The notes under the pieces: model-generated | Databases searched by the model: none | The model's input: only the letters and a program-made list of their open reading frames with translations | What the model was told of the DNA's origin: nothing | Assembly (NCBI RefSeq): GCF_025526975.1 | Contig: NW_026515680.1 | Location: 186,001-250,000 of the forward strand | DNA: 64,000 bases | Direction: 5' to 3' | Origin: Fimicolochytrium jonesii | Lineage: Eukaryota | Made by a program: the position numbers and the translations under genes | Part shown: piece after piece, positions 1 through 64,000 of the stretch | Layout of the letters: the number at the start of each line of letters is the position of its first letter | How positions within the stretch are numbered: position 1 is the stretch's first letter

Positions 1-502
1 CGCATCCCTCTCCGGCCGCACATCCAGCGCACCCGGCGGTCTCACCAGCGCTTCAGCCTCCGGGTTACGGCACACCCCACTGTTGCCGACACCCTCGACG
101 AATGGAATAACCGGCACATCCCCACTAGCCTCCCACGCCATCCCCACCCCGGCCGGCTCAGCCCCGATGTCCCGCCGCCCCTCCTCAGCAGGCGTCGTCC
201 TCTCCCGCACGCCCACACTCACGTTCGACCTCAACTCCGTCTGTTCCGCCGAACACCTGCCCCTTTCGAGTGAGGCCACCGATCTCTTCCACATGCACCC
301 GTCGCGTCATCATAATAGTCAGAGTCATAGCCATGGGGACATGATCCATCTCCCTGCTGTGAGTGATACGGAAGACGAGGCGGATCTGTTTGATGCGAAG
401 GTTGAGGCTGCGGCTCTGGCGGCGGCGGTGATTGGGGAGAGGTTTCCGAATGTGGAGTTTGTGGAGAGTTTGGGGGCGTGTGGGTTGGCTGCGGAGGTGT
501 AG
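1..502 (+). CDS. 3' end of a gene entering from the left edge; Ser/Pro-rich, function unknown
   Basis: Open frame ends at TAG 500-502 with the C-rich to G-rich shift seen at the 3' ends of other genes here. No recognisable domain. Confidence 0.4.
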   Translation, partial: ASLSGRTSSAPGGLTSASASGLRHTPLLPTPSTNGITGTSPLASHAIPTPAGSAPMSRRPSSAGVVLSRTPTLTFDLNSVCSAEHLPLSSEATDLFHMHPSRHHNSQSHSHGDMIHLPAVSDTEDEADLFDAKVEAAALAAAVIGERFPNVEFVESLGACGLAAEV

Positions 503-3102
503 ATGGTGGGGGGATGTGGGGATCGCCTCTGTTATGTGAGGGGGGGGGGGGGGGGGGGTGATGTGAGGGGGGGTTAGTTATTGAAGGAGGGGGGGGGGGG
601 GGGGGGGGGGAATGGGGCAAGCGGTGCGATGCTGGCTTGTGAACCCCTTTCTCGTCTCGATTGAACATATAGGAGGAACGGGGAAACGGGAAATGAGGGC
701 AGAGCGGGGGGATGATACGGACTGAACCTGTCTTGTTCTTTTGCGCGCTCCCTCCTTTCTCCTTGTGTGGGGGTGTGTTTGTATCATATATAACTTGCGT
801 TTTTTTTTTCACACCTGGCGGTGCTGCAATTTGCGGGCATTGGACTATGCGCCTGGGGGCCGCCTGCTTGTCAATGAAACCCAAAAGTCATGCGGCAATG
901 GTCTGGCTGGCTCCTATCCACACCAACCCTGGTTTGCATGTAGAGCTTAAAGTGTTTGGGCACAGGAGTATAGTTATACAGTACACCGCCCCCCATCCCC
1001 TCTTCACCGCGGCCGGACACCCCATTCCCGGCCCCGTTCTGCACACCAATCGGAGCTGGAGCTATCTCTCTGGCTTTGCAGGGCTCCATTCGCGTAAAAC
1101 TTCTTACATCCCCTCGCGGCCCCCCCCCCCCCCCCCCTCCCCGCGGGATCGTTGTTTACATCCAGCTGTGCGTTCCGCAAGTACAGTCCAGCGCGGTGGG
1201 CCGGGAAAGTCGCGAATGACCGGCCGCGAATGATTGTATATGTAGGGCCGGCGGGGAAGGGTGTGAACTATGCGGGTAGGATTCAGACAGTCGACTGTCG
1301 AGCGCCTCAAATCCCAAGGCGAAGACAAGGCCAGGCTTGCCTTGGGGGACCGCTATGCCGTCGATGTTGCTTGTGGATGACGTAAGCTGCTCGAATAGGT
1401 TGATCGAATGTTCGTTGTGGAATATTCGGAACCGGGCACTCCGAGCAAGAAAGCCTTGCAGTGCCCGCCTTCGATTGATCGCGCGCTGTGGAAGGGACTC
1501 GTCGTTCGTGCTCTACATGTACAGTACGTGTTGAACCCCGTCGGCCCCGGGTGATGGCCGCCATCAGGGCAGAGACGTTCATGGTTGACAGTGCCGGCGC
1601 CGGATTCCCTGATGCCTTGATCGTTCCAGCCGTCCATGGACAAGACCCGCACCCGTCGCTCCCAGCGTTTCGGCGTCCGCTGTGGGGTAGCTCGATCGCC
1701 CAACCTCGATACGTTCTCGCCGTCGCGCGTAATGTCCCCCACCGCTGGACGCTCTCGGCAAAGGGGATGGAGGCGAGGGAAGCGAATGCCCAAGTCATCA
1801 ACTACGGGAACGCTCACCTAGCGGTGTCAAAAGACCGTCGCACGTCCTCGCCCACTTTGCCAACAGCAAACAACGACGAGCGCACGTTTCATCCGACCCC
1901 TCCAACCAGCACCTCAACCAAGAGTAGCCATGTCGAGGCATAACCGAACGAGCTCCGCGGCAAAGCGCAAAACTTCGCCGGCGACGCAACCTTTCCGAAT
2001 GTACGTAGATAAACCCGTTGTTTATTTCGCAATGAAAGTGTTTGATCTTGGCTTTCTGTAAGATTGTCAATGTGCGTGAAAACTTGTTTGTTCCCGGCGA
2101 GGGTGAGGGCTTTCTCGCATATCGACGGGCACAGATCCGGACGATGCCGTCTGCTCCCGGTGTGACACTGGAGGGATGCGATTCACCATACTTTAGCAGA
2201 TCCCGTCCACGACAGGACTAGGAACTTCAAGAGTCGGAGAGATGTGGGACCACCTAGAACTTGTGGAATGCTATGGATGGAAGGGTCGGAAGGGGGGAGG
2301 GGCTCATGAGATATGTATTGTTTATGAATGTCGCCAAACGCCGAAACCATTCTCCTATGCTTTGGTGGGTGGTATGAGTTGAGTTGATGAATTGTTTTGG
2401 TAATCAGCATTGCATTATGCATGGGAACGAGAAGGAAGGAGGATTACTTGGATGTGGTCTGCGTGTGGATGCGGAAAGTTGGGAATCAAACCCTGCTGAC
2501 GGGACCTGTTGAAGTCGGGGGGGCCCATATCGCGGTTAGTAATGGAATGCGTGGGCTGGATGGCTTGCAGGATGACTTGGCCGCACCCTGCCTGCTGCTG
2601 AGCCTCGACTCCCTAGACTCTAGTACTTCGCAACTCAAACAGTCCCGTTTGCCAAGGACAAGCAGTCCTACCGCCCATCACGCACAGCCAGCAACGCTCA
2701 ACCACCCCATCTCAAAGTGTTCATAGGTTCCCCTCCTACTCGCGCCACTTTCCAACTATCAGGGCTGGGAAGATCCTCCTTTCATCCCGCATAAGTCGCC
2801 ACCCCTCCAGCGCCAACCCACCGGCACGCCACCTCGGCCCTCGAGCCACACTCACTCGCAACTAAAAGCCCAGGCGAAGCAGGGACCAAACCTTTCCCTT
2901 CACACCGGGCGACCTCTTCCAAACCGATAGTTTTTATCCGCTAACAATTTTAGCGCTCAATTGGAAGAAAGCATAGAGCACCGGGGTCGATCGATTTTCC
3001 CACGCAGGGGTGCTGTCAATTGTCAGAACCACACATCCCATAAAAGAGCCCTTAACGTAGCCTACCACCCCGAACGTCCCACCACCCCCACCCGCCCACA
3101 AG

Positions 3103-3896
3103 ATGTCCACCCCCTCCAAACGCCGCCTCATGCGCGACTTCAAGCGGCTCCAAACCGACCCCCCAGAAGGCGTCTCAGGCGCCCCTTGTCCCGACAACGT
3201 GCTTCTCTGGAACGCCGTGATTTTCGGGCCCGAGGAGACCCCGTTCGAGGACGGCACGTTTAAGTTGGCGTTGACGTTTGATGAGAGTTACCCGACGAAG
3301 CCGCCGCATGTGAAGTTTATTAGCAAGATGTTTCATCCGAATGTTTATGCGAATGGGGATTTGTGTTTGGATATACTGCAGAATAGGTGGTGAGTAGAGG
3401 GAGCGACGGCGGCGAGCGGTAGCGAGCCTGATTTGTGTAAGAGCCCGAGCGAAAGCGAGAGCGACCTGAGGCCGATTCCTCACGCGAGCCAAGCGAGCGG
3501 CTGGTGGAGGGAGGACGAACGCAGTGAGTGCGAGCGAAGCGAGTTCCTTACGCCAAAGGCGCAATCTCCATATTTACACGCGAGTTTCAACGAGCATTGG
3601 ACCCTTTGCGAGCGAAGCGAGCTCCGCCCACTGCCCACCGCCCCCAGCGACCGCATTCCTTAGTTGAGACATTCCAGTACGTAAACCCGTTCACTAACTG
3701 TGAAATCTCCCTCGTTCGCAAATGCAGGTCACCAACATACGACGTAGCAGCCATCCTCACATCGATCCAATCGCTTCTGCACGACCCGAACCCCAACAGC
3801 CCCGCCAACGCCGAAGCCGCGCGGTTGTTCCAAGAGAATAAGAAGGATTACAATAAGCGGGTTAGGGAGACTGTCGAGGAGTCTTGGCTGAATTAG
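3103..3896 (+). CDS. RAD6: Ubiquitin-conjugating enzyme E2 Rad6/Ubc2 (exons 3103-3389 and 3728-3896)
   Basis: [17 protein letters not shown]...[45 protein letters not shown] is near-invariant Rad6 with the catalytic Cys. GT-AG intron 3390-3727 restores the frame. Confidence 0.97.
3411..3622 (+). repeat. Intronic array of tandem-GA mini-hairpins (dispersed element copy, RAD6 intron)
   Basis: Seven related motifs, e.g. GGCGAGC-GGTA-GCGAGCC, ACGAAC-GCA-GTGAGT, GCGAGT-TTCA-ACGAGC and GCGAGC-GAA-GCGAGC. 3530-3564 matches the reverse complement of 33741-33776. Confidence 0.8.
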
Positions 3897-4673
3897 GGCG
3901 GGCGGAATGGAACCGGAAGCGGGACGCGGGGAAAGGGGGGATTGGAGAAGCGAGAGTAGGAATGGGCAGTGTGGGAGGCGGGATCGGGATCGGACGTCGT
4001 GCGAAGTTTGTGATGGAATACCTATGCGATTGCCGTGTCGTCAACACGGACCAACGTCGAGTTCGGGTTAGGGCAGAAATGGTTGGAGACAACCCGGGGG
4101 GAGAAATGGCGAGCGGCGGCGGAGGAAAAAGGAAGGGACACGATGGGGCGATCACGATGAGGCGCTTTTACCGGACGGGCGAGAACGAGAACGCAAACGA
4201 TACAGCTCAAAGTACACTTCGATTCATTACGTGTACAAACACATGCGCCCGCCGGGTCCCCACCCCCCTTGGGATGTGTTTCGGATTGATGGCGGATGGT
4301 GGAACGGCGAAATTACACGCATCACCCCACAGGACTTCTGCATTATCTCACCCCAACATTCCGCATACCCCTTCTGATGCTAGCGAGCATGTATCTCAAC
4401 CTCCAACCCCGTAGGTGTTCATCCCACTTCTTGTATGAAATACTAGGGCTAGATTTCGTCATGGTCTGTCCCTATCCCGTCCCACCCTTCCTCTCCCCAT
4501 CAGTGTTTCGTTGTTGTCGCAATGTGCCTTTTTTTTTTTGTATATGCATAATCAATGATCAAAAAACAACAAACGGTGCGAAATCGGGGAATTAGGGAAG
4601 AGAGAGATATTTAAGGGAGATATTTAAGGGGAAGTTCATTACTATCTACGTTATGCTCGAACGGCCACCACAT

Positions 4674-7654
4674 TCAACGATCCACCAAAACCGGCTTCCT
4701 CCGTCTCAACCCCTCCAACCCCACCTCCACACTCTGCACCCCTTCGATCCTCTTCCCCTCCGCCTGCTGCTCCTTCACGGCATTAGCATACCTCCCCAGG
4801 GCCCAGACCGGGAAATAGAACTTATAGTTCGGATACGCAATCATCGCATTGCGATTGAACACGCCCTCGATGCCCTCCTGGGCCCACGCGCCGGTCGGCA
4901 GCTGCCGCTGCATCAACAGCCGCACCCCGCGCTCCACCACCTCCCCCCCCGCGGCTCCCAGGGGGTACTTTGCGGCGAGGAGGGTCAGCACGGCCCAGGC
5001 GGTGTGCACGACCTGGCTGGTCTCGGCGGGGTGGTAGACGGCGGTCTCGGAGGACTTGTAGGTCTCACCCCAGCCTCCGTCCGTTTCCTGTTTCGCGACG
5101 AGGAACTCGCATGCGTTGCGGACGCGCGCGGACGAGTGGTAGGACTCGCGCGCGCAGGCGGCGAGACCCTCGACGGCGAACCAGGTCGCGTAGGTGAAGC
5201 AGATGGCCCAGCTTCCGAACCAGGATCCGTCCGGGTTCTGGGTGTTGCGGATGTACGCGACGCCCTGTGCGGTCGCGGCGGTGATCTCGGCGGCGCGGTA
5301 GTGGGCGTCGTGCGCGGCGAAGGCTTGGAGGCCGAGGAGGACCGCGGTGGTGCATTCCGGGTAGCTGTACTCGACCATGATGTCGCCGAAGACCTCGGCG
5401 GGGTTGATCTTCTCCAGCAGCGTTGGGGCCCGCCGCCGCTCGTACGAGGGGAACCCGCCGTCGGCGTTCTGCATGGGGAGGAGGATGTCGACGGCGTTGC
5501 GGAAGCGCGTGTCGGTGATCTTGGGGAAGGAGGACGAGGACATGTAGGGCAGGTTGTTCTGCATGTACAGCAGCGTCTTGAGCGCCTCCGCTGTGCAGTC
5601 CGACACGGTGTACCCCTGCATCCGCCGGCTGAACGGCCACGCGCCGTTCGTCTTGTCTCGGTAACAGCGGGTGTGGTTGTCGACGTTGTGCTGGATCTGC
5701 TGGCTGTCCAGGAAGCTGAACGCTTGCCGCATCATCGGCTCGAAGGCGGGCTCGAGGGCGAGCTGGGACTCGCAGGCGGCTTGGCAGAGGAAGGCGGTGT
5801 CCCAGACCTGGGACCCGTCGGTGCCGTTGAAGTGCATGCCTTGCGGGGAGAGCCAGATGTAGTCGGCGCAGCGGGAGAGGTGGGCCTGGAAGGAGGGGTG
5901 GGTGGGGCCGAGTTTGAAGTAGGTGCAGAGCATGTTCATGGGCTTGTTGACCTATGCGAATCATGGAGGGAGATGTTAGACCGGGGCGGATCGTGGGGCG
6001 GATATGATCCCCTGACAGGAACACAAACGTGCCTGTGTGTGTCACATACCGAAGCAAGATTCCCAAAAGATGTGTTCTTATCCTCCATCTCAAGCTGCCT
6101 CCACGCCTCATCAACCGCCCACTGCCTCACTTTGCGCGGGGCGATCTTCTCGTACAGCTTGCAAATCACTGGCAGGGGAGGGATAAGAGTTGAGAACCCG
6201 TGCTTGCCCATTCCTGGCGCCCCCTTCTCCCTCAAAAAAGAAGAAACTCACCATTCAACCCATCCAACACCCTCGTATGCGGATAAAACACCTCGGCCTC
6301 CGCAATGTTATTACACTGCGCATCCCAATCAATGCTCGCATACGGCTGCGCATACAGTTCCTCGCGCAGCTGTTCGAGCAGGGGTGTGATCTCGCCGCGG
6401 AGGCGTTGGCCGTAGATGAAGGACATGGGGAGGTAGACCATGCGCGTGTGGATCCACCAGCGGCCGGGGTGGATGGGGAGGGCGTAGGGGAGGAGCCTGA
6501 AGTGGGGGGGTGGGGATGGGTTAGGTAGATGTTGGTTTGAGGAGGAGGGGGGGGGTCAAAGGGCATTGTGTCATCACACATACCAGAGTTCAGGCGGAAC
6601 AGGGTTCATCCCCTCGTACTCATACACGCCCAACACGGCCAGCCAGAACTTGCCCCACGAGGGCACGCTGAGAGCGGTGCCGAGCCGGTGCAGCGTGGCG
6701 CGCGCTTTGATCATGGCCGGGTGGTCGCGGTCCACGCCGAGCAGGCGGCACGCGACGTAGTTGAGGGTGGTGCCAAAGACGGTCGAGACGCCTTCCGTGT
6801 GGCTGGCGGGGGTTATCAGACACGTGGCACGGTGAGTTCGGGGGCCCTTTTTAACATTCTCCCCCGCACATACGACAAGCATACGTACATTCCCCACCCG
6901 CCGTCCTCCTTACTCGCCATATTCAACAGGTACCGCACCATCTCGATCCGCGACGGTTCGTCGATCGTCTGCTTGCAGACATACATGGCGATGATGTATC
7001 CGGGGGTGAGGAAATGCGGGCCGCCATATGCGCCGGCGAAATGGCCGTCCTCGCATTGCAGCTTGCTGAAGAAGGTGAGACCGTTGCGCGCGGACTCGAG
7101 AGGGGTGCGTGCCGTGGGGAGGGTGGATACGTTCTGTTATCGGGGGAGGCGGACCAAAACGAAATGAGTATGAGTGCGCTGGACCGATGAATGAAAACGA
7201 CCCCTCCTACGGGATGTGGGACGGGCGCGGAGTATCGTATCAAGGACATCCTGCTGGGAATATCGAAACTTGGGCGGGAGAACCGACCCCAAGCAACCCT
7301 GCGCGTCACCGTCGCTCGGTCGCAGAACCCTCGAGCAACTCACACTTGCCCACTCCAACTCCTCCTGCCCCTCGCTTTGTCCATCGCATTCCTTCCTCGG
7401 GGAACTCACGTAACCCCCCCTCGATCGAAACTCAAACCCCCCCGCCCCACCCTTGTGCACAATCCCACCACCCCTCCATCCACTAAACCTACCATATCAA
7501 GATCCAGCCAATACCTATCAGCATGCGTCTGCGGCCACGCGCTCGCCGCGCGCTCATCTTCCAGGTAATGCCACGTCTGCCTGCCGTCCTCGCTGCGGAG
7601 CCGCCAGCGGGTGAGGTCGGTTGCGCGCAGGGGGGGTGGGTCTGACCTGCCCAT
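4674..7654 (-). CDS. ERG7: Oxidosqualene cyclase, lanosterol synthase type (multi-exon)
   Basis: N-terminal [15 protein letters not shown] repeats (QNADGGF, QNPDGSW, QETDGGW) and catalytic VSDCTAE. Thr in NGTDGSQ plus Q..V before SDCTAE are the lanosterol-type rather than cycloartenol-type (Y/H/I) residues. Confidence 0.95.
7278..7326 (-). repeat. Dispersed element fragment in ERG7 intron 1 (7134-7492)
   Basis: Minus strand CTGCGACCGAGCGACGGTGACGCGCAGGGTTGCTTGGGG aligns with BolA intron CTGCGACGAGCGAGGCGAGGCGCAGGGATGCTTGAGG (about 40915-40951) and with the NagD intron GCGCAGGGCTGCTTG. Confidence 0.65.
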
Positions 7655-8389
7655 TTGGTTTCGTCGCAGGGTTTGTTTTGCGATACTTGGAAGGTCGGAT
7701 ACCCGGCTCTGTGCGTCGCCTGGAGATGTGTTCAATTCAGTCCTGCGACTACGGGGGTTGTCTAGGGATGCAGTGCGAAAGTGCGAGGTGTGAGGGGTGA
7801 GGGGTCGGACTGAGTCGGGAGGGGCTTGGGATATAAAGGACTCCTCGTCTGCGACTTGCGTCTGCGGCTTGGGCGTGCATGGCGGGGATATGGATATGGT
7901 GTGGGGAACAAGGGCGAGGTGTGCTCTTCTTGCGAAAGTGCGTGGGCAGGAGGACATCGGGCCATCCATCGCGCGCGCTTCCCGTCAGTCCCTCTCTCAG
8001 CCAGTCCGCCGCAGTCCGTCAGGCGACTCAGGCCACAGGACGGAGGAGTCGCGTGACGGTTATCTGCGCACCGTGGGTCCGGATGGGAATCCACGCGGGT
8101 CCATCGACAAACCGGCGGTAACCACGCTGACCCAGACCCATTTAGCATACACACTCAAATGGGGTGCACAGCCACCTGCCCGTATTTGACAAGAGCATCA
8201 CCGAATGAAGCAACAGCAACCAGACCGCCTTCACTCTCTAATTATTCCCAGCCGAGGAAACAAACCCAATCCCCTTTCCGGTACCGGTATGAGTACCGGG
8301 GGGGGGGGGGGGGGGGGTATATTTATCGTCCTCAGAAGAGAAAAAACTCGTCAGGATCCTCCCCATCCCCACTCATCCCCGTCTACTCC

Positions 8390-11137
8390 TCACAACCCAG
8401 CCAACCCCGCCTCCCCCGCCAACTCCCCACACAACCCCTCCAACAACGCCCTCAGCTCCCTGACCCGTCCCACCACGCCCTTCAGCGCCGCCAGCTCGCC
8501 GCGCATGTGCCGCACCATCTCATTGCACTCGCCCAGCAGGCCCGCCAGCTCCCTGCACCGGCGTTCCAGGAACTCGTTCCGCGCCGCCAACGCACCGTTC
8601 TGGGCTTGCAGCGTTGGCATGTCGACCACCGGCGGGTGCGATGTCGCATTGTTCGGCGGGTTGTTGGGCGGGCGCGTGAAGGAGGGGTTGGAGACGGTGG
8701 AGATGGTTGTGGTGGTCGTGCCGCCGGTGGTGTTGCGGGAGGGTTGGTCGGGGTTGATGGAGGCGAGGAGCGTTGATTCGGTTGTTTCTGTTGCGGCTGT
8801 TGTTATGGATGAGCCCGAGGTGTTGCGCGGGGGTGGGAGGGTCGGTGGTAGGGGCTGGTGGGGTTCTGTTGTTGTTGTTGTTGTTGTTGTTGATGTGGGG
8901 GCTGGGGCGGTGGGAGGCGCAGGGAAGGATGAATCCCCACTGCTCCCGCTGCTCGTCTCCTGGGGCACCGCCGGCACCTCTTTCCTCCCTTCACTCGGCG
9001 CCCCGGCAGTCGAGCTCGCTCCAGACTCCGGCCGCGCCGACTCGACAAAATCGTCAAAGAACGGATTCGCCGGCGCTACAACGTCCATCTGATCATCCAC
9101 GACGTTCAGTTCCGCGGCGAGGTGGGGCCGCCGTAAAGGTATAGTCGTTCGTAACGGGAAGGGGAAGGGGTCGGAATTAGATCGTGGGGCTGGTTGTGGT
9201 GTTTCAGAGGCGGTGAAAGGGAACGAGCCGGCGCCGTCGGAGCCGGGGAGGCGGGAGGGGGAGGTTTCGGTGCGCGTGGGTGAGGGTGGGTGGATGGTGT
9301 TGGATGTGAGGGAGCGGTGACGTTGTGCCGGTGATGGTGGTATTCGTGCTGAATGGCGGTCGTCATCATCGGCGTTAACAGCCGCCGGCTGTTTCCCCTT
9401 CTCCCGCGCCGGATCCGCTTGGTCCCACTCCATCCCCGCCGCCGTATCCTCATGCTGCTGTTCTTCATCCCCATCCGCACTCCCTTCACTCCTCACCGAC
9501 CCCAGTCGCTGCACCGCACCCCCACCATCCGTCCTCCCCTCCCCACCACCCCCACCCTCCTTCCTCCCCTCCAACCCCTCCACAACCTGATTAAACACCA
9601 TCGCGGCAAGCCCCTGCGGCCCCGACTCCCTCCCCGACTCCCTCCCCACCTCCTCACTCCCACTCTCACTCTCCTCCAAACTCGCCGTCCGGGGCGTCAC
9701 CCGAATATGGGTGTCCGCATACCCATCATGCCGCCCTCCGCCCTCCTCGTCGGCCGACTCCCGGGTAGAGGACCGACGTCTGCTCACCCGGCGTCTCGGC
9801 GATCCGTTGGAGGAGGACAAGAGTTCACGAACACGCATCGCACTCGAATGTTCCAGACTCCCCCTCCTAGCCCGTTTCGTCGCGCGTCCACCACCACCAC
9901 CACCACCACCACTCTCATCGCTCTGCGCGCTGGATCTCCTAGACTCCCTGGTGCGCGGGTTGGGGAAGGGCGATGCGCCTGAATGAGAAGGATGGGAGTC
10001 GGGGAGGGTGATGAAGAAGCTGTTTGGGATGCCGAGGAGGTAGTCGAAGTAGGCGTCGATGTGGTGCCAGGTGAGCCAGTCTTTGATGCGGACGGCAATG
10101 TTGGTGCCGCGGCGGTGGAAGCCGAGGCTGCGGGCTATGTCGGACCATGATCGGAGCTGCAAATCATCGTTTAAAGGATATCAGCACGGATCTCCCTTTT
10201 AACGTTGGGCTCCAAATGAAGCACATTGTACCTTATCAACCCCGCCATAAAACTTCACCAGCTCAAACAAATCAAACGGCATAAACGAGCGTTTCTGGTT
10301 CCTCGGCGGTTGCATGAACTTGACGACATGCTCCTCGACGCTGCATTTGTCCGTGGGCTCGTTGTGGAAGGCTTTGATGAAGGCTTCGTAGGTCGGGCGG
10401 ATCGTTTCGCGAGTTATGGTGATTTGGCGGCCGGGTTGGAATTCGCGAAGGAGGTGGGCTGGAGGCCTCGGCTCTCCCACCGTATCGTGCCCCCCAGCCC
10501 TCCGCTCAATCGGATCATACGGCGGCTGCCTCTCCCCACCAGAACCAACTCTCTGCCCACTCCCATCCGAAAGATAATCATAAGGGAATGCTGGGCGAGG
10601 ATAATCCGGATATGCTTGCTGATGATGTTGGTGGTGATGTTGCGGTTGTTGACGATGGGGATAATGTTGTTGGGTAGTCGGTCCTGGTTGTTGTTGTTGT
10701 GGGTGATGCGATGGGTAACTGTATCCTCCGGAAGAGTATTGAGCGGGTGGGGGGAGGTGGTGCGGGTGTTGCGGCTGTTGTGTTAGTTGTGGTGGGTATG
10801 AAGATCCCTGCATCGGCTGCACATGCACACCCCCCTGCTGTGGAGGGTAAGAGGGCGAATACTGTTGTTGCGACTGCTGTTGATACTGGGGATGCCCCTG
10901 CTGTCCCTGCTGCTGTTGCTGCTGGTGCATGGTAGTATAGTGCGCGAAAACTTGGTGAGGATGGGTCACCTGGTCGGCGCGGGCAGCGTGTGTGGGTGAA
11001 AGTCGTTGATACTGCTGTGGGGGCAGCAAGTGGTGGTGGGGCTGGGAAGGAGGGTGGTGTGCGACGACAGGTGGTGCTGGCGGATAGGGTGCTCCAGTTG
11101 TGGGGGCGATGAGGGGTCTATCGCTCGGGGATGCCAT
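8390..11137 (-). CDS. ARID/BRIGHT-domain protein with Q/H/P-rich N-terminus and C-terminal coiled coil
   Basis: PFDLFELVKFYGGVDK|..RSWSDIARSLGF...IKDWL..YFDY fits the ARID pattern across a short intron (about 10160-10230). Flanks are low complexity with a heptad-like C-terminus. Confidence 0.75.
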
Positions 11138-11205
11138 CTCGCTGGGGCGCAAGGAGTGTTCTTTTATGGATTTTTCTGAGTGCTGTATATAAACGGGGCC
11201 CAGCC

Positions 11206-11235
11206 CTCTCTCTCTCTGTCTCTCTCTCTCTCTCT
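11206..11235. repeat. (CT)n microsatellite upstream of the ARID gene
   Basis: About 15 CT units with one interruption, next to a TATATA at about 11186. Confidence 0.9.
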
Positions 11236-12118
11236 TTCGTTGGAACCAGCCAAGGAATAGGACAGCATCAACAAGTTTGTCAGAGTGGGTAGCAGCGAGA
11301 CCCAGGGGGCGTTCTCTTTTGCTGTGAGGCCAGTCCAGCCCAGAGTGCAGTCTCTGTTCAGCGGTTGAGGGAATGGCGGAGGCCCGACCTCGGTTGGAAC
11401 TGGGCCCTGCCATCATGATCCCATTGCCATTGTTATTCCTATTGTCCCCTGTCGTCTATGATAACCAACCGCCCACGGATGATGACGCACGCTCCGGCCA
11501 GATGTCCGTCTGCGCCGTGGGTCCGGTTTAAAACACATCCAGCTTCCAACACGCCATGGAAACAGATGGGAAACCGCACTGGAGAAACCCGTCAGCTTCC
11601 CTCTCCGTAGTGGCCGCGTAGTTGCTCGTGGCCCAAGGGAACACCCCGTACCGCAGACCGCGCACTCGGATGACGGCAACCCAAGAAAGACCCCGTCACT
11701 GCAGGCAGCGCTTCTCAACCCCCACAAGCACAACGATAGATACAGAAGAGTAGTCGACATCGTTGGCCGTTCTGAAAGGGGGCCATCAGAAAAAATCTTA
11801 TTTCACTCGTACTACCCCCATTCATCAGCCCCCAAAACAAAACAAGGTGGGGCATATTGTGCCTCCTCCTCGGAAAAAAAAGCGACGATATACCCTTCCA
11901 CCCTCCTTTCTGAGAGATCCAAATACATTGCCACGGAGATCTGCCCGCCGTGCATCTCGCAGGACCCATCATGGGCCTCCCCCAAACTTGAACTGGGCGG
12001 ACTTTTGCAACACTACCCGCCCATCTCGGGCGCTATACACATATCACTGTTCCGCCCCCTTCGCTCTTCGCCGTTTAGACAACACCCGCATACCCTCTCC
12101 CCCCCAACCCCAACTCAT

Positions 12119-13161
12119 TCACTCATAAGCCCTCATAGCCTCATTCCCCCTCACCAGCCCCGCAAACCGACTCGGCATGCCCTCCCTCCACCCGGGCACC
12201 TCGAACGTGGTCGAATGGCACCACGGTTTGAGCGCGAGCTCCGTCTCGATCGCGCGGGCGAAATGCTCGCCCCAGCCTTTGCGGGGGTACGCGGTTGTCA
12301 CGGCGCTGATGAAGCTGGGGTGCAGGAGGGAGGTAAGGGTGCCGACGTTGTCTGCGATGGGGGGGGGGGGGGGGGTAATCCACAGTTGAGCACGTGGGTG
12401 AGAGCAGGGGCGGGGGTGTGGGGCAAGACGTTACCGAGGATGGTGGCGAGCTGGAGGACCTGGCCGAGGGTGGTGATGTTCCCTCTAGAAACACATCAAG
12501 CATATTCGTCTGAGCAAGCAGTGTGCCAATCCAAACAAAGGGGAGCTCCCCCGCCTCGGAAACGCAAACTCACCCCTTGACAAACACATCCTGATGCCTC
12601 ACGATCGCCTCACACGCCGCGTCGGCCACATCGCCGTCCCCGCCCAACTGCAAGACCGCATCCCGCGCCACAATCGCCCCGCGGAACTCAAACGACAGCT
12701 TGGTGCTGCTCAGGAACCGAGCCGCAAGACCAAGGTCGTGGAGCAGGCTCGTGAGGTAGTACGTCTCGGCGTCGAGGCGCCACGTCGGGAAATGGGTGCG
12801 GACCAGCGCGAGCCCGAAGAAGAACACCCGGTGGCTGTGCGCAACGGTGGGCGGGTCTAGCTCTTTCTGTTTTGATAACCCGGGACGATAGTGATTTAGT
12901 TGAGATGGGGACACTTCAGTACTCGTAGTAGCGACCGACTCCCCCGCCCCCCCCCCCCCCCCGCCGATCAACGGGTACCTGAACAAACTCGTGCACAGCC
13001 TTGGCCAACGGCGTCTCCGGGATCGGGAAATCCGCGAGTTCGAACGGATCCTGTCTGGGATGCGGGCCTGAGGCGGTCGGATGGTCTTTGAACAGCACGT
13101 CGGGGTCGCGGGGGACGGCGGTGAAGCCGTAGCGCTCGATGGTGGGGTCTTGGTGAGACAT
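12119..13161 (-). CDS. Cyanamide hydratase (HD-domain, Ddi2/Ddi3/CAH family), 4 exons
   Basis: YGFTAVPRD, HSHRVFFFG, LLHDLG (HD motif), TKLSFEFRGA, EAIVRHQD, GNITTLGQVLQLATILDNVG, YPRKGW, KPWCHST. Confidence 0.88.
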
Positions 13162-14224
13162 GGCTGGAGGATTATTTTGTTTCCTGTCCTGTTTGGGTTT
13201 TTGAGTGATAGGGAGATGGGTTTCAGTGAAGGGATGTGGGATGGGTTTTCCAGAAAAGTTTCTTGACTGCGGAAACCGGTCCTTTGCTTTGATCCTTTGT
13301 ACCATTCTGTGGAGCGCCAATGTTTGTGGGCCACACTCGTGGAGTCATTGTGACGGGAATCTGACAGCCGCCGTATCTCTCCGATGGGGAGTTGCGTCAT
13401 CATAGCGCCAAAAGACCTTTTGTATGTACATACATACGAAATGTACATTTGGGGTTTTCGTACGCTGTGAGTCGAGAGGCGGGTCGCGCTCCTCACCGTG
13501 CTTTGAACTGTCAAAATACGGTCAAATGGCTGTGCACGCCCCATTTGGGTTTCCAGGGGCCGAAGACATGGGCTTCCCACGCTCTGCCATCGACCACAGG
13601 GAGTGCGCGTTCGTGGGCTCTATTTAATTTCTGACGACTGGCTTTCTGTTCGTTTCCGATGGGGCGGGAATCGGTTTAGACGCTTCACTTTACGACCGTC
13701 GGGTCTTGGCCTTTCTTCGATACCGGCCGGGATTGCGCACACCTTCCCGACTTCCCGACTTCCGCCGCCTGTGGGGACACCTGGTGGGTGGGTGACTGTT
13801 GCAAGCGTGTGGGTGGACGAGCCGTTCCTTCCCTCCCTACTAGTAACGCCAACTTCTGCCATTATTGCTCAACGCGGACGCGGAACCCACCCCTCCTCGC
13901 TCACACGAAACGGAACGCCCCACGCAAAACAACCTCCCCGCTCCACGACACCACCCTCAACAACCAACCCCACAGGCCTCACGAAATGGCCCGCCGCATA
14001 TATGATATGTCTACCCTCCAGCCAGCCGCTCCTTCTTGGCCACGAAAGCGACGCAGCTACAGACATACTGTACAGTGTACACCCACGAGTCGGTGCTTGG
14101 ACTCCATTACAAAGGTGTTCCGGTTATAAAAACGTCGGAGACCACTCCGCGCTGCTCCGTTTGAAACTCACAGTACGGACATACCCTGTAATAACATAAC
14201 TTGGAGGGCCAAGCATAGTAGAGA

Positions 14225-17200
14225 ATGACACAGTTCAAAGCTGAGCCGACGGCTTCTGAGACTAGATATGTCAAGACGGTTGGTATCGGAGAGGAGTATG
14301 CATGGACGTCATGAGGGGTGTTCAATTGCTGATATGTCGTTGTTGTATGTTGGCTTACAGAGTAGCAAGAATATATGGACCTATGTCACCGTATCATGGC
14401 TCACCCCATTAATGAGGTATAGATCACGGATATAAGATCCAAGGTAGATTTATGGAGACTGACGTTCTGAGCTTCACAGACTGGGATACAAGCGCCCACT
14501 GCAGGTCGAGGACCTGTATCGCCTGCCGCCAGACAACTCGGCGGAACATCTGTCCAAGACGCTGGACCCGTTCTGGAACGATCTGGCGGAATACAAGAAG
14601 GGCAAACGGGCCGAACCGCCGAATCTGACGAGGTTGATTATCCGGAAGTTTTTCTGGACATGGTGTGTGTCACATGAATCTATTGCCCCACTCTACCTCC
14701 CCCATTCACATGAATGCTCAACGAACTCTATGATGTCCCTGTCCCAGGTTCCTCTCCTTCACCTGCCAACTCCTCGCCATGACCTGCGAAGTCGTGTCCC
14801 CCCTGATCATCAAAGAAATCATCCTCTACACCTCGCCCGACGGCACCCCCGGGCGGGACTCGCTCACCATCAGCAACGGCCTCGCCCTCGCCTTCTGCGT
14901 GCTCTTCACCCAATCCTTCATCTCCATCTTTGGGCGGACCGCCGAACAGATCTGCCGGACCGTCATGCTCAGCGTGCGTACCATCTGCATCGACGCGGTG
15001 TACAATAAGAGTCTGAGATTGAGCGGCGAAGCGGCCACCGAGTTTACGTCCGGGAATATCATGTCCCTGATCAACGTCGACGCCGAATCCATCTCCCTTG
15101 CCGTGTTCCTCCTCAACATGACCCTCGCCGCCCCCGTGCAGGTGATCATCGAGATCGGGCTCCTGATCACCGTCCTCGGCGCCGTCCCCGTCCTCGCAGC
15201 ATTGGGAGTGATGCTCGTGCTCTTCATCGCGCAGGTCCCGGTTATGAAGACCGCGAAAAATTCGACGAGGGAGGGGTTGAAGGTTGGGGATGCGCGGATG
15301 GCGGCGATCAGGGAGGCGATCTATGGGATCAAGATCATCAAAGTGAGGGCGCTGGAGAAGGACGTGGCGGAGAAGATCAAGGGGTTGAGGGAGAAACAGA
15401 CGCAGCAGTGGAAACGGGGGTATGGCGCTTGGACTGCTATGATCACTTTAGGACAGGTAAAGCACTTGGTCTTTACAACTCATCCGCCTGATCGACTCTG
15501 AACCCCCATACTCCACCCCTCCCATACACAACAGCTCACTCCCGTCCTAATGCCCATCGCCGCCTTCGCCGTCTACACCCAAGTCCACGGCGACCTCCCC
15601 GCCGCCGTCGCCTTCCCCGCCCTCCTCTACATGACCTCCCTCATCGGGCCCATGTTCGACCTCCCCCAGGGTCTCTCCACCCTCATCTCCGCCCTCGTCA
15701 GCTGGAAACGCATAAAGACCATGCTGATGGCCGACGAGACCCAGCCTGTGCAGATCTCGCCTGCGCGGGAGGGCGTCGAGAATGCGGTTGTGATTCAGGG
15801 GGCGACGTTCAAGTGGGAGGAGGTGAGGGATGAGAGTCCAGCCAAGGGGAAGAAGGCGAAGAAGTCTGCGTCGAAGGAGGCGTTGAATGAGAAGAAGAAG
15901 GGGAAGAACGCGGATGAACTGATTGTTAAGACGGGTGATAGTGCGCATACCCTTGTTGATGGCACAACCGGGGAAGAGAAGAAGGAGATTGAGCCGCTGT
16001 TCAAGGATTTGAACCTGGCTTTTGAACGGGGGAAGCTGACGGCTGTGGTGGGTGCTGTGGGTGCGGGGAAGAGTTCGTTGTTGTCGGCTATTATTGGGGA
16101 GATGACGAAGCTGCAGGGCGAGGTAAGCCGGTCTCTTTTCAGAACTGCGACTATAATCGCTGGCCCCGGTCTCTAAACCGATGCTCTCCTCAGGTAACAA
16201 TCACCGGCCGAGTCTGTCTCTGCACGCAAGAAGCCTTCATCCAATCCGGAACCATCAAAGAAAACATCCTCTTCCAATCCCCGTTCGACAAGGAACGTCT
16301 CCAGCGGGCCTTGCGGGTCTGTTCCCTCGAATCCGACCTCAACCAGTTCTCCGCCGGGTGGGACACCGAGATTGGAGAAAAGGGCGTGAATTTGAGCGGT
16401 GGCCAGAAAGCTCGTGTGGCTCTAGCCCGCGCGGTCTACAACGACGACGAGATCTACCTCCTCGACGACCCCATCAGCGCGCTGGACGCCCACGTCGGCG
16501 CGGAAGTGTTCAAGAACTGCGTGCACGACGCACTCGCGGGCAAGACCCGGATCCTCGTCACCCACCACCTGCACCACCTCCAAGACGTGGACAAGATCGT
16601 GGTCCTCCAAAACGGCGTCGTGGCCGAACAAGGCACCTTCAGCGACCTCCTCGCCCGCGGGGGTGTGTTCACCGACATGATGAAATCGTACAAGCTCGAC
16701 AATGAGGAGGAGAAGAAGCAGCACGAGGAGGCGAAAGCAAAAGAACACGTCGATGACGAGGTCGAGAAGAAAAAGGACGGCGACGGCGGACTCATCATCG
16801 CCGAAGACCGCGTGCAGGGGGCCGTCAAATGGTCCACGTATCTCGCCTACATGCGCGGGGCCGGCGGGATCCCGTACGCGGTCGGCCTGCTGGGCTCGTA
16901 CGCCATCGTGCAGGCCGTGCAGCAGGTGTCGGCGTACTGGCTGGCGTGGTGGACGCGCGGCGACTATGGTTTGTCGCAGCGGGAGTATCTGATCGGGTAC
17001 TCGATGCTGGCGTTTGGGCAGGTGGTGGCGATCGCGGCGGCGACGGCGGCGGTGCTGATTGGGAATTACTTCATTTCGAGGAGTATCCATGCAAGGGCGT
17101 TCGAGCATTTGATCAGGGCGCCGATGGGGTACTTTGACACGCAGCCTGTTGGGAGGTTGCTGAACAGATTCTCGAAGGATGTGGAGGCGGTTGATCAGCG

Positions 17201-18629
17201 GTTGTGGGGGAACATCTTTGGAACCTGCGTGGCCGTGTTCAACATCCTCGGCAGTATCATCCTCCTTGCCATCGTCTCGCCGTACATGTTGCTCGGCTTC
17301 CTTCCGTTCGGCCTCACCTTCTTCTACGTGCTGCGGTTCTACCGCGCCTCCTTCCGTGAACTCAAACGCCTCGACAGCGTCATCCGCTCACCCTTATACG
17401 CCCAGCTCAGCGAGACACTGACAGGGATCCCGACCATCCGCGCGTACAAGGCTGAAAGCCGCTTCGTCGATCGCCAGCGCCGACTGCTCGATGCGTCCAA
17501 CTCGCCGTACTACCTCATGTACACCGCGTCGGTGTGGATCGGGATCCGGCTGGAGATCTTCACGGGTCTGTTGGTCTTCATGCTCGCCCTCCTGGCCGTC
17601 AACCACGTCATCTCCGCCGCGGCGGCCGGGCTCGCATTCAACTACGCGGTCCCGCTCACGCTGTTCCTGAACATGTTATTGCGCGCGTTCGCCTTCCTGG
17701 AATCCAACATGAACTCGGTGGAACGCCTCGAGGAGTACGCGAACGATACCCCGGAGGAAGCCCGCGCGCTCCTCCCCACCGACCCCGCCGCAGGCACGTG
17801 GCCCACGCGCGGCGCGATCGAGATCACAAACCTCGAGGTCCGCTACCCGTCGGTCCCCGACAAGCCCGTCATCCGCAACCTCACGCTGTCGATCTCCCCC
17901 GGCGAGAAGATCGGGATAGTCGGCCGCACAGGCTCGGGCAAATCCACCCTCCTCACTGCGCTCTTCCGCATCGTGGAGCCGACGCAGGGGTCCATCACCA
18001 TCGACGGCACGGACATTGCGACGCTGGGGCTCGAGACGCTCCGCTCGCGGCTCAGCATCATCCCGCAGGAACCGATCATGTTCTCCGGCACGCTGCGGTC
18101 CAACCTCGACCTCCGCGACGAGTTCACCGACGCGCAGATCTGGGCCGTGCTCGAGCGCATCAACCTCAACACCTTTGTCGCGTCGTTGCCGCTGAAGCTC
18201 GACAGCCCCGTCGCGGATAAGGGCGAGAATCTGTCCGTCGGCCAACGCCAGCTCCTGTGTCTCGGCCGCGTGATCTTGAACAGGCCCAATATCTTGGTCA
18301 TGGATGAGGCGACGGCGTCGGTGGACGCGCAGGCCGATGCGTTGATCCAGACGTCCATCCGCACGCATTTCGCAGCCACGACCGTGCTGTCGATCGCGCA
18401 CCGGTTGAACACGATCGCCGATTTCGATAAAGTGCTGGTGCTGGATGCGGGCGTGTTGGTGGAGTTTGATGCGCCGCATGTGCTGCTGAGTAGGGAGGGG
18501 AGTTTGTTTGGGAAGTTGGCCGATGCGACGGGCCCGGCGAATGCGAGGTTGTTGAGGGACGTGGCGAGGAGGAGGGCGGAGGGGGATGGGGATGGTGGTG
18601 ATGTGGTGGAGAGTGTTGAGGATATTTGA
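14225..18629 (+). CDS. ABCC/MRP (Yor1-like) full-length ABC transporter
   Basis: SWLTPLM|LGYKRPL..EDLY N-terminus. NBD1: GAVGAGKSS, LSGGQKARV, YLLDD. NBD2: GRTGSGKST, LSVGQRQL, LVMDEATAS. Two TMDs. The first small exon (14225-about 14295) is tentative. Confidence 0.93.
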
Positions 18630-18894
18630 CGGACTTTTTGTTATTATTATAGGGACTTTTTTTTGTACTTTGGACGTTTCGGTCTTTGTTCCTTTACTTT
18701 TCTTGCTATGCCCAGACACTCTTCTCTGTAGCTTTTAATACAAGTTCTGCTTCTTTCTGTATATAACTCAATACAAGCTTACGATACACAAAATCATTGA
18801 ATGCAACCGACGGATCTTTGTGCCCCCGTTGGTTATTGGTTTTGGATGCATCTATCTATCTTGAAATTCAAGGGGCTTCCGGGGTGCGACGGAT

Positions 18895-19709
18895 ATCTAG
18901 AGAACAGGCCCGTAATAGTCCGTTCTCCCGGTGACTATATATTTTCTACATCTCTGTATCCAAAAACGAAAAACCTTTTGGTCCCAACCCCATTGTAACC
19001 TCCAACAAAGTGAGCCGCCGCGTTCGTCGCTGCACGGACCACCTCCGCACTGGTTGGGAGTCTTGGGACATGGGTGTCCTTGCTCGTTTAGGAAGTGGGT
19101 TCATGTCCCCAACAACGACCGCAATATGCACGGAAGTTGTCGAAATATGTCGCCTTGCTCGTACCGCCGGTTCTGGCAATTGTCCCACACTCCGGGTCGC
19201 TGGTCAGGCGCCCGCTGATTGTCATGTCATGGGAGCACCTGCTCGCCTCGCTTCTTCTCTCGTCGAGTGCACGCTCCTTCCCGCTGACCGTGAGAAGAGG
19301 CGAGGCGAGCAGGTGCTCCCATGATCTAGAGAACAGGCCCGTGATAGTCCGTGCTCCCAGTGACTATATATTTTCTACATCTCTGTATCCAAAAACGAAA
19401 AATGTTTTGGTCCCAACCCCGTTGTAACCTCCAATAAAGTGAGCCGCCGAGTTCGTCGCTGCACGGACCATCTCCGCACTGGTTGGGACACGGGTGTCCT
19501 TGCTCGTTTAGGAAGTGGGTTCATGTCCCCAACAACGACCGCAATATGCACGGAAGTTGTCGAAATATGTCGCCTTGCTAGTACCGCCGGTTCTGGCGAT
19601 TGTCCCGCACTCCGGGTCGCTGGTCAGGCGCCGGCTGATTGTCATGTCATGGGAGCACCTGCTCGCCTCGCTTCTTCTCACGGCCAGCGGGAAGGAGCGT
19701 GCACTCGAC
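18895..19709. repeat. About 360-bp direct duplication with an inverted 63-bp segment at the junction
   Basis: 18895-19259 matches 19324-19679 (offset 429 then 420, one 9-bp indel). 19262-19324 is the reverse complement of 19647-19709 with two mismatches. Confidence 0.95.
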
Positions 19710-19779
19710 ATCCTCCTCCATCACCGCTCTAGCTAGCTACTAGTAGCACCTACTCCCGCCCCCAAAGTAATCCCCCATC

Positions 19780-20862
19780 ATGGCTGGCACCGCGACTGTC
19801 TTGACCCAGTCGACCTCCTGGTGGTCCACCTTCATCACGAGCATCATCGTCAGGCTCTTTGCCCGTGGTCGGAAAGGCATGCTGTCAACGGGTGCCTTTC
19901 CTCACGATGCAACCCAGGCCATCCCCAAAAGTCTTTCCGACAAGTTCGGCGTAGAGGTCACACGCTACGACTTTGGCTCGCACCCGCCCAGCATCGCCAC
20001 CCACCTCACGGAGTGGACACCCCTCCATCTCAGACGCTCTCGCATCCCGACCTCGGAGACCAAACGCACCGTCTTCTATCTCCACGGAGGTGCCTACCAG
20101 AATGCTCTCACTCCCGTCCACTGGAACTTTGTCGCGCGCCTCGCCAACGACCTCAACGCCGATATCGTCGTGCAGACGTACACCATGATCCCCTACGGCG
20201 GCGTCCACGACGTGATCCCCAACCTCGTCGAGGTGTTCCGCGCCGTCCACGCCCAAGCAAAGACCCACGGCCACGAGGTCATCGTCGCAGGCGACAGCGC
20301 CGGCGGCGGTCTCTCCGTCGCCCTCACATTAGCCCTGCACCAAGCCACCGCCCCGCTCCCGGACCAACTCGTGCTCATCGCCCCCTGGCTGGACCTGACC
20401 GCATCGCACCCGGACATCGAAAGGTACGCGAAACTCGACCCCTGGCTCAAACTCGAGACCGCCCACCGCCTCGGGCCCTACTGGGCCACGGGCCCGCTCC
20501 CGATGGACCAGTTCCTGCTGGAATCAAACTCGCCGCCCAAGGCGCGCACGGACGCACATCTGGAAGCCATGCAACACCCGCTGGCGTCCCCGCTCTTTGC
20601 GCCCGATTTCGCGTTCCTTGCGAAAGCGGGCACTCGGGTCACGCTGATCACGGGCACCCACGACATGCTCTACCTGGATTCAGAAACCTTTGTCGATAGA
20701 TTGAAGAAGGCGGGAGTCGAGTTTACGTTCATCAGGGGACCGCGCTGTGTGCATGTTTACCCGATCCTGGTCGGGGCCCCGCTGCCGAGCCTGTTGTTCA
20801 GAGAGTCCGAGGGGGGGTTAAGGTTGCTGCTCGATTCAGTGAGGCGGTACACCCGTACTTGA
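19780..20862 (+). CDS. Alpha/beta hydrolase, hormone-sensitive-lipase (abhydrolase_3) family esterase, intronless
   Basis: YLHGGAY oxyanion motif, GDSAGG nucleophile elbow, LIAPWLDL, GTHD acid and CVHVYP catalytic His. Confidence 0.9.
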   Translation: MAGTATVLTQSTSWWSTFITSIIVRLFARGRKGMLSTGAFPHDATQAIPKSLSDKFGVEVTRYDFGSHPPSIATHLTEWTPLHLRRSRIPTSETKRTVFYLHGGAYQNALTPVHWNFVARLANDLNADIVVQTYTMIPYGGVHDVIPNLVEVFRAVHAQAKTHGHEVIVAGDSAGGGLSVALTLALHQATAPLPDQLVLIAPWLDLTASHPDIERYAKLDPWLKLETAHRLGPYWATGPLPMDQFLLESNSPPKARTDAHLEAMQHPLASPLFAPDFAFLAKAGTRVTLITGTHDMLYLDSETFVDRLKKAGVEFTFIRGPRCVHVYPILVGAPLPSLLFRESEGGLRLLLDSVRRYTRT

Positions 20863-21356
20863 GTGAAATGCAGCGACCGTAGTATCTGAACTATCAGGCG
20901 CTTCCCAGCACAAACTCGGCGTGAACGTACTGTACAGGAATCAGGATTTCGTGTCGCGGACTTTTTTTTTTGTAAATAGCTTGAATTAGGATAGGACGCG
21001 TAGGCAAGGGAAGAGCGTATGTAGAGATGTCATCGGGTTTGGCAGCGCACTCCCATAGCATATAGTAGGTTGACCATATTTTTCCAATATATGAAGAATT
21101 CTGAACCGAACCAAGGTACGGTCCAACACGAAGAAAATTACACAAAGCAAACCAAGAGAAACAAAGCAAGAGAGGGCTATGATGTACACATTGTTCTGAG
21201 GGGGTGGTGGGGTTCGGGCGGACGGGGAGGGTCAAAACGGGTGTCCACCGGCCGGCGTAAGCATTAACCCTCGCCTCATCTGCCTTCTCAGCGATTCCGC
21301 TTCTCCGCTCTCCCGGCTCCACCCACCATTCCCCGCACTCCTCTCTTTTTCCCCCG

Positions 21357-22847
21357 CTACTTATCAGTCCCAGCAACGCCGACAGGCAAAGCCCCCGTCC
21401 TCAACCTCAAAAGCACCAAAAGCCACGTAGCGGTGCTGAAAAACTCCTCCTTGAACGCAAACGTGAACGCGGACGCCAGCACACTCTGCAGCAATTTGGA
21501 CTCGATGCCCTTGTACAGCCCTTTGGCGCCCTCGGTGCGGATGATCTTCTGGAACCCGTCGAGGACGGACTTGTAGCGGAGGTTGTCGTCGGTGGATTGT
21601 TTGAGTTGCATGCGCGATTTTACGACGCTGGGTTTTTGGGAGGTGAGACATAGTTTAGTTTACTTGCCTTGGCGGTGAGACCGCGTGGAAAGTTCAGACT
21701 TACATGTAAGGGTATGTGATGGACGTTGCGGCCAGCTTGCTGATGGCGCCCAGGATGAAGAAATCGAGGCCGCTGAGGGCTGGCTTGCGCTTCTGGAGGT
21801 AGCCCTTCAGACGCTCAAAGACCGTGAACTGGATCACTGGGTTAATGACCAGGATCAGGGCGGGGAGGATGCCTTGGAAGAATCTATTCAGGGCGGAGTA
21901 AGGAAACTTGTTAGTCTGTGGTTCTCCCACGGCAATCAAGGCCACCAATTTCGAAATGAAACCCTACCCCTTAGGCCCCTCCTCCCTCAAAATCTTCTTA
22001 GCAGTCTGGATAGTCCCCAACTTCTTCACCACCGTCTTCCCACTCTCATCATCGCTCTTCTTGACGACCTGGCGGGTATTCACGACCCAGATCGGGTTGG
22101 TGAGCGTTGCCGTGGCGGCTCCCGCGAGGGCGCCCGTGAGCATGTTCTCGCCGATGGTGAGAGACCTGTTGTCGGCGGCTTTCTCGAGGGCGGCTTTGAC
22201 GAACTCGTACCAGTAGTAGTACACGTATTGGGTGATGGCGATGCCGAACATGGCGGAGTTGATGCCGCTGTTGAAAATACGGGACGGGCGCTCATTTAAA
22301 ATGAAGATGCTTGTGGGCAATGGAAACGCTATCAATACTCACGAGTAAAGACCCTTAGGCCCCTCCTCCTTCAAGACCTTTTTCAGCACATCGGCTTGGC
22401 TGGGCCGGTTTCCGCCCTTGCTGACCTGCGACCGGGTCGACAGCGTGGTCAAAGGGTACGTCAAGGCCATACTGAGTTCACGACGTACGCAACGGGATTG
22501 AAAAGGGGGCGGAATAATTAGCAAAAAGTCCTCTCAGAGCATAGCGGAAAAGGAAAGAGGGACCGGTTCTTACCTGACCATACCACCACCGGCACCTAAA
22601 AAGAGAGATCACGCAAATCCCAAAACGAGAATCACCGTCAGCACCAATCACTCTCACCCGCTCCCAAACATCCCGAAACGGGAGAACAATATTCATGCCC
22701 CAGCTCCCACGCCCACCGTCTCAATTCTCCATCCCCGCCCTCGTCACATCCCCCCCGAGATCAAAACCACCCATCTCGGGGCGCGTAAATACAGTAGCAG
22801 GAACCACACAACATACCAGCGAGGGCGTGAGCAACGTTATCGGACAT
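21357..22847 (-). CDS. Peroxisomal carrier of the mitochondrial carrier family (PMP47/PMP34, SLC25A17-like), with micro-exons
   Basis: MSDNVAHALA|GAGGGMV|SMALTYPLTTLSTRSQV, TNPIWVVNTR, LVINPVIQFTVFE, TYPYI.VKSRMQ, GLYKGIESKLLQSVL: three carrier repeats. Confidence 0.88.
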
Positions 22848-23497
22848 GACTGCGCTGTTTGAGTAGGAGCGAGGGTGTTTAGGAGAGTGACTTCCAATGC
22901 AGTGCAGAGTGTGTGGGACTGAGCGACTCGGGGACTGAGCAGCGAGGGATATAAAGAGGTTCTGGGAAAACCCCCTAGGGAAGCAACGGGTCGAGCCGGC
23001 CGGTCAATCGGTCACAGATGATTTTACGGGCGACGCGCGTGCAAGACTGACATCCCAATGATCCCAAGACGGGCCCCTCATGTGACGCTTTCTTCATGTG
23101 CTGCCTGCCGATCAGGACATGGAAGGCTCGGGCGTGAGTAACGCTAGAGATGCTGGCCAAAACCGACTGGCATCAACCGCATCAACTCCGCCATCCCGTC
23201 GCCGACAGTCCAAAAGGAGGTCGATCTATCTGCATGTACAGTACTTGCGAAACCGTTTCTTCTGATGGGACAAAAATATGGGCGCCACCAGATGCAACTA
23301 TGCGACGAAGGAGCAGAACCATGGCGGTATCCACTTTGCTCAACTAAGATGTCTCATTCACAGTCTCTTTGCCAAATGTGCAATAACAATAACATCCTTC
23401 TACACATCCCTTACACTCCCACTGATTATCCAACGGTATAGTACATCCCAAAAAAAAAACCCCCATCCACACACACGCACGTCCCCTCTGCCCACCT

Positions 23498-24319
23498 CTA
23501 CCGCACCTGCACCAACGGCACCTTCCTCCCGCAAACGTCCCTCACAACCTCACTCACAACCTCCACCGGCGCGGCACAAAACATCGTACTCGGATAACTC
23601 CTCGTCCCCCACTTCGGATGCACAAGCACTCTACAACACCCCGCCTGCACCGTCGCATACCTCAACAAGCTCGCGGCACCATCCACATCCGGGTACAACG
23701 ACGTCCCGCGGGAGCTGAAGGAGGGGTAGCCGGACGCAGGGTCGGTGAGGTCGGCCCAGTATCCCCGCGCGGAGAGGATGGCGACGATGCGGGTGGCGAG
23801 GGAGTGGACGTAGTCGAGGAGGAGGTCGCGTTCCCAGTTGGTTTCGGGGGTTACTGCTACTAGTTCATGTGCGGATTGTTGGAAGAGGGGGATCACTAGT
23901 AGATCGGGGCGGAGTTGCGCTGCGGTTGGGAATGGGGTGCCTCCCCCAGCACTCTTGTCGAGGGCGTCGGGGAGGACGAGCGCCAACTCCCTCCTCAGAT
24001 GACGGCCCGGTTTATGGATAGAGTACTGGAGTTGGGAGGTGTGATTCGGGAACAGCGCCGCCCTACGTGCCTCTGCCGTCGGACACCTCCGTATCGTCTC
24101 CCCTTCACCTCCCTCAGTAGACGGCACAAAGGAGACGGTCACGGTACATGGCGCGCACAGCACGGCGGACTGGGAGGGTTTCCTGCTTCTTCGTTCGGAG
24201 GTGACTGAGGGTGGGAAGCGGGTGGAGGCGGGGACGAGGTCTGTTGAGGGTTTGTTGTTGTCGGTTGATATCGTGGTGGTGGTGGGCCGCCATGCGCAGC
24301 TGGGAGCCATAGCAGACAT
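23498..24319 (-). CDS. MMADHC: Cobalamin trafficking protein CblD (MMADHC-like), intronless
   Basis: LQYSIH...RRELALVLP, ERDLLL, GYWADLTDPASGYP, GCCRVLVHPKWGTRSYPSTMF are characteristic of the CblD C-terminal domain. Confidence 0.88.
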   Translation of the reverse strand: MSAMAPSCAWRPTTTTISTDNNKPSTDLVPASTRFPPSVTSERRSRKPSQSAVLCAPCTVTVSFVPSTEGGEGETIRRCPTAEARRAALFPNHTSQLQYSIHKPGRHLRRELALVLPDALDKSAGGGTPFPTAAQLRPDLLVIPLFQQSAHELVAVTPETNWERDLLLDYVHSLATRIVAILSARGYWADLTDPASGYPSFSSRGTSLYPDVDGAASLLRYATVQAGCCRVLVHPKWGTRSYPSTMFCAAPVEVVSEVVRDVCGRKVPLVQVR

Positions 24320-24968
24320 TCTTCGTTTCGCGAACGACGCAAACGGCTAAAAGGGTCTTTGAGAGTGGGTTGACGCTGCAGGTATTGCTGTTTCGGTGAG
24401 GGTTTCCAGCTGCTTCTTCTGTGAATTGGCAGCACTATTACGTCCAGCTAGGCGGTTGAGCGGTTCTAAGGGGTCGACAGAATTATCTGTAGGTATTAGG
24501 AGGGTGTTCCCTTTCCCCAAACTGGCTGGACCGAAACGTGACGAAGCGTTGAGCCGGTAGGAGTCGCAGAGAGGCCGGCTTGCTGTGACTGTATTCGACG
24601 AGCGTTGAAGAAGCGCCAGTCGTCGTTGCGGGTCGCTTTATGCACCGTGTTTCACTAGGGTCCTTGCATGTTGCGCGTTGGGGAAAAGCGGTCGATATTA
24701 CGCACATGCAGTCCATATTGTGTTATGTGGTGACGCGCGAGAGATAAGGATCGCCCCAACTTCTGGACAGAACTGCGCATTCCCCGTCAGTCCTGAGTCA
24801 ACCCCCCCACACGCGTTTGTCGGGACTTTGTCCACCCAGCGGCGGCACTCCCATCGGACAACACAACCCGTCTCGCATTCAATCGTTTTATACATCATGT
24901 ACATAAAACATACACGGCTACATACATCCGGCATTTTCATCTTCGAGCGTACCGTGGGGCTTTCACTC

Positions 24969-27900
24969 TCAGTATCCAGTAGCTGCCTGCTGCGAATAAT
25001 CCCACGCCTGCGGTGCCGCGGGTGTCGCTGCTGCCGCGCCGTAGTATGCTGCTCCATATGCCTGAACGAAGAACGAATGTCAAAGTCTCGCAAGATAGCG
25101 GTAAAGGAACGCCTTGGAATGATTCTTACCTGAGCCCCATACCCTGCATAAGCCCCATACCCCTGCTGTGCCGGCTGCGTCGGCGGGTAATACCCCACCG
25201 GCGTCGCAGGACTCTGCACTCCCAACCCCCCCACCCCACCACCAATGCTCCCCCTAACCTGTTTAATTGGCCTCCCCTCCACATCATCCCCCTCAAACCC
25301 TCTCTTCCTGCTCGCCTCGCCCGCCTTATCCATGAACTCGCGATGCACCTCCAAATCGACCGCGTTGATCTGCCCGATGGTTGTTGATGGGTGTTCGGTG
25401 AGGTAGTCGAGGTAGCGCAGGCCGAGTGTACGTTTGTCTTCGGCGGGGAGGGGGGTGGATTTTATGTGTGTCCAGGCTGTTGTTGTGTGGTGGATCGATT
25501 TGGCGTCTGTTTTGGGGGAGGGAAGAAGGGTGGTTTAGTGAACGTCGGGTGATGTCGATAAAGCGAGATTTTGGAACATACCCCGCTGCTCAATCTCAAA
25601 CGACAAATAAGCCGAAAGCAAGTATCTACTACTGCCATACTTTGCCGCCGCCTCCTGGTACGCAGTTCGAGCTTCCTCCGCATTCTGATTTACCTGCACA
25701 GCGTCACCCAGAAGACATCCGTAAACATCCACATCACATCATTCACCACTACCTTGGTCTTGTGTGACTTACGTTATACCGCACCCTAACCCTCTGCACC
25801 TCCAAATACGCCTTCGCATCCTCACTCGTCACGCTTTCCACCGCCTCGCTCAATATCTCCAGCGCCCGGTCGGGTCCGCTCTGGCGACGCTCGAAGTGCG
25901 CGTATTTTGTTAGTGTCTCGAGATGGCCGGGGACTGGTAGAATAGAATGATTAATTATGTGCTTTCGCGTATGATAGAATTGACATCTACTAACCATTCT
26001 GAAGCAAAGTCTGGTATATTGCCCGCGCCTCATCGATGTGTCCCTGTTCTTCCTCGAAGGCCGCGTACGACAGACGGACGGTGGGACGCCTGAAACAATG
26101 AAACTGATAAGCACCCGAGCTAGAGACATTGCGAAATATATTGAGACTTACCCCGCTGGTACGAAGATGCTCGTCGCCCGAATGAACACATTCCTGACTC
26201 CCGTTGGATCATTCCGCGACAAGACGAACCGTATGTACCGTTGCCAGAATTCTTCATAAAGCGCCTGCACGATCCCAATCCACATTAGCTCCCTCCCACC
26301 GTAACGCACACCTCCAAAACCCAAACCACAGTCACTCACACAAGGCACCAAACACCGCTCATAAAGCACATATATCCTACTTTCCACCCCCTCAGCCTCC
26401 TCAAAATCCAGATACCGCCTCCAATTGGCCAATTGGGACTCGTCGAGCGGTTTGACGTGGAAATAGGAGCGCTTGATCTCGCCTTCGTAGACCCAGCGTT
26501 TGTGCACGGCTTCCTGGGTGGACATGTAGATGTGGGTTTTGAGTTCGTGGATTTTGGCGCGGAGGAGGGGTTCGAGTTGCTCTTCCGACTGTGGGATGGA
26601 CCAGGGTGGACGGAGTTAGATTACGGCGTTGCATGGTTTTGCGGATGGAAATGAACATATGAAGTAAGTACCTTCTCAACGGATGCTTCTGCAGTGGCCT
26701 CCTCGCCTTCCGGTTTCGGCTGGCTACGGATCTCCGCCTCGATCTTTGCGTACTCCTCCTCCGTAACCAAATCCGTAACAGGCAAGCTAGCGCAAACCGA
26801 CGAGTACCTACAGAGAACAAAACCAGTAACTGTCAACCATCGCCTTTCCCACCCTGCATCCTATGTCAGATCCTACTTTTCGAAGTATTTAGCGTAGTGA
26901 TGCAGCGGAATAGTGATGACCCGCTCGAGGACTTTGAGCATAGCGAGCCGGTCGCCCTTCGATTCGGTCCATTCGAGGTATTTGTCCCAGAAAAAGTGGC
27001 TTTGGTAGTCGTTACCTACTTGTTCTGCGCCGCGTTCGAAGATGCTATAAACGGGGAAGCGCGGACAATTGATTAGTGATTGCCAGCCAACTGCCTTAGG
27101 AGAGAACATCGGAAAAGCAGAAAAAGCGCAGCAAAGTCCCCAAATATTACTTGCTACAAGCAGGTTTGGTCCGTTGGATGGCGTGAGTCCCGAGCGTGCT
27201 CGTACGTCTAAGGGCGACGTCCCCAATGCCACTGTTCCCCTCCCATCAGTGCGTCCCCACCACCGCCACTTCCATCTCCCCACCACCGCTAGTGCCGTTT
27301 CGATTCCTGGATATGCTTCATCCACGTGGAGGGTTCATCGCCTGGGAGATCCAGTCAGCCGCGCAGGCAAACGACCAACTCGGAAATTGGAAAAGAAAAC
27401 GGGAAAACATAGCCCGCTGAACCCATCTGCCGCGGCTTCGCCCATCTTGACTCCCAATGACAGGACAACTCACCCTCTGATGCCCTCTTCGTCATCCGGG
27501 AAATTGGCGATCTTGAATGCACAGAATTGCACCCACAATTCTACGCTGTTATGAATCGACACAACTCCACGCTCGTAGACCTGTCCGTTCCCACAGGATG
27601 GCCATTAGCCTCCCGCTCAATTGCCCATCCGACGTGACTTCCCACGCACCTCCAAAGCTTTCTCCGCCCCCTCCAGCACAAACTCCTTATCCGCGTATTT
27701 CTTCCAGTACCCAAAACATAACGGAAATTTGGCCAAAAAGTGGTCGTATACGGTGCGGAATTTATTCTGCGCTGCCGCGGACGAGTCTTTGGTCAGGCCG
27801 CCCTCTTCCTTCTCCGCCGCGTCGAGGAGTGCTTCCCAGGATGAGAAGTCTTCGGGATTCTGCGGGATCAAAGCCGTATTTTCTGAAGGTGAGTTCCTCC

Positions 27901-28186
27901 GCGTCTACAGGGTGGTGCTATGCGTGATTGCCTCACCTTCTGCACTGCATCCCATAACCTGTCCCATTCCGACTGCGGAGGCTGTTCGTCCACGGGAAAT
28001 TCGCCGCCTTTCGTATCTATGTAGATTTGCGATTCGGGTGCGGCTTCGCCGTTCGTCGCACCGTTTGCCTGTACTTTTGGACGTGGGGAGGTGGGATGGT
28101 CAGATCATGCACAGTTTTCGAGATCGTGCGAAGGAGTGAGGTGTGGGGAACTTACCGGGATACTGATGACCGTTCTCTTCAGCCAT
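24969..28186 (-). CDS. PRP39: U1 snRNP HAT-repeat protein Prp39 (multi-exon)
   Basis: NPEDFSSWEALL, YDHFLAKFPLCFGYWKKYA, IFERGAEQVGNDYQSHFFWDKYLE, KRWVYEGEIKRSYFHVKPLD..QLANWRRYLDFEE, LYERCLVPCALYEEFW. Confidence 0.95.
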
Positions 28187-28338
28187 GGTTGCCTAACAGA
28201 GTGCTACCTTCCTGTCCTTCAAGTGACGTGGGCGATCTGAAGCCGGAGTGATGACGGCGGGGTGCTGATGACCTTAGAGCCGTTTGAAAATGAGCCAGGC
28301 TAGAGGCTCTCCGGAAAGCACAGCAATAGCTCAGCATA

Positions 28339-28350
28339 AGTCACGTGACT
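28339..28350. promoter_or_regulatory. Palindromic E-box AGTCACGTGACT (candidate bHLH site) about 155 bp upstream of the PRP39 start
   Basis: Perfect 12-bp palindrome containing GTCACGTGAC (Cbf1/USF-type consensus). Function not shown. Confidence 0.3.
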
Positions 28351-29736
28351 ACTTGGGATATTTAATCCTGCTCTCTGCGGTTTTGACAGTTTGCACGTTT
28401 CTGACATTCTTTCCCTCACAGGGAAAGAGCTTTATCAGCTCAAGACGTTACGGGTGCGTAGACCTGAAGCTGAACATGCCAGGCCAACAAAATCTCCATC
28501 CAGAACGGGTATGGGCAATGGGCTATTTGACTGGGTTCTTTTGCAACGAGATGGTTTGGTTAGGTTTGCTTTCGATTTGATTTCCTTACAGCTCCGGTGG
28601 ACGCCGTCTCTTGATTTGTGTGATGCTCAAAAATTGCATGTAGCAAACTGCAATATTGCGAGGTGTTGGCTGTATAGAGAGCGACGATTAGGATTTGCCT
28701 TCAGATTATTGAACGAAGGCGCACTCTGCATCGCTATAACCGGAGAGAGCTAAGAAGCCACTTATGACGGTGGCATCTGTGAGGCAGCGAATAACCTCCG
28801 GTGGACCAGCCGGCCCAGAAAGCTCAGCAAGCGCATCCATTGGCCCATTGCATAAGTGGAAAGTAAGGCCACTACCCTTCCCTTATTTAGGCGTAGCGAT
28901 CATGTGTCCCGAGGGTTTGGGTTGACAGTGCTGCACGGTATAGTAATAGTGGGAGTAATGATGAGCGGCGTAGTGCTGTACTGTACTGTACGTATAGTAG
29001 TAGGTGTCTGCCTACTCACTCACGGGAGTTCAATATCTCCCGCATTATAGAAGCTCCAGGCACGAAATAAGCGTACTTTTTCCCACTGTACGGAAACACA
29101 TTGCACATACCATTGCATACTATCCACACCGCAAAGTCTATCCACATACACAATTAGAGCAAACCCCGCTTTGCAGCTACTGGCCCGGAGATTTACGTCC
29201 CTCAAGTAAGCTCCCACTCGCCCGCTGACTCGGGGCACCGCCTGCTTTTGCCAGCACACTATATAGAGACCCTGGGGTGTCCGCCACCCTTCTCGTTTCT
29301 TTCTCTTCACAACGAGACAACCCGGTAAAGACCCTCTGAATAGAGGCTCCATATTCATAGCACCAGAGCAGAACCGATACAGAGCAATTGAACCAAACAT
29401 ACAATCGAATTCGCCGAGTACACCGCAACAACACCGTACTATTTTACAGCAGAATAAGTGTCAGCACCAGCAGCGAGTAGACTCAGTCAGCAGCAGACGC
29501 TAGCAACAGTGTTGAAAGGGCGCTTTTCGTCTAGGTGAGTTTCTTTGGTCTGGAGGCGCTTTGGTGTGTTTGGTATGAGCGTGGTCGACCAAAGCGGCGG
29601 ACAGCACAGACGGCACCTGGCCCCGGAGCAAAGCTCTGTCCAGCTCCTTTTGGGCAGCATCAAAGAGGGAGATGCCCGTGATCTTGTCCGCATGGTGTAG
29701 CACTCGGAGCGCTTTGAAGATGCCCTCCTCGCAGTC

Positions 29737-29955
29737 GCCTTAGGCGGCTGCGACGGACCAGCGCACCGGAGGCCGCTGTGAAATAGAACATACACATCCG
29801 AAGAACTGCGTTCCTAGGTGCCTTTAACGGCTACGTTGGAACATCGTCACGAAAGCCGTTGTGAAATGGAACATGAACATTTGAAGAACGTTGCCTTAGG
29901 CGGCTGCACCGGATTATCGTCCCGAAAGACGTTGTGAAATGGGACTTGCACATTT
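29737..29955. repeat. Three degenerate tandem copies of an about 63-bp unit (spacing 83 and 73 bp)
   Basis: GCCTTAGGCGGCTGC...GYTGTGAAATRGRAC starts at 29737, 29820 and 29893. Confidence 0.75.
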
Positions 29956-30014
29956 GTAGAACCCGTCTGCTAACCACAGCGATTTTCGTATGGCGCATCC
30001 ATAGAAGGAACGAA

Positions 30015-31691
30015 ATGGCAGAAGTAGCAATACCTATGGGTGGAGTCGCGCCGTCGGAGCCGAAGGAGGCCACTCCACCGATACAACCTAAAGCCCACAT
30101 CAATGGCAGAATATTACCAGCGCGCGGTTTCAAGCTGAAACCTGCACCTCCAAAACCGGTGGAGGACCCGGAACCCGAACCGGAACCGGTTGTCGCCCCC
30201 ACAGCCGAAGCTCCACCGACTCCGCCTGTCCGCGAACGACCAGAAGCCCGGACGGCTCCAGCACCAACCCCGGCAGAGCAAAAACCGAATCAACCTAAAA
30301 AACAAAAATCTAAAAAGAAGAAGGCTCCGAAGAAGTCGAAAGAAATCGATCATTGGGAACCGTCATCATCGCGACAAGCACGACACTGGTCACCCGGCCA
30401 TGACAGATCATCTCGTTCAACTAACGACCGCAGAAATCATTCGCGGTCTCGTACACCTCCCCGTAACCGCTCTCCATCTCCTATCCGAAGCCGGGTACGG
30501 AAGCTGTCTCGAGACAGCAGAGATGCAAGAGACCGCCGCCGCTCAGTATCGCCCGCGGCGCGACGCGCGGTTTCCCCCGCTCGACGCCCAGCATCCCCAG
30601 CACGACGACCAGCGGCGGTGGTCAAATCCGCAACACAACTTAGAGCCGTCAAAACAGAGAAGCGAGCCCGGGAGGCGACTCCTCCCCGCCGCCGTCAACG
30701 TTCCCGGTCGCGGTCTCGCTCAAGAGATCACACGAGAAGCCCAGTAGGACGCGGACGCGATAGGAGCAGCGACGTTCACATTCGTCGACGAACGCGGACC
30801 CCAAGCCCGGCCAGATCTAGTCGCGGCGGTGGTGCAAGCAGCAAACGCGAGCCTTACATAAGAAGCCGCACCACCACCGGCGATAAGTCGCCCCAAAAAG
30901 CCGCGTCGCCACCTTGCGCACCTAAGGTGATCATACAAGAGCGGGCAGTACCCCGCGACTTGAAAGAGGGCTGGAAGCCGTGCCCTCCTCGGGACCCACC
31001 CAAGGCCAGGGGATACTACCGAAACCTCGCCAAATCTAAACGGACTTCCCGATCCAAAACACCGGAAAGAAACGCCAAACGACCCCGCATGGATGATGAA
31101 GCAAAGAACGAGTCCCAGTCCCCGCCTACGACCCCACCAAGGGCTTCTCGTCGGGCTACCCCACCAAAGGACGCAACGCCACCCGCGCCCAAAGAGTCAC
31201 CCCATGAACCGGCGGCACTACCAAACGACGGTGCTTACCACCCCCGCCGGCTAAGCATCCCCAGATCTGCAGAAATCTGGGGCCTATCTACAACGGGCAC
31301 CGTCATTGATCTGGACGCGAATGTGACACTCTTAGAGAAGCCCACAGCCACCATCCGTGACGTCCTAGGGCTAACGCTCCCAAACCTCCTCCACCACGAC
31401 CCATCCATCGACCCCAAACCATTCTCAGACACCATCGCAGCTACACCCCCGCCGCGCAACCTCTCCATCTGCGTAACGGACTCCGCGGGCTCCCAAGCCC
31501 TTATCACCGGAACACTCGTTAACATCGACGAAGGCGCCAACATGTACCTGACCGGTGCGGTGGAGATTACGGTTGGTGTGCATAGGGTGGAGGGTCTTGA
31601 AGGCGCGATGGTTGGGGTGGTAAAGAGACGGGAGATGAAGGAGGTGCTAGTGATGGGGAAGAGGGTTGTTGGGGTTGCGGTTGGGAACTAG
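30015..31691 (+). CDS. Arg/Ser-rich protein with C-terminal Sm/LSm-like fold, intronless
   Basis: RSRSRSRSRD, RSPSP and SPARR repeats. The C-terminus LSICVTD..GSQALITGTLVNIDEGANMYLTGAVE...RREMKEVLVMGKRVVGV resembles the Sm1 and Sm2 motifs. Confidence 0.7.
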   Translation: MAEVAIPMGGVAPSEPKEATPPIQPKAHINGRILPARGFKLKPAPPKPVEDPEPEPEPVVAPTAEAPPTPPVRERPEARTAPAPTPAEQKPNQPKKQKSKKKKAPKKSKEIDHWEPSSSRQARHWSPGHDRSSRSTNDRRNHSRSRTPPRNRSPSPIRSRVRKLSRDSRDARDRRRSVSPAARRAVSPARRPASPARRPAAVVKSATQLRAVKTEKRAREATPPRRRQRSRSRSRSRDHTRSPVGRGRDRSSDVHIRRRTRTPSPARSSRGGGASSKREPYIRSRTTTGDKSPQKAASPPCAPKVIIQERAVPRDLKEGWKPCPPRDPPKARGYYRNLAKSKRTSRSKTPERNAKRPRMDDEAKNESQSPPTTPPRASRRATPPKDATPPAPKESPHEPAALPNDGAYHPRRLSIPRSAEIWGLSTTGTVIDLDANVTLLEKPTATIRDVLGLTLPNLLHHDPSIDPKPFSDTIAATPPPRNLSICVTDSAGSQALITGTLVNIDEGANMYLTGAVEITVGVHRVEGLEGAMVGVVKRREMKEVLVMGKRVVGVAVGN

Positions 31692-32507
31692 GTGGTGGAG
31701 TGGAGCGGCGCGGGATGGAATTCGGCCTTTTGAGCCTTGAGTTCTCCCCTGCACACATTCACCTCCGACTCTCGGCTACCATACGACACATCTTTTACAA
31801 AACAACATCACCGAGCGACACGCAACAAACATCTAATGAACATATCGACGCCGGGACGCCATCGGGGTTAGATGGGAAATTACTGCGAGGGTACGACACA
31901 GACACACAAACACGTTATACGGTACGACGAGGCAACATACGGCAAGCGACCCACCACAGTTTTGACATTCGGCAGAAACACTTTTCCCCTCCCCACACTA
32001 GCGTCATCTTTAGAACCACACAACAGTTTTTATACCCCCGCGGAAGAGTTACAGCCCCCAGAGAGAGTTATAAGCGAGCGAGATTAGTTATTGGGGGAGC
32101 GGCAGTTATAAGGAAAGGGAACGTGGCATGGGACGGACTCTCGTGACAGACATAGATGGCTTTGAAAGTGAACTCCCCTCCAGTGTAGTGACGTTAACGT
32201 AAAATATGAAAGTTTCCGAAAAAAAGGTTTGGGTGTTGTCAATGGTTCTCTGGTGATTTGAGCGGTACCATATCTCGGGAGATGAGCAGGGCTCCAGGCG
32301 GCACCTTCAGTTTCTCCAAAGATTTTCGAGAGTCCATGTCAGAACATGATGATTGATGAGATTTACAAAAACTAGTCGGGGAAGTGCCTATGTACATTCC
32401 AGCTTCATCTACCCGGCAGAGCCAAAACACAAAGAGTTCCGGAGGTGCAAACAACATGGGAAGTGGGGTATGCTCCCTAAACCCCGGGGGGGTCAACACA
32501 CCCCATC

Positions 32508-34443
32508 CTACGCCTCCCTTGGGACAACCTCCCCCACCCCATTACAAACCACCCACGGCCGATACGCCTGACTCCTCACATCCTCGGGCCTGCTCACCCC
32601 GCTCATCACCAAGACGGGGTCGATCTCGGCGTACACACCGCTGAGAATATCGGTGTCCATGCGGTCGCCAATGATGCATGTTTCGTCTTTGGAGGTTCCG
32701 AGGATGGTGGCGGCGTAGCGGAGCATGAGGGAGGTGGGTTTGCCGAGGTAGAATGCCTAGGGGGGTAGGAGAGATGGAGTTGGTGGAGTTAGGGAGGGCA
32801 TACGGCGTTGAGGGATGCGGTTATGAAGCACACAGATTTCGCCACGGAACCTTACGGCCGGAAGCCAACTCGACCGCGGCACAAAACGCCCCAGTAGCCG
32901 GGGCGATCCCGCCCTCCGTCGGCCCATTGACGTCCGGGTTGGTCCCGATCAGTTTGGCGCCCTTGTACACCAGGTTGACCGCTTTCGAGATCTTGTCGAA
33001 GGTCTGGCTGCTGCCTTCGCCTATCACGACGTAATCCGGGTTCTGCAAAGATTCACATGTCAGGAACATCATACCCGTGCACGATATATCCCCCCAATCA
33101 CACCACTATGATACCACAACGTACCGTCTCATTCATACTGAACCCAACCTCATACAACGCATATATAAGCCCCGGCTCGCCAACAACATAAACCGTCCCG
33201 CCATTCGGTTTCTGGCTCTGCAGGAATTTGGCGGTCGCGATGGCCGAGGTGTAGAAATGGTCTTCGGTGACGGAGAGGCCGAGGCGGGCGAGCTTGAAGG
33301 AGAGCTCGCGAGGGGTTGGGGCGGAGTTGTTTGTCTGAGTAGGAGGGGTTAGCGGCGGGTGGCTGGGAGAGGGGGGAAAGCAAAGGGGGACTTACGAGGA
33401 AGAGGAACTTTTTGTCTTCTTTTTTGAGCCAGTGGATGAAATCTTTGACGCCGGGAAGGAGGACGTTGCCGTGGTAGATTACGCCGTCCATGTCGATGAT
33501 AAAGCCCTGCAATGCGAAGGGATGGATCAAGCGACGCGTAAATGACGGTGAAGTAATGGATGAAGGATTAGCAACGGAGGGCTCAGACATTGTTCCTCCA
33601 GGCCCGGTTGATGGTTGAACTGAAGCGATGGAACGCGATGGTTGAACGATCCCTGCTCGAGCGGCTGGTGACGGACCTCGTTCCGTCCGCCAAAGATCAA
33701 CGCTCGCCGGAGCTCCTTAAGAACTGCAGTGGGCATATTGTTGCACCTTTGGCGCAACGGAACTCGCTTCGCTCGCGAAGGCGGTCGCCCCTGGTCGCCC
33801 TTGCCACCGCTAGGGCACCGAGAAGAGAACCCAATTCAAGCAGCCCTGCGCCCGCTCATGCTCAAGCCTCGTTCCGCCGTCCCCCATAACTTCCCACCCC
33901 AACCCTCGCACACACCTTCTTGTTCTGGATGACCTTCAACCTAGCCTGGTACTCGTCGGCGGACAGTTCCGACAACTGACATAACTCCTTCGCAGTGAAG
34001 TGCTGGAGGGACTTTGCAGTGAGGTCTGAGAGGGCGGTGGAGCTGAGGTGGGCGAGGTCTGCCATTGTTCCTGTGAATTGTTTCTTATGTGTGCGTGAGT
34101 GTTGTGATGAAGACGATGGCGAGCGATGGCGTTTGGAGGGCTGATGGCCGGTTTGAGGTGTGCTGCTGCTCGAAGCCAAGCCCAAGCCCAAGTGTAACGC
34201 GTTTGGGTCGCCCTCCGAGCCGTCCCAGCCGGCGTGTTTGTTGTTCAGGTGGCCGCGGAGCGTCGTGTTGCCCGTGCCCACGCTGTAAAGCCCTCCGCAC
34301 CACCGGCACTCTCGCTTCTCCGGGTTGCCCGCTGCCACCGGAAAGTTGAGCTCCATTAGGCGTTTGATTCGGCCGTCGTGGACTCGGGGTGGTCGGCGGA
34401 CCGCTTCTTGCGTCGTCGTGGTGGCATTGCTGGGGTCCGCCAT
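32508..34443 (-). CDS. BED zinc finger fused to a NagD-like HAD-IIA phosphatase (5 exons)
   Basis: Exon 1 (34443-33916) has CRWC...GNTTLRGHLNNKH. Phase-0 intron 33915-33507 joins IQNKK|GFIIDMDGVIY. Then FL|TNNS, TNPD, GKP and IIGDRMDTDI.G (HAD motifs I-IV). Confidence 0.8.
33741..33851 (-). repeat. Dispersed element copy in BED-NagD intron 1
   Basis: Minus strand GCGCAGGGCTGCTTG...GACCAGGGGCGACCGCCTTCGCGAGCGAAGCGAGTTCCGTTGCGCCAAAGGTGCAA shares blocks with the RAD6, BolA and ERG7 introns. Confidence 0.8.
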
Positions 34444-34899
34444 TGGGAAGCTGTCCGGAGGTGTGCTTTCGGTGAAGATATGCCGTTCCTGACGTGGTGG
34501 CAAACAGCGAAGCACCTCACCTTGTTTGGCTGTGCAAGATGCGTTTAAGAGGTACTGTATAAGTGGAAGGGCGGTTTCGCCGTGAGCTACGGGGGTTAGC
34601 AAAAGGAGTGCTCGGCTGCTCGATCGAGTTGAGCACAGGAGCAAGCCTGCTTGAGAGGGCCGAGAAAGCCGAGCAGAGAAGTCGTCCGCCCGCGCGTGTT
34701 CTCCAGTTCGCTGAGGCTTGTTGCTCCAGTTTCCAAGTGAGGTGTGAAACCTTCACAGATGGTATCGCAAACCTCATCCGAAGCCGTTCCCATTCACCTT
34801 CCACACAAAACGGCATAGGCTACGAGCAACCGTCTCCCGCCCTTCGTCTATGCGCCTTCACTTAACTCGCTACATCGGCTGATAGTCGTGCGCGTTGGC

Positions 34900-37050
34900 T
34901 CCATGACCAGTCCGTCTCCGCAAGAAACCGCCCTTAAGTATCCCATCCAGATCAGCGCGACCGAAGGGGGTTCTTACACCTCCACCTGCCAAACAAAGCG
35001 TCACCTGATGGAAATATCAGAGAAGTGCGTGGAACCAAGAGACGGACGATATAGACTCAGGCGAAAGCTCCTCCAGGAAGAGCGAAAGCAGATACTGGAA
35101 AAGTACTGGTGTAGCTGATAGTGCAGTTGCTATGACCGGCTCCGGCCGAATAGCAGGAACTCTTGAGTGACGCCAACGGAAGCTCGAACCATTTTAATCT
35201 AAGACCGACGGCTGATAGCGGTGCCCCGTCCATTATCGTTGCGGACTCGGACTACTTTCCGCAGACGCCAGGACGGTGGGAAGCTTTAATTTCACCGGCG
35301 ATACGGCGCCTGGAAGTAGGGAATGCTCAGCTCAGATGACGGCGATCGGTTTATACTCAGCGGCCAGGGTTATCCACTACAATCGTTTACATACAAGTGA
35401 ACCCGATAGCGATATGGAACACCATACCGAACACCTACCGAGCTTCACACTTTGGACGCCCTTCGCTGGGTAGGGTATTACAGATCGGGCGATGGGGAAG
35501 GGTTAACTAAACCGCCACTGAGAATTGCACAAATAAGACGGCGCATCGTTTTCGGTACAGACGGAACCATCAGCGATGCATCGATTGATTATATTCGCTT
35601 CATGCTGGAGGGTATGCTTTCAGAACATATGCAGTTTGACCTCAGGGTGGGTGGAGTATCGCCCAACGGAAGTAAAGTGCGGAGCTGTACGTGTCTCTGG
35701 ACATGGCAACCGACTCGTGTACAACGCGCTGGAAGCGGGATGTAACTCGTCGTCGGGAGCGTCGGCTGTTTCTCCAGACGCTGAACAACTTTTTATCCAA
35801 CCGGAGCTTCGTGCGTGGACGCCTCGCTCAACGACCAAGCATCTATACGCAAGGCACGCTGAGAGAGAAGGGCCCCGGGCGTACAACGCCTCGCACGTGA
35901 AATGTTGGCCTGATTTTCGTCGTTGTGGGCGCGGATCGGTGTTACCATTGGCAAAAGAATGAGAGCAGGAGGAGCTACCTGAATACGTCTATTAGGGCAA
36001 CCCATTCCAGACGATTCAGCGGTACGGAAGATGGAGTTCAGATGCGTTTGAGAGGTACAGTACATTCGGTCGCACCCCGAGTCCTTAGTGGAGCTGATGT
36101 GAAGGAACTGGCTCGACACCCCGCCCTATTTTTTTCGAGCGGTGACGTACAACATCAGCACCAAGCACGTCGGCCCCACCAACAACGAGGTGTACGACTG
36201 GCTGTTGAGAAACACACGCAGGGGGGTGTGTACGCCTGTTTGATGTGCGCGTTGCCGGCCGTTGTCTTCCTCCCAGCCGCTAAGTTGCCCGTAAAAGTGG
36301 AGGATAACCCCATTGCGGACCTGGTTCTCGTGGCAAATACACTTTCGGACATACAGCGCACTCTTACGCACGTTGACTCATTCATACAACGCCTTGAAAT
36401 GATCTTGGAGGAAGGCGGAGTGTTACTGAACATCGCCAGTCGCCAAAGCAAACCAAAATGAGGGTTTGACCCTCACCAGGCTTTCAGTTGAACAGAACGT
36501 TAGCTCGAAACCAACATTGGCTACCATTGAGACGTCGTCTCCATCAACGCTGTTTCTCAATTCCCAATCTCGAGAGCAGTGGTTGAAGACTTTTTAGCCG
36601 CCAGATCTGATGACCATTCGAAGCAACGCCATCCGACGGGTTCGTCATCCCGCACACCAGAGCGGCCACTACAACGAAAATGTGATCATCACCCCGATCT
36701 TGGGCCGTTCAACAATCCAGTCGGCAATCGGTTGCGTTGACCAAAGTTCCAGACATACTGAATGCCGGGCGTCTCGCAGTTTACTGGGTAAGGGGGCAAC
36801 TGAGCGTATGAGGCTTCGCTCAAATCTCCGACCGTGGTGGTGCTTACGCCCATGGATGTGCGATCCGAGTCTGCCGCCCCGCAGTTGGAGGTCTGAGCGG
36901 GCGGAAGAAGAAGCTGTTGGTTTTTTCTATTCCGGTAATGACTGCGTCTTGGAATTCCATATGGCTTGGGTAACAGTAATGTGAACCGCATGGAGGTCAA
37001 TGGTTCTTGTACAGCAGTGTACGTGGAACATCATGGCACCATTCTAGCTA
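34900..37050 (+). pseudogene. Possible decayed coding sequence (Crinkler/REase- or kinase-like remnants)
   Basis: Short broken ORFs with HVKCWPDF, TEDGVQMRL and LLGKGAT.. fragments and many stops or frameshifts. The family assignment is only a resemblance. Confidence 0.25.
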
Positions 37051-37472
37051 TGGGTTGATGGGGGGGGGGGGGGGGGGGGCGGTTCGATGGCCCTAGAGAT
37101 ATGGGTTGTCACACTACCGTACGGTACACTGGGTAGGATATCACACAATGCAGAGGTTGAGTGTACGGCAGCCTTTGGAACGGGTCGTGATATACATTCT
37201 TCTTCCAGCAGGGCGCATATCATTCCTAGCAGAGGGTTATCGAAATAACGCGTCGCCGCGTGACTTGTCCGAAACACTCGGAAAGTCCGAAAGAGCAGGT
37301 TTGAGCCAATGCACTCATTACTGCTACGGCGCTGCATAACAAACACCCACTGCACGTCCGCTGGCCTCACAAGTCTTCCTTAGCCCCTACAAAACCCAGC
37401 CGCCTCGCTCATTACGCTGCTGAATTGTCTCACTTGAAATTTTGCTACGTTGGCAGGTCAGGCCACAGCACA

Positions 37473-39168
37473 ATGCTCTCCCACGCAGCGCCCGAGGAGT
37501 TCCAAGCGGACATCATCTTCAGTCCAAATATGCACGCCGACGACACGCAATTCACGTTCCTCGAGTTACCGAAAGAAATTGCAGATCGGTATTTCAAGGA
37601 AGATGCTGAGGAGGATGGCGGATGCGTGTTGGGGGAACGGACTGGGTGGGTGCAGCTTTAACGAAATTTGTGCAGTTGGGGGGTCGACAGTGTCATAACT
37701 GAGTGTATCACACGCCAGCCTAGTCATCCGCGGCCTAGAATCCGACGAAGCCGTCCTCTGCACACCCACCACGACCTACGCCCTCCGCAGCGTCCAGACA
37801 TCAAACACCATGTTACTCCTCCGTGAGTCCGTCAGAGATGTAGATGAGATGGACACTGGCGGGGAAGCAAGACGGTTGTACGAGATCCACGAAGCGATGA
37901 CAACTTACCAGGAGATGGTGCCGTGTCAGCCGCGGTTGGATCGGTTGAGGCAGTTGTTGGAGGAGGCGATGTATAGGGGGCCCGGGGAGGAAGCGGGGAT
38001 AAGGGCAAGACGGGTAGGTGCGTGTCGCCAAAGACGCATTGGGGTGTAGCGTACTGACGGGATGTTTGGGAGATATAGAAACAGGATGGACAAGAGATGA
38101 AGCTTTATACCACGGACGACTTCCGGGATATGATCCAGGCTAGTGATGCGGAGATACAGAAGGGGCTTGAGGATGTGGGCGCTGTGTTGATGGATGGTAA
38201 GCGAGGCCACCCAGCCCGTTTTACGGATCCCTGACGTCGCAGCTCACTGTATATTGCCCCATTGTACAGGCCGCTGGCGGCTCTTGGATTCAAGCTACAA
38301 GACCTCCACCCTCAAATACCTCCTCATATCCGCGATCGCCGAAGACATGTCTATCGACAGCCTACCGGAATTGACTTGCGTAGCGTTGATGAAGGAAGAA
38401 GGCGTCCCAGAATGTGTTGTGAGACAGCTGTTGCGGTATTTTGCGAATGAGGTGGAGGAGAGGGATGGAGGTATGTTCAAATGGATTGTTATCGTATGGA
38501 GAGTAAATGGCTTACGACATGCAAGCAGAAGTGTTCTACAAGTTGTCAGAGGACAAGATTGGACGGTATCTCGGGGAGCAGCTGCTTGCGACCGCTGAGG
38601 TAACTATTCGCGCCTGACCGCATTCTATGGTTGGCAGGATGGTTCTCACGCCTTGTCCGCCACCCAGCTCCGCCAAACCCCCCTCGCAAACTTCATGCGT
38701 ACATGGCGCGAGCACGTACCCGAAAACATCTCAATCGACATACAAATGCTGAAGGTGGCTGCTGTTTCCCCCATTCTCTCACTATATCCCGCTCTATGTC
38801 CTCACACGCTTCACTCGCAGGGCTTATGTCTCCTCGAAGAATCACCCAACAAAACAGTCATCCAATACTTCCCTAAATCGTTGTTACCAATGGACGCCAA
38901 ATCGCGCTTCGAAACGCTGTTTAGGTGTAGGAAGAAGTGGAGTGGGGCGGAGATTATGCCTTACGGTAATGTGAAGTTTGGGTATCATGTTATACTGCTT
39001 TGGGGTGGCGAACTTCTCACTGATGATGTTATGGGATGTGATTTTTTTTTGGTAGTTGAGGATTTGGCACCGACTGCGCAGAAATTGGATGCGGTATTGT
39101 TGAAGTTTGCGAGGGTTTCGAGGGTGGGCGGGACGACGTTTTATACGAGTCGGTATGCTGTTAAGTGA
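37473..39168 (+). CDS. DCC1: Sister chromatid cohesion protein Dcc1 (Ctf18-RFC subunit), multi-exon
   Basis: FLELPKE..|LVIRGLESDEAVLCTPTTTYALRSVQTSNTMLL, PRLDRLRQLL, IQASDAEI, LPMDAKSRFETLF..RKKW, LLKFAR. Confidence 0.9.
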
Positions 39169-39715
39169 GGGGTGGTATCGTATGGAATGGATGGACATGC
39201 AGCCGGCGAGGGGGGACTGGGCGGACAGACGAGCGGGTAGATTCGAAGTTTCCCCGGTGGCATCAGCATGGCGTATTGGACGGGAAACCACCCCTCCCTC
39301 ACATTTGTCGCGGCGGCGTATGTTCAACAGCGCTCTCAGTAACGTCATAGCCCCCTGCATTCGACGATATTCATCGCGGCGCCGTATGTCCTGTGATAGT
39401 ACTCCCCTTTCCGATAGTTTGTAGCATATAGATTAATAGAAACATGGAAGATAGACCCGCCAGTGTACGGCGCGGAGATCATCAAAAGGAAAGGTCCTAC
39501 GAATGATCTGTTCAATGTCCCACAACGAATAGCACCGCATCGTCCCATCCCTCCGACATTGGAGTCCAGCGATCCGACGCATCGCTCTTCACATCCATCA
39601 TGTGCCACAGTCGACCTTCCCTCTCGGTGGCATCCACCGAACGGGGAATACTGCCTCGAGACGACCGCGTCCACGCCGACAAGCCAGATGACAGTCCTCC
39701 TAAACACTCCTCTCT

Positions 39716-39934
39716 CTGAGCGACAGCGAGCGCGAGCGGAGGAAGCCGCGCTGCAGGTGCAAGTAAATGTGAGCGACAGCGAACGGTCGTCGTCATTACT
39801 CGTTCGACTATCAAACCATCCCTTGCCCGTCGTTCCCATCCACCCACCCAATCATCCGTCGCCCGTTCGTGTGGATGTATTCAAGGTTGGAGCCGGTGTG
39901 AACCAATGACCATTGTAATGAGCGACAGCGAACA
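39716..39934 (+). repeat. Orphan copy of the GA-hairpin element between DCC1 and BolA
   Basis: 39731-39790 CGCGAGCGGAGGAAGCCGCGCTGCAGGTGCAAGTAAATGTGAGCGACAGCGAACGGTCGT aligns with BolA intron 41031-41085. TGAGC-GACA-GCGAR occurs three times. Confidence 0.7.
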
Positions 39935-40576
39935 GCAAATGTGATGATGAATGTTCGTTTTTATTACGGCGTTATGTATACAGAAACGATCATAGATTGC
40001 ACGCGTTTCAGACGGGAAGTGCAGGCGATAAGCGACGACGAAGCCGAAGGGATACGTGCCAGCGAGTGAATGTTGAGCGAGAGAGGAAGCCGAGACAGCG
40101 ATAGAGTGGTGAAACTGCTCTGGACAGCTGAAAGTACAGTAGACGTAGCTCTGTTGGGCGTGTTGTTTGTGAGGAAAGAAGTGGCCAGCAAACGCGTCTT
40201 CCCATGGCAGCTTACGGAGAACGCGACGCGCCAAATTGTTTGGAATCCGATCGCCTCCCTTCATGGTTATTTGCACGTCTGCCGGTCGATGACTTTTGAA
40301 AGTGTCCCGCAACCGAGGACCCTCCCATCTTCATCCCCCAGACAGATCCTTTGACGAACGCTAATCAAAACGACATGCAAAAACTGCCCCAAATGATTAG
40401 GCGCCTAAACAGAAGTGGCCAATCGCCCCCCCCCCCCCCTAAGCTGAGTCTAACTTGAAGGACTAAGGCGTGCATAGCTCGGCGGTGTAAGATTGGGGAT
40501 TTTGGGTGAGAAATAGGGTTGCACTGGTAGATAAATACGGAGCCCCATCAGCCTCTCCCTCTTCATCAACACCCGC

Positions 40577-41545
40577 ATGACCACCCTCCGCCTCCCCTCT
40601 CTCTTGCGCCACGTCGCCTTCCCGCGCACACCCGTCATTTCCAGGTCTTTTGCGACGAAACCCGCAACAATGGCAGGTCCAGTCTACTCGAGCATCGAAA
40701 CCAAGCTGACGGAGGCACTACAGCCGACTGTTCTGGAGATTGTAGACGAGAGCTATAAGCATGCCGGTCATGCTGCTATGAAGGGTTTGAAGCCAGTTGA
40801 AACGCACTTCAGGTGGGAATAGCGGAGTGAACGAGCAGGGAATTGGTTCGGTCTGGGAGACCGAGCGTAGGGGCGGTCGACCAGAGGGAACGCCTTCGCG
40901 AGCGAAGCGAGCGACTGCGACGAGCGAGGCGAGGCGCAGGGATGCTTGAGGCAGGCGAGCCATGAGCCGAGCCCTGGTTCGGCGGTCTGGAAAACCGAGC
41001 GTCAATGAGGTCGACCAGAGCGAACGCCTACGCGAGCGAAGCGGCGCCGCAGGCGCAATACCTGTGAGTAATAGCGAACGGTCGTTCTTAAGCGATGGCG
41101 GGCCCTTATGTGAGCGAAAGCGAACGATCGTTTCTTACTGGTTTTTAGTGATCATCGGTGGGTTGATGATTGAATGTCGATGGTTGGATGGGTTGATGTG
41201 TGGCTTATGGTTGATAGGTCGATGGGTGGTGGATGGATGACGGTTGCTGGGTCGACGGGTTGGTCGATGGTCGGTGGGTTGATGGTCAATGGTTGACTGT
41301 TAACGCATGTTTCGTCCCGTGGGATATAGGGTAACGGCCGTTTCGTCAAAGTTCGAAGGCAAGCGTCTCGTACAAAGGCATCAGGTACAACTAGCGACGC
41401 TCTCTTTTTCATCAAAGTATTGTCAACTGATACAGCTATATATGTCGATAAACAGCTAGTGTACGAAATCTTGGGACAGGAGCTGAAGGAGGGTTTGCAT
41501 GCGCTGTCGTTGTCGACAAAGACGCCTGAGGAGTATCAGAAGTGA
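40577..41545 (+). CDS. BolA-family protein (BolA1/Bol1-like) with probable mitochondrial presequence; exons 40577-40812, 41330-41384, about 41456-41545
   Basis: IETKLTEALQPTVLEIVDESYKHAGH...ETHFR|VTAVSSKFEGKRLVQRHQ|LVYEILGQELKEGLHALSLSTKTPEE. Confidence 0.93.
40870..41130 (+). repeat. Two tandem copies of the dispersed GA-hairpin element in BolA intron 1 (40813-41329)
   Basis: GGTCGACCAGAG[G/C]GAACGCCT[T/A]CGCGAGCGAAGC at about 40875 and 41009. Hairpins GTGAGT-AATA-GCGAAC and GTGAGC-GAAA-GCGAAC. Followed by about 150 bp of degenerate GGTYGAT repeats. Confidence 0.85.
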
Positions 41546-42008
41546 GAAATGGATACTGAACGAAGTTGGCCGATGGTCGAATGTTGGGCAGCATGAAGGT
41601 TGCGTGGGTGTGCGACTTGCCGGAAGTGCGGAGGACGGACGCTACCCTACCGATAGTTGTAGAAATCGTTATGCACCAGAACGGCTTTCGTTAGAGCCGC
41701 ATCACGCAGGTGCTCGGCTCTAGCCGTCCAAAGCCAGGCGTAACGAGATGCTTCCTCGCCGGTGCAAGCTCTTCCGAGAGCCGTGGCGAAGAGCGTACTA
41801 GGTCTCCATTCCAAATGGTAGCCTAGACATGTGGGCATTAGGCCAGAGGATGGATCTTAGATCAAAGTGCCTTCGTGATAGATTGAAATCACCGACCAAA
41901 ACGTATCAAATTAGATTCACCGTCTACCTATATTACTCTAACCTGAACATGGATTCTAGTACATATGAGACACCGACGCAATTATACACCGTTAGAAGCA
42001 CCCCCTAA

Positions 42009-44316
42009 TCACCGATCAGTTCTCGACTCCTTCCTTCTTGGCGGCGGCAGCACCATCTGCGGGGCATAGTCCCCATGATCCCCCCCACCACTCGAATACT
42101 CAAAAGCCGGCCTAAAACCCTGCCGCACCTCCATAGCCGCAGTATCATATATCTCGGGCACAGGAGTTCCATATGTTGGCCTATGCGGCGGCGGCGATGG
42201 CAGAACCCCACCATTCCTCGCCCAACTCTCGTTCAAGGCAAGGTCGCTTGGGGAGCTCTCATCTGACCCTTCCTCGCCGCCGCGGGACTGCGAGCCAAAT
42301 GTAGACGCGGATAACCGGACGGGTACTGATGTCGTCCGTTTTGCGCCCTGCGCTATTGGGCTTGGAGGGTAGGGACTGGTGATGTGCCCCGACCTGTCGT
42401 GGGATATCGCGCTGTGGTATGCGGCTCGGGCATCATCAATCACATGGAGTTGCAAGTACGAAGAATCCGCCTTCGGCCCGGAGGTGGTTTCGGTGACATG
42501 CTGCACTGACCCGCGGGGTGGGAACTCGTAGTATTTGTTGTAGATACTATTGGTGGGTTGATAAAGCTGCTCCGGGCTCGACCGCGCCTGCGGCATCCGG
42601 TGCATCGGCGGCCCGTTCGGCGTCATATCCGCCCCCACGTCAGCGTTATCATACCGCGATTGGTGCGTCGTCCGCGGGCTCTGCGGGCGCGGACTGCGAT
42701 AAGGCAGTTCATGCACGTACTGCTCCTCCTCGAACATCTCGGTGCTGGGATGGTATCCCAACCCAGTCGATCGCGAAATTGAGCGTCGCGAGACCCTTCC
42801 CATCGACGATGCCCGCATGACAGGCTCATGCGCCGCGGGCGGAGAAGTGGGCGCGGGGAACACGTAGTCCGGTTTCGGAGACATTTTGGGCATACTGGCG
42901 TACGAGAATTTCGTCGAATGCGCCGACGGCCGCCGTTTCACGTCCGCCTGCGGATCCACGTGCAGATCGTCCATACTAGGCAGGGCCGAATGTCCCCTCA
43001 GCGGTGCCGACGACACACTAGCAGTCTTTGGCTCTAACCCCAACGCGACCTTCCATTCCTTTATAACCTGCGGGGATATCAAGATGATGACGTTCCATAG
43101 CCCAACGAACAGGCCGATGCAGAGTCCGAAGGCGACGAGGTTCATGTTTGGAAGGTGGGGTTCGGCGAGCGGGGCGCAAAAATCTTGGGCGTTGGTGGAG
43201 GAGGCGTTTGAGGGTGGGATGAGGGAGAATTTGACGATGCAGGTGAACCAGTCGGCGGCCCAGGAGGATTTGGTGGGGTCGGAGGCGAGGAGTTCTTTGA
43301 CGGAGTTGTAGGTTTTTGTGTAGACCAGCTGTGGGAATCAATCGTTGTAAGTCATGATGGCCTCGGGGATGAATGAATGTTGGATGTACGAGACACTTAC
43401 GTAGAAAGCAAACCAAGCAACCTGAGCAACAAAGGTAAACAGCGCCGGACGCCACTGCATCTTGATCTGCTCCGAAAGCATTTTCTGGCTCTGACTGCTG
43501 TGGGCGCGCTTGGTGACGATGTACATCCATATCGCGGTGATGATATGGAGGACCAGCATAGTGACGACAAGCGCCGCTTGCACGAAGAAGAATAGTTCGT
43601 TGGCTTTGTCGGTTGAAACGGAGCATCTGATTGATAGGGGGATGGGGTCAGTCAAACAGCCCTCCCCAGTGGGTGCGAGGAAGAGTGAAGTCAGCAACGA
43701 CTTACAGAAATCCAGGTTGGGCTTCAATATGTCTCCCCGACGCAACCAACCCCGTCAACGTCGCCGGGCCCCCAATCACAAATGCGTACACCGCGTATCT
43801 GAACCTTTCCATATGTCTCGACTGCCACACGACACTAAAATGCAAGTTGACGACGATCGCAAACGCCGCAAACAGACACAGATGCACACCCCCCACGAAT
43901 AAGAGACCCTGGACCGCGCACGCGGAGTTATTATCCCAATTCGCCGCCGCGATCCCATCAGGAGCACACTGCACGTTGCGTTTCACATTCGGGAACGCTG
44001 CCAGCGACGACCCGGTGTACAGCGTCAGCCCAAAATTGTTGAGGAGGATCAGGATGCCCTGGTAGCGGCGGCGGTTGGGGAGGATGATATGCGTGATCAT
44101 CAGGAACAGGCCGCAGACGAAGGAAATGAAGAAGATGACCTGGTAGAGCACCATGAGGCGGTCGAGGTAGCCTGTGGGGTAGAAGCTGTTGGCGACGGGA
44201 CAGGGGACGCAGCACCGGAGTGTTGGCGAGATGTTGACGCAGGTGGTGGTGTTGAGAAATGTGCCCGGGGCGGCCTGGACGAAGGGTTCGGGACATCCTG
44301 TGAGGAGGGAGGCCAT
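42009..44316 (-). CDS. 7TM receptor, Frizzled/Smoothened-like (class F-like) with long S/P-rich cytoplasmic tail
   Basis: Cys-rich pre-TM1 segment (CPEPF..CCVPCP), seven hydrophobic helices, conserved loop cysteines (VQC..D, CAVQG, W..C, QDFC) and EWK after TM7. An upstream exon is possible. Confidence 0.7.
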
Positions 44317-45951
44317 TATGGGTGGGCTGTTCAGCAGTTTGGGATCTTCGCTTTCCTTGAAGCCGGTATATACGCTCTATGAGAGAGACCTGCTATATCT
44401 ACGGTTAATGAGAGTATCTAGCTGGCGAAAAGAGACTAGACTTGCCAACGGAGACTTCGACGGAAGCGAAGGGGGGAAGAAGAGCATCGAACACTTGCAC
44501 ACCTCAGTTCAGCCTCCCCTCCGCCTATGTTTAAATCATCAGATATCTTTCGTTCACCATCTCGAAACAAAAAACCGCACGATGGCGGGATTGTTGTGTC
44601 GTTATGGTTTTTCGGTCGTGATCATAAGGATTTTTGCCTCCCAAAACCGGGATATTTCAGTGGCGAGTCACCATGGCAGGGCCATGGCGGTATGAAAAGG
44701 CTATTCATAGCCGACTGGCTTGGGGACGCTCGGAACGCTCACCAGCCCTCGCAAGGTTGCGCTTAACTGGTGGAACTTTTTCGCGGCGCTCCGATATCTG
44801 GGTAATGCCCTCAAAAAGCACGCTAAAACGCGTCCTAACGTAAGCGTGGCTTGTTTTGTTCGCGGTTACATTCATGATCGTGCACAACTGAGACGCAAGC
44901 CCCGCGGGTAGCACATGCGGATGGGATGGAAGACCTTAGACTGGGAGATTCCATGGAGAAGATGCCGGGCGACCTCTGAAAAGCTGTGCTACGAAGGAAG
45001 AGTGTCACCAATGACCACGGCGGAGGTCCGACGCGAATAGAGAAACCGGTCATTTCTGGCATTGGCCACTGTTAAATCTAAGCGAAATAGCCAGACGGAC
45101 GCACGCTTGATTGCGGTGTCGAGGTTAGGGTCAAGGCTTGGAGCATTGGGTTTTATGTTCCACATCTCCATTGACCCGGGCCTGGCTAGTGCACGTTTCC
45201 ATACAGTTTTGGATTCCACTTCGTCATGTCCAATGTCAACGGCTCCCACATATGTCCATTGATCTGGCGATTCGTTCGCGCCCGGCATTCTTGGCCTTTC
45301 TTGTCTTCTCTCACATGTCATTGCCTATGAAGCTCGGCGAGATCTGTGCAGCAGGACGTACGGTCATCTTTGCAAGGTCGAGGATATCTGTGCAATAGTA
45401 GGACTCGAAGCATTTGAACATCCCAGTTGTCATGTTGATAGTTGCAGCGTTGAAGTGTTCCACATCTGCATTGCCAGAGGCTGGGGGGGTCCAGTAGTCC
45501 AGATGCACTTCGCACAAACTACGGGTAGTAGCCCAGATTGCCGTATGAATTCTGTTTGAGCCAGGTCAGGCTACCGGAAACGCCGCAAACATCGAACACT
45601 TACGGCCGACAGCCTTTGGCGTTCAGCGAAGGAGGGTGCAATGTCAGCCTGAGGATGTCGACGAAAAGATAATGTCGAGCAGAATAGACAGCCGACGGAA
45701 TGTATCAGAGTGGATATGCACTGTTTTGATGATATGTTTTACGTCTCTTATATATTAAAACAAACAAACACGGTAGTGACCAAAACAACACAATACAACA
45801 CAGAGCAAGAAAAGAGCAATCAAAGTGTCAAAAAGATATATGAGTGACTACCCGCCCAGTCCCGAGCCCCAAAAAAACATATTCAACAAATCAAAGATGA
45901 GGGTGAGGGGGAAGCGACTCCATCCCACATATTCATGACAGTGCTTGTACT

Positions 45952-46824
45952 CTAAACGGCAGGGGTAGGGGCAGGAGGCGCAGGCGCCACTGCGGAGATC
46001 TCGACAACTTGGGTGGCGACGAGGGTCTGGGAGGGGCGGGCCTCGACGATGGTACCGGGGACGACGGTGGGGACGAGGATTTCTGAGGAAATTGTGAGTA
46101 CTTGCGGGACGACGACGGTGGCGGGCACTTCGACGGTTTGGGTGGTTTGGACTGTGTAGGGGACTTGCTCGGTGATGTACTGTGGACCGAGAGAGAATGC
46201 ACATAGGAGAGTCAGAACATTGTCAGGCAAAGAGACTGCGAGGAGCAGTAGCAAGATGAGCATAAAAACATACCTGAGTGATAACGGTAGGGTAGACGGT
46301 CTGAGTGTACCGCGTGACGACACCGTACTGCACCTCCAGCGTGCTGGTGGGCTGGATGAGAGGCGCACCGGGCTCGATGATGACGGTGGGCACCGCGACT
46401 TGCGAGGTGAAGAACGTTGGAATGGGAACGTTCACATCGACGACGGTGGTGGCCAGCACCTCGCGTGTCACGGCGACGGATGCGGCGACCGGGACTGCGG
46501 TTTGCCTGTGAAGCGGAGGGAACAGGACACCGATCAGTCAAATGTTCAAATGGATGAGGGAAAAAATTCAACATGAAATCCAACACCAAATACTTACTGG
46601 ACAACGGGAACAATCCTAGTATCAAAGATAGTCTGCACGCCAACCACGTTGGTCACAGCCGCCTGGACAGCGGTGGCAGCCTGCGTCACGGCATTGGCGA
46701 CGGGCGTGACGACCGCATCAACGGCCGAGCTGACGGCGGCAACCTGACGACCGAGCTTGAAGAAAGGCGCGGCCTGGGCACCGGTGGCGCAAGCGAGACC
46801 AAGGATAACAGCGGCGGCCTTCAT
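45952..46824 (-). CDS. Secreted Val/Thr/Pro-rich low-complexity protein (3 exons)
   Basis: Signal peptide MKAAAVILGLACATGAQA and GT-AG introns in phase. The mature part is dominated by V/T/P/Q, with no Cys. Confidence 0.8.
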
Positions 46825-48389
46825 ATTGACGATGAGTGTTGAGAAATGGGAAAGGTAGATGTGTTCGTTCGACAAGACGCGAAAAGTGCTGCTGTACGGT
46901 GAATGAGAGGTTCGCTAGACCTGATTGCTACTACGTCGTCGTCTGATTGCAGAGTTGTTCGCAAGTTGGAAAATATCGAAAAACGATGCCGGGGGGGCAT
47001 GGCGACCCCCCTGTCTTTATATACTGCCACGCCGAGCTCCTTTGCGCCTCATATCGTACCTGCAGCGTAGGGACCGAGGTGGGCCTTCAATGTGCCTGAC
47101 ATCATTCCCGCCCTGTGAGTGACGGACCGCCCGCGGACATTTCAATGGAGGGGAGGACCCGAACCGTGCCGTGGTAAAGCCACTTGAAGCATAATAGCGC
47201 GCATAGTGTCATTCGTAACGACTTCGCCATAGGGAAGGTGAGGTGCGGGCACTGTGAGGTTACCTATTGAAGTGCAAGAACAAAGGATCGGCGCCATCGT
47301 CGCCCATTTTCTGTTTCGCCAAATGCACAAATGAACGTGAAAGCGGCGTTTTTGGCCAAGAAATGGCGCATCAAGCGCGAGCATAAATGAGCAGATCAAA
47401 CGGTACGCTGCTCGTACGCGAATGACGCAATGAATTGGACCAGAGAAAAGCATGCTTGGCATGGCATGCGAGATACTGCGTTGCGTTTAACCTCTTCCAA
47501 ATGGCGTGCGCAAAAAGTGCCTTAAATTGTAAGGACGCGAAGCTGGACGCGAAGGGGGCGTCGACCCCTTCCCCCGGATGGCCCCTAGAGGGCTTCCCAC
47601 AACCTAAACATGATGCTCATCATATGCCGAGGGCACGTTGATCATCCCAATCGATCAAATAAACCATTTGATGGAGAGGCTCACACATGCACGTTAAACC
47701 TTATACGAAACTGAAGCAGCACCGCCCGTTCCCATCGATGTGTAAGCAAGCGCACTGGCGCATGCAGATCATCAACTACAATTTTGCTGCGATGCCTCCT
47801 CACATTACTTCAAAGGGTTTCTCCGAGGTTCTCTTGGACTCGTCTCGCCCTCTTTATATGCTTTTATGCCGCCGCTCGGCGGCCAACACACTCCACGCAT
47901 TTCGATGCAGATTGAATGACGTCGGAATGCGGAACGCCTCCTTGTCCCCCATTCGGAAGGTTCATTTCCACCCGGAGGTCTGAAAGTTGTTACTGCACAC
48001 CTTCTCTGAATGTACGGAATGTACGTCGATCGTTCTATGTTTCGCTTGTGCATGGACCTGTTGGCCCGCTTCGATGCCCTGTCAAACGTCGGGACGCTGG
48101 CTTATGTAAGATATCGTCGCGCTGTCACTTTCCGCGCCACGTGATGAGCTTGAATGGAAACTGCGCGCCGAATGTCCCCGGCCAAAGTCATACGGACCAA
48201 TACCGGCGGAAGTTGAAGGAACCACGTGCCCCCGGTACTGTCTGCGTCTACTGTAATTACTAATCCGTAAATGACGGGCGACCCCACTTTCGCGCGTACA
48301 AAGGCAGGCGTTGAAAAAGGGCAAGGCACACTCCCCAGCGCTCTCCCTCACCAGGCCCAGTAGCATATCCGCCACTTCCCCAACAGAAA

Positions 48390-50174
48390 ATGGCCCCCGC
48401 AAGACCGCGACCGAGGGATCTAGAATCCGGCCGAGCGAGCGAGCGGACTCCGCTGCTTCACGCGTTGGGACCTGCTGCCATAGAAGTTCCGGTGGTCAAC
48501 GATGTGAATACGGCAGCGGCGGACGCTCAGTTGGTGCAGAGATCTCCACGTTTGCTGTATTTGGATCATGTTCGGGGGTTGTTGATGGTTTTGCAGAGTA
48601 TTGATCGTGAGTTTCGTTCATCTGGTCACTTTTTGAAAGTTGTGGGATTTCCCAGTCGCAGAACGACGAAAATTGACAGTCATGGATATGGTGTTGTTCC
48701 GGAATAGACTCGCGATACTTCCTGTCGCGGATCTCGCTGCCGCATGAAGAATGGTGGAACATGCCTGATTATCAAGGGAGCTATTACCACCTGCTTGTTC
48801 GCGGATTGTCCGCGATTTGTGCTCCTGGTGCGTTTGCGGTGAACATCTGGTGTCCGTTTCTGAATATGGGCTGATTTGTTTACAATTGACACTCTCAGGA
48901 TTCATGCTGACGATGGGTAAGCTACGACCAAACTGGGAGTTGACTGAGTGTGGGTATCGGGAGCCTGATACCTTCCCGTTGATTAGGCATGAGCATCGTT
49001 CTCTTCAGCAACAGCAGGATGCGGCTGAACTGGCCCTGGTCCAAAATCTTGAACCATTTCTTCCTTCGCGGGGCCGTCCTGGTGGTGGTGAACTGGGCAA
49101 TGCGTAAGTCCACCCTCCCATCCCCCATCGTGCCAAAACTAATCCGAACACTCCACCCCTGCAACCCCAGAACCAGCCTTCGCCTCCCTCGTCACAACCG
49201 TCCTCTTCGCCCTCGGCATCAATATCTTCCTCGGCGCCCTCATCCTCGCCCTTGAACACACCTCCACCACGTACCTCACCACCCTCCTCCTCAAACGCTC
49301 CCTTCCATCCGACACCGCCTCCACCCGCGCTACAACGGCTAGCATCACACTCTACGCCCTTGCCGCAACCCTCATCACCTGCCTCGCCAGCTGGTACACC
49401 CCTGCCAAATCCCACGCCGATGATAGCTTCAACCCTTTCTTCCGATTGTTTTTCCTACCGTCGAAAGCGGCGGACGGGCTGTATAGCATGTACCCACCGG
49501 TCCCCTGGCTTGGGATGGTCCTCTGGGGCATCGGGCTCCAACGGCTCATCTCAACCTACAACTTCTCCGCCCGAACAACCGGGCTCGTGCACGCCGTCCT
49601 CGGGACGTTGATGTGGGTAATCTTCATCCCCTTGCGGTTGAACGAAGGGTTTGGCAACATCAACCCTGGGGAGTTGCACCCGTCACCCAGGGAGAGTGTG
49701 ATCAGTTTTTTCAACTTGACAAAGTATCCGCCGAGTGTGGTGTATACGTGCTGTACGATGGGGATTGTGCATTGGGTGTGTGCGGGGTTTGTGAGCGCCG
49801 AAGGGAGGTGGGGGACAGGGTGGTGGGGGGGTGAGGGGAATGTGTTGGTTGTGTTTGGGAGGTCGGCGTTTTTCTTTTGTGAGTGTCGACATCGGTTACG
49901 CCTTTGCCCGGACATTGACGCACTGACTCACTCGTTCCGTTATATCCCCATAGACATCCTCCACTTCTACGTCTACCGCACTTTCCAATGGCTCCTTATC
50001 CTCTTCCACTTCATCACCCCCGGCACAGGCTGGGGCGACCAGGCAGGCAACCTGCCCGACCCATGGTATTGGCTCTCGTGGATGGCAGGTCTGGTCGTGC
50101 TGTACTTTGCCTGTGAGCGGTATGGACGGTTCAAGGCTGGGACGCCTGCGGACTCGCTTTGGAGGTTCTTTTGA
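48390..50174 (+). CDS. DUF1624/HGSNAT-like multi-pass membrane acyltransferase-family protein (multi-exon)
   Basis: RLLYLDHVRGLLMVLQSID, HLCAPG|FMLTMG, YPPVPWLGMVLWG, FFNLTKYPPS, FGRSAFFF|ILHFY, C-terminal YGRFK...DSLWRFF. Confidence 0.75.
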
Positions 50175-50344
50175 GAGACTTTGGTCATGTAATTGAACTT
50201 CTGTTTTTTGAGGGACGCTTTTCTTTGGCGTACGGAAGACGTTCCACTACGCTAGTTTCAGTTTCACTGTATCTAGAATACACCGTTTTTGTGCTGCCAC
50301 TGCCACACGCCCAAAAGACCCAAAACCACCCTCCAACCCCCCTC

Positions 50345-52210
50345 TCAAACCCTCGTAACAACCCTCCTCCTCCCCTCCCCATCAACCATCACCACATCCT
50401 CAATCCTCACTCCACCCACCCCCCGAAAGCCCTCCACAACCTCCCATTCCACAAACCGTCCCAGCCCGGCCTCCCCTTGCGCCTTCAACACCTCCCACAG
50501 GGCTGGTATGAAATAGATCCCAGGCTCGATGGTCATGACGTGCCCGCGCGGGATGAGGTAGTTGGCTTGTGGAGATTTGAGGGTGACGAAGGCGGGTGGG
50601 GCTGTGAGGGTGGAAGCCCTGGAGTTGAGGTATTTGGAGGGGGTGGGGTCGTGCACGTCGAGGCCGACGGGGTGGCCGAGGCCGTGGGGCATGAAGACGC
50701 TGCGGGGGGAATGGGGGTGAGAATTGGTGATCGGAGAGGGAATTGCGAGTGTGAAGGGGGCGGACGTACTATAGTGCACCGGCTTCTAGGAGTTCATCCA
50801 CAGAGAATTCCGGTTTGAAGAATCCGTGCTTGCTCAGGCCGGTGAGGAGCGACCTAGAGCGGACGATAGTTTATGAGCACAGGGCCTTCCGCCCGTCAAC
50901 CCCATACCGCCCCATCGCGCATCTGGCGAACCAACCTGAACGCCACCCGATTGACCTCCTCCAACTCGACGCCCTCCCCATAAGTCTCCCACGCCTCGTT
51001 CTGCGCATTCTCTACAATCCCGTACACAACCTTCATCTCCTTACTCCACCGTCCATGTCTCGCATACGTCCTGGTAAGATCGCTCGCATAGCCGCGGTAC
51101 TCGCCCGCCGCGTCGATAAGCACGAAGGTGGGTTTCGGGTGGGATGTTATGGGGTTGTAGCCGGCTGTTTCGTTTTCGCCAGTGCGGTAGTGTAGGACGG
51201 AAGCGTGGGTGCCGGCGCCGACTATGGGGGGATAGGCTTGGAGACGGGAGGAGCAGGTTGCGGAGAGGTGGGTGAAGAGGGAGGCGAGGGTGATTTCTGG
51301 GGTGTATGAGGAGATTTTCGTATGAGGGATTCAAAGGTCTCGCGATAGGTTTGGAAGGGAGGCCGATACGAGCGAGAAAACATCACATACCATTCACATG
51401 CCTTCCGTGCCGAATCTCCTTCTCCACCTCCCGATGCACCCACGCCGCCACGCGACCAGCATACGCAATATGTTCCAACTCCGCTTCGTTCTTCACAAAC
51501 CTCGCCTCCTCGAAGGCCTCCCGCAGCTCCTCACTCTCCACCATGTCAACCTTCTCGGCCTCTTTGCCCAACGTCGCGGTCAACTCGTCCCGCCACAGCG
51601 TCAACACCGTCCGGTTTCCCAAGAAGGTGGGCACGTCTGCGATCCTACCCACGCGCTGCACGTTGAATTCTCGCGCGAGCACCGCTGGGTCGGCAAACCC
51701 GCCTTCGAAGATCATCTGGCGCTCTGTTTGTTCGGGGAGAAACATGGAAACGTTCAGTTCGGTATCGTCCTTACGGTCGACGATGACGACGGCGTCGGAG
51801 ATCCCGAACCGCCCCAGGATATACATGACATTCGACGACGTCCTCCAGCCTGAGTTTTCCATGTCGCTGTCATCGCGGTGCGTGCGCGCGCTGGTGGGGA
51901 GGGCAAATGTCAAAGGCTTTCCGCCGAATTTTTCGCTCAAGAGTGCGTTCAGGCGCTTGCGGTTTGCGGGGAGGGGATTGGATGTGGGTGGGGAGAGGGG
52001 ACATGGTCGGAGACGGGGAGAATGCTGTGCCGACGGGTTGGCATGGTTATTGAGTGTCAAGTGGGAGAGGCAGATGACGGATAGGAGGATGCAGGCGGCG
52101 AGGAGCCAACGCTGGACTCTGGGCCAGGAGCGGGTGTTTTGGCGGGCGTCCGAGGCGGCGGGTGGAAGACCGTTGAGCCGAGTTTTCTTCTCCTCAATGA
52201 ACGAGTCCAT
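50345..52210 (-). CDS. Xaa-Pro amino/dipeptidase (M24B) with N-terminal membrane anchor
   Basis: RFVKNEAEL, LIDAAGEYRGYASDLTRT, FMPHGLGHPVGLDVHD, MTIEPGIYF, GGVRIEDVV metal ligands. Hydrophobic segment WLLAACILLSVICLSHL near the N-terminus. Confidence 0.9.
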
Positions 52211-53298
52211 GTTGCCTGTGTTGTAAACTCTATTCTCTCATCAACCGCTCGCTCGCAAGTCGAGGTTGCCCTGTTGCCCAGCCTGTTGCCCATATACGGG
52301 AGGAGATGCTACGCCGACGCGCAAATTCCATAACACACAGGGCTTCACAACCCCGGCATTGCGACACCAACCCTGTCACATTTCCACAGCACATACAGTA
52401 CATACAGGCACCTAGATACGAAGACACGAGGTGGCGGCGGCGCTGCCAATATCTCGGCCTCTCGATTGCCTGAGAGACTTAGCGCTGCTTGCGGTTCGGG
52501 CACGAGGACCCTGAGGAATAACGAGCCTTCCCATTCCCGCTGTCACCCACCCTCCTACGTCGTCCTTCCTTTGCGCCCTGATTACCTCACTAACTCTTCC
52601 CGCGTGCGTCCGCTCCCATCGTTCATCGGCGACATCCCGCATTCCCGATGCGTGTTCGTCGCCCTCATCGCGCGCAAAATCGGCCACTCTCGCAGCAGTA
52701 TCGAGGTCAAAAATAGCGAACATTAAAAGAAGGTCTGGAAGGGGTTGTGGCGAGCATCGCTTGTCAAGTTTGGATTCTGCGGTCTCATCTTTACAATGGC
52801 TAGAAAATGGGGGATCACAACGAAAACCCTCTTGTTTGGGGGTGAAGATAACCCAGGATCTGCAAAACCTCTACCGTATTTCTAGTCTACAGTCCATCAA
52901 TAGTGTAAGAATGTCTCTGTTCGGATGGTTGTTGTGACGGTTTTTCGACACCGCATTTCGACACCCAGGGCTTCACCGAGTTGCCAAAAATAACCCATAG
53001 GGTGGTGCCTTTTCTTTATTTTGGGCAGCTCAACGTGCAACCCGCCAAAATGAAATCGGGGATAAACCTGTCAAGCATTATACTGGTCTGAAAAGCCTTT
53101 GTACCGCTGGTAACCCTTCTCCTGGAGGGCTCGCTATTTCGGGCTGCATCGAACATCCTAACTGTACTTCCTCTCACTTTCGGAAACTTTGCAGCACGGA
53201 GGATCTGAAATGTATAAAAGGAATGGGAGATGTGGCACATCCTCGATACCTGCATTCACTGAAATACCCTCTCATACTTTGAGCATACACCATCGAAA

Positions 53299-55020
53299 AT
53301 GTGGGCTGCATCTGCTTTGATAACCCTCGTTGGGTGCGCCAGCATTGTCAGTGCTGTTCCTGTAAGTTTTACATCACATCACTTTACTTCAAACGAGTCC
53401 GTTCTGACCCATATTGTTCTTTAGCAAGCCGCAGGTCTATCCGCCGCAACAACCGGCACCTGGTCAAAGGTGTACAATCTTCCCCTCAGCCCGCTCTCCG
53501 CCGCCGCCTCACCTACGGGCGAGATCCTTCTGTTCTCCGGCAACAGTCCCGGAGGCTGGCTCTACACCAACGACGGCGGAAACAGAACATATTACACAGT
53601 CATCACCATGGCCCAGCTGTTAAATGAACAGCCAATCACGCTGCAGACAGCCGAGACAACCGAGATGTTCTGTCCGGGAACCACCAACCTCCCTGACGGA
53701 TCCATCATGGTCAACGGCGGAAGCGGGCCCATCTCGACCGTCATGTACAACCCTGCAACAAAAAAATTCAACGCGGCTGGTCAGATGAACGTGCCGAGGG
53801 GTTACCAAGCGAACATCCTGACGACATCGAATAAAGTGTTTACGATCGGCGGGTCTTTTGTGCGGAAGTACGGTAAATACGGTACCGGTGGACGGGATGG
53901 CGAGCTGTTCACTCCCGGTGTGAACGGTGGGCTTGGGTCGTGGGCTATTTCAAACCCCAAGGCTGGTAATATCATCGGCGGAGTTGAGAATGGGCAGCCT
54001 AGTCCTGACCCGGAAGGGTTGTACCGCAGCGACAACCACGCGATGTTAGTTGCGTACCAAAACTCGGCGGGAGAAGCGATGGTCCTCCACCTCGGCCCCG
54101 TCCCAACGATGCACGCCATCAACACCGTCACGGGAACAATCACGTCGCTCGGGGCCCGCGGCACGGATGTGTACTCCATGAACGGCAATATTGTGCATTG
54201 GAGCCCGGGACGGGTGTACAAGACCGGTGGTGCAACTGCGTACGGAAACTCGAACAGCAGTGTGGGTCTGACTGCCGCCAAGGCTGCGTTCACCATCAAG
54301 TTTGCCGACCTTCCGACTGGTGGGGCCATCACCGTGAAGAGGACGACCGATATGAACTACCCGAGGACGTTCTCGCACTCGATTGTTCTGCCCGGAGGCA
54401 AGATCTTCATTGTCGGCGGACAGACTAATATTCACATCTTCGAGGATACGACGGGCGTTTTGATTCCAGAGCTTTACGACCCGGCATCGGGGACGTACAC
54501 CTTGCTTCCCGCCATGGCGAAAGCCCGCAACTACCACTCCTTTGCGCTGCTGACAAAGGACGGGACCGTGCTCGTCGGCGGTGGCGGCACACGTCAGAAC
54601 AAGTGCACCACCCCGGGAGTTTCCCCGTGCACGAAAGATGTGCATTTCGATGTAGAAGTGTATACACCGCCATACATTTCGCAAGGCCAAACCCGGCCAA
54701 TTATCACGAAAGTCAGCACAGGAACCTCAGCTCCCTACAACTCCGTTCTCCTCAAAATCGGCCAACCCATCACCGTGCAAGCGACTAACTGCGGCAGCAG
54801 ATGCTCGTACGAGCTCCTTCGTCTCGGGAGTGCTACGCACAGCGTTACGAACGACCAGCTGCGTGTGCCATTGACGACCAGCGCGAGGAACGCTGCTGGC
54901 GATACGGCGGCGATGTATACTGCGGATTTGCCCTTTGTCACGAGCGGGTACTATTATTTGTTCGCTATTAGCTCCGCAGGCGTTCCTAGCGTTGCTTCTA
55001 TTGTGCAGGTTGCGCGTTGA
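53299..55020 (+). CDS. Secreted copper radical oxidase, CAZy AA5_2 (galactose/alcohol oxidase family); exons 53299-53361 and 53425-55020
   Basis: Signal peptide MWAASALITLVGCASIVSA. EMFCPG (Cys of the Tyr-Cys cofactor), RGYQ, YRSDNH, RNYHS and SATHS copper ligands, kelch repeats and C-terminal Ig-like domain (GYYYLF...GVPS). Confidence 0.92.
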
Positions 55021-55244
55021 GCGGGTGATCTAGATCGTACTCTTCTCTTGATTGTTGGCTGGCGTTTTTCCTCCTCTTCGTTCTGCCGCATACCACCCTC
55101 TCCTCGGACGGTTTTGGCGTATGTAGAATAATCGATATAGATGGAAATCCTGGTCGAAAAATAATAATCTGCATATTCATTTTCTTGACCGCCATAAGCC
55201 TTTGATTGTCGAGATGTTTCACTATCGTCCAGGTGCAGTATCGT

Positions 55245-55288
55245 CCATTGCCGTTGCCATTGCCATTGCCATTGCCATTGCCATTGCC
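55245..55288. repeat. (CCATTG)n hexanucleotide repeat
   Basis: About 7 units with one CCGTTG variant. Confidence 0.9.
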
Positions 55289-56089
55289 GGTCCCTCCACC
55301 GCCCCCTTCTCCCGAAGCGGCGCCGGCTCCGTCACCATTGTTGTTGCGCCTCCGAGTGACAGGACGACGACCGGTGCTGGAGCTGGATGCACCTAGCCTT
55401 CGACGCCCAGTGGACGCCTGGCTTTCGGGGCTGCCCATGGCTGCCCGAGAACGGAGGGTTAGTGTCTTTTCCAACTCCGGCGGCGTGCAACTCAGTATCA
55501 TTTTCGCTGCCTCCGTGGCACTCCAAGTTGAGCCACGAGTTTGGCCAACGTGCCGTCAGGATCGTCGGACGGTTTGGTGACGGGTTCGCCACCGAACTCT
55601 TCACGACGTAAATACTCAAAGTAATCCTTTCGAGAAGAGAACCCCCAATACCACAACTGTGCAAGATCCGGAAGGGGCGCCGTGGGGTTGGTAAAGAGTT
55701 GCTGTGTGACTTGCGTGAACGTACACGCCGGTTTGATGTGTTGTTCCGACGCAACTGTCGGTTGAGTGGTTTGCGCCGAAGGTGAGGTCAACTGTTTGTA
55801 CATTCTTTCTTTCTTTCTTTCTCTATGAGCGCCCGTCCTGTAAACACAAAGTTAGAAAACAAACGAAGGCACGGAAATAACCGCAAGTCGACTCACCCAG
55901 GTAGGGCTTGTGTAGACGAATATTTTGAGAAAAACACTGCAGCGGGCTCACCGCACGGGCTGTCGGTGGTTTTCGATGATGAAAGAAGAGGTACACAAGT
56001 GGTGAGATGGTGGGTGCGGAAATTGACATGGGGACGTTCATGAAGGCAGAGCGCGACGGTCGTTTTAGGTAACTCAGTATAGCAGCACA

Positions 56090-56340
56090 ATGGAGGAAGC
56101 ACTGGTGACATTCGGCAAACACAAAGGGAAGCCGGTTTCCGAGCTCGTCACGGACACCAAATACCTCGGCTGGCTCACGCAACAGTCCTGGTTTGCGCGA
56201 AATCCGTTGTATAACGTTATAGTCAAGCACCAATATGGCGAGAAGGACGAGCCGACGCCAGAGCACAACAAGCTGCAAAATCGATTTTTAGACAGAGGTT
56301 TTCTTCGTCGTTTCGTTTCAAGAGCATATCCCATTTACTC
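56090..56340 (+). pseudogene. Intronless fragment with TFGKHKG (DUF3820/ExoX-C-like) and TPEHNKLQ motifs; possibly of viral or bacterial origin
   Basis: MEEALVTFGKHKGKPVSELVTDTKYLGWLTQQSWF...TPEHNKLQNRFLD. The ORF continues to 56665 but loses protein-like character after about residue 85. Confidence 0.5.
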
Positions 56341-56763
56341 GCCTGATTCTTTGAGCGCTGATGTGTCCTGTTCGGGATGTTTACGGTATAAACGAGCGGT
56401 CCTTCACCGGCCGTTTCATGCAGCGTTTCAACAATGCAAGCAAACACAGTGGCACCGGGCTGCCAGAAGCCAGCGGAGCACAAGCGGTGCATCTCCTTTT
56501 GGAGCAGTCATGGTACTGCAGAGCATTTGGTCAGGAGGAGAAGCAAAACGCTGCAGCATCACCGACTGGCTTGCCGGTGCTCCCCGGAGGCAGCCGCGGC
56601 TAGCCATGATATTCCAATTCGTATGTACAGGAGCCGGTCACATCGCAGCAGCATCCCGTCCATGATTCCCCTATTTACAGCTATATACCTCTTCCTGATG
56701 ACCGAATGATTCACCGCCATGTGTTTTCAAATTCGAGACAATCGTGGCAGGACATCTAAGCGT

Positions 56764-57254
56764 TCAATCGGCAACTTTCTCCTCAAATGACACTCTCCTC
56801 CTCGTCCTCCTCACACTCGAAGAAGGTTCACTCTCGGCAGCATCATCTAGACCATCAATCATCTCCATCGCAATCGCCTCCTGACTTCCCTCCCTATCAA
56901 CAGTCTCCGCCGCCTTTCTCGTCCCTATCGCAGCTCTGGCGTACCCTTTCCCACTTCTCGCGCCCTTTCGCGGTTGTTTTAACGTTTTCGGCACAAAACC
57001 AGCAAAAGCGGCCAGGTCACGGAAGAGTGGAACTTGATGGAGGATGAGTTTCCATGCTACAAACCATGCTGCGATCCGGATGGCGCGACGAAAGAGAGGC
57101 AAGTTGTGAGAGGAGACGTTGAAGCAGAGGGGACGCGTAATGACCTGCTTTTACCTAGCGCGATGCACACACATAGAAGAAGGACAGACGCTAGATAGAC
57201 TGCAAGAGACTGCGCTGTTTTCCCTAGAGTGCCGAGGAGGGGGGAAGTTGTCAT
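56764..57254 (-). CDS. Small integral membrane protein, SMIM13/DUF4750-like (2 exons)
   Basis: Splicing gives LAVYLASVLLLCVCIAL|AWFVAWKLILHQVPLFRDL followed by a charged tail, matching the W..W.L.L....F.REL pattern recalled for SMIM13. Confidence 0.6.
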
Positions 57255-57771
57255 TGGAGCGATTGGGCTTGCTCGCGACCGTGGGGTTTTATGTGCGGTA
57301 TATGTATCCCTTCGAGATATGGACGGTTTTAGTGCGGGAAGAACTGGCCACTGTGAAAGTATCGTGGCGGCGAACGAACGCAGACAAAGTGGAACCAGCT
57401 GGTCGACCGGGTAAAGAGGCTTGCGAGGCGTAGGCTGGGCGTAGGTCTGGGCGTAGGTGATGACCCGCTGCCGAACAGCGTCCAACTTCTAACTGACTTC
57501 TAACCGGCCACGCGTCTTCTGCCTTCCAGTTCTTGCAATCGCTGTATCCGCCTTGGTAGCATTGCTCACAACTACACACAACATAGCATCACTGGGAGAG
57601 GAGGTAAGCCGGAAAGCTCGGAAGAGACTGCTTCTTCCAAAAGGGTAGCTGGGTGTCTCTCTCTTTCCGTTCAAAGCGCCGGATTCCGCTTGTAGTCTTC
57701 CGTTCCAGGGGTTTGCTGGTTCAATTTACATCGCGTGGTCATCTAGTAGACATCAAAAACAGCTCCGAACA

Positions 57772-59407
57772 ATGGCAACCACAAGTGCAGACGACCGCCG
57801 CACTAAAGTCCTGGCGGACTATCGGAAAGAGCTACTACAGCACCGTGAATTGGAAGGCAAAGTCAAAGAATGTGCGTTTTGGAATGTTTGCATGCAAAAA
57901 CTGCGTCGCAACAGCAAACTCTAACGATCTATACAGTGCGGCTTGGCTTGCGGCAGTTAGAGAAGGACTACGACAAGACCGAGGATGACATCAAGGCATT
58001 ACAGAGTGTTGGTCAAATCATCGGCGAAGTGCTGAAACAGCTGGACGATGAGCGGTGTACGTTCCTAGAAGACATTACTTTATTAAGCCCTCGTCGCTTT
58101 AGCGTCTGACTGATACGCGGCACCCTTTCAGTCATAGTGAAAGCTTCCAGTGGACCACGCTATGTCGTCGGTTGCCGAGAACGTGTGCCGAAGGACAAAC
58201 TGAAGCAAGGGACCCGTGTCTCACTTGACATGACGACTTTAACTATCATGAGGATTCTTCCCCGCGAAGTCGATCCTCTCGTGTATAACATGTCGACCGA
58301 GGACCCTGGAAACATCTCTTTTGCTGGTATTGGAGGATTAAATGACCAAATCAGGGAGCTGCGTGAGGTACGGCTGCCATAGCGCCCGATGTGCGGGTCA
58401 AATGCTGAAGGCTCACTATCGACTGTTTGCGATAGGTGATCGAGCTTCCATTGCTTAACCCTGAGCTGTTCATCCGTGTTGGAATCAAACCGCCGAAAGG
58501 TGTCCTGCTGTACGGGCCTCCTGGAACTGGGAAAACACTTTTGGCGCGTGCGGTAGCGAGTACGCTTGAGTGTAATTTCTTGAAGGTGGTGTCCAGTGCC
58601 ATTGTAGACAAGTACATTGGGGAGAGTGCTAGATTGATCAGGGAGATGTTCGGTATGTGTACTGATACCGCTCTCACGCGGGGTACCCCTGTTGGAAAGC
58701 AAAGTGAAGATGTAATCAAATGACCATTATTTTTAGGCTACGCCAAAGAGCACGAACCATGTATCATATTTATGGACGAAATCGACGCCATCGGTGGACG
58801 TCGTTTCTCCGAAGGAACTTCCGCCGATCGCGAAATCCAGCGCACGCTCATGGAGCTTCTCAACCAAATGGATGGATTCGACTACCTTGGGCAAACGAAG
58901 CTCATCATGGCCACGAACCGACCTGATACCCTTGATCCCGCCCTTTTGCGTCCTGGGCGACTTGACCGGAAGATCGAGATTCCTTTACCGAATGAAGTCG
59001 GGAGAATGGAGATTCTGAAGATTCACGCGAGCGGGATCACCAAACATGGTGAAATAGGTACGATTGAGCGACTGCATCAACCTTAGTTGTTCACTCTGAG
59101 GTGTGCCATTCCTCACAACCCCTGTTTTACCCAGACTACGAAGCCGTTGTAAAGCTCGCAGACGGATTCAACGGCGCCGATCTGCGCAACGTGTGCACAG
59201 AAGCAGGAATGTTTGCCATTCGCGACGAGCGCGACTACGTTGTGCAGGATGACTTCATGAAGGCCGTTCGCAAGGTTTCAGAGTCGAAGAAGCTTGAGAC
59301 GAAGCTGGATTGTAAGTGGATTGTCTTGCGTTGTTGGTCGGCTGGGCGTCCGTGCTGTTTCGATACTGATGCTTCTCTACGTATCATATCTAGACGAGAA
59401 GGTGTAA
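57772..59407 (+). CDS. RPT4: 26S proteasome AAA-ATPase Rpt4 (PSMC6/Sug2), multi-exon
   Basis: [90 protein letters not shown]. Confidence 0.97.
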
Positions 59408-62050
59408 ATAGGACAGGCTTGTATCTGGTTTCTCGAGATGTATATTTACATTTTCAATCAGAAAACCAGTCGTACGAAACATACGATCAACTGAGCTTAT
59501 ACTGTGACGTGGTGTGCCGTGTCATGGTGACATCTGGTACATGACCTATTCGAAGAGGAATGTACGGATGTTTGAAGACACGCATGAATCGCACAACGGA
59601 TTTCGCCACTCCAAATTTGAATTGACCTTTCCGAAGGCGTCCTAGCAAAAGGGCGTCTCCGCCACAGGCGCGTAGGGAACAAGCACAGTTGGACCTGGAC
59701 ACACTCCGCTCCAAAACACTCTCAACAATTACAAAGGTTCACATCAATGGCGATCAAACGCGTGGATACCCAAGAGCTCCCGAAGTGCGTCCCGTCGTGT
59801 TTAAGGTATGCCGGCATGCTACCCGGTCCGCCATCCGAACTTCCTCGTCCGCAAGCTGTTGCAAACCCATACCTACCTTGGAATCGCTGCCGATGCCGGC
59901 TCTGGCGATGCAAAGGTTGGCTTCGCTTTTCGTTGGCAAGGTTTCCATTCCAGCGCGTATTTTCTGGTGGAGGTCCTGTTGCTGAAGTTCTCGACGTCTC
60001 TGGATTGATCTGGGAGGCTATGCCTGAAATTGGTGTATGAGGAAGTTATGTTCCGCGAGATGAAAGGTGGAAGTTTCAGCACGAGTAGAAAGCCGGTCAA
60101 TCTTAGTGTCAGTTTGCAAGCGTCGTGCCAGACCCTCCTAGCACGTCAAGAGATGCCCTCTTTGTTGATGGCGGTGTTTTCCACTTCCTTCCCTGGTCAT
60201 GGAGCGGGTGCATTCCATCAGCCCTCTCTCTACATAGTCCTGTTATTCTTTTGAATCAACCTTGTCCTTGATACGGTGCCGTCCACAAGACCTCATGGCC
60301 CGTTCACCTCCATCCACTTCTCGCCTATATCTTCATCCGGACGTCGTCCAAATAGTTCTCGTCTAACGCTGCATGCCGTCCCGATAACGCCTTGCCCTCA
60401 ATGCGATGGGAGGATCTTAACATCTTTCTGAGTCAGAACAATGTCTGCTGCATAGCTCTCAAAGAGGTTTCGGCAAGCCTGGTCGCGCAAAAAGGGCGTC
60501 CGATGGTGCGGTGGAACCGCCGACAATAGATTGAGAGTTGCTGCCTATGCATGAAGATGACCTGCACTTAATCTTTCTTCGGCTGATAGGATGAAATTTG
60601 GGAAATGAGAAAACCAACGAGAGTTGAGGTATTTAGGAGACATCACTACCATCCGTCCATTGACGTATCTGTCGTTTGCGAGCACACTTTTCCTCCGACA
60701 TCACACAACGCACTTCATGGCGAATCTTCGCTCATGTATTTACGACTGTTCGCTTGCATGAGTTTCGGTTTACCGGGATCTCGCGGCCTCCTTCTGGGTT
60801 CATCTATATGTTTTTTAAGCCGATACAACAGGCATTTTATCATCTTTCCCTCGCATGCAGCCTTTCGAAGCCATAGAGAGTGGCAAGTTCGAGATCCCTG
60901 TGGAAAGGTTATTGAATGCAGTCCCCGTCGGTCAGTGCCAGCGTTCTACCCGGTCTGCATCGCCAACGGGCATCCGACGACCAAGTCCCAGGGCAAGACG
61001 GTGTCCAAAACCGCTACTATGTTGACAAGCGGTGCAGGCTGGTATTTTCCTTTGTGGGAGGAGATTTAGCATGTATGGCCCGCATCCGAAACCCTACTTG
61101 ATGCTGTAAAGCACACGACTGCCTCAATCGAAGAAAGGCTTCCAAGTCAGGATCATCCCGCTGTCGCCACGTATTTGCGATTGCTCCAATCACCTGCCAA
61201 CTAGTCAGCAGTGATTCAAAGCAACATTGGAACTTTCTCGCTTCCTGGATCGCAACCTTACGTAGTACTGTACAGTTCGACTTTGACGGCATTGGAGCTG
61301 GGAAATGTGACAGCGTTCCCTGTATGGATCCGGCGGTTTTCACATGACAGAGCGTAAACCGAATGCCCGGCAAAGGCGAAGTCGCGAATCCAACGCGTGC
61401 AAGCGCGTAATTTGCAAATGAGGCGCCGCGTCTCCCATCCCCTTTCTCTCGTCATCCTTGCAACGTGCAACGTGCAACCTTGACGCGGAAAAGCGGAAAA
61501 AGGACTTCAGGACTCATCAGGAGACATGAGAATCAGCGCATGGAGGGATGCATGCTCCGGACATCTCTTTCCTTTTTCCTTCTTCTGCCCTCTCTTCTGC
61601 GCCGCGGTGTCGTCCGGAAGAACAGGAAATGGACTGGGATCTGGAATGGGATAATCGATGTGCGCGTGCTGCGTCGTGTGTGTGCTGTGCTGGTTGTGCC
61701 GTGATGAATCGCTGATGATGGATGGCCTGCGTGTCGTGCTTGCTTGTCACGGTCCCGTTCCAAAACCGAAACGAACCTGCGCGAAGAAACATTGCTGTCG
61801 CCAATATCGGCTACTTGAACCGGTCTCGGCATATTCTGCGGTCGAAAGGAAGCCGCAGAAGGTATCAACCGGGAAAGCTCGTTAACGATCTCGCGTGCAT
61901 TCGACTTTCGCGTTCCCAAGTCATCCAAATTCGACAGCTCGACTTTTCCCAACGGACACGGCGGGGAAGCCCCTTTACCCACGCTATCGTCATCGCTTGT
62001 GGTTTGGTCAATCGAGTTCTCTCACCGCTTAGTCGTGGGGAAAATCTTCA

Positions 62051-64000
62051 ATGTTGGGCGAAACCACTACGGCATTCCCGGTGTCGGTGAAGCAGCTTAC
62101 CGCGGGGACCATGCCTATGCATCTGCAGCTCAGCTACCAGCCTAACCCTTCCGAACTCGAGCTAGCAGAAGTGGGGAAGTCGCTATTTGAGGTGACAATG
62201 TCCAGCACTGCTACCGACAAAGCTTCAGCCATGGAAAAGACTGTCGAAGTTCTGCGAACCGTGCAAGCCTGCTGGAATGGCAACGACAAGCCCGAATGGA
62301 CAGAGCTTCTTGCGGTATTGGGCTGCCTTGGTAAGATTGTCGGTTCTTGACAGGTCTCCGTTTCTGAGCTAGTCCTGAACATACTTTCCCACGATTCACA
62401 GGCTTTCCCACGGCGACGTTCTCCTCTTCACATGACGGACTGGAAGAAAACTCCGAAGAGAGGTCCTCCGCGGGCCTCCTTGATATTGCATCCTATGCGC
62501 ATCGATCTACTCGTAGGCTTTCTTCGCTACTCTTCGCCATTCTTTACGTCCGTGGACGCGCCGTCACAGCGATATACCAATCGAAATGCAACGAACAACA
62601 ATTGGAGTTGGAAAAGCTGAGGTCGCTTCAAAGCCAAATACCGTCACCGCCTACCAAACAGGTGTCATTCTCTTCTTCAAAGGATTCAGAGACGGATCCT
62701 CTTCGAACCGGGGAGATCAGAAGGCGGAGCGTCACCGGCAGCATCGGGTGGGATCCTATCGCCTCGCACAGACCTTCCTTCCTTGCATCCCCAAAACTCG
62801 CCTCATCGCGTACATCACACATGGCATCGACCAGAACCACCATGCATATGCGAAAAAGCAAGAGCTTAGATCTCGCACGCTTTCGAGACGGAGGGAGTCC
62901 CGAGGGATCCTTCTTGGCGTCAATTCCAGAAGACGGCAACATGCAGTTGCGGAAGAAACATTCATTTCTCAACGAGGATCCGGCCTTCCTATCGCTTAAG
63001 CACATGGAACAATCTTCTCCAACGCGATCGCAATCCCCGCAGCAAATGCAACCCTCTGCCAGTCCAGCAGGCAGCATCAATGAAGCCTCATCAAACGCCT
63101 CAGCCAACATCCACCGCAAGCGCTCCTCATACACCGGCTCGCCCACGCCCACATCGCAGCTCACCCGCGTGTTCGTACCACCCATATACCCTGAAAAGAT
63201 CAGCAGCTCAGGTTCCGACACCCTTTCGAACAGTAGCTCGGTGGTCCAAAGCACACCGTCGCAAGTGTCTGTTGGCAGTTCGGGTGGAAGCGACGACACC
63301 AATCCTGCATACACGGGAAGGCGAGTGAAGCCAGGCAAACGGGCAACGACCGAAACCGGTTCTCCGCCGCCTGCCAGGTCATCCGTGAGTTCGTTGAAGA
63401 CCGACTCGGGAAAACCTTCGGTATTGAAGAAATCATCCAGTAGCGCTACGCTTTCATTGCGGAAGAGATTCTCGAATCTGTTTGGTCTCAGGTCTACGAA
63501 GAGCAAGGACAAACTCGTGGAAGAAGACCTTGTCCGTGAGTTCGATTCGGCGCGAGTCAAGCAGAGCATCATTCGAAGTCGGCCCTCGATTCTTCCTCCC
63601 AAGACCGCAGACGACAAAAGCTCAGAAGATCTGAAAGCTTCACTGAACGGACACATGAAGCGTGACTCTCCTTCCGGAAACGACAAGCGCGCTGCGGACA
63701 TCAGGGAACCTTCGAAGAAAGAGTCAACGTTCGACAATTCTCGAGAGCCAAGCCAGTCCCCTCATCCCGCTCGGCCCAAGAAGCGTTATTCCAACATCGA
63801 CAAGCCCAAAAGGCGCTCGGGGGTTCCAACAGATACCGTCCCCAACGGCGTCGCAGCAACGCGGCCATTCCCACTGGTTCAATTCAATGGGGTATCCAAT
63901 ACCGACGAAGATGTTCCTCTTCATACCGTCCGCGAGAGGGCATTGAAGAGACGGAGCTACCACGCCCTTCAAGTCGCAGGCCAGCAACCGACCTACAACG
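62051..64000 (+). CDS. Hypothetical protein, partial (runs off the right edge); helical N-terminus then long Ser-rich disordered region
   Basis: Exon 62051-62330, GT-AG intron 62331-62401, then a stop-free frame to 64000 (GFPTATF...QQLELEKLRSLQSQIPSPP...RKRFSNLFGL...). The listed minus-strand ORF 62628-63737 is its antisense shadow. Confidence 0.75.

Follow-up and report, generated by a model that had tools for sequence, protein, structure and literature searches.

The RAD6 gene of the chytrid fungus Fimicolochytrium jonesii is interrupted by an intron that carries a series of short hairpins with tandem G.A pairs (GA hairpins). Do these hairpins serve RAD6, or are they part of something that is also present elsewhere? 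The window analyzed here is a 64-kb stretch of F. jonesii nuclear DNA that contains ordinary housekeeping genes. The features under discussion are listed in Table 1.

Table 1. RAD6 gene model, hairpins of the RAD6 intron, and copies of the repeat family in the 64-kb window
Feature	Position	Strand	Basis
RAD6 (E2 ubiquitin-conjugating enzyme) exon 1	3103..3389	+	UQ_con Pfam match, 96% identity
RAD6 intron, 338 nt, GT-AG, phase 2 in Trp codon	3390..3727	+	predicted from reading frame
RAD6 exon 2	3728..3896	+	splice model, Pfam
GA hairpin 1, loop GGTA, 3 outer pairs	3411..3428	+	
GA hairpin 2 (module A) with GCGAAAGC mini-hairpin core; C.A mismatch beyond its single outer pair	3444..3461	+	
GA hairpin 3 (module C), loop now CAA, GNA lost	3483..3499	+	
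GA hairpin 4, loop GCA, two G-C to A-T swaps	3515..3529	+	
GA hairpin 5 (module C), GCGAAGC core, outer G.T	3530..3544	+	
Module D, plain stem, AAA triloop; absent from the list of the initial annotation	3549..3563	+	
GA hairpin 6, loop TTCA, inner C-G to T-A swap	3580..3595	+	
GA hairpin 7 (module C), GCGAAGC core	3608..3622	+	
RAD6 intron copy: modules A-B-C (3441-3503), C-D (3530-3564), further C (3603-3626)	3410..3626	+	blastn, alignments
Weak 39-bp fragment in intron 1 (7134-7492, 359 nt) of squalene/oxidosqualene cyclase gene, sense	7287..7325	-	
Copy in intron 1 (33507-33915, 409 nt) of HAD-family phosphatase gene, sense	33718..33877	-	
Partial copy between Dcc1 and BolA, modules C-D-E, three GACA-loop GA hairpins	39715..39934	+	
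Two tandem copies and two module E hairpins in BolA intron 1 (40813-41329, 517 nt)	40828..41132	+	

The RAD6 Intron and Its Hairpins

Exon 1 of RAD6 is 96% identical to its counterparts in Rhizophlyctis and Powellomyces and 88-94% identical to those of other chytrids. The predicted splice of 3390-3727 yields a 151-aa RAD6, and its donor is the only one that both preserves the conserved Trp and gives 151 aa. The initial annotation of this DNA placed seven hairpin motifs between 3411 and 3622, and all seven are present at their coordinates on the plus strand, inside the intron. Five of them (3411, 3483, 3515, 3580, and 3608) have two outer and two inner Watson-Crick pairs. Motif 3530 requires one G.T pair, motif 3446 has a single outer pair, and hairpin 4 (3515..3529) is the weakest of the motifs in energy models.

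A strict search of the plus strand returned nine matches in the 64 kb, five of which lie within the 212-base RAD6 region. The intron holds five motifs by the strict criterion and seven by a relaxed one. The annotation had called for a shuffle control. In intron shuffles that preserve 2-, 3-, 4-, or 5-mers, the observed count was reached in 0 of 2000 at each k. The proposed strand specificity also stands, with 0 matches on the opposite strand of the RAD6 intron, and the related motif reported from the BolA intron (GTGAGC-GAAA-GCGAAC) is present at 41110. Standard inverted-repeat finders were said to miss such motifs, and the inverted-repeat finder used here did miss 7/7 hairpins. TRF, at a score of 40, found no tandem array in 3390-3727, and a (CGAG)n microsatellite was rejected on this basis.

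A Dispersed Family of Collinear Modules

In a self-comparison of the window, the RAD6 motifs proved to be modules of a composite repeat that can be aligned over up to ~160 bp. Copies are found at four to five unlinked loci. Module A is a GA hairpin with a 4-nt loop; module B, an irregular linker hairpin; module C, the GCGAAGC GA hairpin; module D, a plain stem with an AAA (RAD6, HAD) or GCA (BolA) triloop; and module E, a GA hairpin in which the outer C-G pair is replaced by T-A. The order of the modules is collinear among copies at loci up to 37 kb apart.

The copies in RAD6, BolA (two), the HAD phosphatase gene, and the 39.7-kb spacer are 73-92% identical over 36-73 bp. RAD6 3530-3564 is 92% identical to the HAD-phosphatase intron over 36 bp, and blastn of the RAD6 copy against the HAD and BolA copies gives E values from 6e-8 to 0.02. 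The two copies in BolA intron 1 have a period of 134 and are 85% identical to each other over 61 bp, 79% identical to HAD over 61 bp, and 73% identical to RAD6 3441-3503 over 63 bp. Positions 39718-39790 match BolA copy 2 (75% over 73 bp, blastn E 3e-7). The sterol-cyclase fragment (7287..7325) is 85% identical to BolA with a blastn E of 2e-4 and has 0 intact GA hairpins. Hairpins that combine a GC/CC stem, a GNA/GNNA loop, and tandem GA were searched for on both strands (128 kb), and 10/10 fall inside four family loci. A profile search of the window found no further copies outside the five loci at E<1 (best decoy E 0.02).

The introns that bear the element are 338-517 nt long, whereas five introns without it in these genes measure 61-87 nt. 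Automatic intron picking, which is unreliable without homology, also suggested motif-free introns of ~190 nt; an element is therefore not present in every long intron. In the 3' half of BolA intron 1, positions 41150-41301 are occupied by a separate, degenerate G/T-rich tandem repeat with periods of 15-26. The introns of the RAD6, sterol cyclase, mitochondrial carrier, and ABC transporter genes have G-rich 5' halves and C-rich 3' halves, an arrangement that could zip the splice sites together.

Pairing and Decay of the Hairpins

The annotation held that the GA dinucleotides never change. Homologous copies contradict this and decay individually: both GA are intact in 12 of the 14 tabulated module copies, and in two gapped copies outside that table (module C of BolA copy 2 and of the 39.7-kb copy) the second GA is also lost. 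The apparent invariance is a matter of ascertainment. The stem cells at homologous positions (n=70) comprise 52 Watson-Crick pairs, 9 G.T pairs, and 9 mismatches. With 9/70 cells mismatched and 73-92% of the sequence shared among copies, the proposal that structure rather than sequence is conserved is not supported.

Covariation of the flanking pairs survives in part. Fully paired variants with non-consensus arms exceed chance, with 4 observed across the five loci against shuffle means of 0.15-0.22 (0/600 shuffles). In RAD6, covariants 3515 and 3580 lack an aligned homologue at any other locus, so their covariation is between paralogous modules. RAD6 alone has two fully paired variants, a number that is reached in 1-3 of 600 shuffles. 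Two of the four variants are identical, which leaves ~3 independent events plus one swap in module A. The paired changes are nearly all double transitions, so the pair changes compensate automatically. If the consensus decayed at random, all pairs would survive with P 0.02-0.06 after two changes and 0.002-0.012 after four. Given these low probabilities and the excess of paired variants, hairpin pairing was at some stage subject to selection or correction, although the independent events are few.

Single-Stranded DNA or RNA

Tandem sheared G.A pairs follow a general YGAR rule, with Y-GA-R on both arms and Watson-Crick pairs beside them. In the chytrid hairpins, 28/28 arms are YGAR, and 17/28 are CGAG; YGAR is kept automatically because the changes are transitions. 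The loops of the 14 GA hairpins include six triloops, 11 of the loops close with G..A, and 14/14 end in A. Only two of the eight tetraloops match GNRA, and an RNA GNRA platform was rejected for that reason. The loops fit DNA mini-hairpins rather than RNA GNRA.

In kink-turns and SECIS elements, tandem G.A pairs adjoin a bulge of 3 nt or form the base of an extended helix II. The chytrid motifs are symmetric 2x2 loops over two-pair stems with no Rfam match, and kink-turn, box C/D, and SECIS were rejected. An Rfam search of the 64 kb gave no match at the gathering score, and a second Rfam search had a single match, with an E of 4.3, outside the RAD6 intron.

The annotation had also stated that the parts are known stable motifs. 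This agrees with the accessible text of two papers, which describe the GCGAAGC/GCGAAAGC mini-hairpins (PMC13037366) and the CGAG sheared-G.A block (PMC10085684). In the portion of PMC13037366 that is available, only GNA triloops give DNA mini-hairpins. High melting points and resistance to nucleases are marks of DNA mini-hairpins. The DNA forms of GCGAAGC and GCGAAAGC have melting points of ~76 C and that of GCGACAGC is 72 C, compared to 39 C for the RNA form of GCGAAAGC (PMC13037366). CGAG/CGAG in DNA hairpins forms two sheared G.A pairs by NMR (PMC10085684). The DNA mini-hairpin rule, a two-pair stem of GC/GC or CC/GG with a GNA/GNNA loop, is followed by 4/7 RAD6 motifs (3411, 3446, 3530, and 3608) and broken by 3483, 3515, and 3580; the GGTA loop of 3411 was counted as GNNA and is absent from the table in the available part of PMC13037366. 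According to the same text, the stability of mini-hairpins is not captured by conventional models, so the energy computation is undecided between DNA and RNA. The hairpins are predicted to fold as single-stranded DNA (ssDNA).

A Possible Role for the Host Genes

The hairpins might instead be a host element, in which a hairpin-bound protein on first-intron pre-mRNA or on the displaced DNA strand tunes the splicing or expression of a set of genes. The placement of the copies agrees with this proposal. All four intronic copies are in the sense orientation and all four are in first introns (exon joins predicted from open frames), although 4/4 in sense orientation gives only P=0.125, two-sided. The RAD6 intron has more intact hairpins than any other family locus. 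With RNA parameters, the proposed fold is the minimum in 4/7 isolated motifs, compared to 2/7 with ViennaRNA DNA parameters, and the sense motifs are 2-3 kcal/mol better than the antisense. Set against this advantage of isolated motifs, the region as RNA gains no stability over shuffles (z +0.98), and when the whole RAD6 intron is folded as RNA, the probabilities of the inner pairs are 0.00-0.33. The proposal is also at odds with loops that are not of the RNA type, the lack of an Rfam match, the decay of the copies, and host genes that are functionally unrelated.

RAD6 loci from metagenomes (n=80) point the same way. An intron at the site of 3390-3727 was found in 0/80 and the core motif in 0/80, in a sample where many loci are transcripts, 18 have other introns and are therefore genomic, and known close relatives are not included. 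The intron site is uninterrupted in 75/80, and 5/80 have an intron 3 or ~10 nt upstream. The closest locus (L140, 92%) is intronless. A host element of this kind is unlikely.

The GA hairpins are parts of a dispersed repeat with nothing peculiar to RAD6, and a RAD6-specific function is unnecessary. A RAD6-specific RNA signal is likely not what they represent, and the hairpin family is apparently uninformative on RAD6 regulation. The annotation had suggested a binding platform in pre-mRNA or ssDNA. The pre-mRNA and RAD6 part of this suggestion is disfavored by the rarity of GNRA, the z score, and the dispersal of the copies, and ssDNA is the more probable of the two alternatives, a trait of the repeat itself and not of its host gene.

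A Proposed Non-Autonomous Element Copied in Trans

The best explanation of the family, with a probability of roughly 0.55, is a decaying non-autonomous element made of ssDNA mini-hairpins and copied by a hairpin-reading enzyme in trans. The mini-hairpins are predicted to form on a single DNA strand, where a nuclease or transposase that binds hairpins would recognize them. Ancestral selection would have favored hairpins that let a single-stranded intermediate be recognized or protected, and the pair swaps between modules would be explained by this selection. Introns and spacers tolerate such copies and may be where they entered or where they persist; local tandem duplication and then drift would have followed. 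The sense polarity in first introns could reflect entry into the displaced non-template strand or, alternatively, selection against the pyrimidine-rich antisense orientation. The trans-acting enzyme is inferred, and so are an ssDNA intermediate and the reason for the sense bias. The one-strand polarity is itself observed: an opposite-strand GA hairpin, and with it the inverted doublet, is absent at every family locus.

Neither a mobilizing gene nor element ends were found in the window. Among its 489 ORFs of at least 70 aa, 0 belong to transposase, nuclease, HUH, GIY-YIG, or TnpA-REP (Y1 HUH) families, and tblastn of five short GIY-YIG proteins against the window gave no match at E<=1. Termini, terminal inverted repeats (TIRs), and a convincing target-site duplication (TSD) were not found in its four to five decayed copies. 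A shared 7-mer inverted repeat at the ends of the loci is absent in 4/4, and the one 11-nt inverted pair in the RAD6 copy is internal and about at chance level. The HAD copy is flanked near its homology limits by a perfect 10-bp direct repeat (33676-33685 and 33867-33876), with an 11-bp repeat also nearby. The 10-bp repeat could be a TSD, a terminal repeat, or chance.

Miniature elements of the MITE type are recognized by terminal inverted repeats and target-site duplication. A MITE was rejected, since neither a TIR nor a firm TSD was found at the loci. In introners, similarity extends to both splice sites. An introner or introner-like element was rejected, since the similarity among copies is internal only and the intron ends are unrelated.

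The same family might have arisen with no enzyme at all. (CGAG)-type seeds would fold back via sheared G.A pairs, slippage and template switching would amplify them, and ectopic gene conversion would carry them from one purine-rich first intron to another. This is a possible alternative, though a less probable one. CGAG repeats self-pair without further design (PMC10085684, as far as its accessible text goes), and CGAG makes up the majority of the chytrid arms given above. The local tandem duplications in the family, with periods of 134 and 46, fit such a process, as do the predominance of transitions among the paired changes, the lack of termini and enzyme in the window, and the recurrence of the hairpin vocabulary in unrelated replicons described below. 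It is harder to reconcile with the missing TRF array in the RAD6 intron at score 40, with the rarity at which random decay preserves all pairs, and with the non-CGAG modules B and D and a module order that is common to distant loci. An element copied in trans is the preferred reading.

Similar Hairpins in Viruses, Bacteria, and Archaea

The 14-base core of the hairpins is found in at least 130 stretches of IMG/VR. Companion GA hairpins lie on the same strand as the core more often than on the opposite strand (41 vs 8 among the IMG/VR matches listed, with related contigs uncollapsed, and 15 vs 1 in a second set). Among the same matches, again with related contigs uncollapsed, GA/GA occurs 49 times versus 9-16 for control dinucleotides (~3-5x) and 25 for AA/TT. 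One phage locus in IMG/VR (L004) has both pair-swapped arm variants of the chytrid. Module C followed by module D is present in 46 GTDB stretches and in two viral ones, mostly between unrelated genes. In four prokaryotic genomes, all of which were selected for holding the motif, the core is strongly enriched in one, a bacterium (485 vs 73 control), mildly enriched in another (109 vs 70), and unenriched in two.

An 18-mer that is common to RAD6 and HAD is intergenic in eight IMG/VR contigs of ~3 kb and in one 179-kb phage. The ~3-kb contigs (L001-L003 and L005-L009) are related and have two divergent ORFs, with the 18-base hairpin in the spacer. One may ask whether the chytrid copies are relics of a non-coding origin region from a small ssDNA virus or plasmid, captured repeatedly by the host genome. 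The intergenic 18-mer fits such an origin, and mini-hairpins mark ssDNA priming sites, according to the available text of PMC13037366. The viral likeness ends after ~20 bases, a viral or Rep ORF was not found near any copy among window ORFs of at least 70 aa, the 30-odd-base family pattern is found in 0 stretches of metagenome contigs, and family-specific patterns have two unrelated-looking matches each in IMG/VR. Viral relics are highly improbable.

Other parallels are with small GIY-YIG nucleases. The core lies within 100 bp of 3/5 short GIY-YIG frames and 0/6 long ones. One bacterial locus (L278) has a small GIY-YIG gene with nine copies of the core around it, arranged in inverted doublets that are CGTCA-led. 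Repeats around a small GIY-YIG gene are the published arrangement of Ssn nucleases, which cut one strand of ssDNA and ignore dsDNA and RNA (PMC11893778, accessible text). A haloarchaeon (L270, G003) has a 101-aa GIY-YIG frame, and the core of a GA hairpin lies 46 bp away from the match, a hint that an Ssn-like pairing also exists in archaea. NCBIfam named 0/5 of the short GIY-YIG fragments. In an actinobacterial MAG (L227, L246, L247, L254, and L265) and in L234 and L252, a ~130-bp composite repeat with GA and GNA hairpins is found between unrelated genes without a CGTCA tag, and this is the closest prokaryotic analogue in layout.

The core matches in prokaryotes and viruses are accompanied by 143 long ORFs, of which 35 were set aside because of their size or because the match was probably a chance one in coding sequence. 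Pfam on the other 108, all of at least 110 aa and thus above the size of small GIY-YIG frames, returned unrelated housekeeping genes with no recurrent mobilizer. Profile matches to the prokaryotic and viral loci cover at most ~70 positions at E>=4e-5, and blastn of the RAD6 intron against plasmids and phages gave fragments at E>=1 only. The similarity ends at the hairpin vocabulary, and the likeness between the chytrid and the prokaryotic or viral hairpins may be convergent.

Relation to Known Systems

Prokaryotes are known to have dedicated nucleases that recognize hairpin repeats in the form of ssDNA. The chytrid family resembles the Ssn/NTS/SRM system, as described in the accessible text of PMC11893778, in its many-copy, strand-specific short hairpin repeats with GNA-type loops. 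The GC-GA-GC-GAA-GC-GA core of the bacterial CGTCA-led repeat beside the GIY-YIG gene is identical to that of the chytrid. In contrast to Ssn/SRM, the chytrid copies lack the CGTC/GTCA tag, have no GIY-YIG gene in the window, and are one-strand chains of four to six different hairpins in spliceosomal introns. REP and SRM tags together (CGTC, GTCA, and GT(A/G)G) were found in the 8 bases upstream of 0/22 hairpins. Because the chytrid family has the core without the tags or flanks, it likely works like Ssn/SRM repeats, by analogy, without being a member.

REP/BIME/REPIN repeats with TnpA-REP (RAYT), along with IS200/IS605 ends, share short non-coding hairpin repeats arranged in mosaics, and the spread of REP-type repeats is attributed to an enzyme that acts in trans on ssDNA (PMC6006769, in its available part). 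The chytrid repeats differ in that they lack the GT(A/G)G hairpin foot, have neither inverted doublets nor a Y1 enzyme in the window, and are eukaryotic and nuclear. A bolder form of the preferred reading makes the family a eukaryotic nuclear counterpart of REP/SRM, a mosaic of G.A-zipped GNA mini-hairpins that a chytrid HUH or Ssn-like enzyme would recognize as ssDNA and insert into the transcription-displaced strand of first introns, possibly to thousands of copies, a figure extrapolated from four to five loci per 64 kb. This form is rather doubtful.

Helitron termini follow the pattern TC...CTRR; short direct repeats at the termini are the other form in this group, and a target dinucleotide is also characteristic. 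Non-autonomous Helitrons and Replitrons, which are eukaryotic HUH transposons, are copied and pasted through ssDNA intermediates, have hairpins near their ends, and often have no TSD (PMC10288648, accessible text). The chytrid unit is much shorter than these and has hairpins throughout, and defined termini or a target motif were not found in its four to five decayed copies. Organellar double-hairpin elements and the short palindromic repeats of fungi and algae are small, GC-rich, dispersed hairpins, for which we know of no mobilizer. The chytrid copies are nuclear and intronic and have tandem G.A blocks, and they are set apart from the organellar double-hairpin elements by description only.

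The structural unit and the prokaryotic repeats that use it are already known. The GCGN(N)AGC mini-hairpins (PMC13037366) and CGAG blocks (PMC10085684) are the same unit as in the chytrid; in their accessible text, these papers deal with single oligos, phage and plasmid origins, and one human promoter repeat, whereas the chytrid hairpins form a dispersed intronic family. Literal-word matching in the open-access literature found no paper that describes a family of this type from the nuclear introns of chytrids. If the preferred reading is true, a nuclear G.A-zipped GNA family would point to very small mobile elements of eukaryotes that form a class not yet described, to a source of intron lengthening in chytrids, and perhaps to a new sequence-specific ssDNA enzyme. 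Even without an enzyme, the family represents a repeat design that is overlooked by inverted-repeat and tandem-repeat finders and that recurs in viruses, bacteria, archaea, and fungi.

Other Features of the Window

Several other features were observed in the window. Positions 18895-19709, between the ABC transporter and hydrolase genes, contain a direct duplication of ~370 bp that is 93% identical (18895-19262 and 19324-19682). Its units are separated by an inverted copy of their own end, with 63-nt arms that are 97% identical (19262-19324 and 19647-19709). This layout resembles the outcome of a template-switch duplication, or else a small element with TIRs. At 29734-29962, three degenerate, non-coding tandem units of ~78-83 bp are 70-74% identical and were missed by TRF. 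One tRNA-Tyr(GTA) gene of 95 nt, which probably contains an intron, is located at 28955-29049 and is unrelated to the hairpin family. Poly-G runs of ~20 bases occur at 540-610, 8298-8317, and 37060-37079.

What the first reader, a model, noticed from the sequence alone, without database searches (positions are those of the whole stretch)
3390..41329. Dispersed modular element occupying the long introns of four unrelated genes, always in sense orientation
Seen: most introns here are about 55-100 nt, but RAD6 intron 1 (338 nt), ERG7 intron 1 (359), BED-NagD intron 1 (409) and BolA intron 1 (517) are long and share blocks. Block A, GCGCAGGGNTGCTTG, is in ERG7 7290-7304(-), NagD 33837-33851(-) and BolA 40934-40948(+). 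Block B, GACCAG.G.GA.CGCCTWCGCGAGCGAAGC, is in NagD and twice in BolA. Block C, GCGAGCGAAGCGAGTTCC(G)TTRCGCCAAAGGYGCAA, is in RAD6 3530-3564 and NagD 33776-33741, 33 of 36 identical. All four are first introns of the coding region and carry the element on the transcribed-sense strand (two + genes, two - genes). Block order differs between copies. No TIR, TSD or ORF was seen. Inference: an undescribed intron-resident mobile or structured ncRNA family. It could be a non-autonomous element mobilised through ssDNA hairpins (HUH/rolling-circle-like) or an intronic RNA module affecting splicing. With only four intronic copies the strand bias is suggestive, not proven.
Basis: partly seen in the sequence, partly recalled or inferred. 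Interest (0 to 1): 0.85.

Follow-up and report, generated by a model that had tools for sequence, protein, structure and literature searches.

The report
One-strand DNA hairpin repeat in introns
In this soil chytrid fungus the first introns of four unrelated genes, plus one spot between genes, carry copies of a repeat made of small hairpins predicted to fold only on the DNA strand that is left unpaired during transcription, so it is likely a jumping element that moves as single-stranded DNA, with its enzyme still unknown.

Summary
The four long first introns share sequence blocks on the sense strand, far above chance. Of 59 introns I modelled, 6 exceed 200 nt and 4 of these carry the element. 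Block order is mostly colinear and differs by internal duplication. The RAD6 and ERG7 intron positions are old, so these are insertions into existing introns, not introners. The core is a strand-specific hairpin: tandem G.A pairs around a GC-GNA/GNNA-GC mini-hairpin, known to be very stable as DNA and much less as RNA. It occurs 11 times against 2.1 in shuffles, always inside the clusters and on one strand. The same hairpin words sit in non-coding DNA of phages, giant viruses and a bacterium, but no longer homologue, Rfam family, TIR, TSD or enzyme was found. The host is Fimicolochytrium jonesii or very close. Best reading (about 0.5): an old non-autonomous element moved as single-stranded DNA, working like bacterial REP/BIME mosaics, oriented by transcription. 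No genome or RNA was available, so mobility and genome-wide bias are untested.

The parts
3390..3727 (+). RAD6 intron 1 (338 nt), host intron at an old position; element core about 3400-3635
   Evidence: 4 of 15 cluster members stop at the same residue
3414..3620 (+). five tandem-G.A mini-hairpins (starts 3414, 3447, 3517, 3532, 3610) plus two decayed ones (3486, 3582)
3530..3564 (+). block C: G.A hairpin followed by a 7-bp stem with AAA loop
7134..7492 (-). ERG7 intron 1 (359 nt), ancient intron position; decayed element piece about 7265-7340
7290..7304 (-). block A in ERG7
33507..33915 (-). NagD-like HAD hydrolase intron 1 (409 nt); element core about 33645-33885, most complete single-unit copy (A, B, C in order)
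33837..33851 (-). block A in NagD
33741..33796 (-). blocks B and C in NagD, sharing the G.A hairpin at 33763-33776
39660..39806 (+). fifth cluster, outside modelled genes, between DCC1 and BolA: two GACA-loop hairpins and a GCA-loop stem, closed by an 8-bp inverted repeat (39660-39667 / 39784-39791)
39918..39934 (+). further single GACA-loop hairpin of the fifth cluster; weaker relics near 40028-40098
40813..41329 (+). BolA intron 1 (517 nt); element core about 40822-41141
40849..41043 (+). internal tandem duplication (40849-40909 and 40983-41043, period 134, 52 of 61 identical) with block A (40934-40948) between the two block B copies
41064..41141 (+). two copies of the module shared with the fifth cluster (41064-41080 decayed, 41110-41126); similarity to the fifth cluster ends near 41141, a possible 3' end
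   Evidence: end read by eye

Best explanation
The five clusters are diverged copies of one non-coding repeat of about 200-300 bases built from strand-specific hairpins predicted to fold as single-stranded DNA, and it is likely an old non-autonomous mobile element that an unidentified, probably HUH-type, enzyme copied into the transcription-exposed strand near gene starts. Shown: shared blocks, sense orientation, insertion inside older introns (RAD6, ERG7), conserved module order with internal duplication, hairpin enrichment on one strand. From established chemistry: GC-GNA-GC and GC-GNNA-GC are unusually stable DNA hairpins, much weaker as RNA, and CGAG blocks pair through sheared G.A pairs; the reverse complement cannot form them. 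Inferred: mobility; a single-stranded intermediate; the enzyme class; tandem duplication by rolling-circle-like copying; orientation set by exposure of the non-template strand during transcription, probably reinforced by loss of antisense copies that create false 3' splice sites; survival only in introns and between genes.
For: Hairpin motif 11 times vs 2.1 +- 1.5 (max 5) in 40 local shuffles; 11 of 11 in the clusters and on the cluster's sense strand; loop closed by C-G in 11 of 11 although the scan left it free; 4 of 5 pairs show two-sided changes, covariation 0.43 vs 0.28 shuffled; loops GAA x4, GCA, GACA x3, GGTA, GAAA x2, so only 2 of 11 are GNRA; DNA Tm 72-76.5 C vs 39 C for the RNA 8-mer (PMC13037366 section 2.3); CGAG blocks (PMC10085684 abstract). 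Orientation flips between neighbours 4-6 kb apart in step with gene direction (RAD6 +, ERG7 -, NagD -, BolA +). 4 of 15 first coding introns vs 0 of 44 others, p=0.003. Old intron positions: 108 of 150 ERG7 fragments stop at the junction; 138 of 150 read Val there. The same hairpin words are non-coding in 13 of 14 and 31 of 43 viral loci, against 3 of 21 for a control palindrome, and occur in a tandem bacterial repeat beside a tRNA gene. Antisense copies would give strong acceptor-like sites in RAD6 (9.4 bits) and BolA (8.0).
Against: No empty site, no TSD, no TIR, no shared 5' end and no candidate enzyme in the window; copies are diverged, so current activity is not shown. Only 5 clusters: orientation p is 0.06-0.125 two-sided. 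Standard folding gives no significant z-score for whole copies as DNA (only one 27-nt hairpin is strong, and it folds on both strands). The covariation set was picked with the hairpin pattern, so it leans towards the structure. ERG7 has no G.A hairpin. The antisense-acceptor effect is absent in NagD and ERG7. Viral and bacterial matches are limited to 17-26-base words (one 47-base, 81% match) and may be convergent; 8 of the 14 loci are similar small genomes.
Confidence: 0.5

Rival explanations
1. A host cis-regulatory DNA module: the hairpins extrude from the non-template strand near promoters and bind a protein that tunes housekeeping genes; any mobile origin is ancient.
For: First-intron and promoter-side location; hairpin conserved while sequence drifts; a CGAG-block hairpin was proposed as a promoter switch for AUTS2 (PMC10085684 abstract). 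A near-identical strain in soil DNA has 1 difference in 151 bases over the element and 4 in 151 over the adjacent, mostly non-element part (too few to test).
Against: Blocks of 36-61 bases shared between unrelated genes, with tandem duplication and truncation, look like copying; copy content differs widely (0 to 5 hairpins).
Confidence: 0.2
2. Remnants of an RNA-level or introner-like element nested in older introns; the sense bias comes from insertion at the pre-mRNA stage, as proposed for Micromonas introner elements.
For: Micromonas elements are sense-only and 32 remnants lie inside conserved introns (PMC3879977 passages); one module begins with a donor-like word (5.2-6.9 bits).
Against: Similarity does not reach the splice sites; 0 introner families were reported for F. 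jonesii (PMC12130899 supplement file 7); loops fit DNA rather than RNA rules; no RT or tail seen.
Confidence: 0.15
3. A structured intronic RNA module (stable intron RNA, kink-turn-like protein site or splicing regulator).
For: Sense orientation inside introns; tandem G.A pairs also occur in RNA (own knowledge); NagD core RNA z -1.8.
Against: No Rfam family; no 3-base bulge beside the G.A pairs as kink-turns need (read); 9 of 11 loops are not GNRA; BolA RNA z -1.2; one cluster outside modelled genes.
Confidence: 0.12
4. Chance similarity of GC-rich introns.
For: The ERG7 links to RAD6 and NagD are marginal.
Against: 0 of 150 shuffles reach six of the ten pair scores among the five clusters; 14-mer 5 matches vs 0.05 expected.
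Confidence: 0.01

Closest known systems
Bacterial REPs and BIMEs with RAYT (TnpA-REP) transposases (PMC2817692, passages read)
   Same: Short imperfect hairpins meant for single-stranded DNA, mini-hairpin loops in several REPs, head-to-tail basic modules, complementary changes that keep the fold, non-coding location, proposed non-autonomous mobility with rolling-circle amplification.
   Different: Eukaryotic nuclear genome; all modules on one strand instead of alternating inverted REPs; no GTAG/GTGG head; tandem G.A stems; intron and transcription-sense bias; no associated enzyme found.
DNA mini-hairpins and CGAG blocks (PMC13037366 section 2.3 and passages; PMC10085684 abstract)
   Same: The core words are exactly these motifs, known at phage single-strand origins, ssiA and N4 promoters.
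   Different: Here they are chained into a dispersed repeat in spliceosomal introns; those papers, as far as read, describe no such repeat.
Non-autonomous Helitrons and Replitrons (PMC10741241 passages)
   Same: Eukaryotic HUH elements without TIRs; Helitrons leave no TSD and have a sub-terminal hairpin; the BolA copy ends in a 16-base hairpin, 12 bases, then CTRR and T.
   Different: No shared 5' TC; the matching end of the fifth cluster is not CTRR; three copies lack that end; no terminal direct repeats or TSDs of Replitrons.
Introners / introner-like elements (PMC12130899, PMC3879977; passages and supplement rows)
   Same: Repeated sequence in introns, sense orientation; remnants can be buried in older introns; the main Parmales family moves by an unknown mechanism.
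   Different: The element does not reach the splice sites and sits in old introns; none reported for this species.

Membership tests
Introner | similarity extends to both splice sites | tested here: not met
   intron ends differ, shared blocks are internal; criterion
Introner | intron position is new | tested here: not met
   RAD6 and ERG7 positions are shared with other organisms; NagD and BolA positions not resolved
MITE | terminal inverted repeats and TSD | tested here: not met
   no shared terminal arms or flanking duplication; only an 8-bp closing stem in the fifth cluster
REP/BIME | imperfect hairpins in head-to-tail modules, non-coding | tested here: met
REP/BIME | GT(A/G)G head and alternating inverted orientation | tested here: not met
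   all hairpins on one strand; no common head
REP/BIME | cognate RAYT gene flanked by the repeat | not testable with these tools
   no genome held; none among 150 window ORFs scanned
Helitron (non-autonomous) | 3' hairpin 10-12 nt before CTRR, followed by T | tested here: inconclusive
   fits BolA 41110-41141; not the fifth cluster; end absent in three copies
Helitron (non-autonomous) | 5' TC after A | tested here: not met
   no shared 5' TC, though the true 5' end is not defined
Replitron | 5-11 bp terminal direct repeats, TSD, HUH ORF | tested here: not met
   no ORF
snoRNA or other Rfam RNA | match to a curated model | tested here: not met
   0 at gathering score in the window; best E 0.48-3.9 in three regions; ERG7 intron not scanned in E-value mode
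Kink-turn | 3-base bulge next to tandem G.A pairs between two stems | tested here: not met
   symmetric 2x2 G.A loop in 13 aligned copies; definition from own knowledge
DNA mini-hairpin / CGAG block | GC-GNA-GC or GC-GNNA-GC with C-G closure, flanked by GA/GA | tested here: met
   (sequence only; folding not measured)
Dfam/Repbase families | match to a known eukaryotic repeat | not testable with these tools
   no such library offered

The most novel reading that the evidence does not exclude
A eukaryotic nuclear counterpart of bacterial REP/BIME mosaics: a single-stranded-DNA element that is targeted to the non-template strand at the start of transcribed genes, sits in about a quarter of first introns (4 of 15 here; about 80 clusters per Mb if the window is typical) and is moved by a eukaryotic enzyme not yet linked to any transposon, possibly acquired from bacteria or giant viruses.
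Probability: 0.25. Interest if true: 0.85.

Novelty: new variant of a known kind. Interest (0 to 1): 0.6.

Why it matters
Known eukaryotic repeats are recognised by TIRs, TSDs, tails or Helitron ends; this one has none and would escape both repeat and introner pipelines. If real genome-wide, it points to a transcription-coupled single-stranded route of DNA mobility in fungi, gives a handle to find the enzyme (long copies flanked by the hairpins), and explains the long-intron tail in a compact-intron genome. The test is cheap because the species has a public assembly.

Tried and rejected
No genome held. Sequencing-run search listed no RNA holder; the two RNA runs laid gave nothing on the element, which says nothing on expression. 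Metagenome scan with block B: 10 loci, all bacterial-looking, 9 with no similarity beyond the word, one (L008) a tandem non-coding repeat with the same vocabulary. Prokaryote genome scans: 0 and 0. Viral scans with long patterns: 0, 3 chance, 0, 0. Plasmid and phage blastn: 3 hits at E 0.9 and none. The small viral contigs carrying the hairpin show no Rep by Pfam or PHROG, so they do not name the enzyme. Thermodynamic folding was uninformative. My automatic gene finder chained genes and was replaced by hand models; DCC1 is partial, the last exons of NagD and the carrier may be off, and a few genes were not modelled. One BolA protein search returned nothing, so the age of the BolA and NagD introns is open. 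Literature: 0 papers hold the 14-base core word; searches (listings only) showed no description of this repeat; PMC5737381 passages held nothing on GNA loops. Orientation by replication strand was considered and judged unlikely because orientation flips within 4-6 kb with gene direction (inference).

Full report
Host and setting. RAD6 exon 1 is 96% identical to chytrid proteins and the BolA N-terminal part is 100% identical to a named Fimicolochytrium jonesii protein whose spliced sequence equals my model across the 517-nt intron. No whole genome was held, so all counts are for the 64-kb window.

Observation. On hand models of 16 genes with open spliced frames, 59 introns have a median of 77 nt; 52 of 59 are 55-105 nt; 6 exceed 200 nt. 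Four of the 6 carry the element; PRP39 intron 4 and carrier intron 1 do not. All four are first coding introns: 4 of 15 against 0 of 44, p=0.003. Sense-strand alignment scores of six of the ten pairs among the five clusters exceed all 150 shuffles; antisense scores are at or near background; ERG7 is firmly tied only to BolA. A soil DNA run holds 40840-40990 with 1 difference and 41091-41241 with 4, so the BolA insert is not an assembly artefact, unless that run is the source.

Missed copy. A fifth cluster lies at 39,660-40,100 between DCC1 and BolA on the + strand, the direction of both neighbours. The region has no coding signal. It could lie in an unannotated UTR intron (acceptor-like site at 40341, no branch motif); RNA data are needed.

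Anatomy. NagD reads A, B, C. BolA reads partial A, B, A, B, decayed C, then two copies of a module shared with the fifth cluster; its B units repeat with period 134 at 52 of 61 identity. RAD6 reads decayed B, extra hairpins, C, another hairpin. So there is one colinear master unit with internal duplication and loss, not free shuffling (reading of alignments; mean column identity only 50-56%). No TIR or TSD was found. Similarity between BolA and the fifth cluster stops near 41141, where BolA shows a Helitron-like hairpin-12 nt-CTRR end; the fifth cluster does not have CTRR there.

The introns are older than the element. Four of 15 RAD6 cluster members, called without splicing, stop at the same residue. 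Of 150 hits to ERG7 exon 1, 108 lose similarity at the junction and 138 read Val there, the read-through of a GT donor. The introner screen listed 0 families for F. jonesii (supplement rows). BolA and NagD positions were not resolved.

What is conserved. A scan for GA, two pairs, a G..A loop of 3-4 bases, GA and an outer pair found 11 hits against 2.1 +- 1.5 in 40 local shuffles; all 11 lie in four of the five clusters, on the cluster strand. All 11 close the loop with C-G, which the scan did not ask for. In 13 aligned copies 4 of 5 pairs change on both sides (the set was chosen by the pattern, so this is partly circular). Only 2 of 11 loops are GNRA. These words are the known DNA mini-hairpins (Tm 72-76.5 C; the RNA 8-mer 39 C; PMC13037366 section 2.3 read; passages on phage origins and N4 promoters) set in CGAG blocks with sheared G.A pairs (PMC10085684 abstract). 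Because G.A pairs become T.C on the other strand, the fold exists on one strand only (inference). Against this, standard energy models give no significant z-score for whole copies as DNA or RNA.

Elsewhere. Long patterns found nothing in prokaryote genomes or viral contigs and chance coding hits in metagenomes, bar one tandem repeat beside a bacterial tRNA-His. The hairpin words themselves lie outside ORFs of 100 codons in 13 of 14 and 31 of 43 viral loci (22 of 31 distinct contexts), sometimes beside sister hairpins on the same strand, while a control palindrome is non-coding in 3 of 21. This shows a recurring non-coding motif of mobile genomes, not homology. Rfam gave nothing.

Mechanism. 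Most likely an old non-autonomous element with a single-stranded DNA stage, analogous to REP/BIME mosaics, for which rolling-circle amplification of a basic module by a tyrosine transposase was proposed (PMC2817692 passages). Orientation follows gene direction, flipping within 4-6 kb, which fits exposure of the non-template strand near gene starts. Selection may add to it: inverted copies would offer strong acceptor-like sites in RAD6 and BolA but not in NagD or ERG7. Mobility, enzyme and targeting are all inferred; confidence 0.5. Rivals: host DNA regulatory module 0.2, nested introner or RNA-level remnant 0.15 (PMC3879977 passages), structured RNA 0.12.

Novelty. It fails the tested defining features of introners, MITEs, Replitrons, REPs and Rfam RNAs and is inconclusive for the Helitron 3' end; Dfam and Repbase could not be checked. 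Ten literature searches showed no description. Earlier AI notes of this scan report similar G.A hairpin arrays in other eukaryote-like assemblies and an archaeon, so the vocabulary is not unique; the first-intron, transcription-sense placement is what is new here. Verdict: real, new variant of a known kind, interest 0.6.

Noticed in passing
window 27473-27045 (-): PRP39 intron 4 is 429 nt, lacks the element and seems to hold a cassette exon with an early stop (about 27340-27205), as in autoregulated splicing factors; seen by eye.
   Followed up: no
window 18895-19709: Tandem duplication of about 420 bases (93% identical) with a 98-base fold-back at 19227-19324, between the ABC transporter and hydrolase genes.
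   Followed up: no
window 34443-33916 (-): A BED-finger-like stretch lies in frame upstream of the NagD start at 34065; the joining part looks like a 5' UTR; no Pfam or PHROG match.
   Followed up: partly
window 29734-29962: Three diverged tandem copies of about 75-80 bases upstream of an arginine/serine-rich ORF.
   Followed up: no
window 41150-41301 (+): The 3' part of the BolA intron is a degenerate GT-rich short-unit repeat unrelated to the hairpin element.
   Followed up: no
window 40195-40245: Cluster of MCB/E2F-like sites (motif names recalled) in the DCC1-BolA gap with no coding gene found next to it.
   Followed up: partly
L015-L017, L020, L021, L025-L027: Eight viral contigs of 2.9-3.5 kb carry the same G.A hairpin in their non-coding region; no Rep found by Pfam or PHROG among the ORFs scanned.
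   Followed up: partly
L014, L023: Giant-virus bin contigs carry the hairpin inside tandem intergenic repeats.
   Followed up: no
L050, L061, L064, L067, L075: The GAAA-loop hairpin sits just before a gene start whose N-terminus recalls Avd of diversity-generating retroelements (recalled, not tested).
   Followed up: no
L008 2480-2640 (-): Bacterial tandem intergenic repeat beside tRNA-His sharing words with blocks A, B and C.
   Followed up: partly

Follow-up and report, generated by a model that had tools for sequence, protein, structure and literature searches.

Gene structure at the locus

The window, that is, the whole stretch of 64,000 nucleotides from Fimicolochytrium jonesii that was analysed, carries on its minus strand a gene of five exons and four phase-0 GT-AG introns (409, 61, 82 and 94 nt for introns 1 to 4), which yield one open frame of 429 codons in the spliced model. 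The features referred to below are as follows, in window coordinates.

34515..34520, minus strand: candidate 5' splice donor upstream of Met1 (a consensus match only)
34155..34467, minus strand: direct repeat of 10 nt that flanks the Met1-finger block, one unit at 34467-34458 and the other at 34164-34155 (spacing 303 nt)
33916..34443, minus strand: exon 1 (Met1-Lys176), holding the tail, BED-like finger, putatively disordered linker and phosphatase start (spliced model equal to the NCBI protein)
34228..34371, minus strand: BED-like CCHH zinc finger (aa 25-72; C46, C49, H65, H70), from weak but concordant tests
34066..34227, minus strand: stop-free Ser/His/basic linker (aa 73-126) with KRHR at 34134-34123; its codon score is neutral and not discriminating
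34063..34065, minus strand: Met127, an in-frame ATG downstream of Met1 whose context is strong (A at -3, G at +4), giving a 303-aa enzyme
33916..34008, minus strand: chytrid-conserved N-terminal helices of the phosphatase (aa 146-176) from the alignment; the structural model is confident from about aa 150
33507..33915, minus strand: intron 1, 409 nt, phase 0, within the phosphatase, with one dispersed-repeat copy at about 33801-33741
33396..33506, minus strand: exon 2, HAD motif I (D181-x-D183)
33125..33334, minus strand: exon 3, HAD motif II (LTNNS) and start of the cap region
32851..33042, minus strand: exon 4, cap region
32508..32756, minus strand: exon 5, HAD motifs III (GKP) and IV (GDRMDTD) and the stop codon
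3440-3630 (plus), 33801-33741 (minus) and 40849-41043 (plus): dispersed GA-rich repeat, up to 36 nt at 92% identity

The spliced model (429 aa) is letter-identical to the NCBI/RefSeq "HAD-like domain-containing protein" of F. jonesii, a soil chytrid, and a search with exon 1 as query returned one protein, that same record. This identity shows that a gene predictor arrived at the same exons, which is distinct from expression, and the start of the model at Met1 is an annotation choice. The five-exon gene itself is real. The first-pass annotation of this DNA had proposed a phase-0 GT-AG intron at 33915-33507 and a single gene in which a BED-like finger stands in frame ahead of an intact NagD-like HAD-IIA phosphatase; the intron is borne out, giving with three more introns an open frame equal to the NCBI model, and the single-gene arrangement is supported at the DNA level. 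Across the roughly 2 kb upstream (34820-37000) no ORF of at least 60 aa has a Pfam match, and the next gene in that direction is Dcc1, on the opposite strand from about 37.7 kb.

The phosphatase, its start codons and its relatives

Exon 1 ends in HFTAKELCQLSELSADEYQARLKVIQNKK, a segment conserved in chytrid orthologues, where the alignment shows it to be continuous with motif I, and bacterial relatives likewise have a basic KKGF-type lead-in. The intron at 33915-33507 is supported because exon 1 terminates in this conserved helix, and the first-pass suggestion that the junction of IQNKK with GFIIDMDGVIY forms a natural lead-in to motif I stands, the joined residues being equal to the unbroken sequence of chytrid and bacterial orthologues. 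Intron 1 is consequently interior to the phosphatase and is not the connection between finger and enzyme, which meet unspliced inside exon 1, ahead of Met127 (34065). Two earlier statements, that intron 1 unites two unrelated ORFs and that the phosphatase has no convincing start of its own, are therefore wrong, because about 30 conserved phosphatase residues precede the intron in exon 1, as does Met127 with A at -3 and G at +4. Nor is there support for a further suggestion, that a finger exon was captured by way of intron 1, as the intron lies within the conserved N-terminus of the enzyme, and finger and Met127 stand in one and the same exon.

The context of Met1 is weaker (C at -3), and a purine occupies -3 in 7 of 8 other starts, which were chosen by eye. 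Read from Met127 the enzyme has 303 aa, a size typical of its orthologues, and its catalytic Asp falls at position 55, compared with a median of 43.5 in chytrid-type orthologues with a readable motif (n=28). The stretch before Met127 is C/A-rich, G-poor and leader-like. If the donor at 34520 were used with an acceptor at 34451, 34332 or 34071, the finger would be kept, cut or skipped, depending on the acceptor. Between the finger and Met127 lie no stop and just two poor GT sites, and an in-frame intron excising the linker was rejected, as no usable donor-acceptor pair was found. A branch site at 34599 was also rejected as evidence of a leader intron, its CTAAC motif not being enriched in the window (44 occurrences, 46 expected).

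The enzyme passes the HAD-IIA model TIGR01460 (136.2 bits, cut-off 100.15), and motifs I-IV, aligned to NagD, are intact (D181MD, LT214NNS, GK353P, GD378RMDTD). It misses the equivalog cut-offs of PRK10444 (227.8 against 368 bits) and TIGR01457 (213.7 against 247.65 bits), as do its stand-alone orthologues, and on these sequence scores we class it as NagD-like, not NagD proper; because the scores fall under the equivalog cut-offs, we assign no specific substrate. The AlphaFold model has high confidence beyond about residue 150 and shows aa 1-143 as a low-confidence loose tail; its best structural match is E. coli NagD (PDB 2c4n; rmsd 1.7 A over 254 columns, 41% identity). Motifs I-IV are shared with E. 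coli NagD and with the bacterial HAD-IIA nucleotide/sugar phosphatases YutF and AraL, relative to which the chytrid protein adds an N-terminal extension of 176 residues and the fungal TNNSAPTP motif. Since UMP, GMP, AMP, CMP and, weakly, G6P are described as NagD substrates in PMC5080769, a nucleoside-monophosphate or sugar-phosphate phosphatase activity is likely by analogy.

Stand-alone NagD-like proteins of 291-310 aa, which lack the finger, occur in chytrids, Blastocladiomycota, Zoopagomycota and Mucoromycota (e.g. Spizellomyces punctatus and Powellomyces hirtus); they are 76-77% identical over the enzyme and have the N-terminal helices in common with it. We examined 132 NagD-like proteins (the best 120 of 7998 scoring, plus 12 cluster members), and the finger is present in one, namely the protein described here. 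None of the 131 others, among them two Powellomyces and two Spizellomyces models, carries it, and the combination of zf-BED with a phosphatase that the first-pass annotation would seek in orthologues is absent from these 131. The 119 other proteins in the best 120 of 7998 cover 53-69% of the query, and that set includes one F. jonesii protein. Two models exist for Powellomyces hirtus, one reaching 18 residues further upstream than the other. When the whole protein was submitted to the Atlas, plain HAD clusters alone were among the matches, and a literature search found no description of a zf-BED plus Hydrolase_6 architecture and, for NagD with chytrid, unrelated titles only. The finger pattern was also found in none of six metagenome loci, of which three are fungal-like by sequence (none of them chytrid-like) and three bacterial-like.

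In a quick, unrooted tree built from 120 rows the protein groups with Powellomyces and Spizellomyces (SH-aLRT 98). A single branch (SH-aLRT 99) has all 57 rows labelled eukaryotic on the same side, eight of these being metagenome proteins that took the label from their sequence. No named Dikarya protein occurs in the best 120 of 7998, and the early-fungal family is about 60% identical to bacterial proteins. An early bacterial transfer of the NagD-like family is possible on this unrooted, one-sided tree.

The N-terminal finger and its coding signal

The first-pass annotation had placed a BED finger at the N-terminus. Its ligands are indeed present and all four are intact (C46-x2-C49-x15-H65-x4-H70), aa 46-70 being the sole match to the pattern in six frames of the window; membership of the family is less clear, with Pfam zf-BED (PF02892) giving 17.2 bits on exon 1 (E 0.005) and 15.5 bits on the whole protein, under the curated 20.6, over profile positions 17-43 of 44 with positions 1-16 omitted. 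A Trp is usual at the N-terminal aromatic site of BED fingers, whereas the corresponding LMELNF has Phe and no Trp. A phmmer search of 1.84 billion representatives gave one match, a crustacean protein of seven BED repeats, and a profile built from these repeats, whose ranking is for that reason not independent of the phmmer match, placed the finger ORF first of 1314 window ORF pieces (E 0.0008, next 0.2). In the ESM Atlas the finger lies at 0.93 to zf-BED clusters. A single-sequence model of it (pLDDT 67) is a hairpin plus helix, for which Foldseek ranked the BED finger of ZBED2 first (E 0.4) and ZBED1 fourth, without significance, and a wide structural search (VIA) gave Z 2.8 and rmsd 4.9 over 56 aligned residues, tied with non-BED fingers. 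These tests, weak but concordant, suggest a diverged BED-like finger that is not formally a member of PF02892. By features and predicted structure its nearest neighbours are the fingers of ZBED1 (2ct5) and ZBED2 (2djr), with which it shares the C-x2-C...H-x4-H ligands and, in its low-confidence model, a hairpin plus helix; in contrast to BED proteins it scores below the cut-off, has no Trp at the N-terminal aromatic site and is accompanied by no transposase or dimerisation domain.

PMC1702500 describes BED as a DNA-binding domain common to transposases and lineage-specific factors. BED fingers can bind proteins too, and ZBED3 occurs in a protein complex among the Foldseek rows of the finger model. 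The top structural row for the chytrid finger (TM 0.65 over 53 residues) is a Zoopagomycota carbon-nitrogen hydrolase cluster in the ESM Atlas, where zf-BED is present in 21% of the 84 members. As in the chytrid gene, a finger there sits on a metabolic hydrolase of an early-diverging fungus, although the enzyme is unrelated; finger-plus-enzyme proteins therefore exist in another early fungal line. Further relatives of the finger were sought among the 2206 and 27 candidates of longer-length searches, both weak tests, in which the protein itself alone was recovered; viral contigs held none and PDB sequences no real match.

Third-position GC is host-like both from Met1 through the finger (66 of 82 codons) and from Met127 to Lys176 (41/50), against 55/103 in the open codons upstream of Met1. 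A Markov score climbs from non-coding to coding level near Met1, and a synonymous-codon score is concordant; both codon models were trained on 13-14 ORF stretches chosen by eye. Among 1834 stop-free control pieces, some of them probably unlisted exons, about 6% reach the score of aa 1-82. Outside the training genes, 3591 of 15152 stretches of 56 codons are stop-free, and a link that is both open and in frame would arise by chance in about 8% of cases (0.24 x 1/3). The linker shows no codon bias (third-position GC 23/44). Its treatment as non-coding DNA by this measure (p 0.0003, with the border set after the Markov score had been viewed) did not survive its control, in which equally low values were seen in 33 of 61 disorder-like coding windows; the linker is either a disordered coding segment or a former 5' leader. 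On balance we lean towards the long form being made at all.

A consensus for nuclear localisation signals is K-K/R-x-K/R. Of the two basic patches in which the first-pass annotation saw such signals, KRHR (aa 104-107) fits this consensus and HKKQ does not; a motif of the KRHR type occurs in 183 of 4036 stop-free pieces (about 5%).

Readings of the gene and mobile elements in the window

A transposon source for the finger had been put forward earlier, and it is from the domain family only that we infer such an origin, since neither a transposase remnant nor a flanking inverted repeat with target duplication turned up in the DNA around it. Pfam transposase families are absent from the 25 ORFs of at least 60 aa between 34520 and 38046 (the sole match being Dcc1), no DDE transposase or dimerisation domain of the kind expected for a hAT or Mutator element or a domesticated transposase was found in the protein itself, no inverted termini with a flanking target duplication were found in 35900-34061, and no second copy of the finger was found within the window. 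As there is no nearby transposase and no close relative of the finger, a kept domain fits better than a fresh transposon piece. The 10-nt direct repeat, which was spotted after the fact, is a possible insertion footprint with no inverted termini; repeats of at least 10 nt are shared at 337 of 11528 places of the same geometry (2.9%). PMC5751038 reports very few DNA transposons for chytrids.

The reading that we favour, to which we give about an even chance, is a species-limited gene with two starts, from which Met127 would yield the enzyme and Met1 a BED-tagged, predicted nuclear long form. Beyond the open frame, every step of this mechanism is one that we infer. A share of the ribosomes would begin at the weaker Met1 (C at -3) while the others scan to the stronger Met127 (A at -3) or, alternatively, two transcription starts could yield both forms. 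Translation from Met127 would give an ordinary enzyme of ancestral type, and translation from Met1 would add the finger, the linker and the nuclear signal. In the long form KRHR and the finger may keep the phosphatase, a predicted Mg-dependent enzyme acting on nucleoside monophosphates or sugar phosphates, at chromatin, and there it could trim or sense local nucleotide pools. Judged from the sequences compared, the finger appears to have been gained in the Fimicolochytrium line after its split from Powellomyces.

A real possibility, which we nevertheless hold below an even chance, is that the 303-aa enzyme from Met127 is the only product, and that the finger, as a relic fragment of a transposon or of a duplicated gene, lies untranslated in the promoter, the leader or a leader intron and was absorbed when the annotation was extended to the furthest in-frame ATG. 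The finger's absence from the 131 others of the 132 NagD-like proteins compared is consistent with such a relic, as are the strong context of Met127 after its C/A-rich, G-poor stretch, the neutral codon use of the linker, the direct repeat that flanks the Met1-finger block, and the donor at 34520, which with the acceptor at 34071 would excise the finger; the 18-residue difference between the two P. hirtus models moreover shows that the choice of start hinges on annotation. However, a relic would need to have acquired by chance the right strand and frame, freedom from stops, an ATG of its own where codon bias begins and four intact ligands, and it has no sister copy in the window or the protein searches and no transposase remnant nearby.

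The long protein might also be made with the finger as a neutral passenger or protein-binding tag, a tolerated tail with no role at chromatin. The restriction of the finger to a single species, its divergence from the Pfam model and the low-confidence loose tail modelled for aa 1-143 would all suit a passenger, yet four ligands and a nuclear-signal-like motif have been retained together, and we consider this improbable. Far less probable still are two separate genes, with the stop at 33862 used by the finger and the phosphatase starting on its own in or after intron 1. An in-frame ATG does occur at 33590, within intron 1, but the conserved N-terminal helices of the enzyme sit in exon 1, and the interval from finger to Met127 has no stop and only its two poor GT sites.

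If the long form of the two-start gene is made, it would represent a young, single-step placement of a DNA-binding module before an intact housekeeping enzyme whose old start codon was kept, and a nucleotide phosphatase would join the hint from the Atlas cluster of recurring BED-plus-enzyme fusions acting as one-component metabolite sensors. Should it not be made, the locus is an over-extended annotation of an ordinary enzyme. More speculatively, and in our view doubtfully, the gene could exemplify a recurring, undescribed eukaryotic design in which small metabolic enzymes come to carry an N-terminal BED finger and a nuclear signal before their own start codon; with equal reserve, one gene might in this design switch its product from cytosolic enzyme to chromatin-bound regulator and back, the regulator sensing metabolites, here nucleoside monophosphates.

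The first-pass annotation had also placed a GA-hairpin element in the joining intron. The repeat is real, but it does not lie at the join of finger and enzyme and its fold is no better than that of shuffled sequences (-41.0 for the intron 1 stretch vs -37.4 +/- 4.1). Its 12-nt GA-rich core has five exact copies and one variant in the window, two or three of them in tandem at each of 3.5 kb and 40.9 kb and one in intron 1, and it is likely to be a small non-autonomous mobile element. Elsewhere in the window, a unit of about 420 nt is duplicated in tandem at 18895-19709; its copies are 95-96% identical, contain a near-perfect inverted repeat of 36 nt and are MITE-like. At 29736-29962 (plus strand) a 71-nt unit lies in three diverged copies upstream of a Ser/Arg-rich ORF. 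A short ORF at 56090-56665 (plus strand) has a weak N-terminal match to an ExoX-like C-terminal region (E 0.002), after which protein-like character is lost, and is possibly a viral-type relic. Finally, 8390-11137 on the minus strand contains a chytrid Abp2-like gene, two exons of which match Pfam Abp2 (ARS-binding protein 2) with E-values of 8e-8 and 1e-3.
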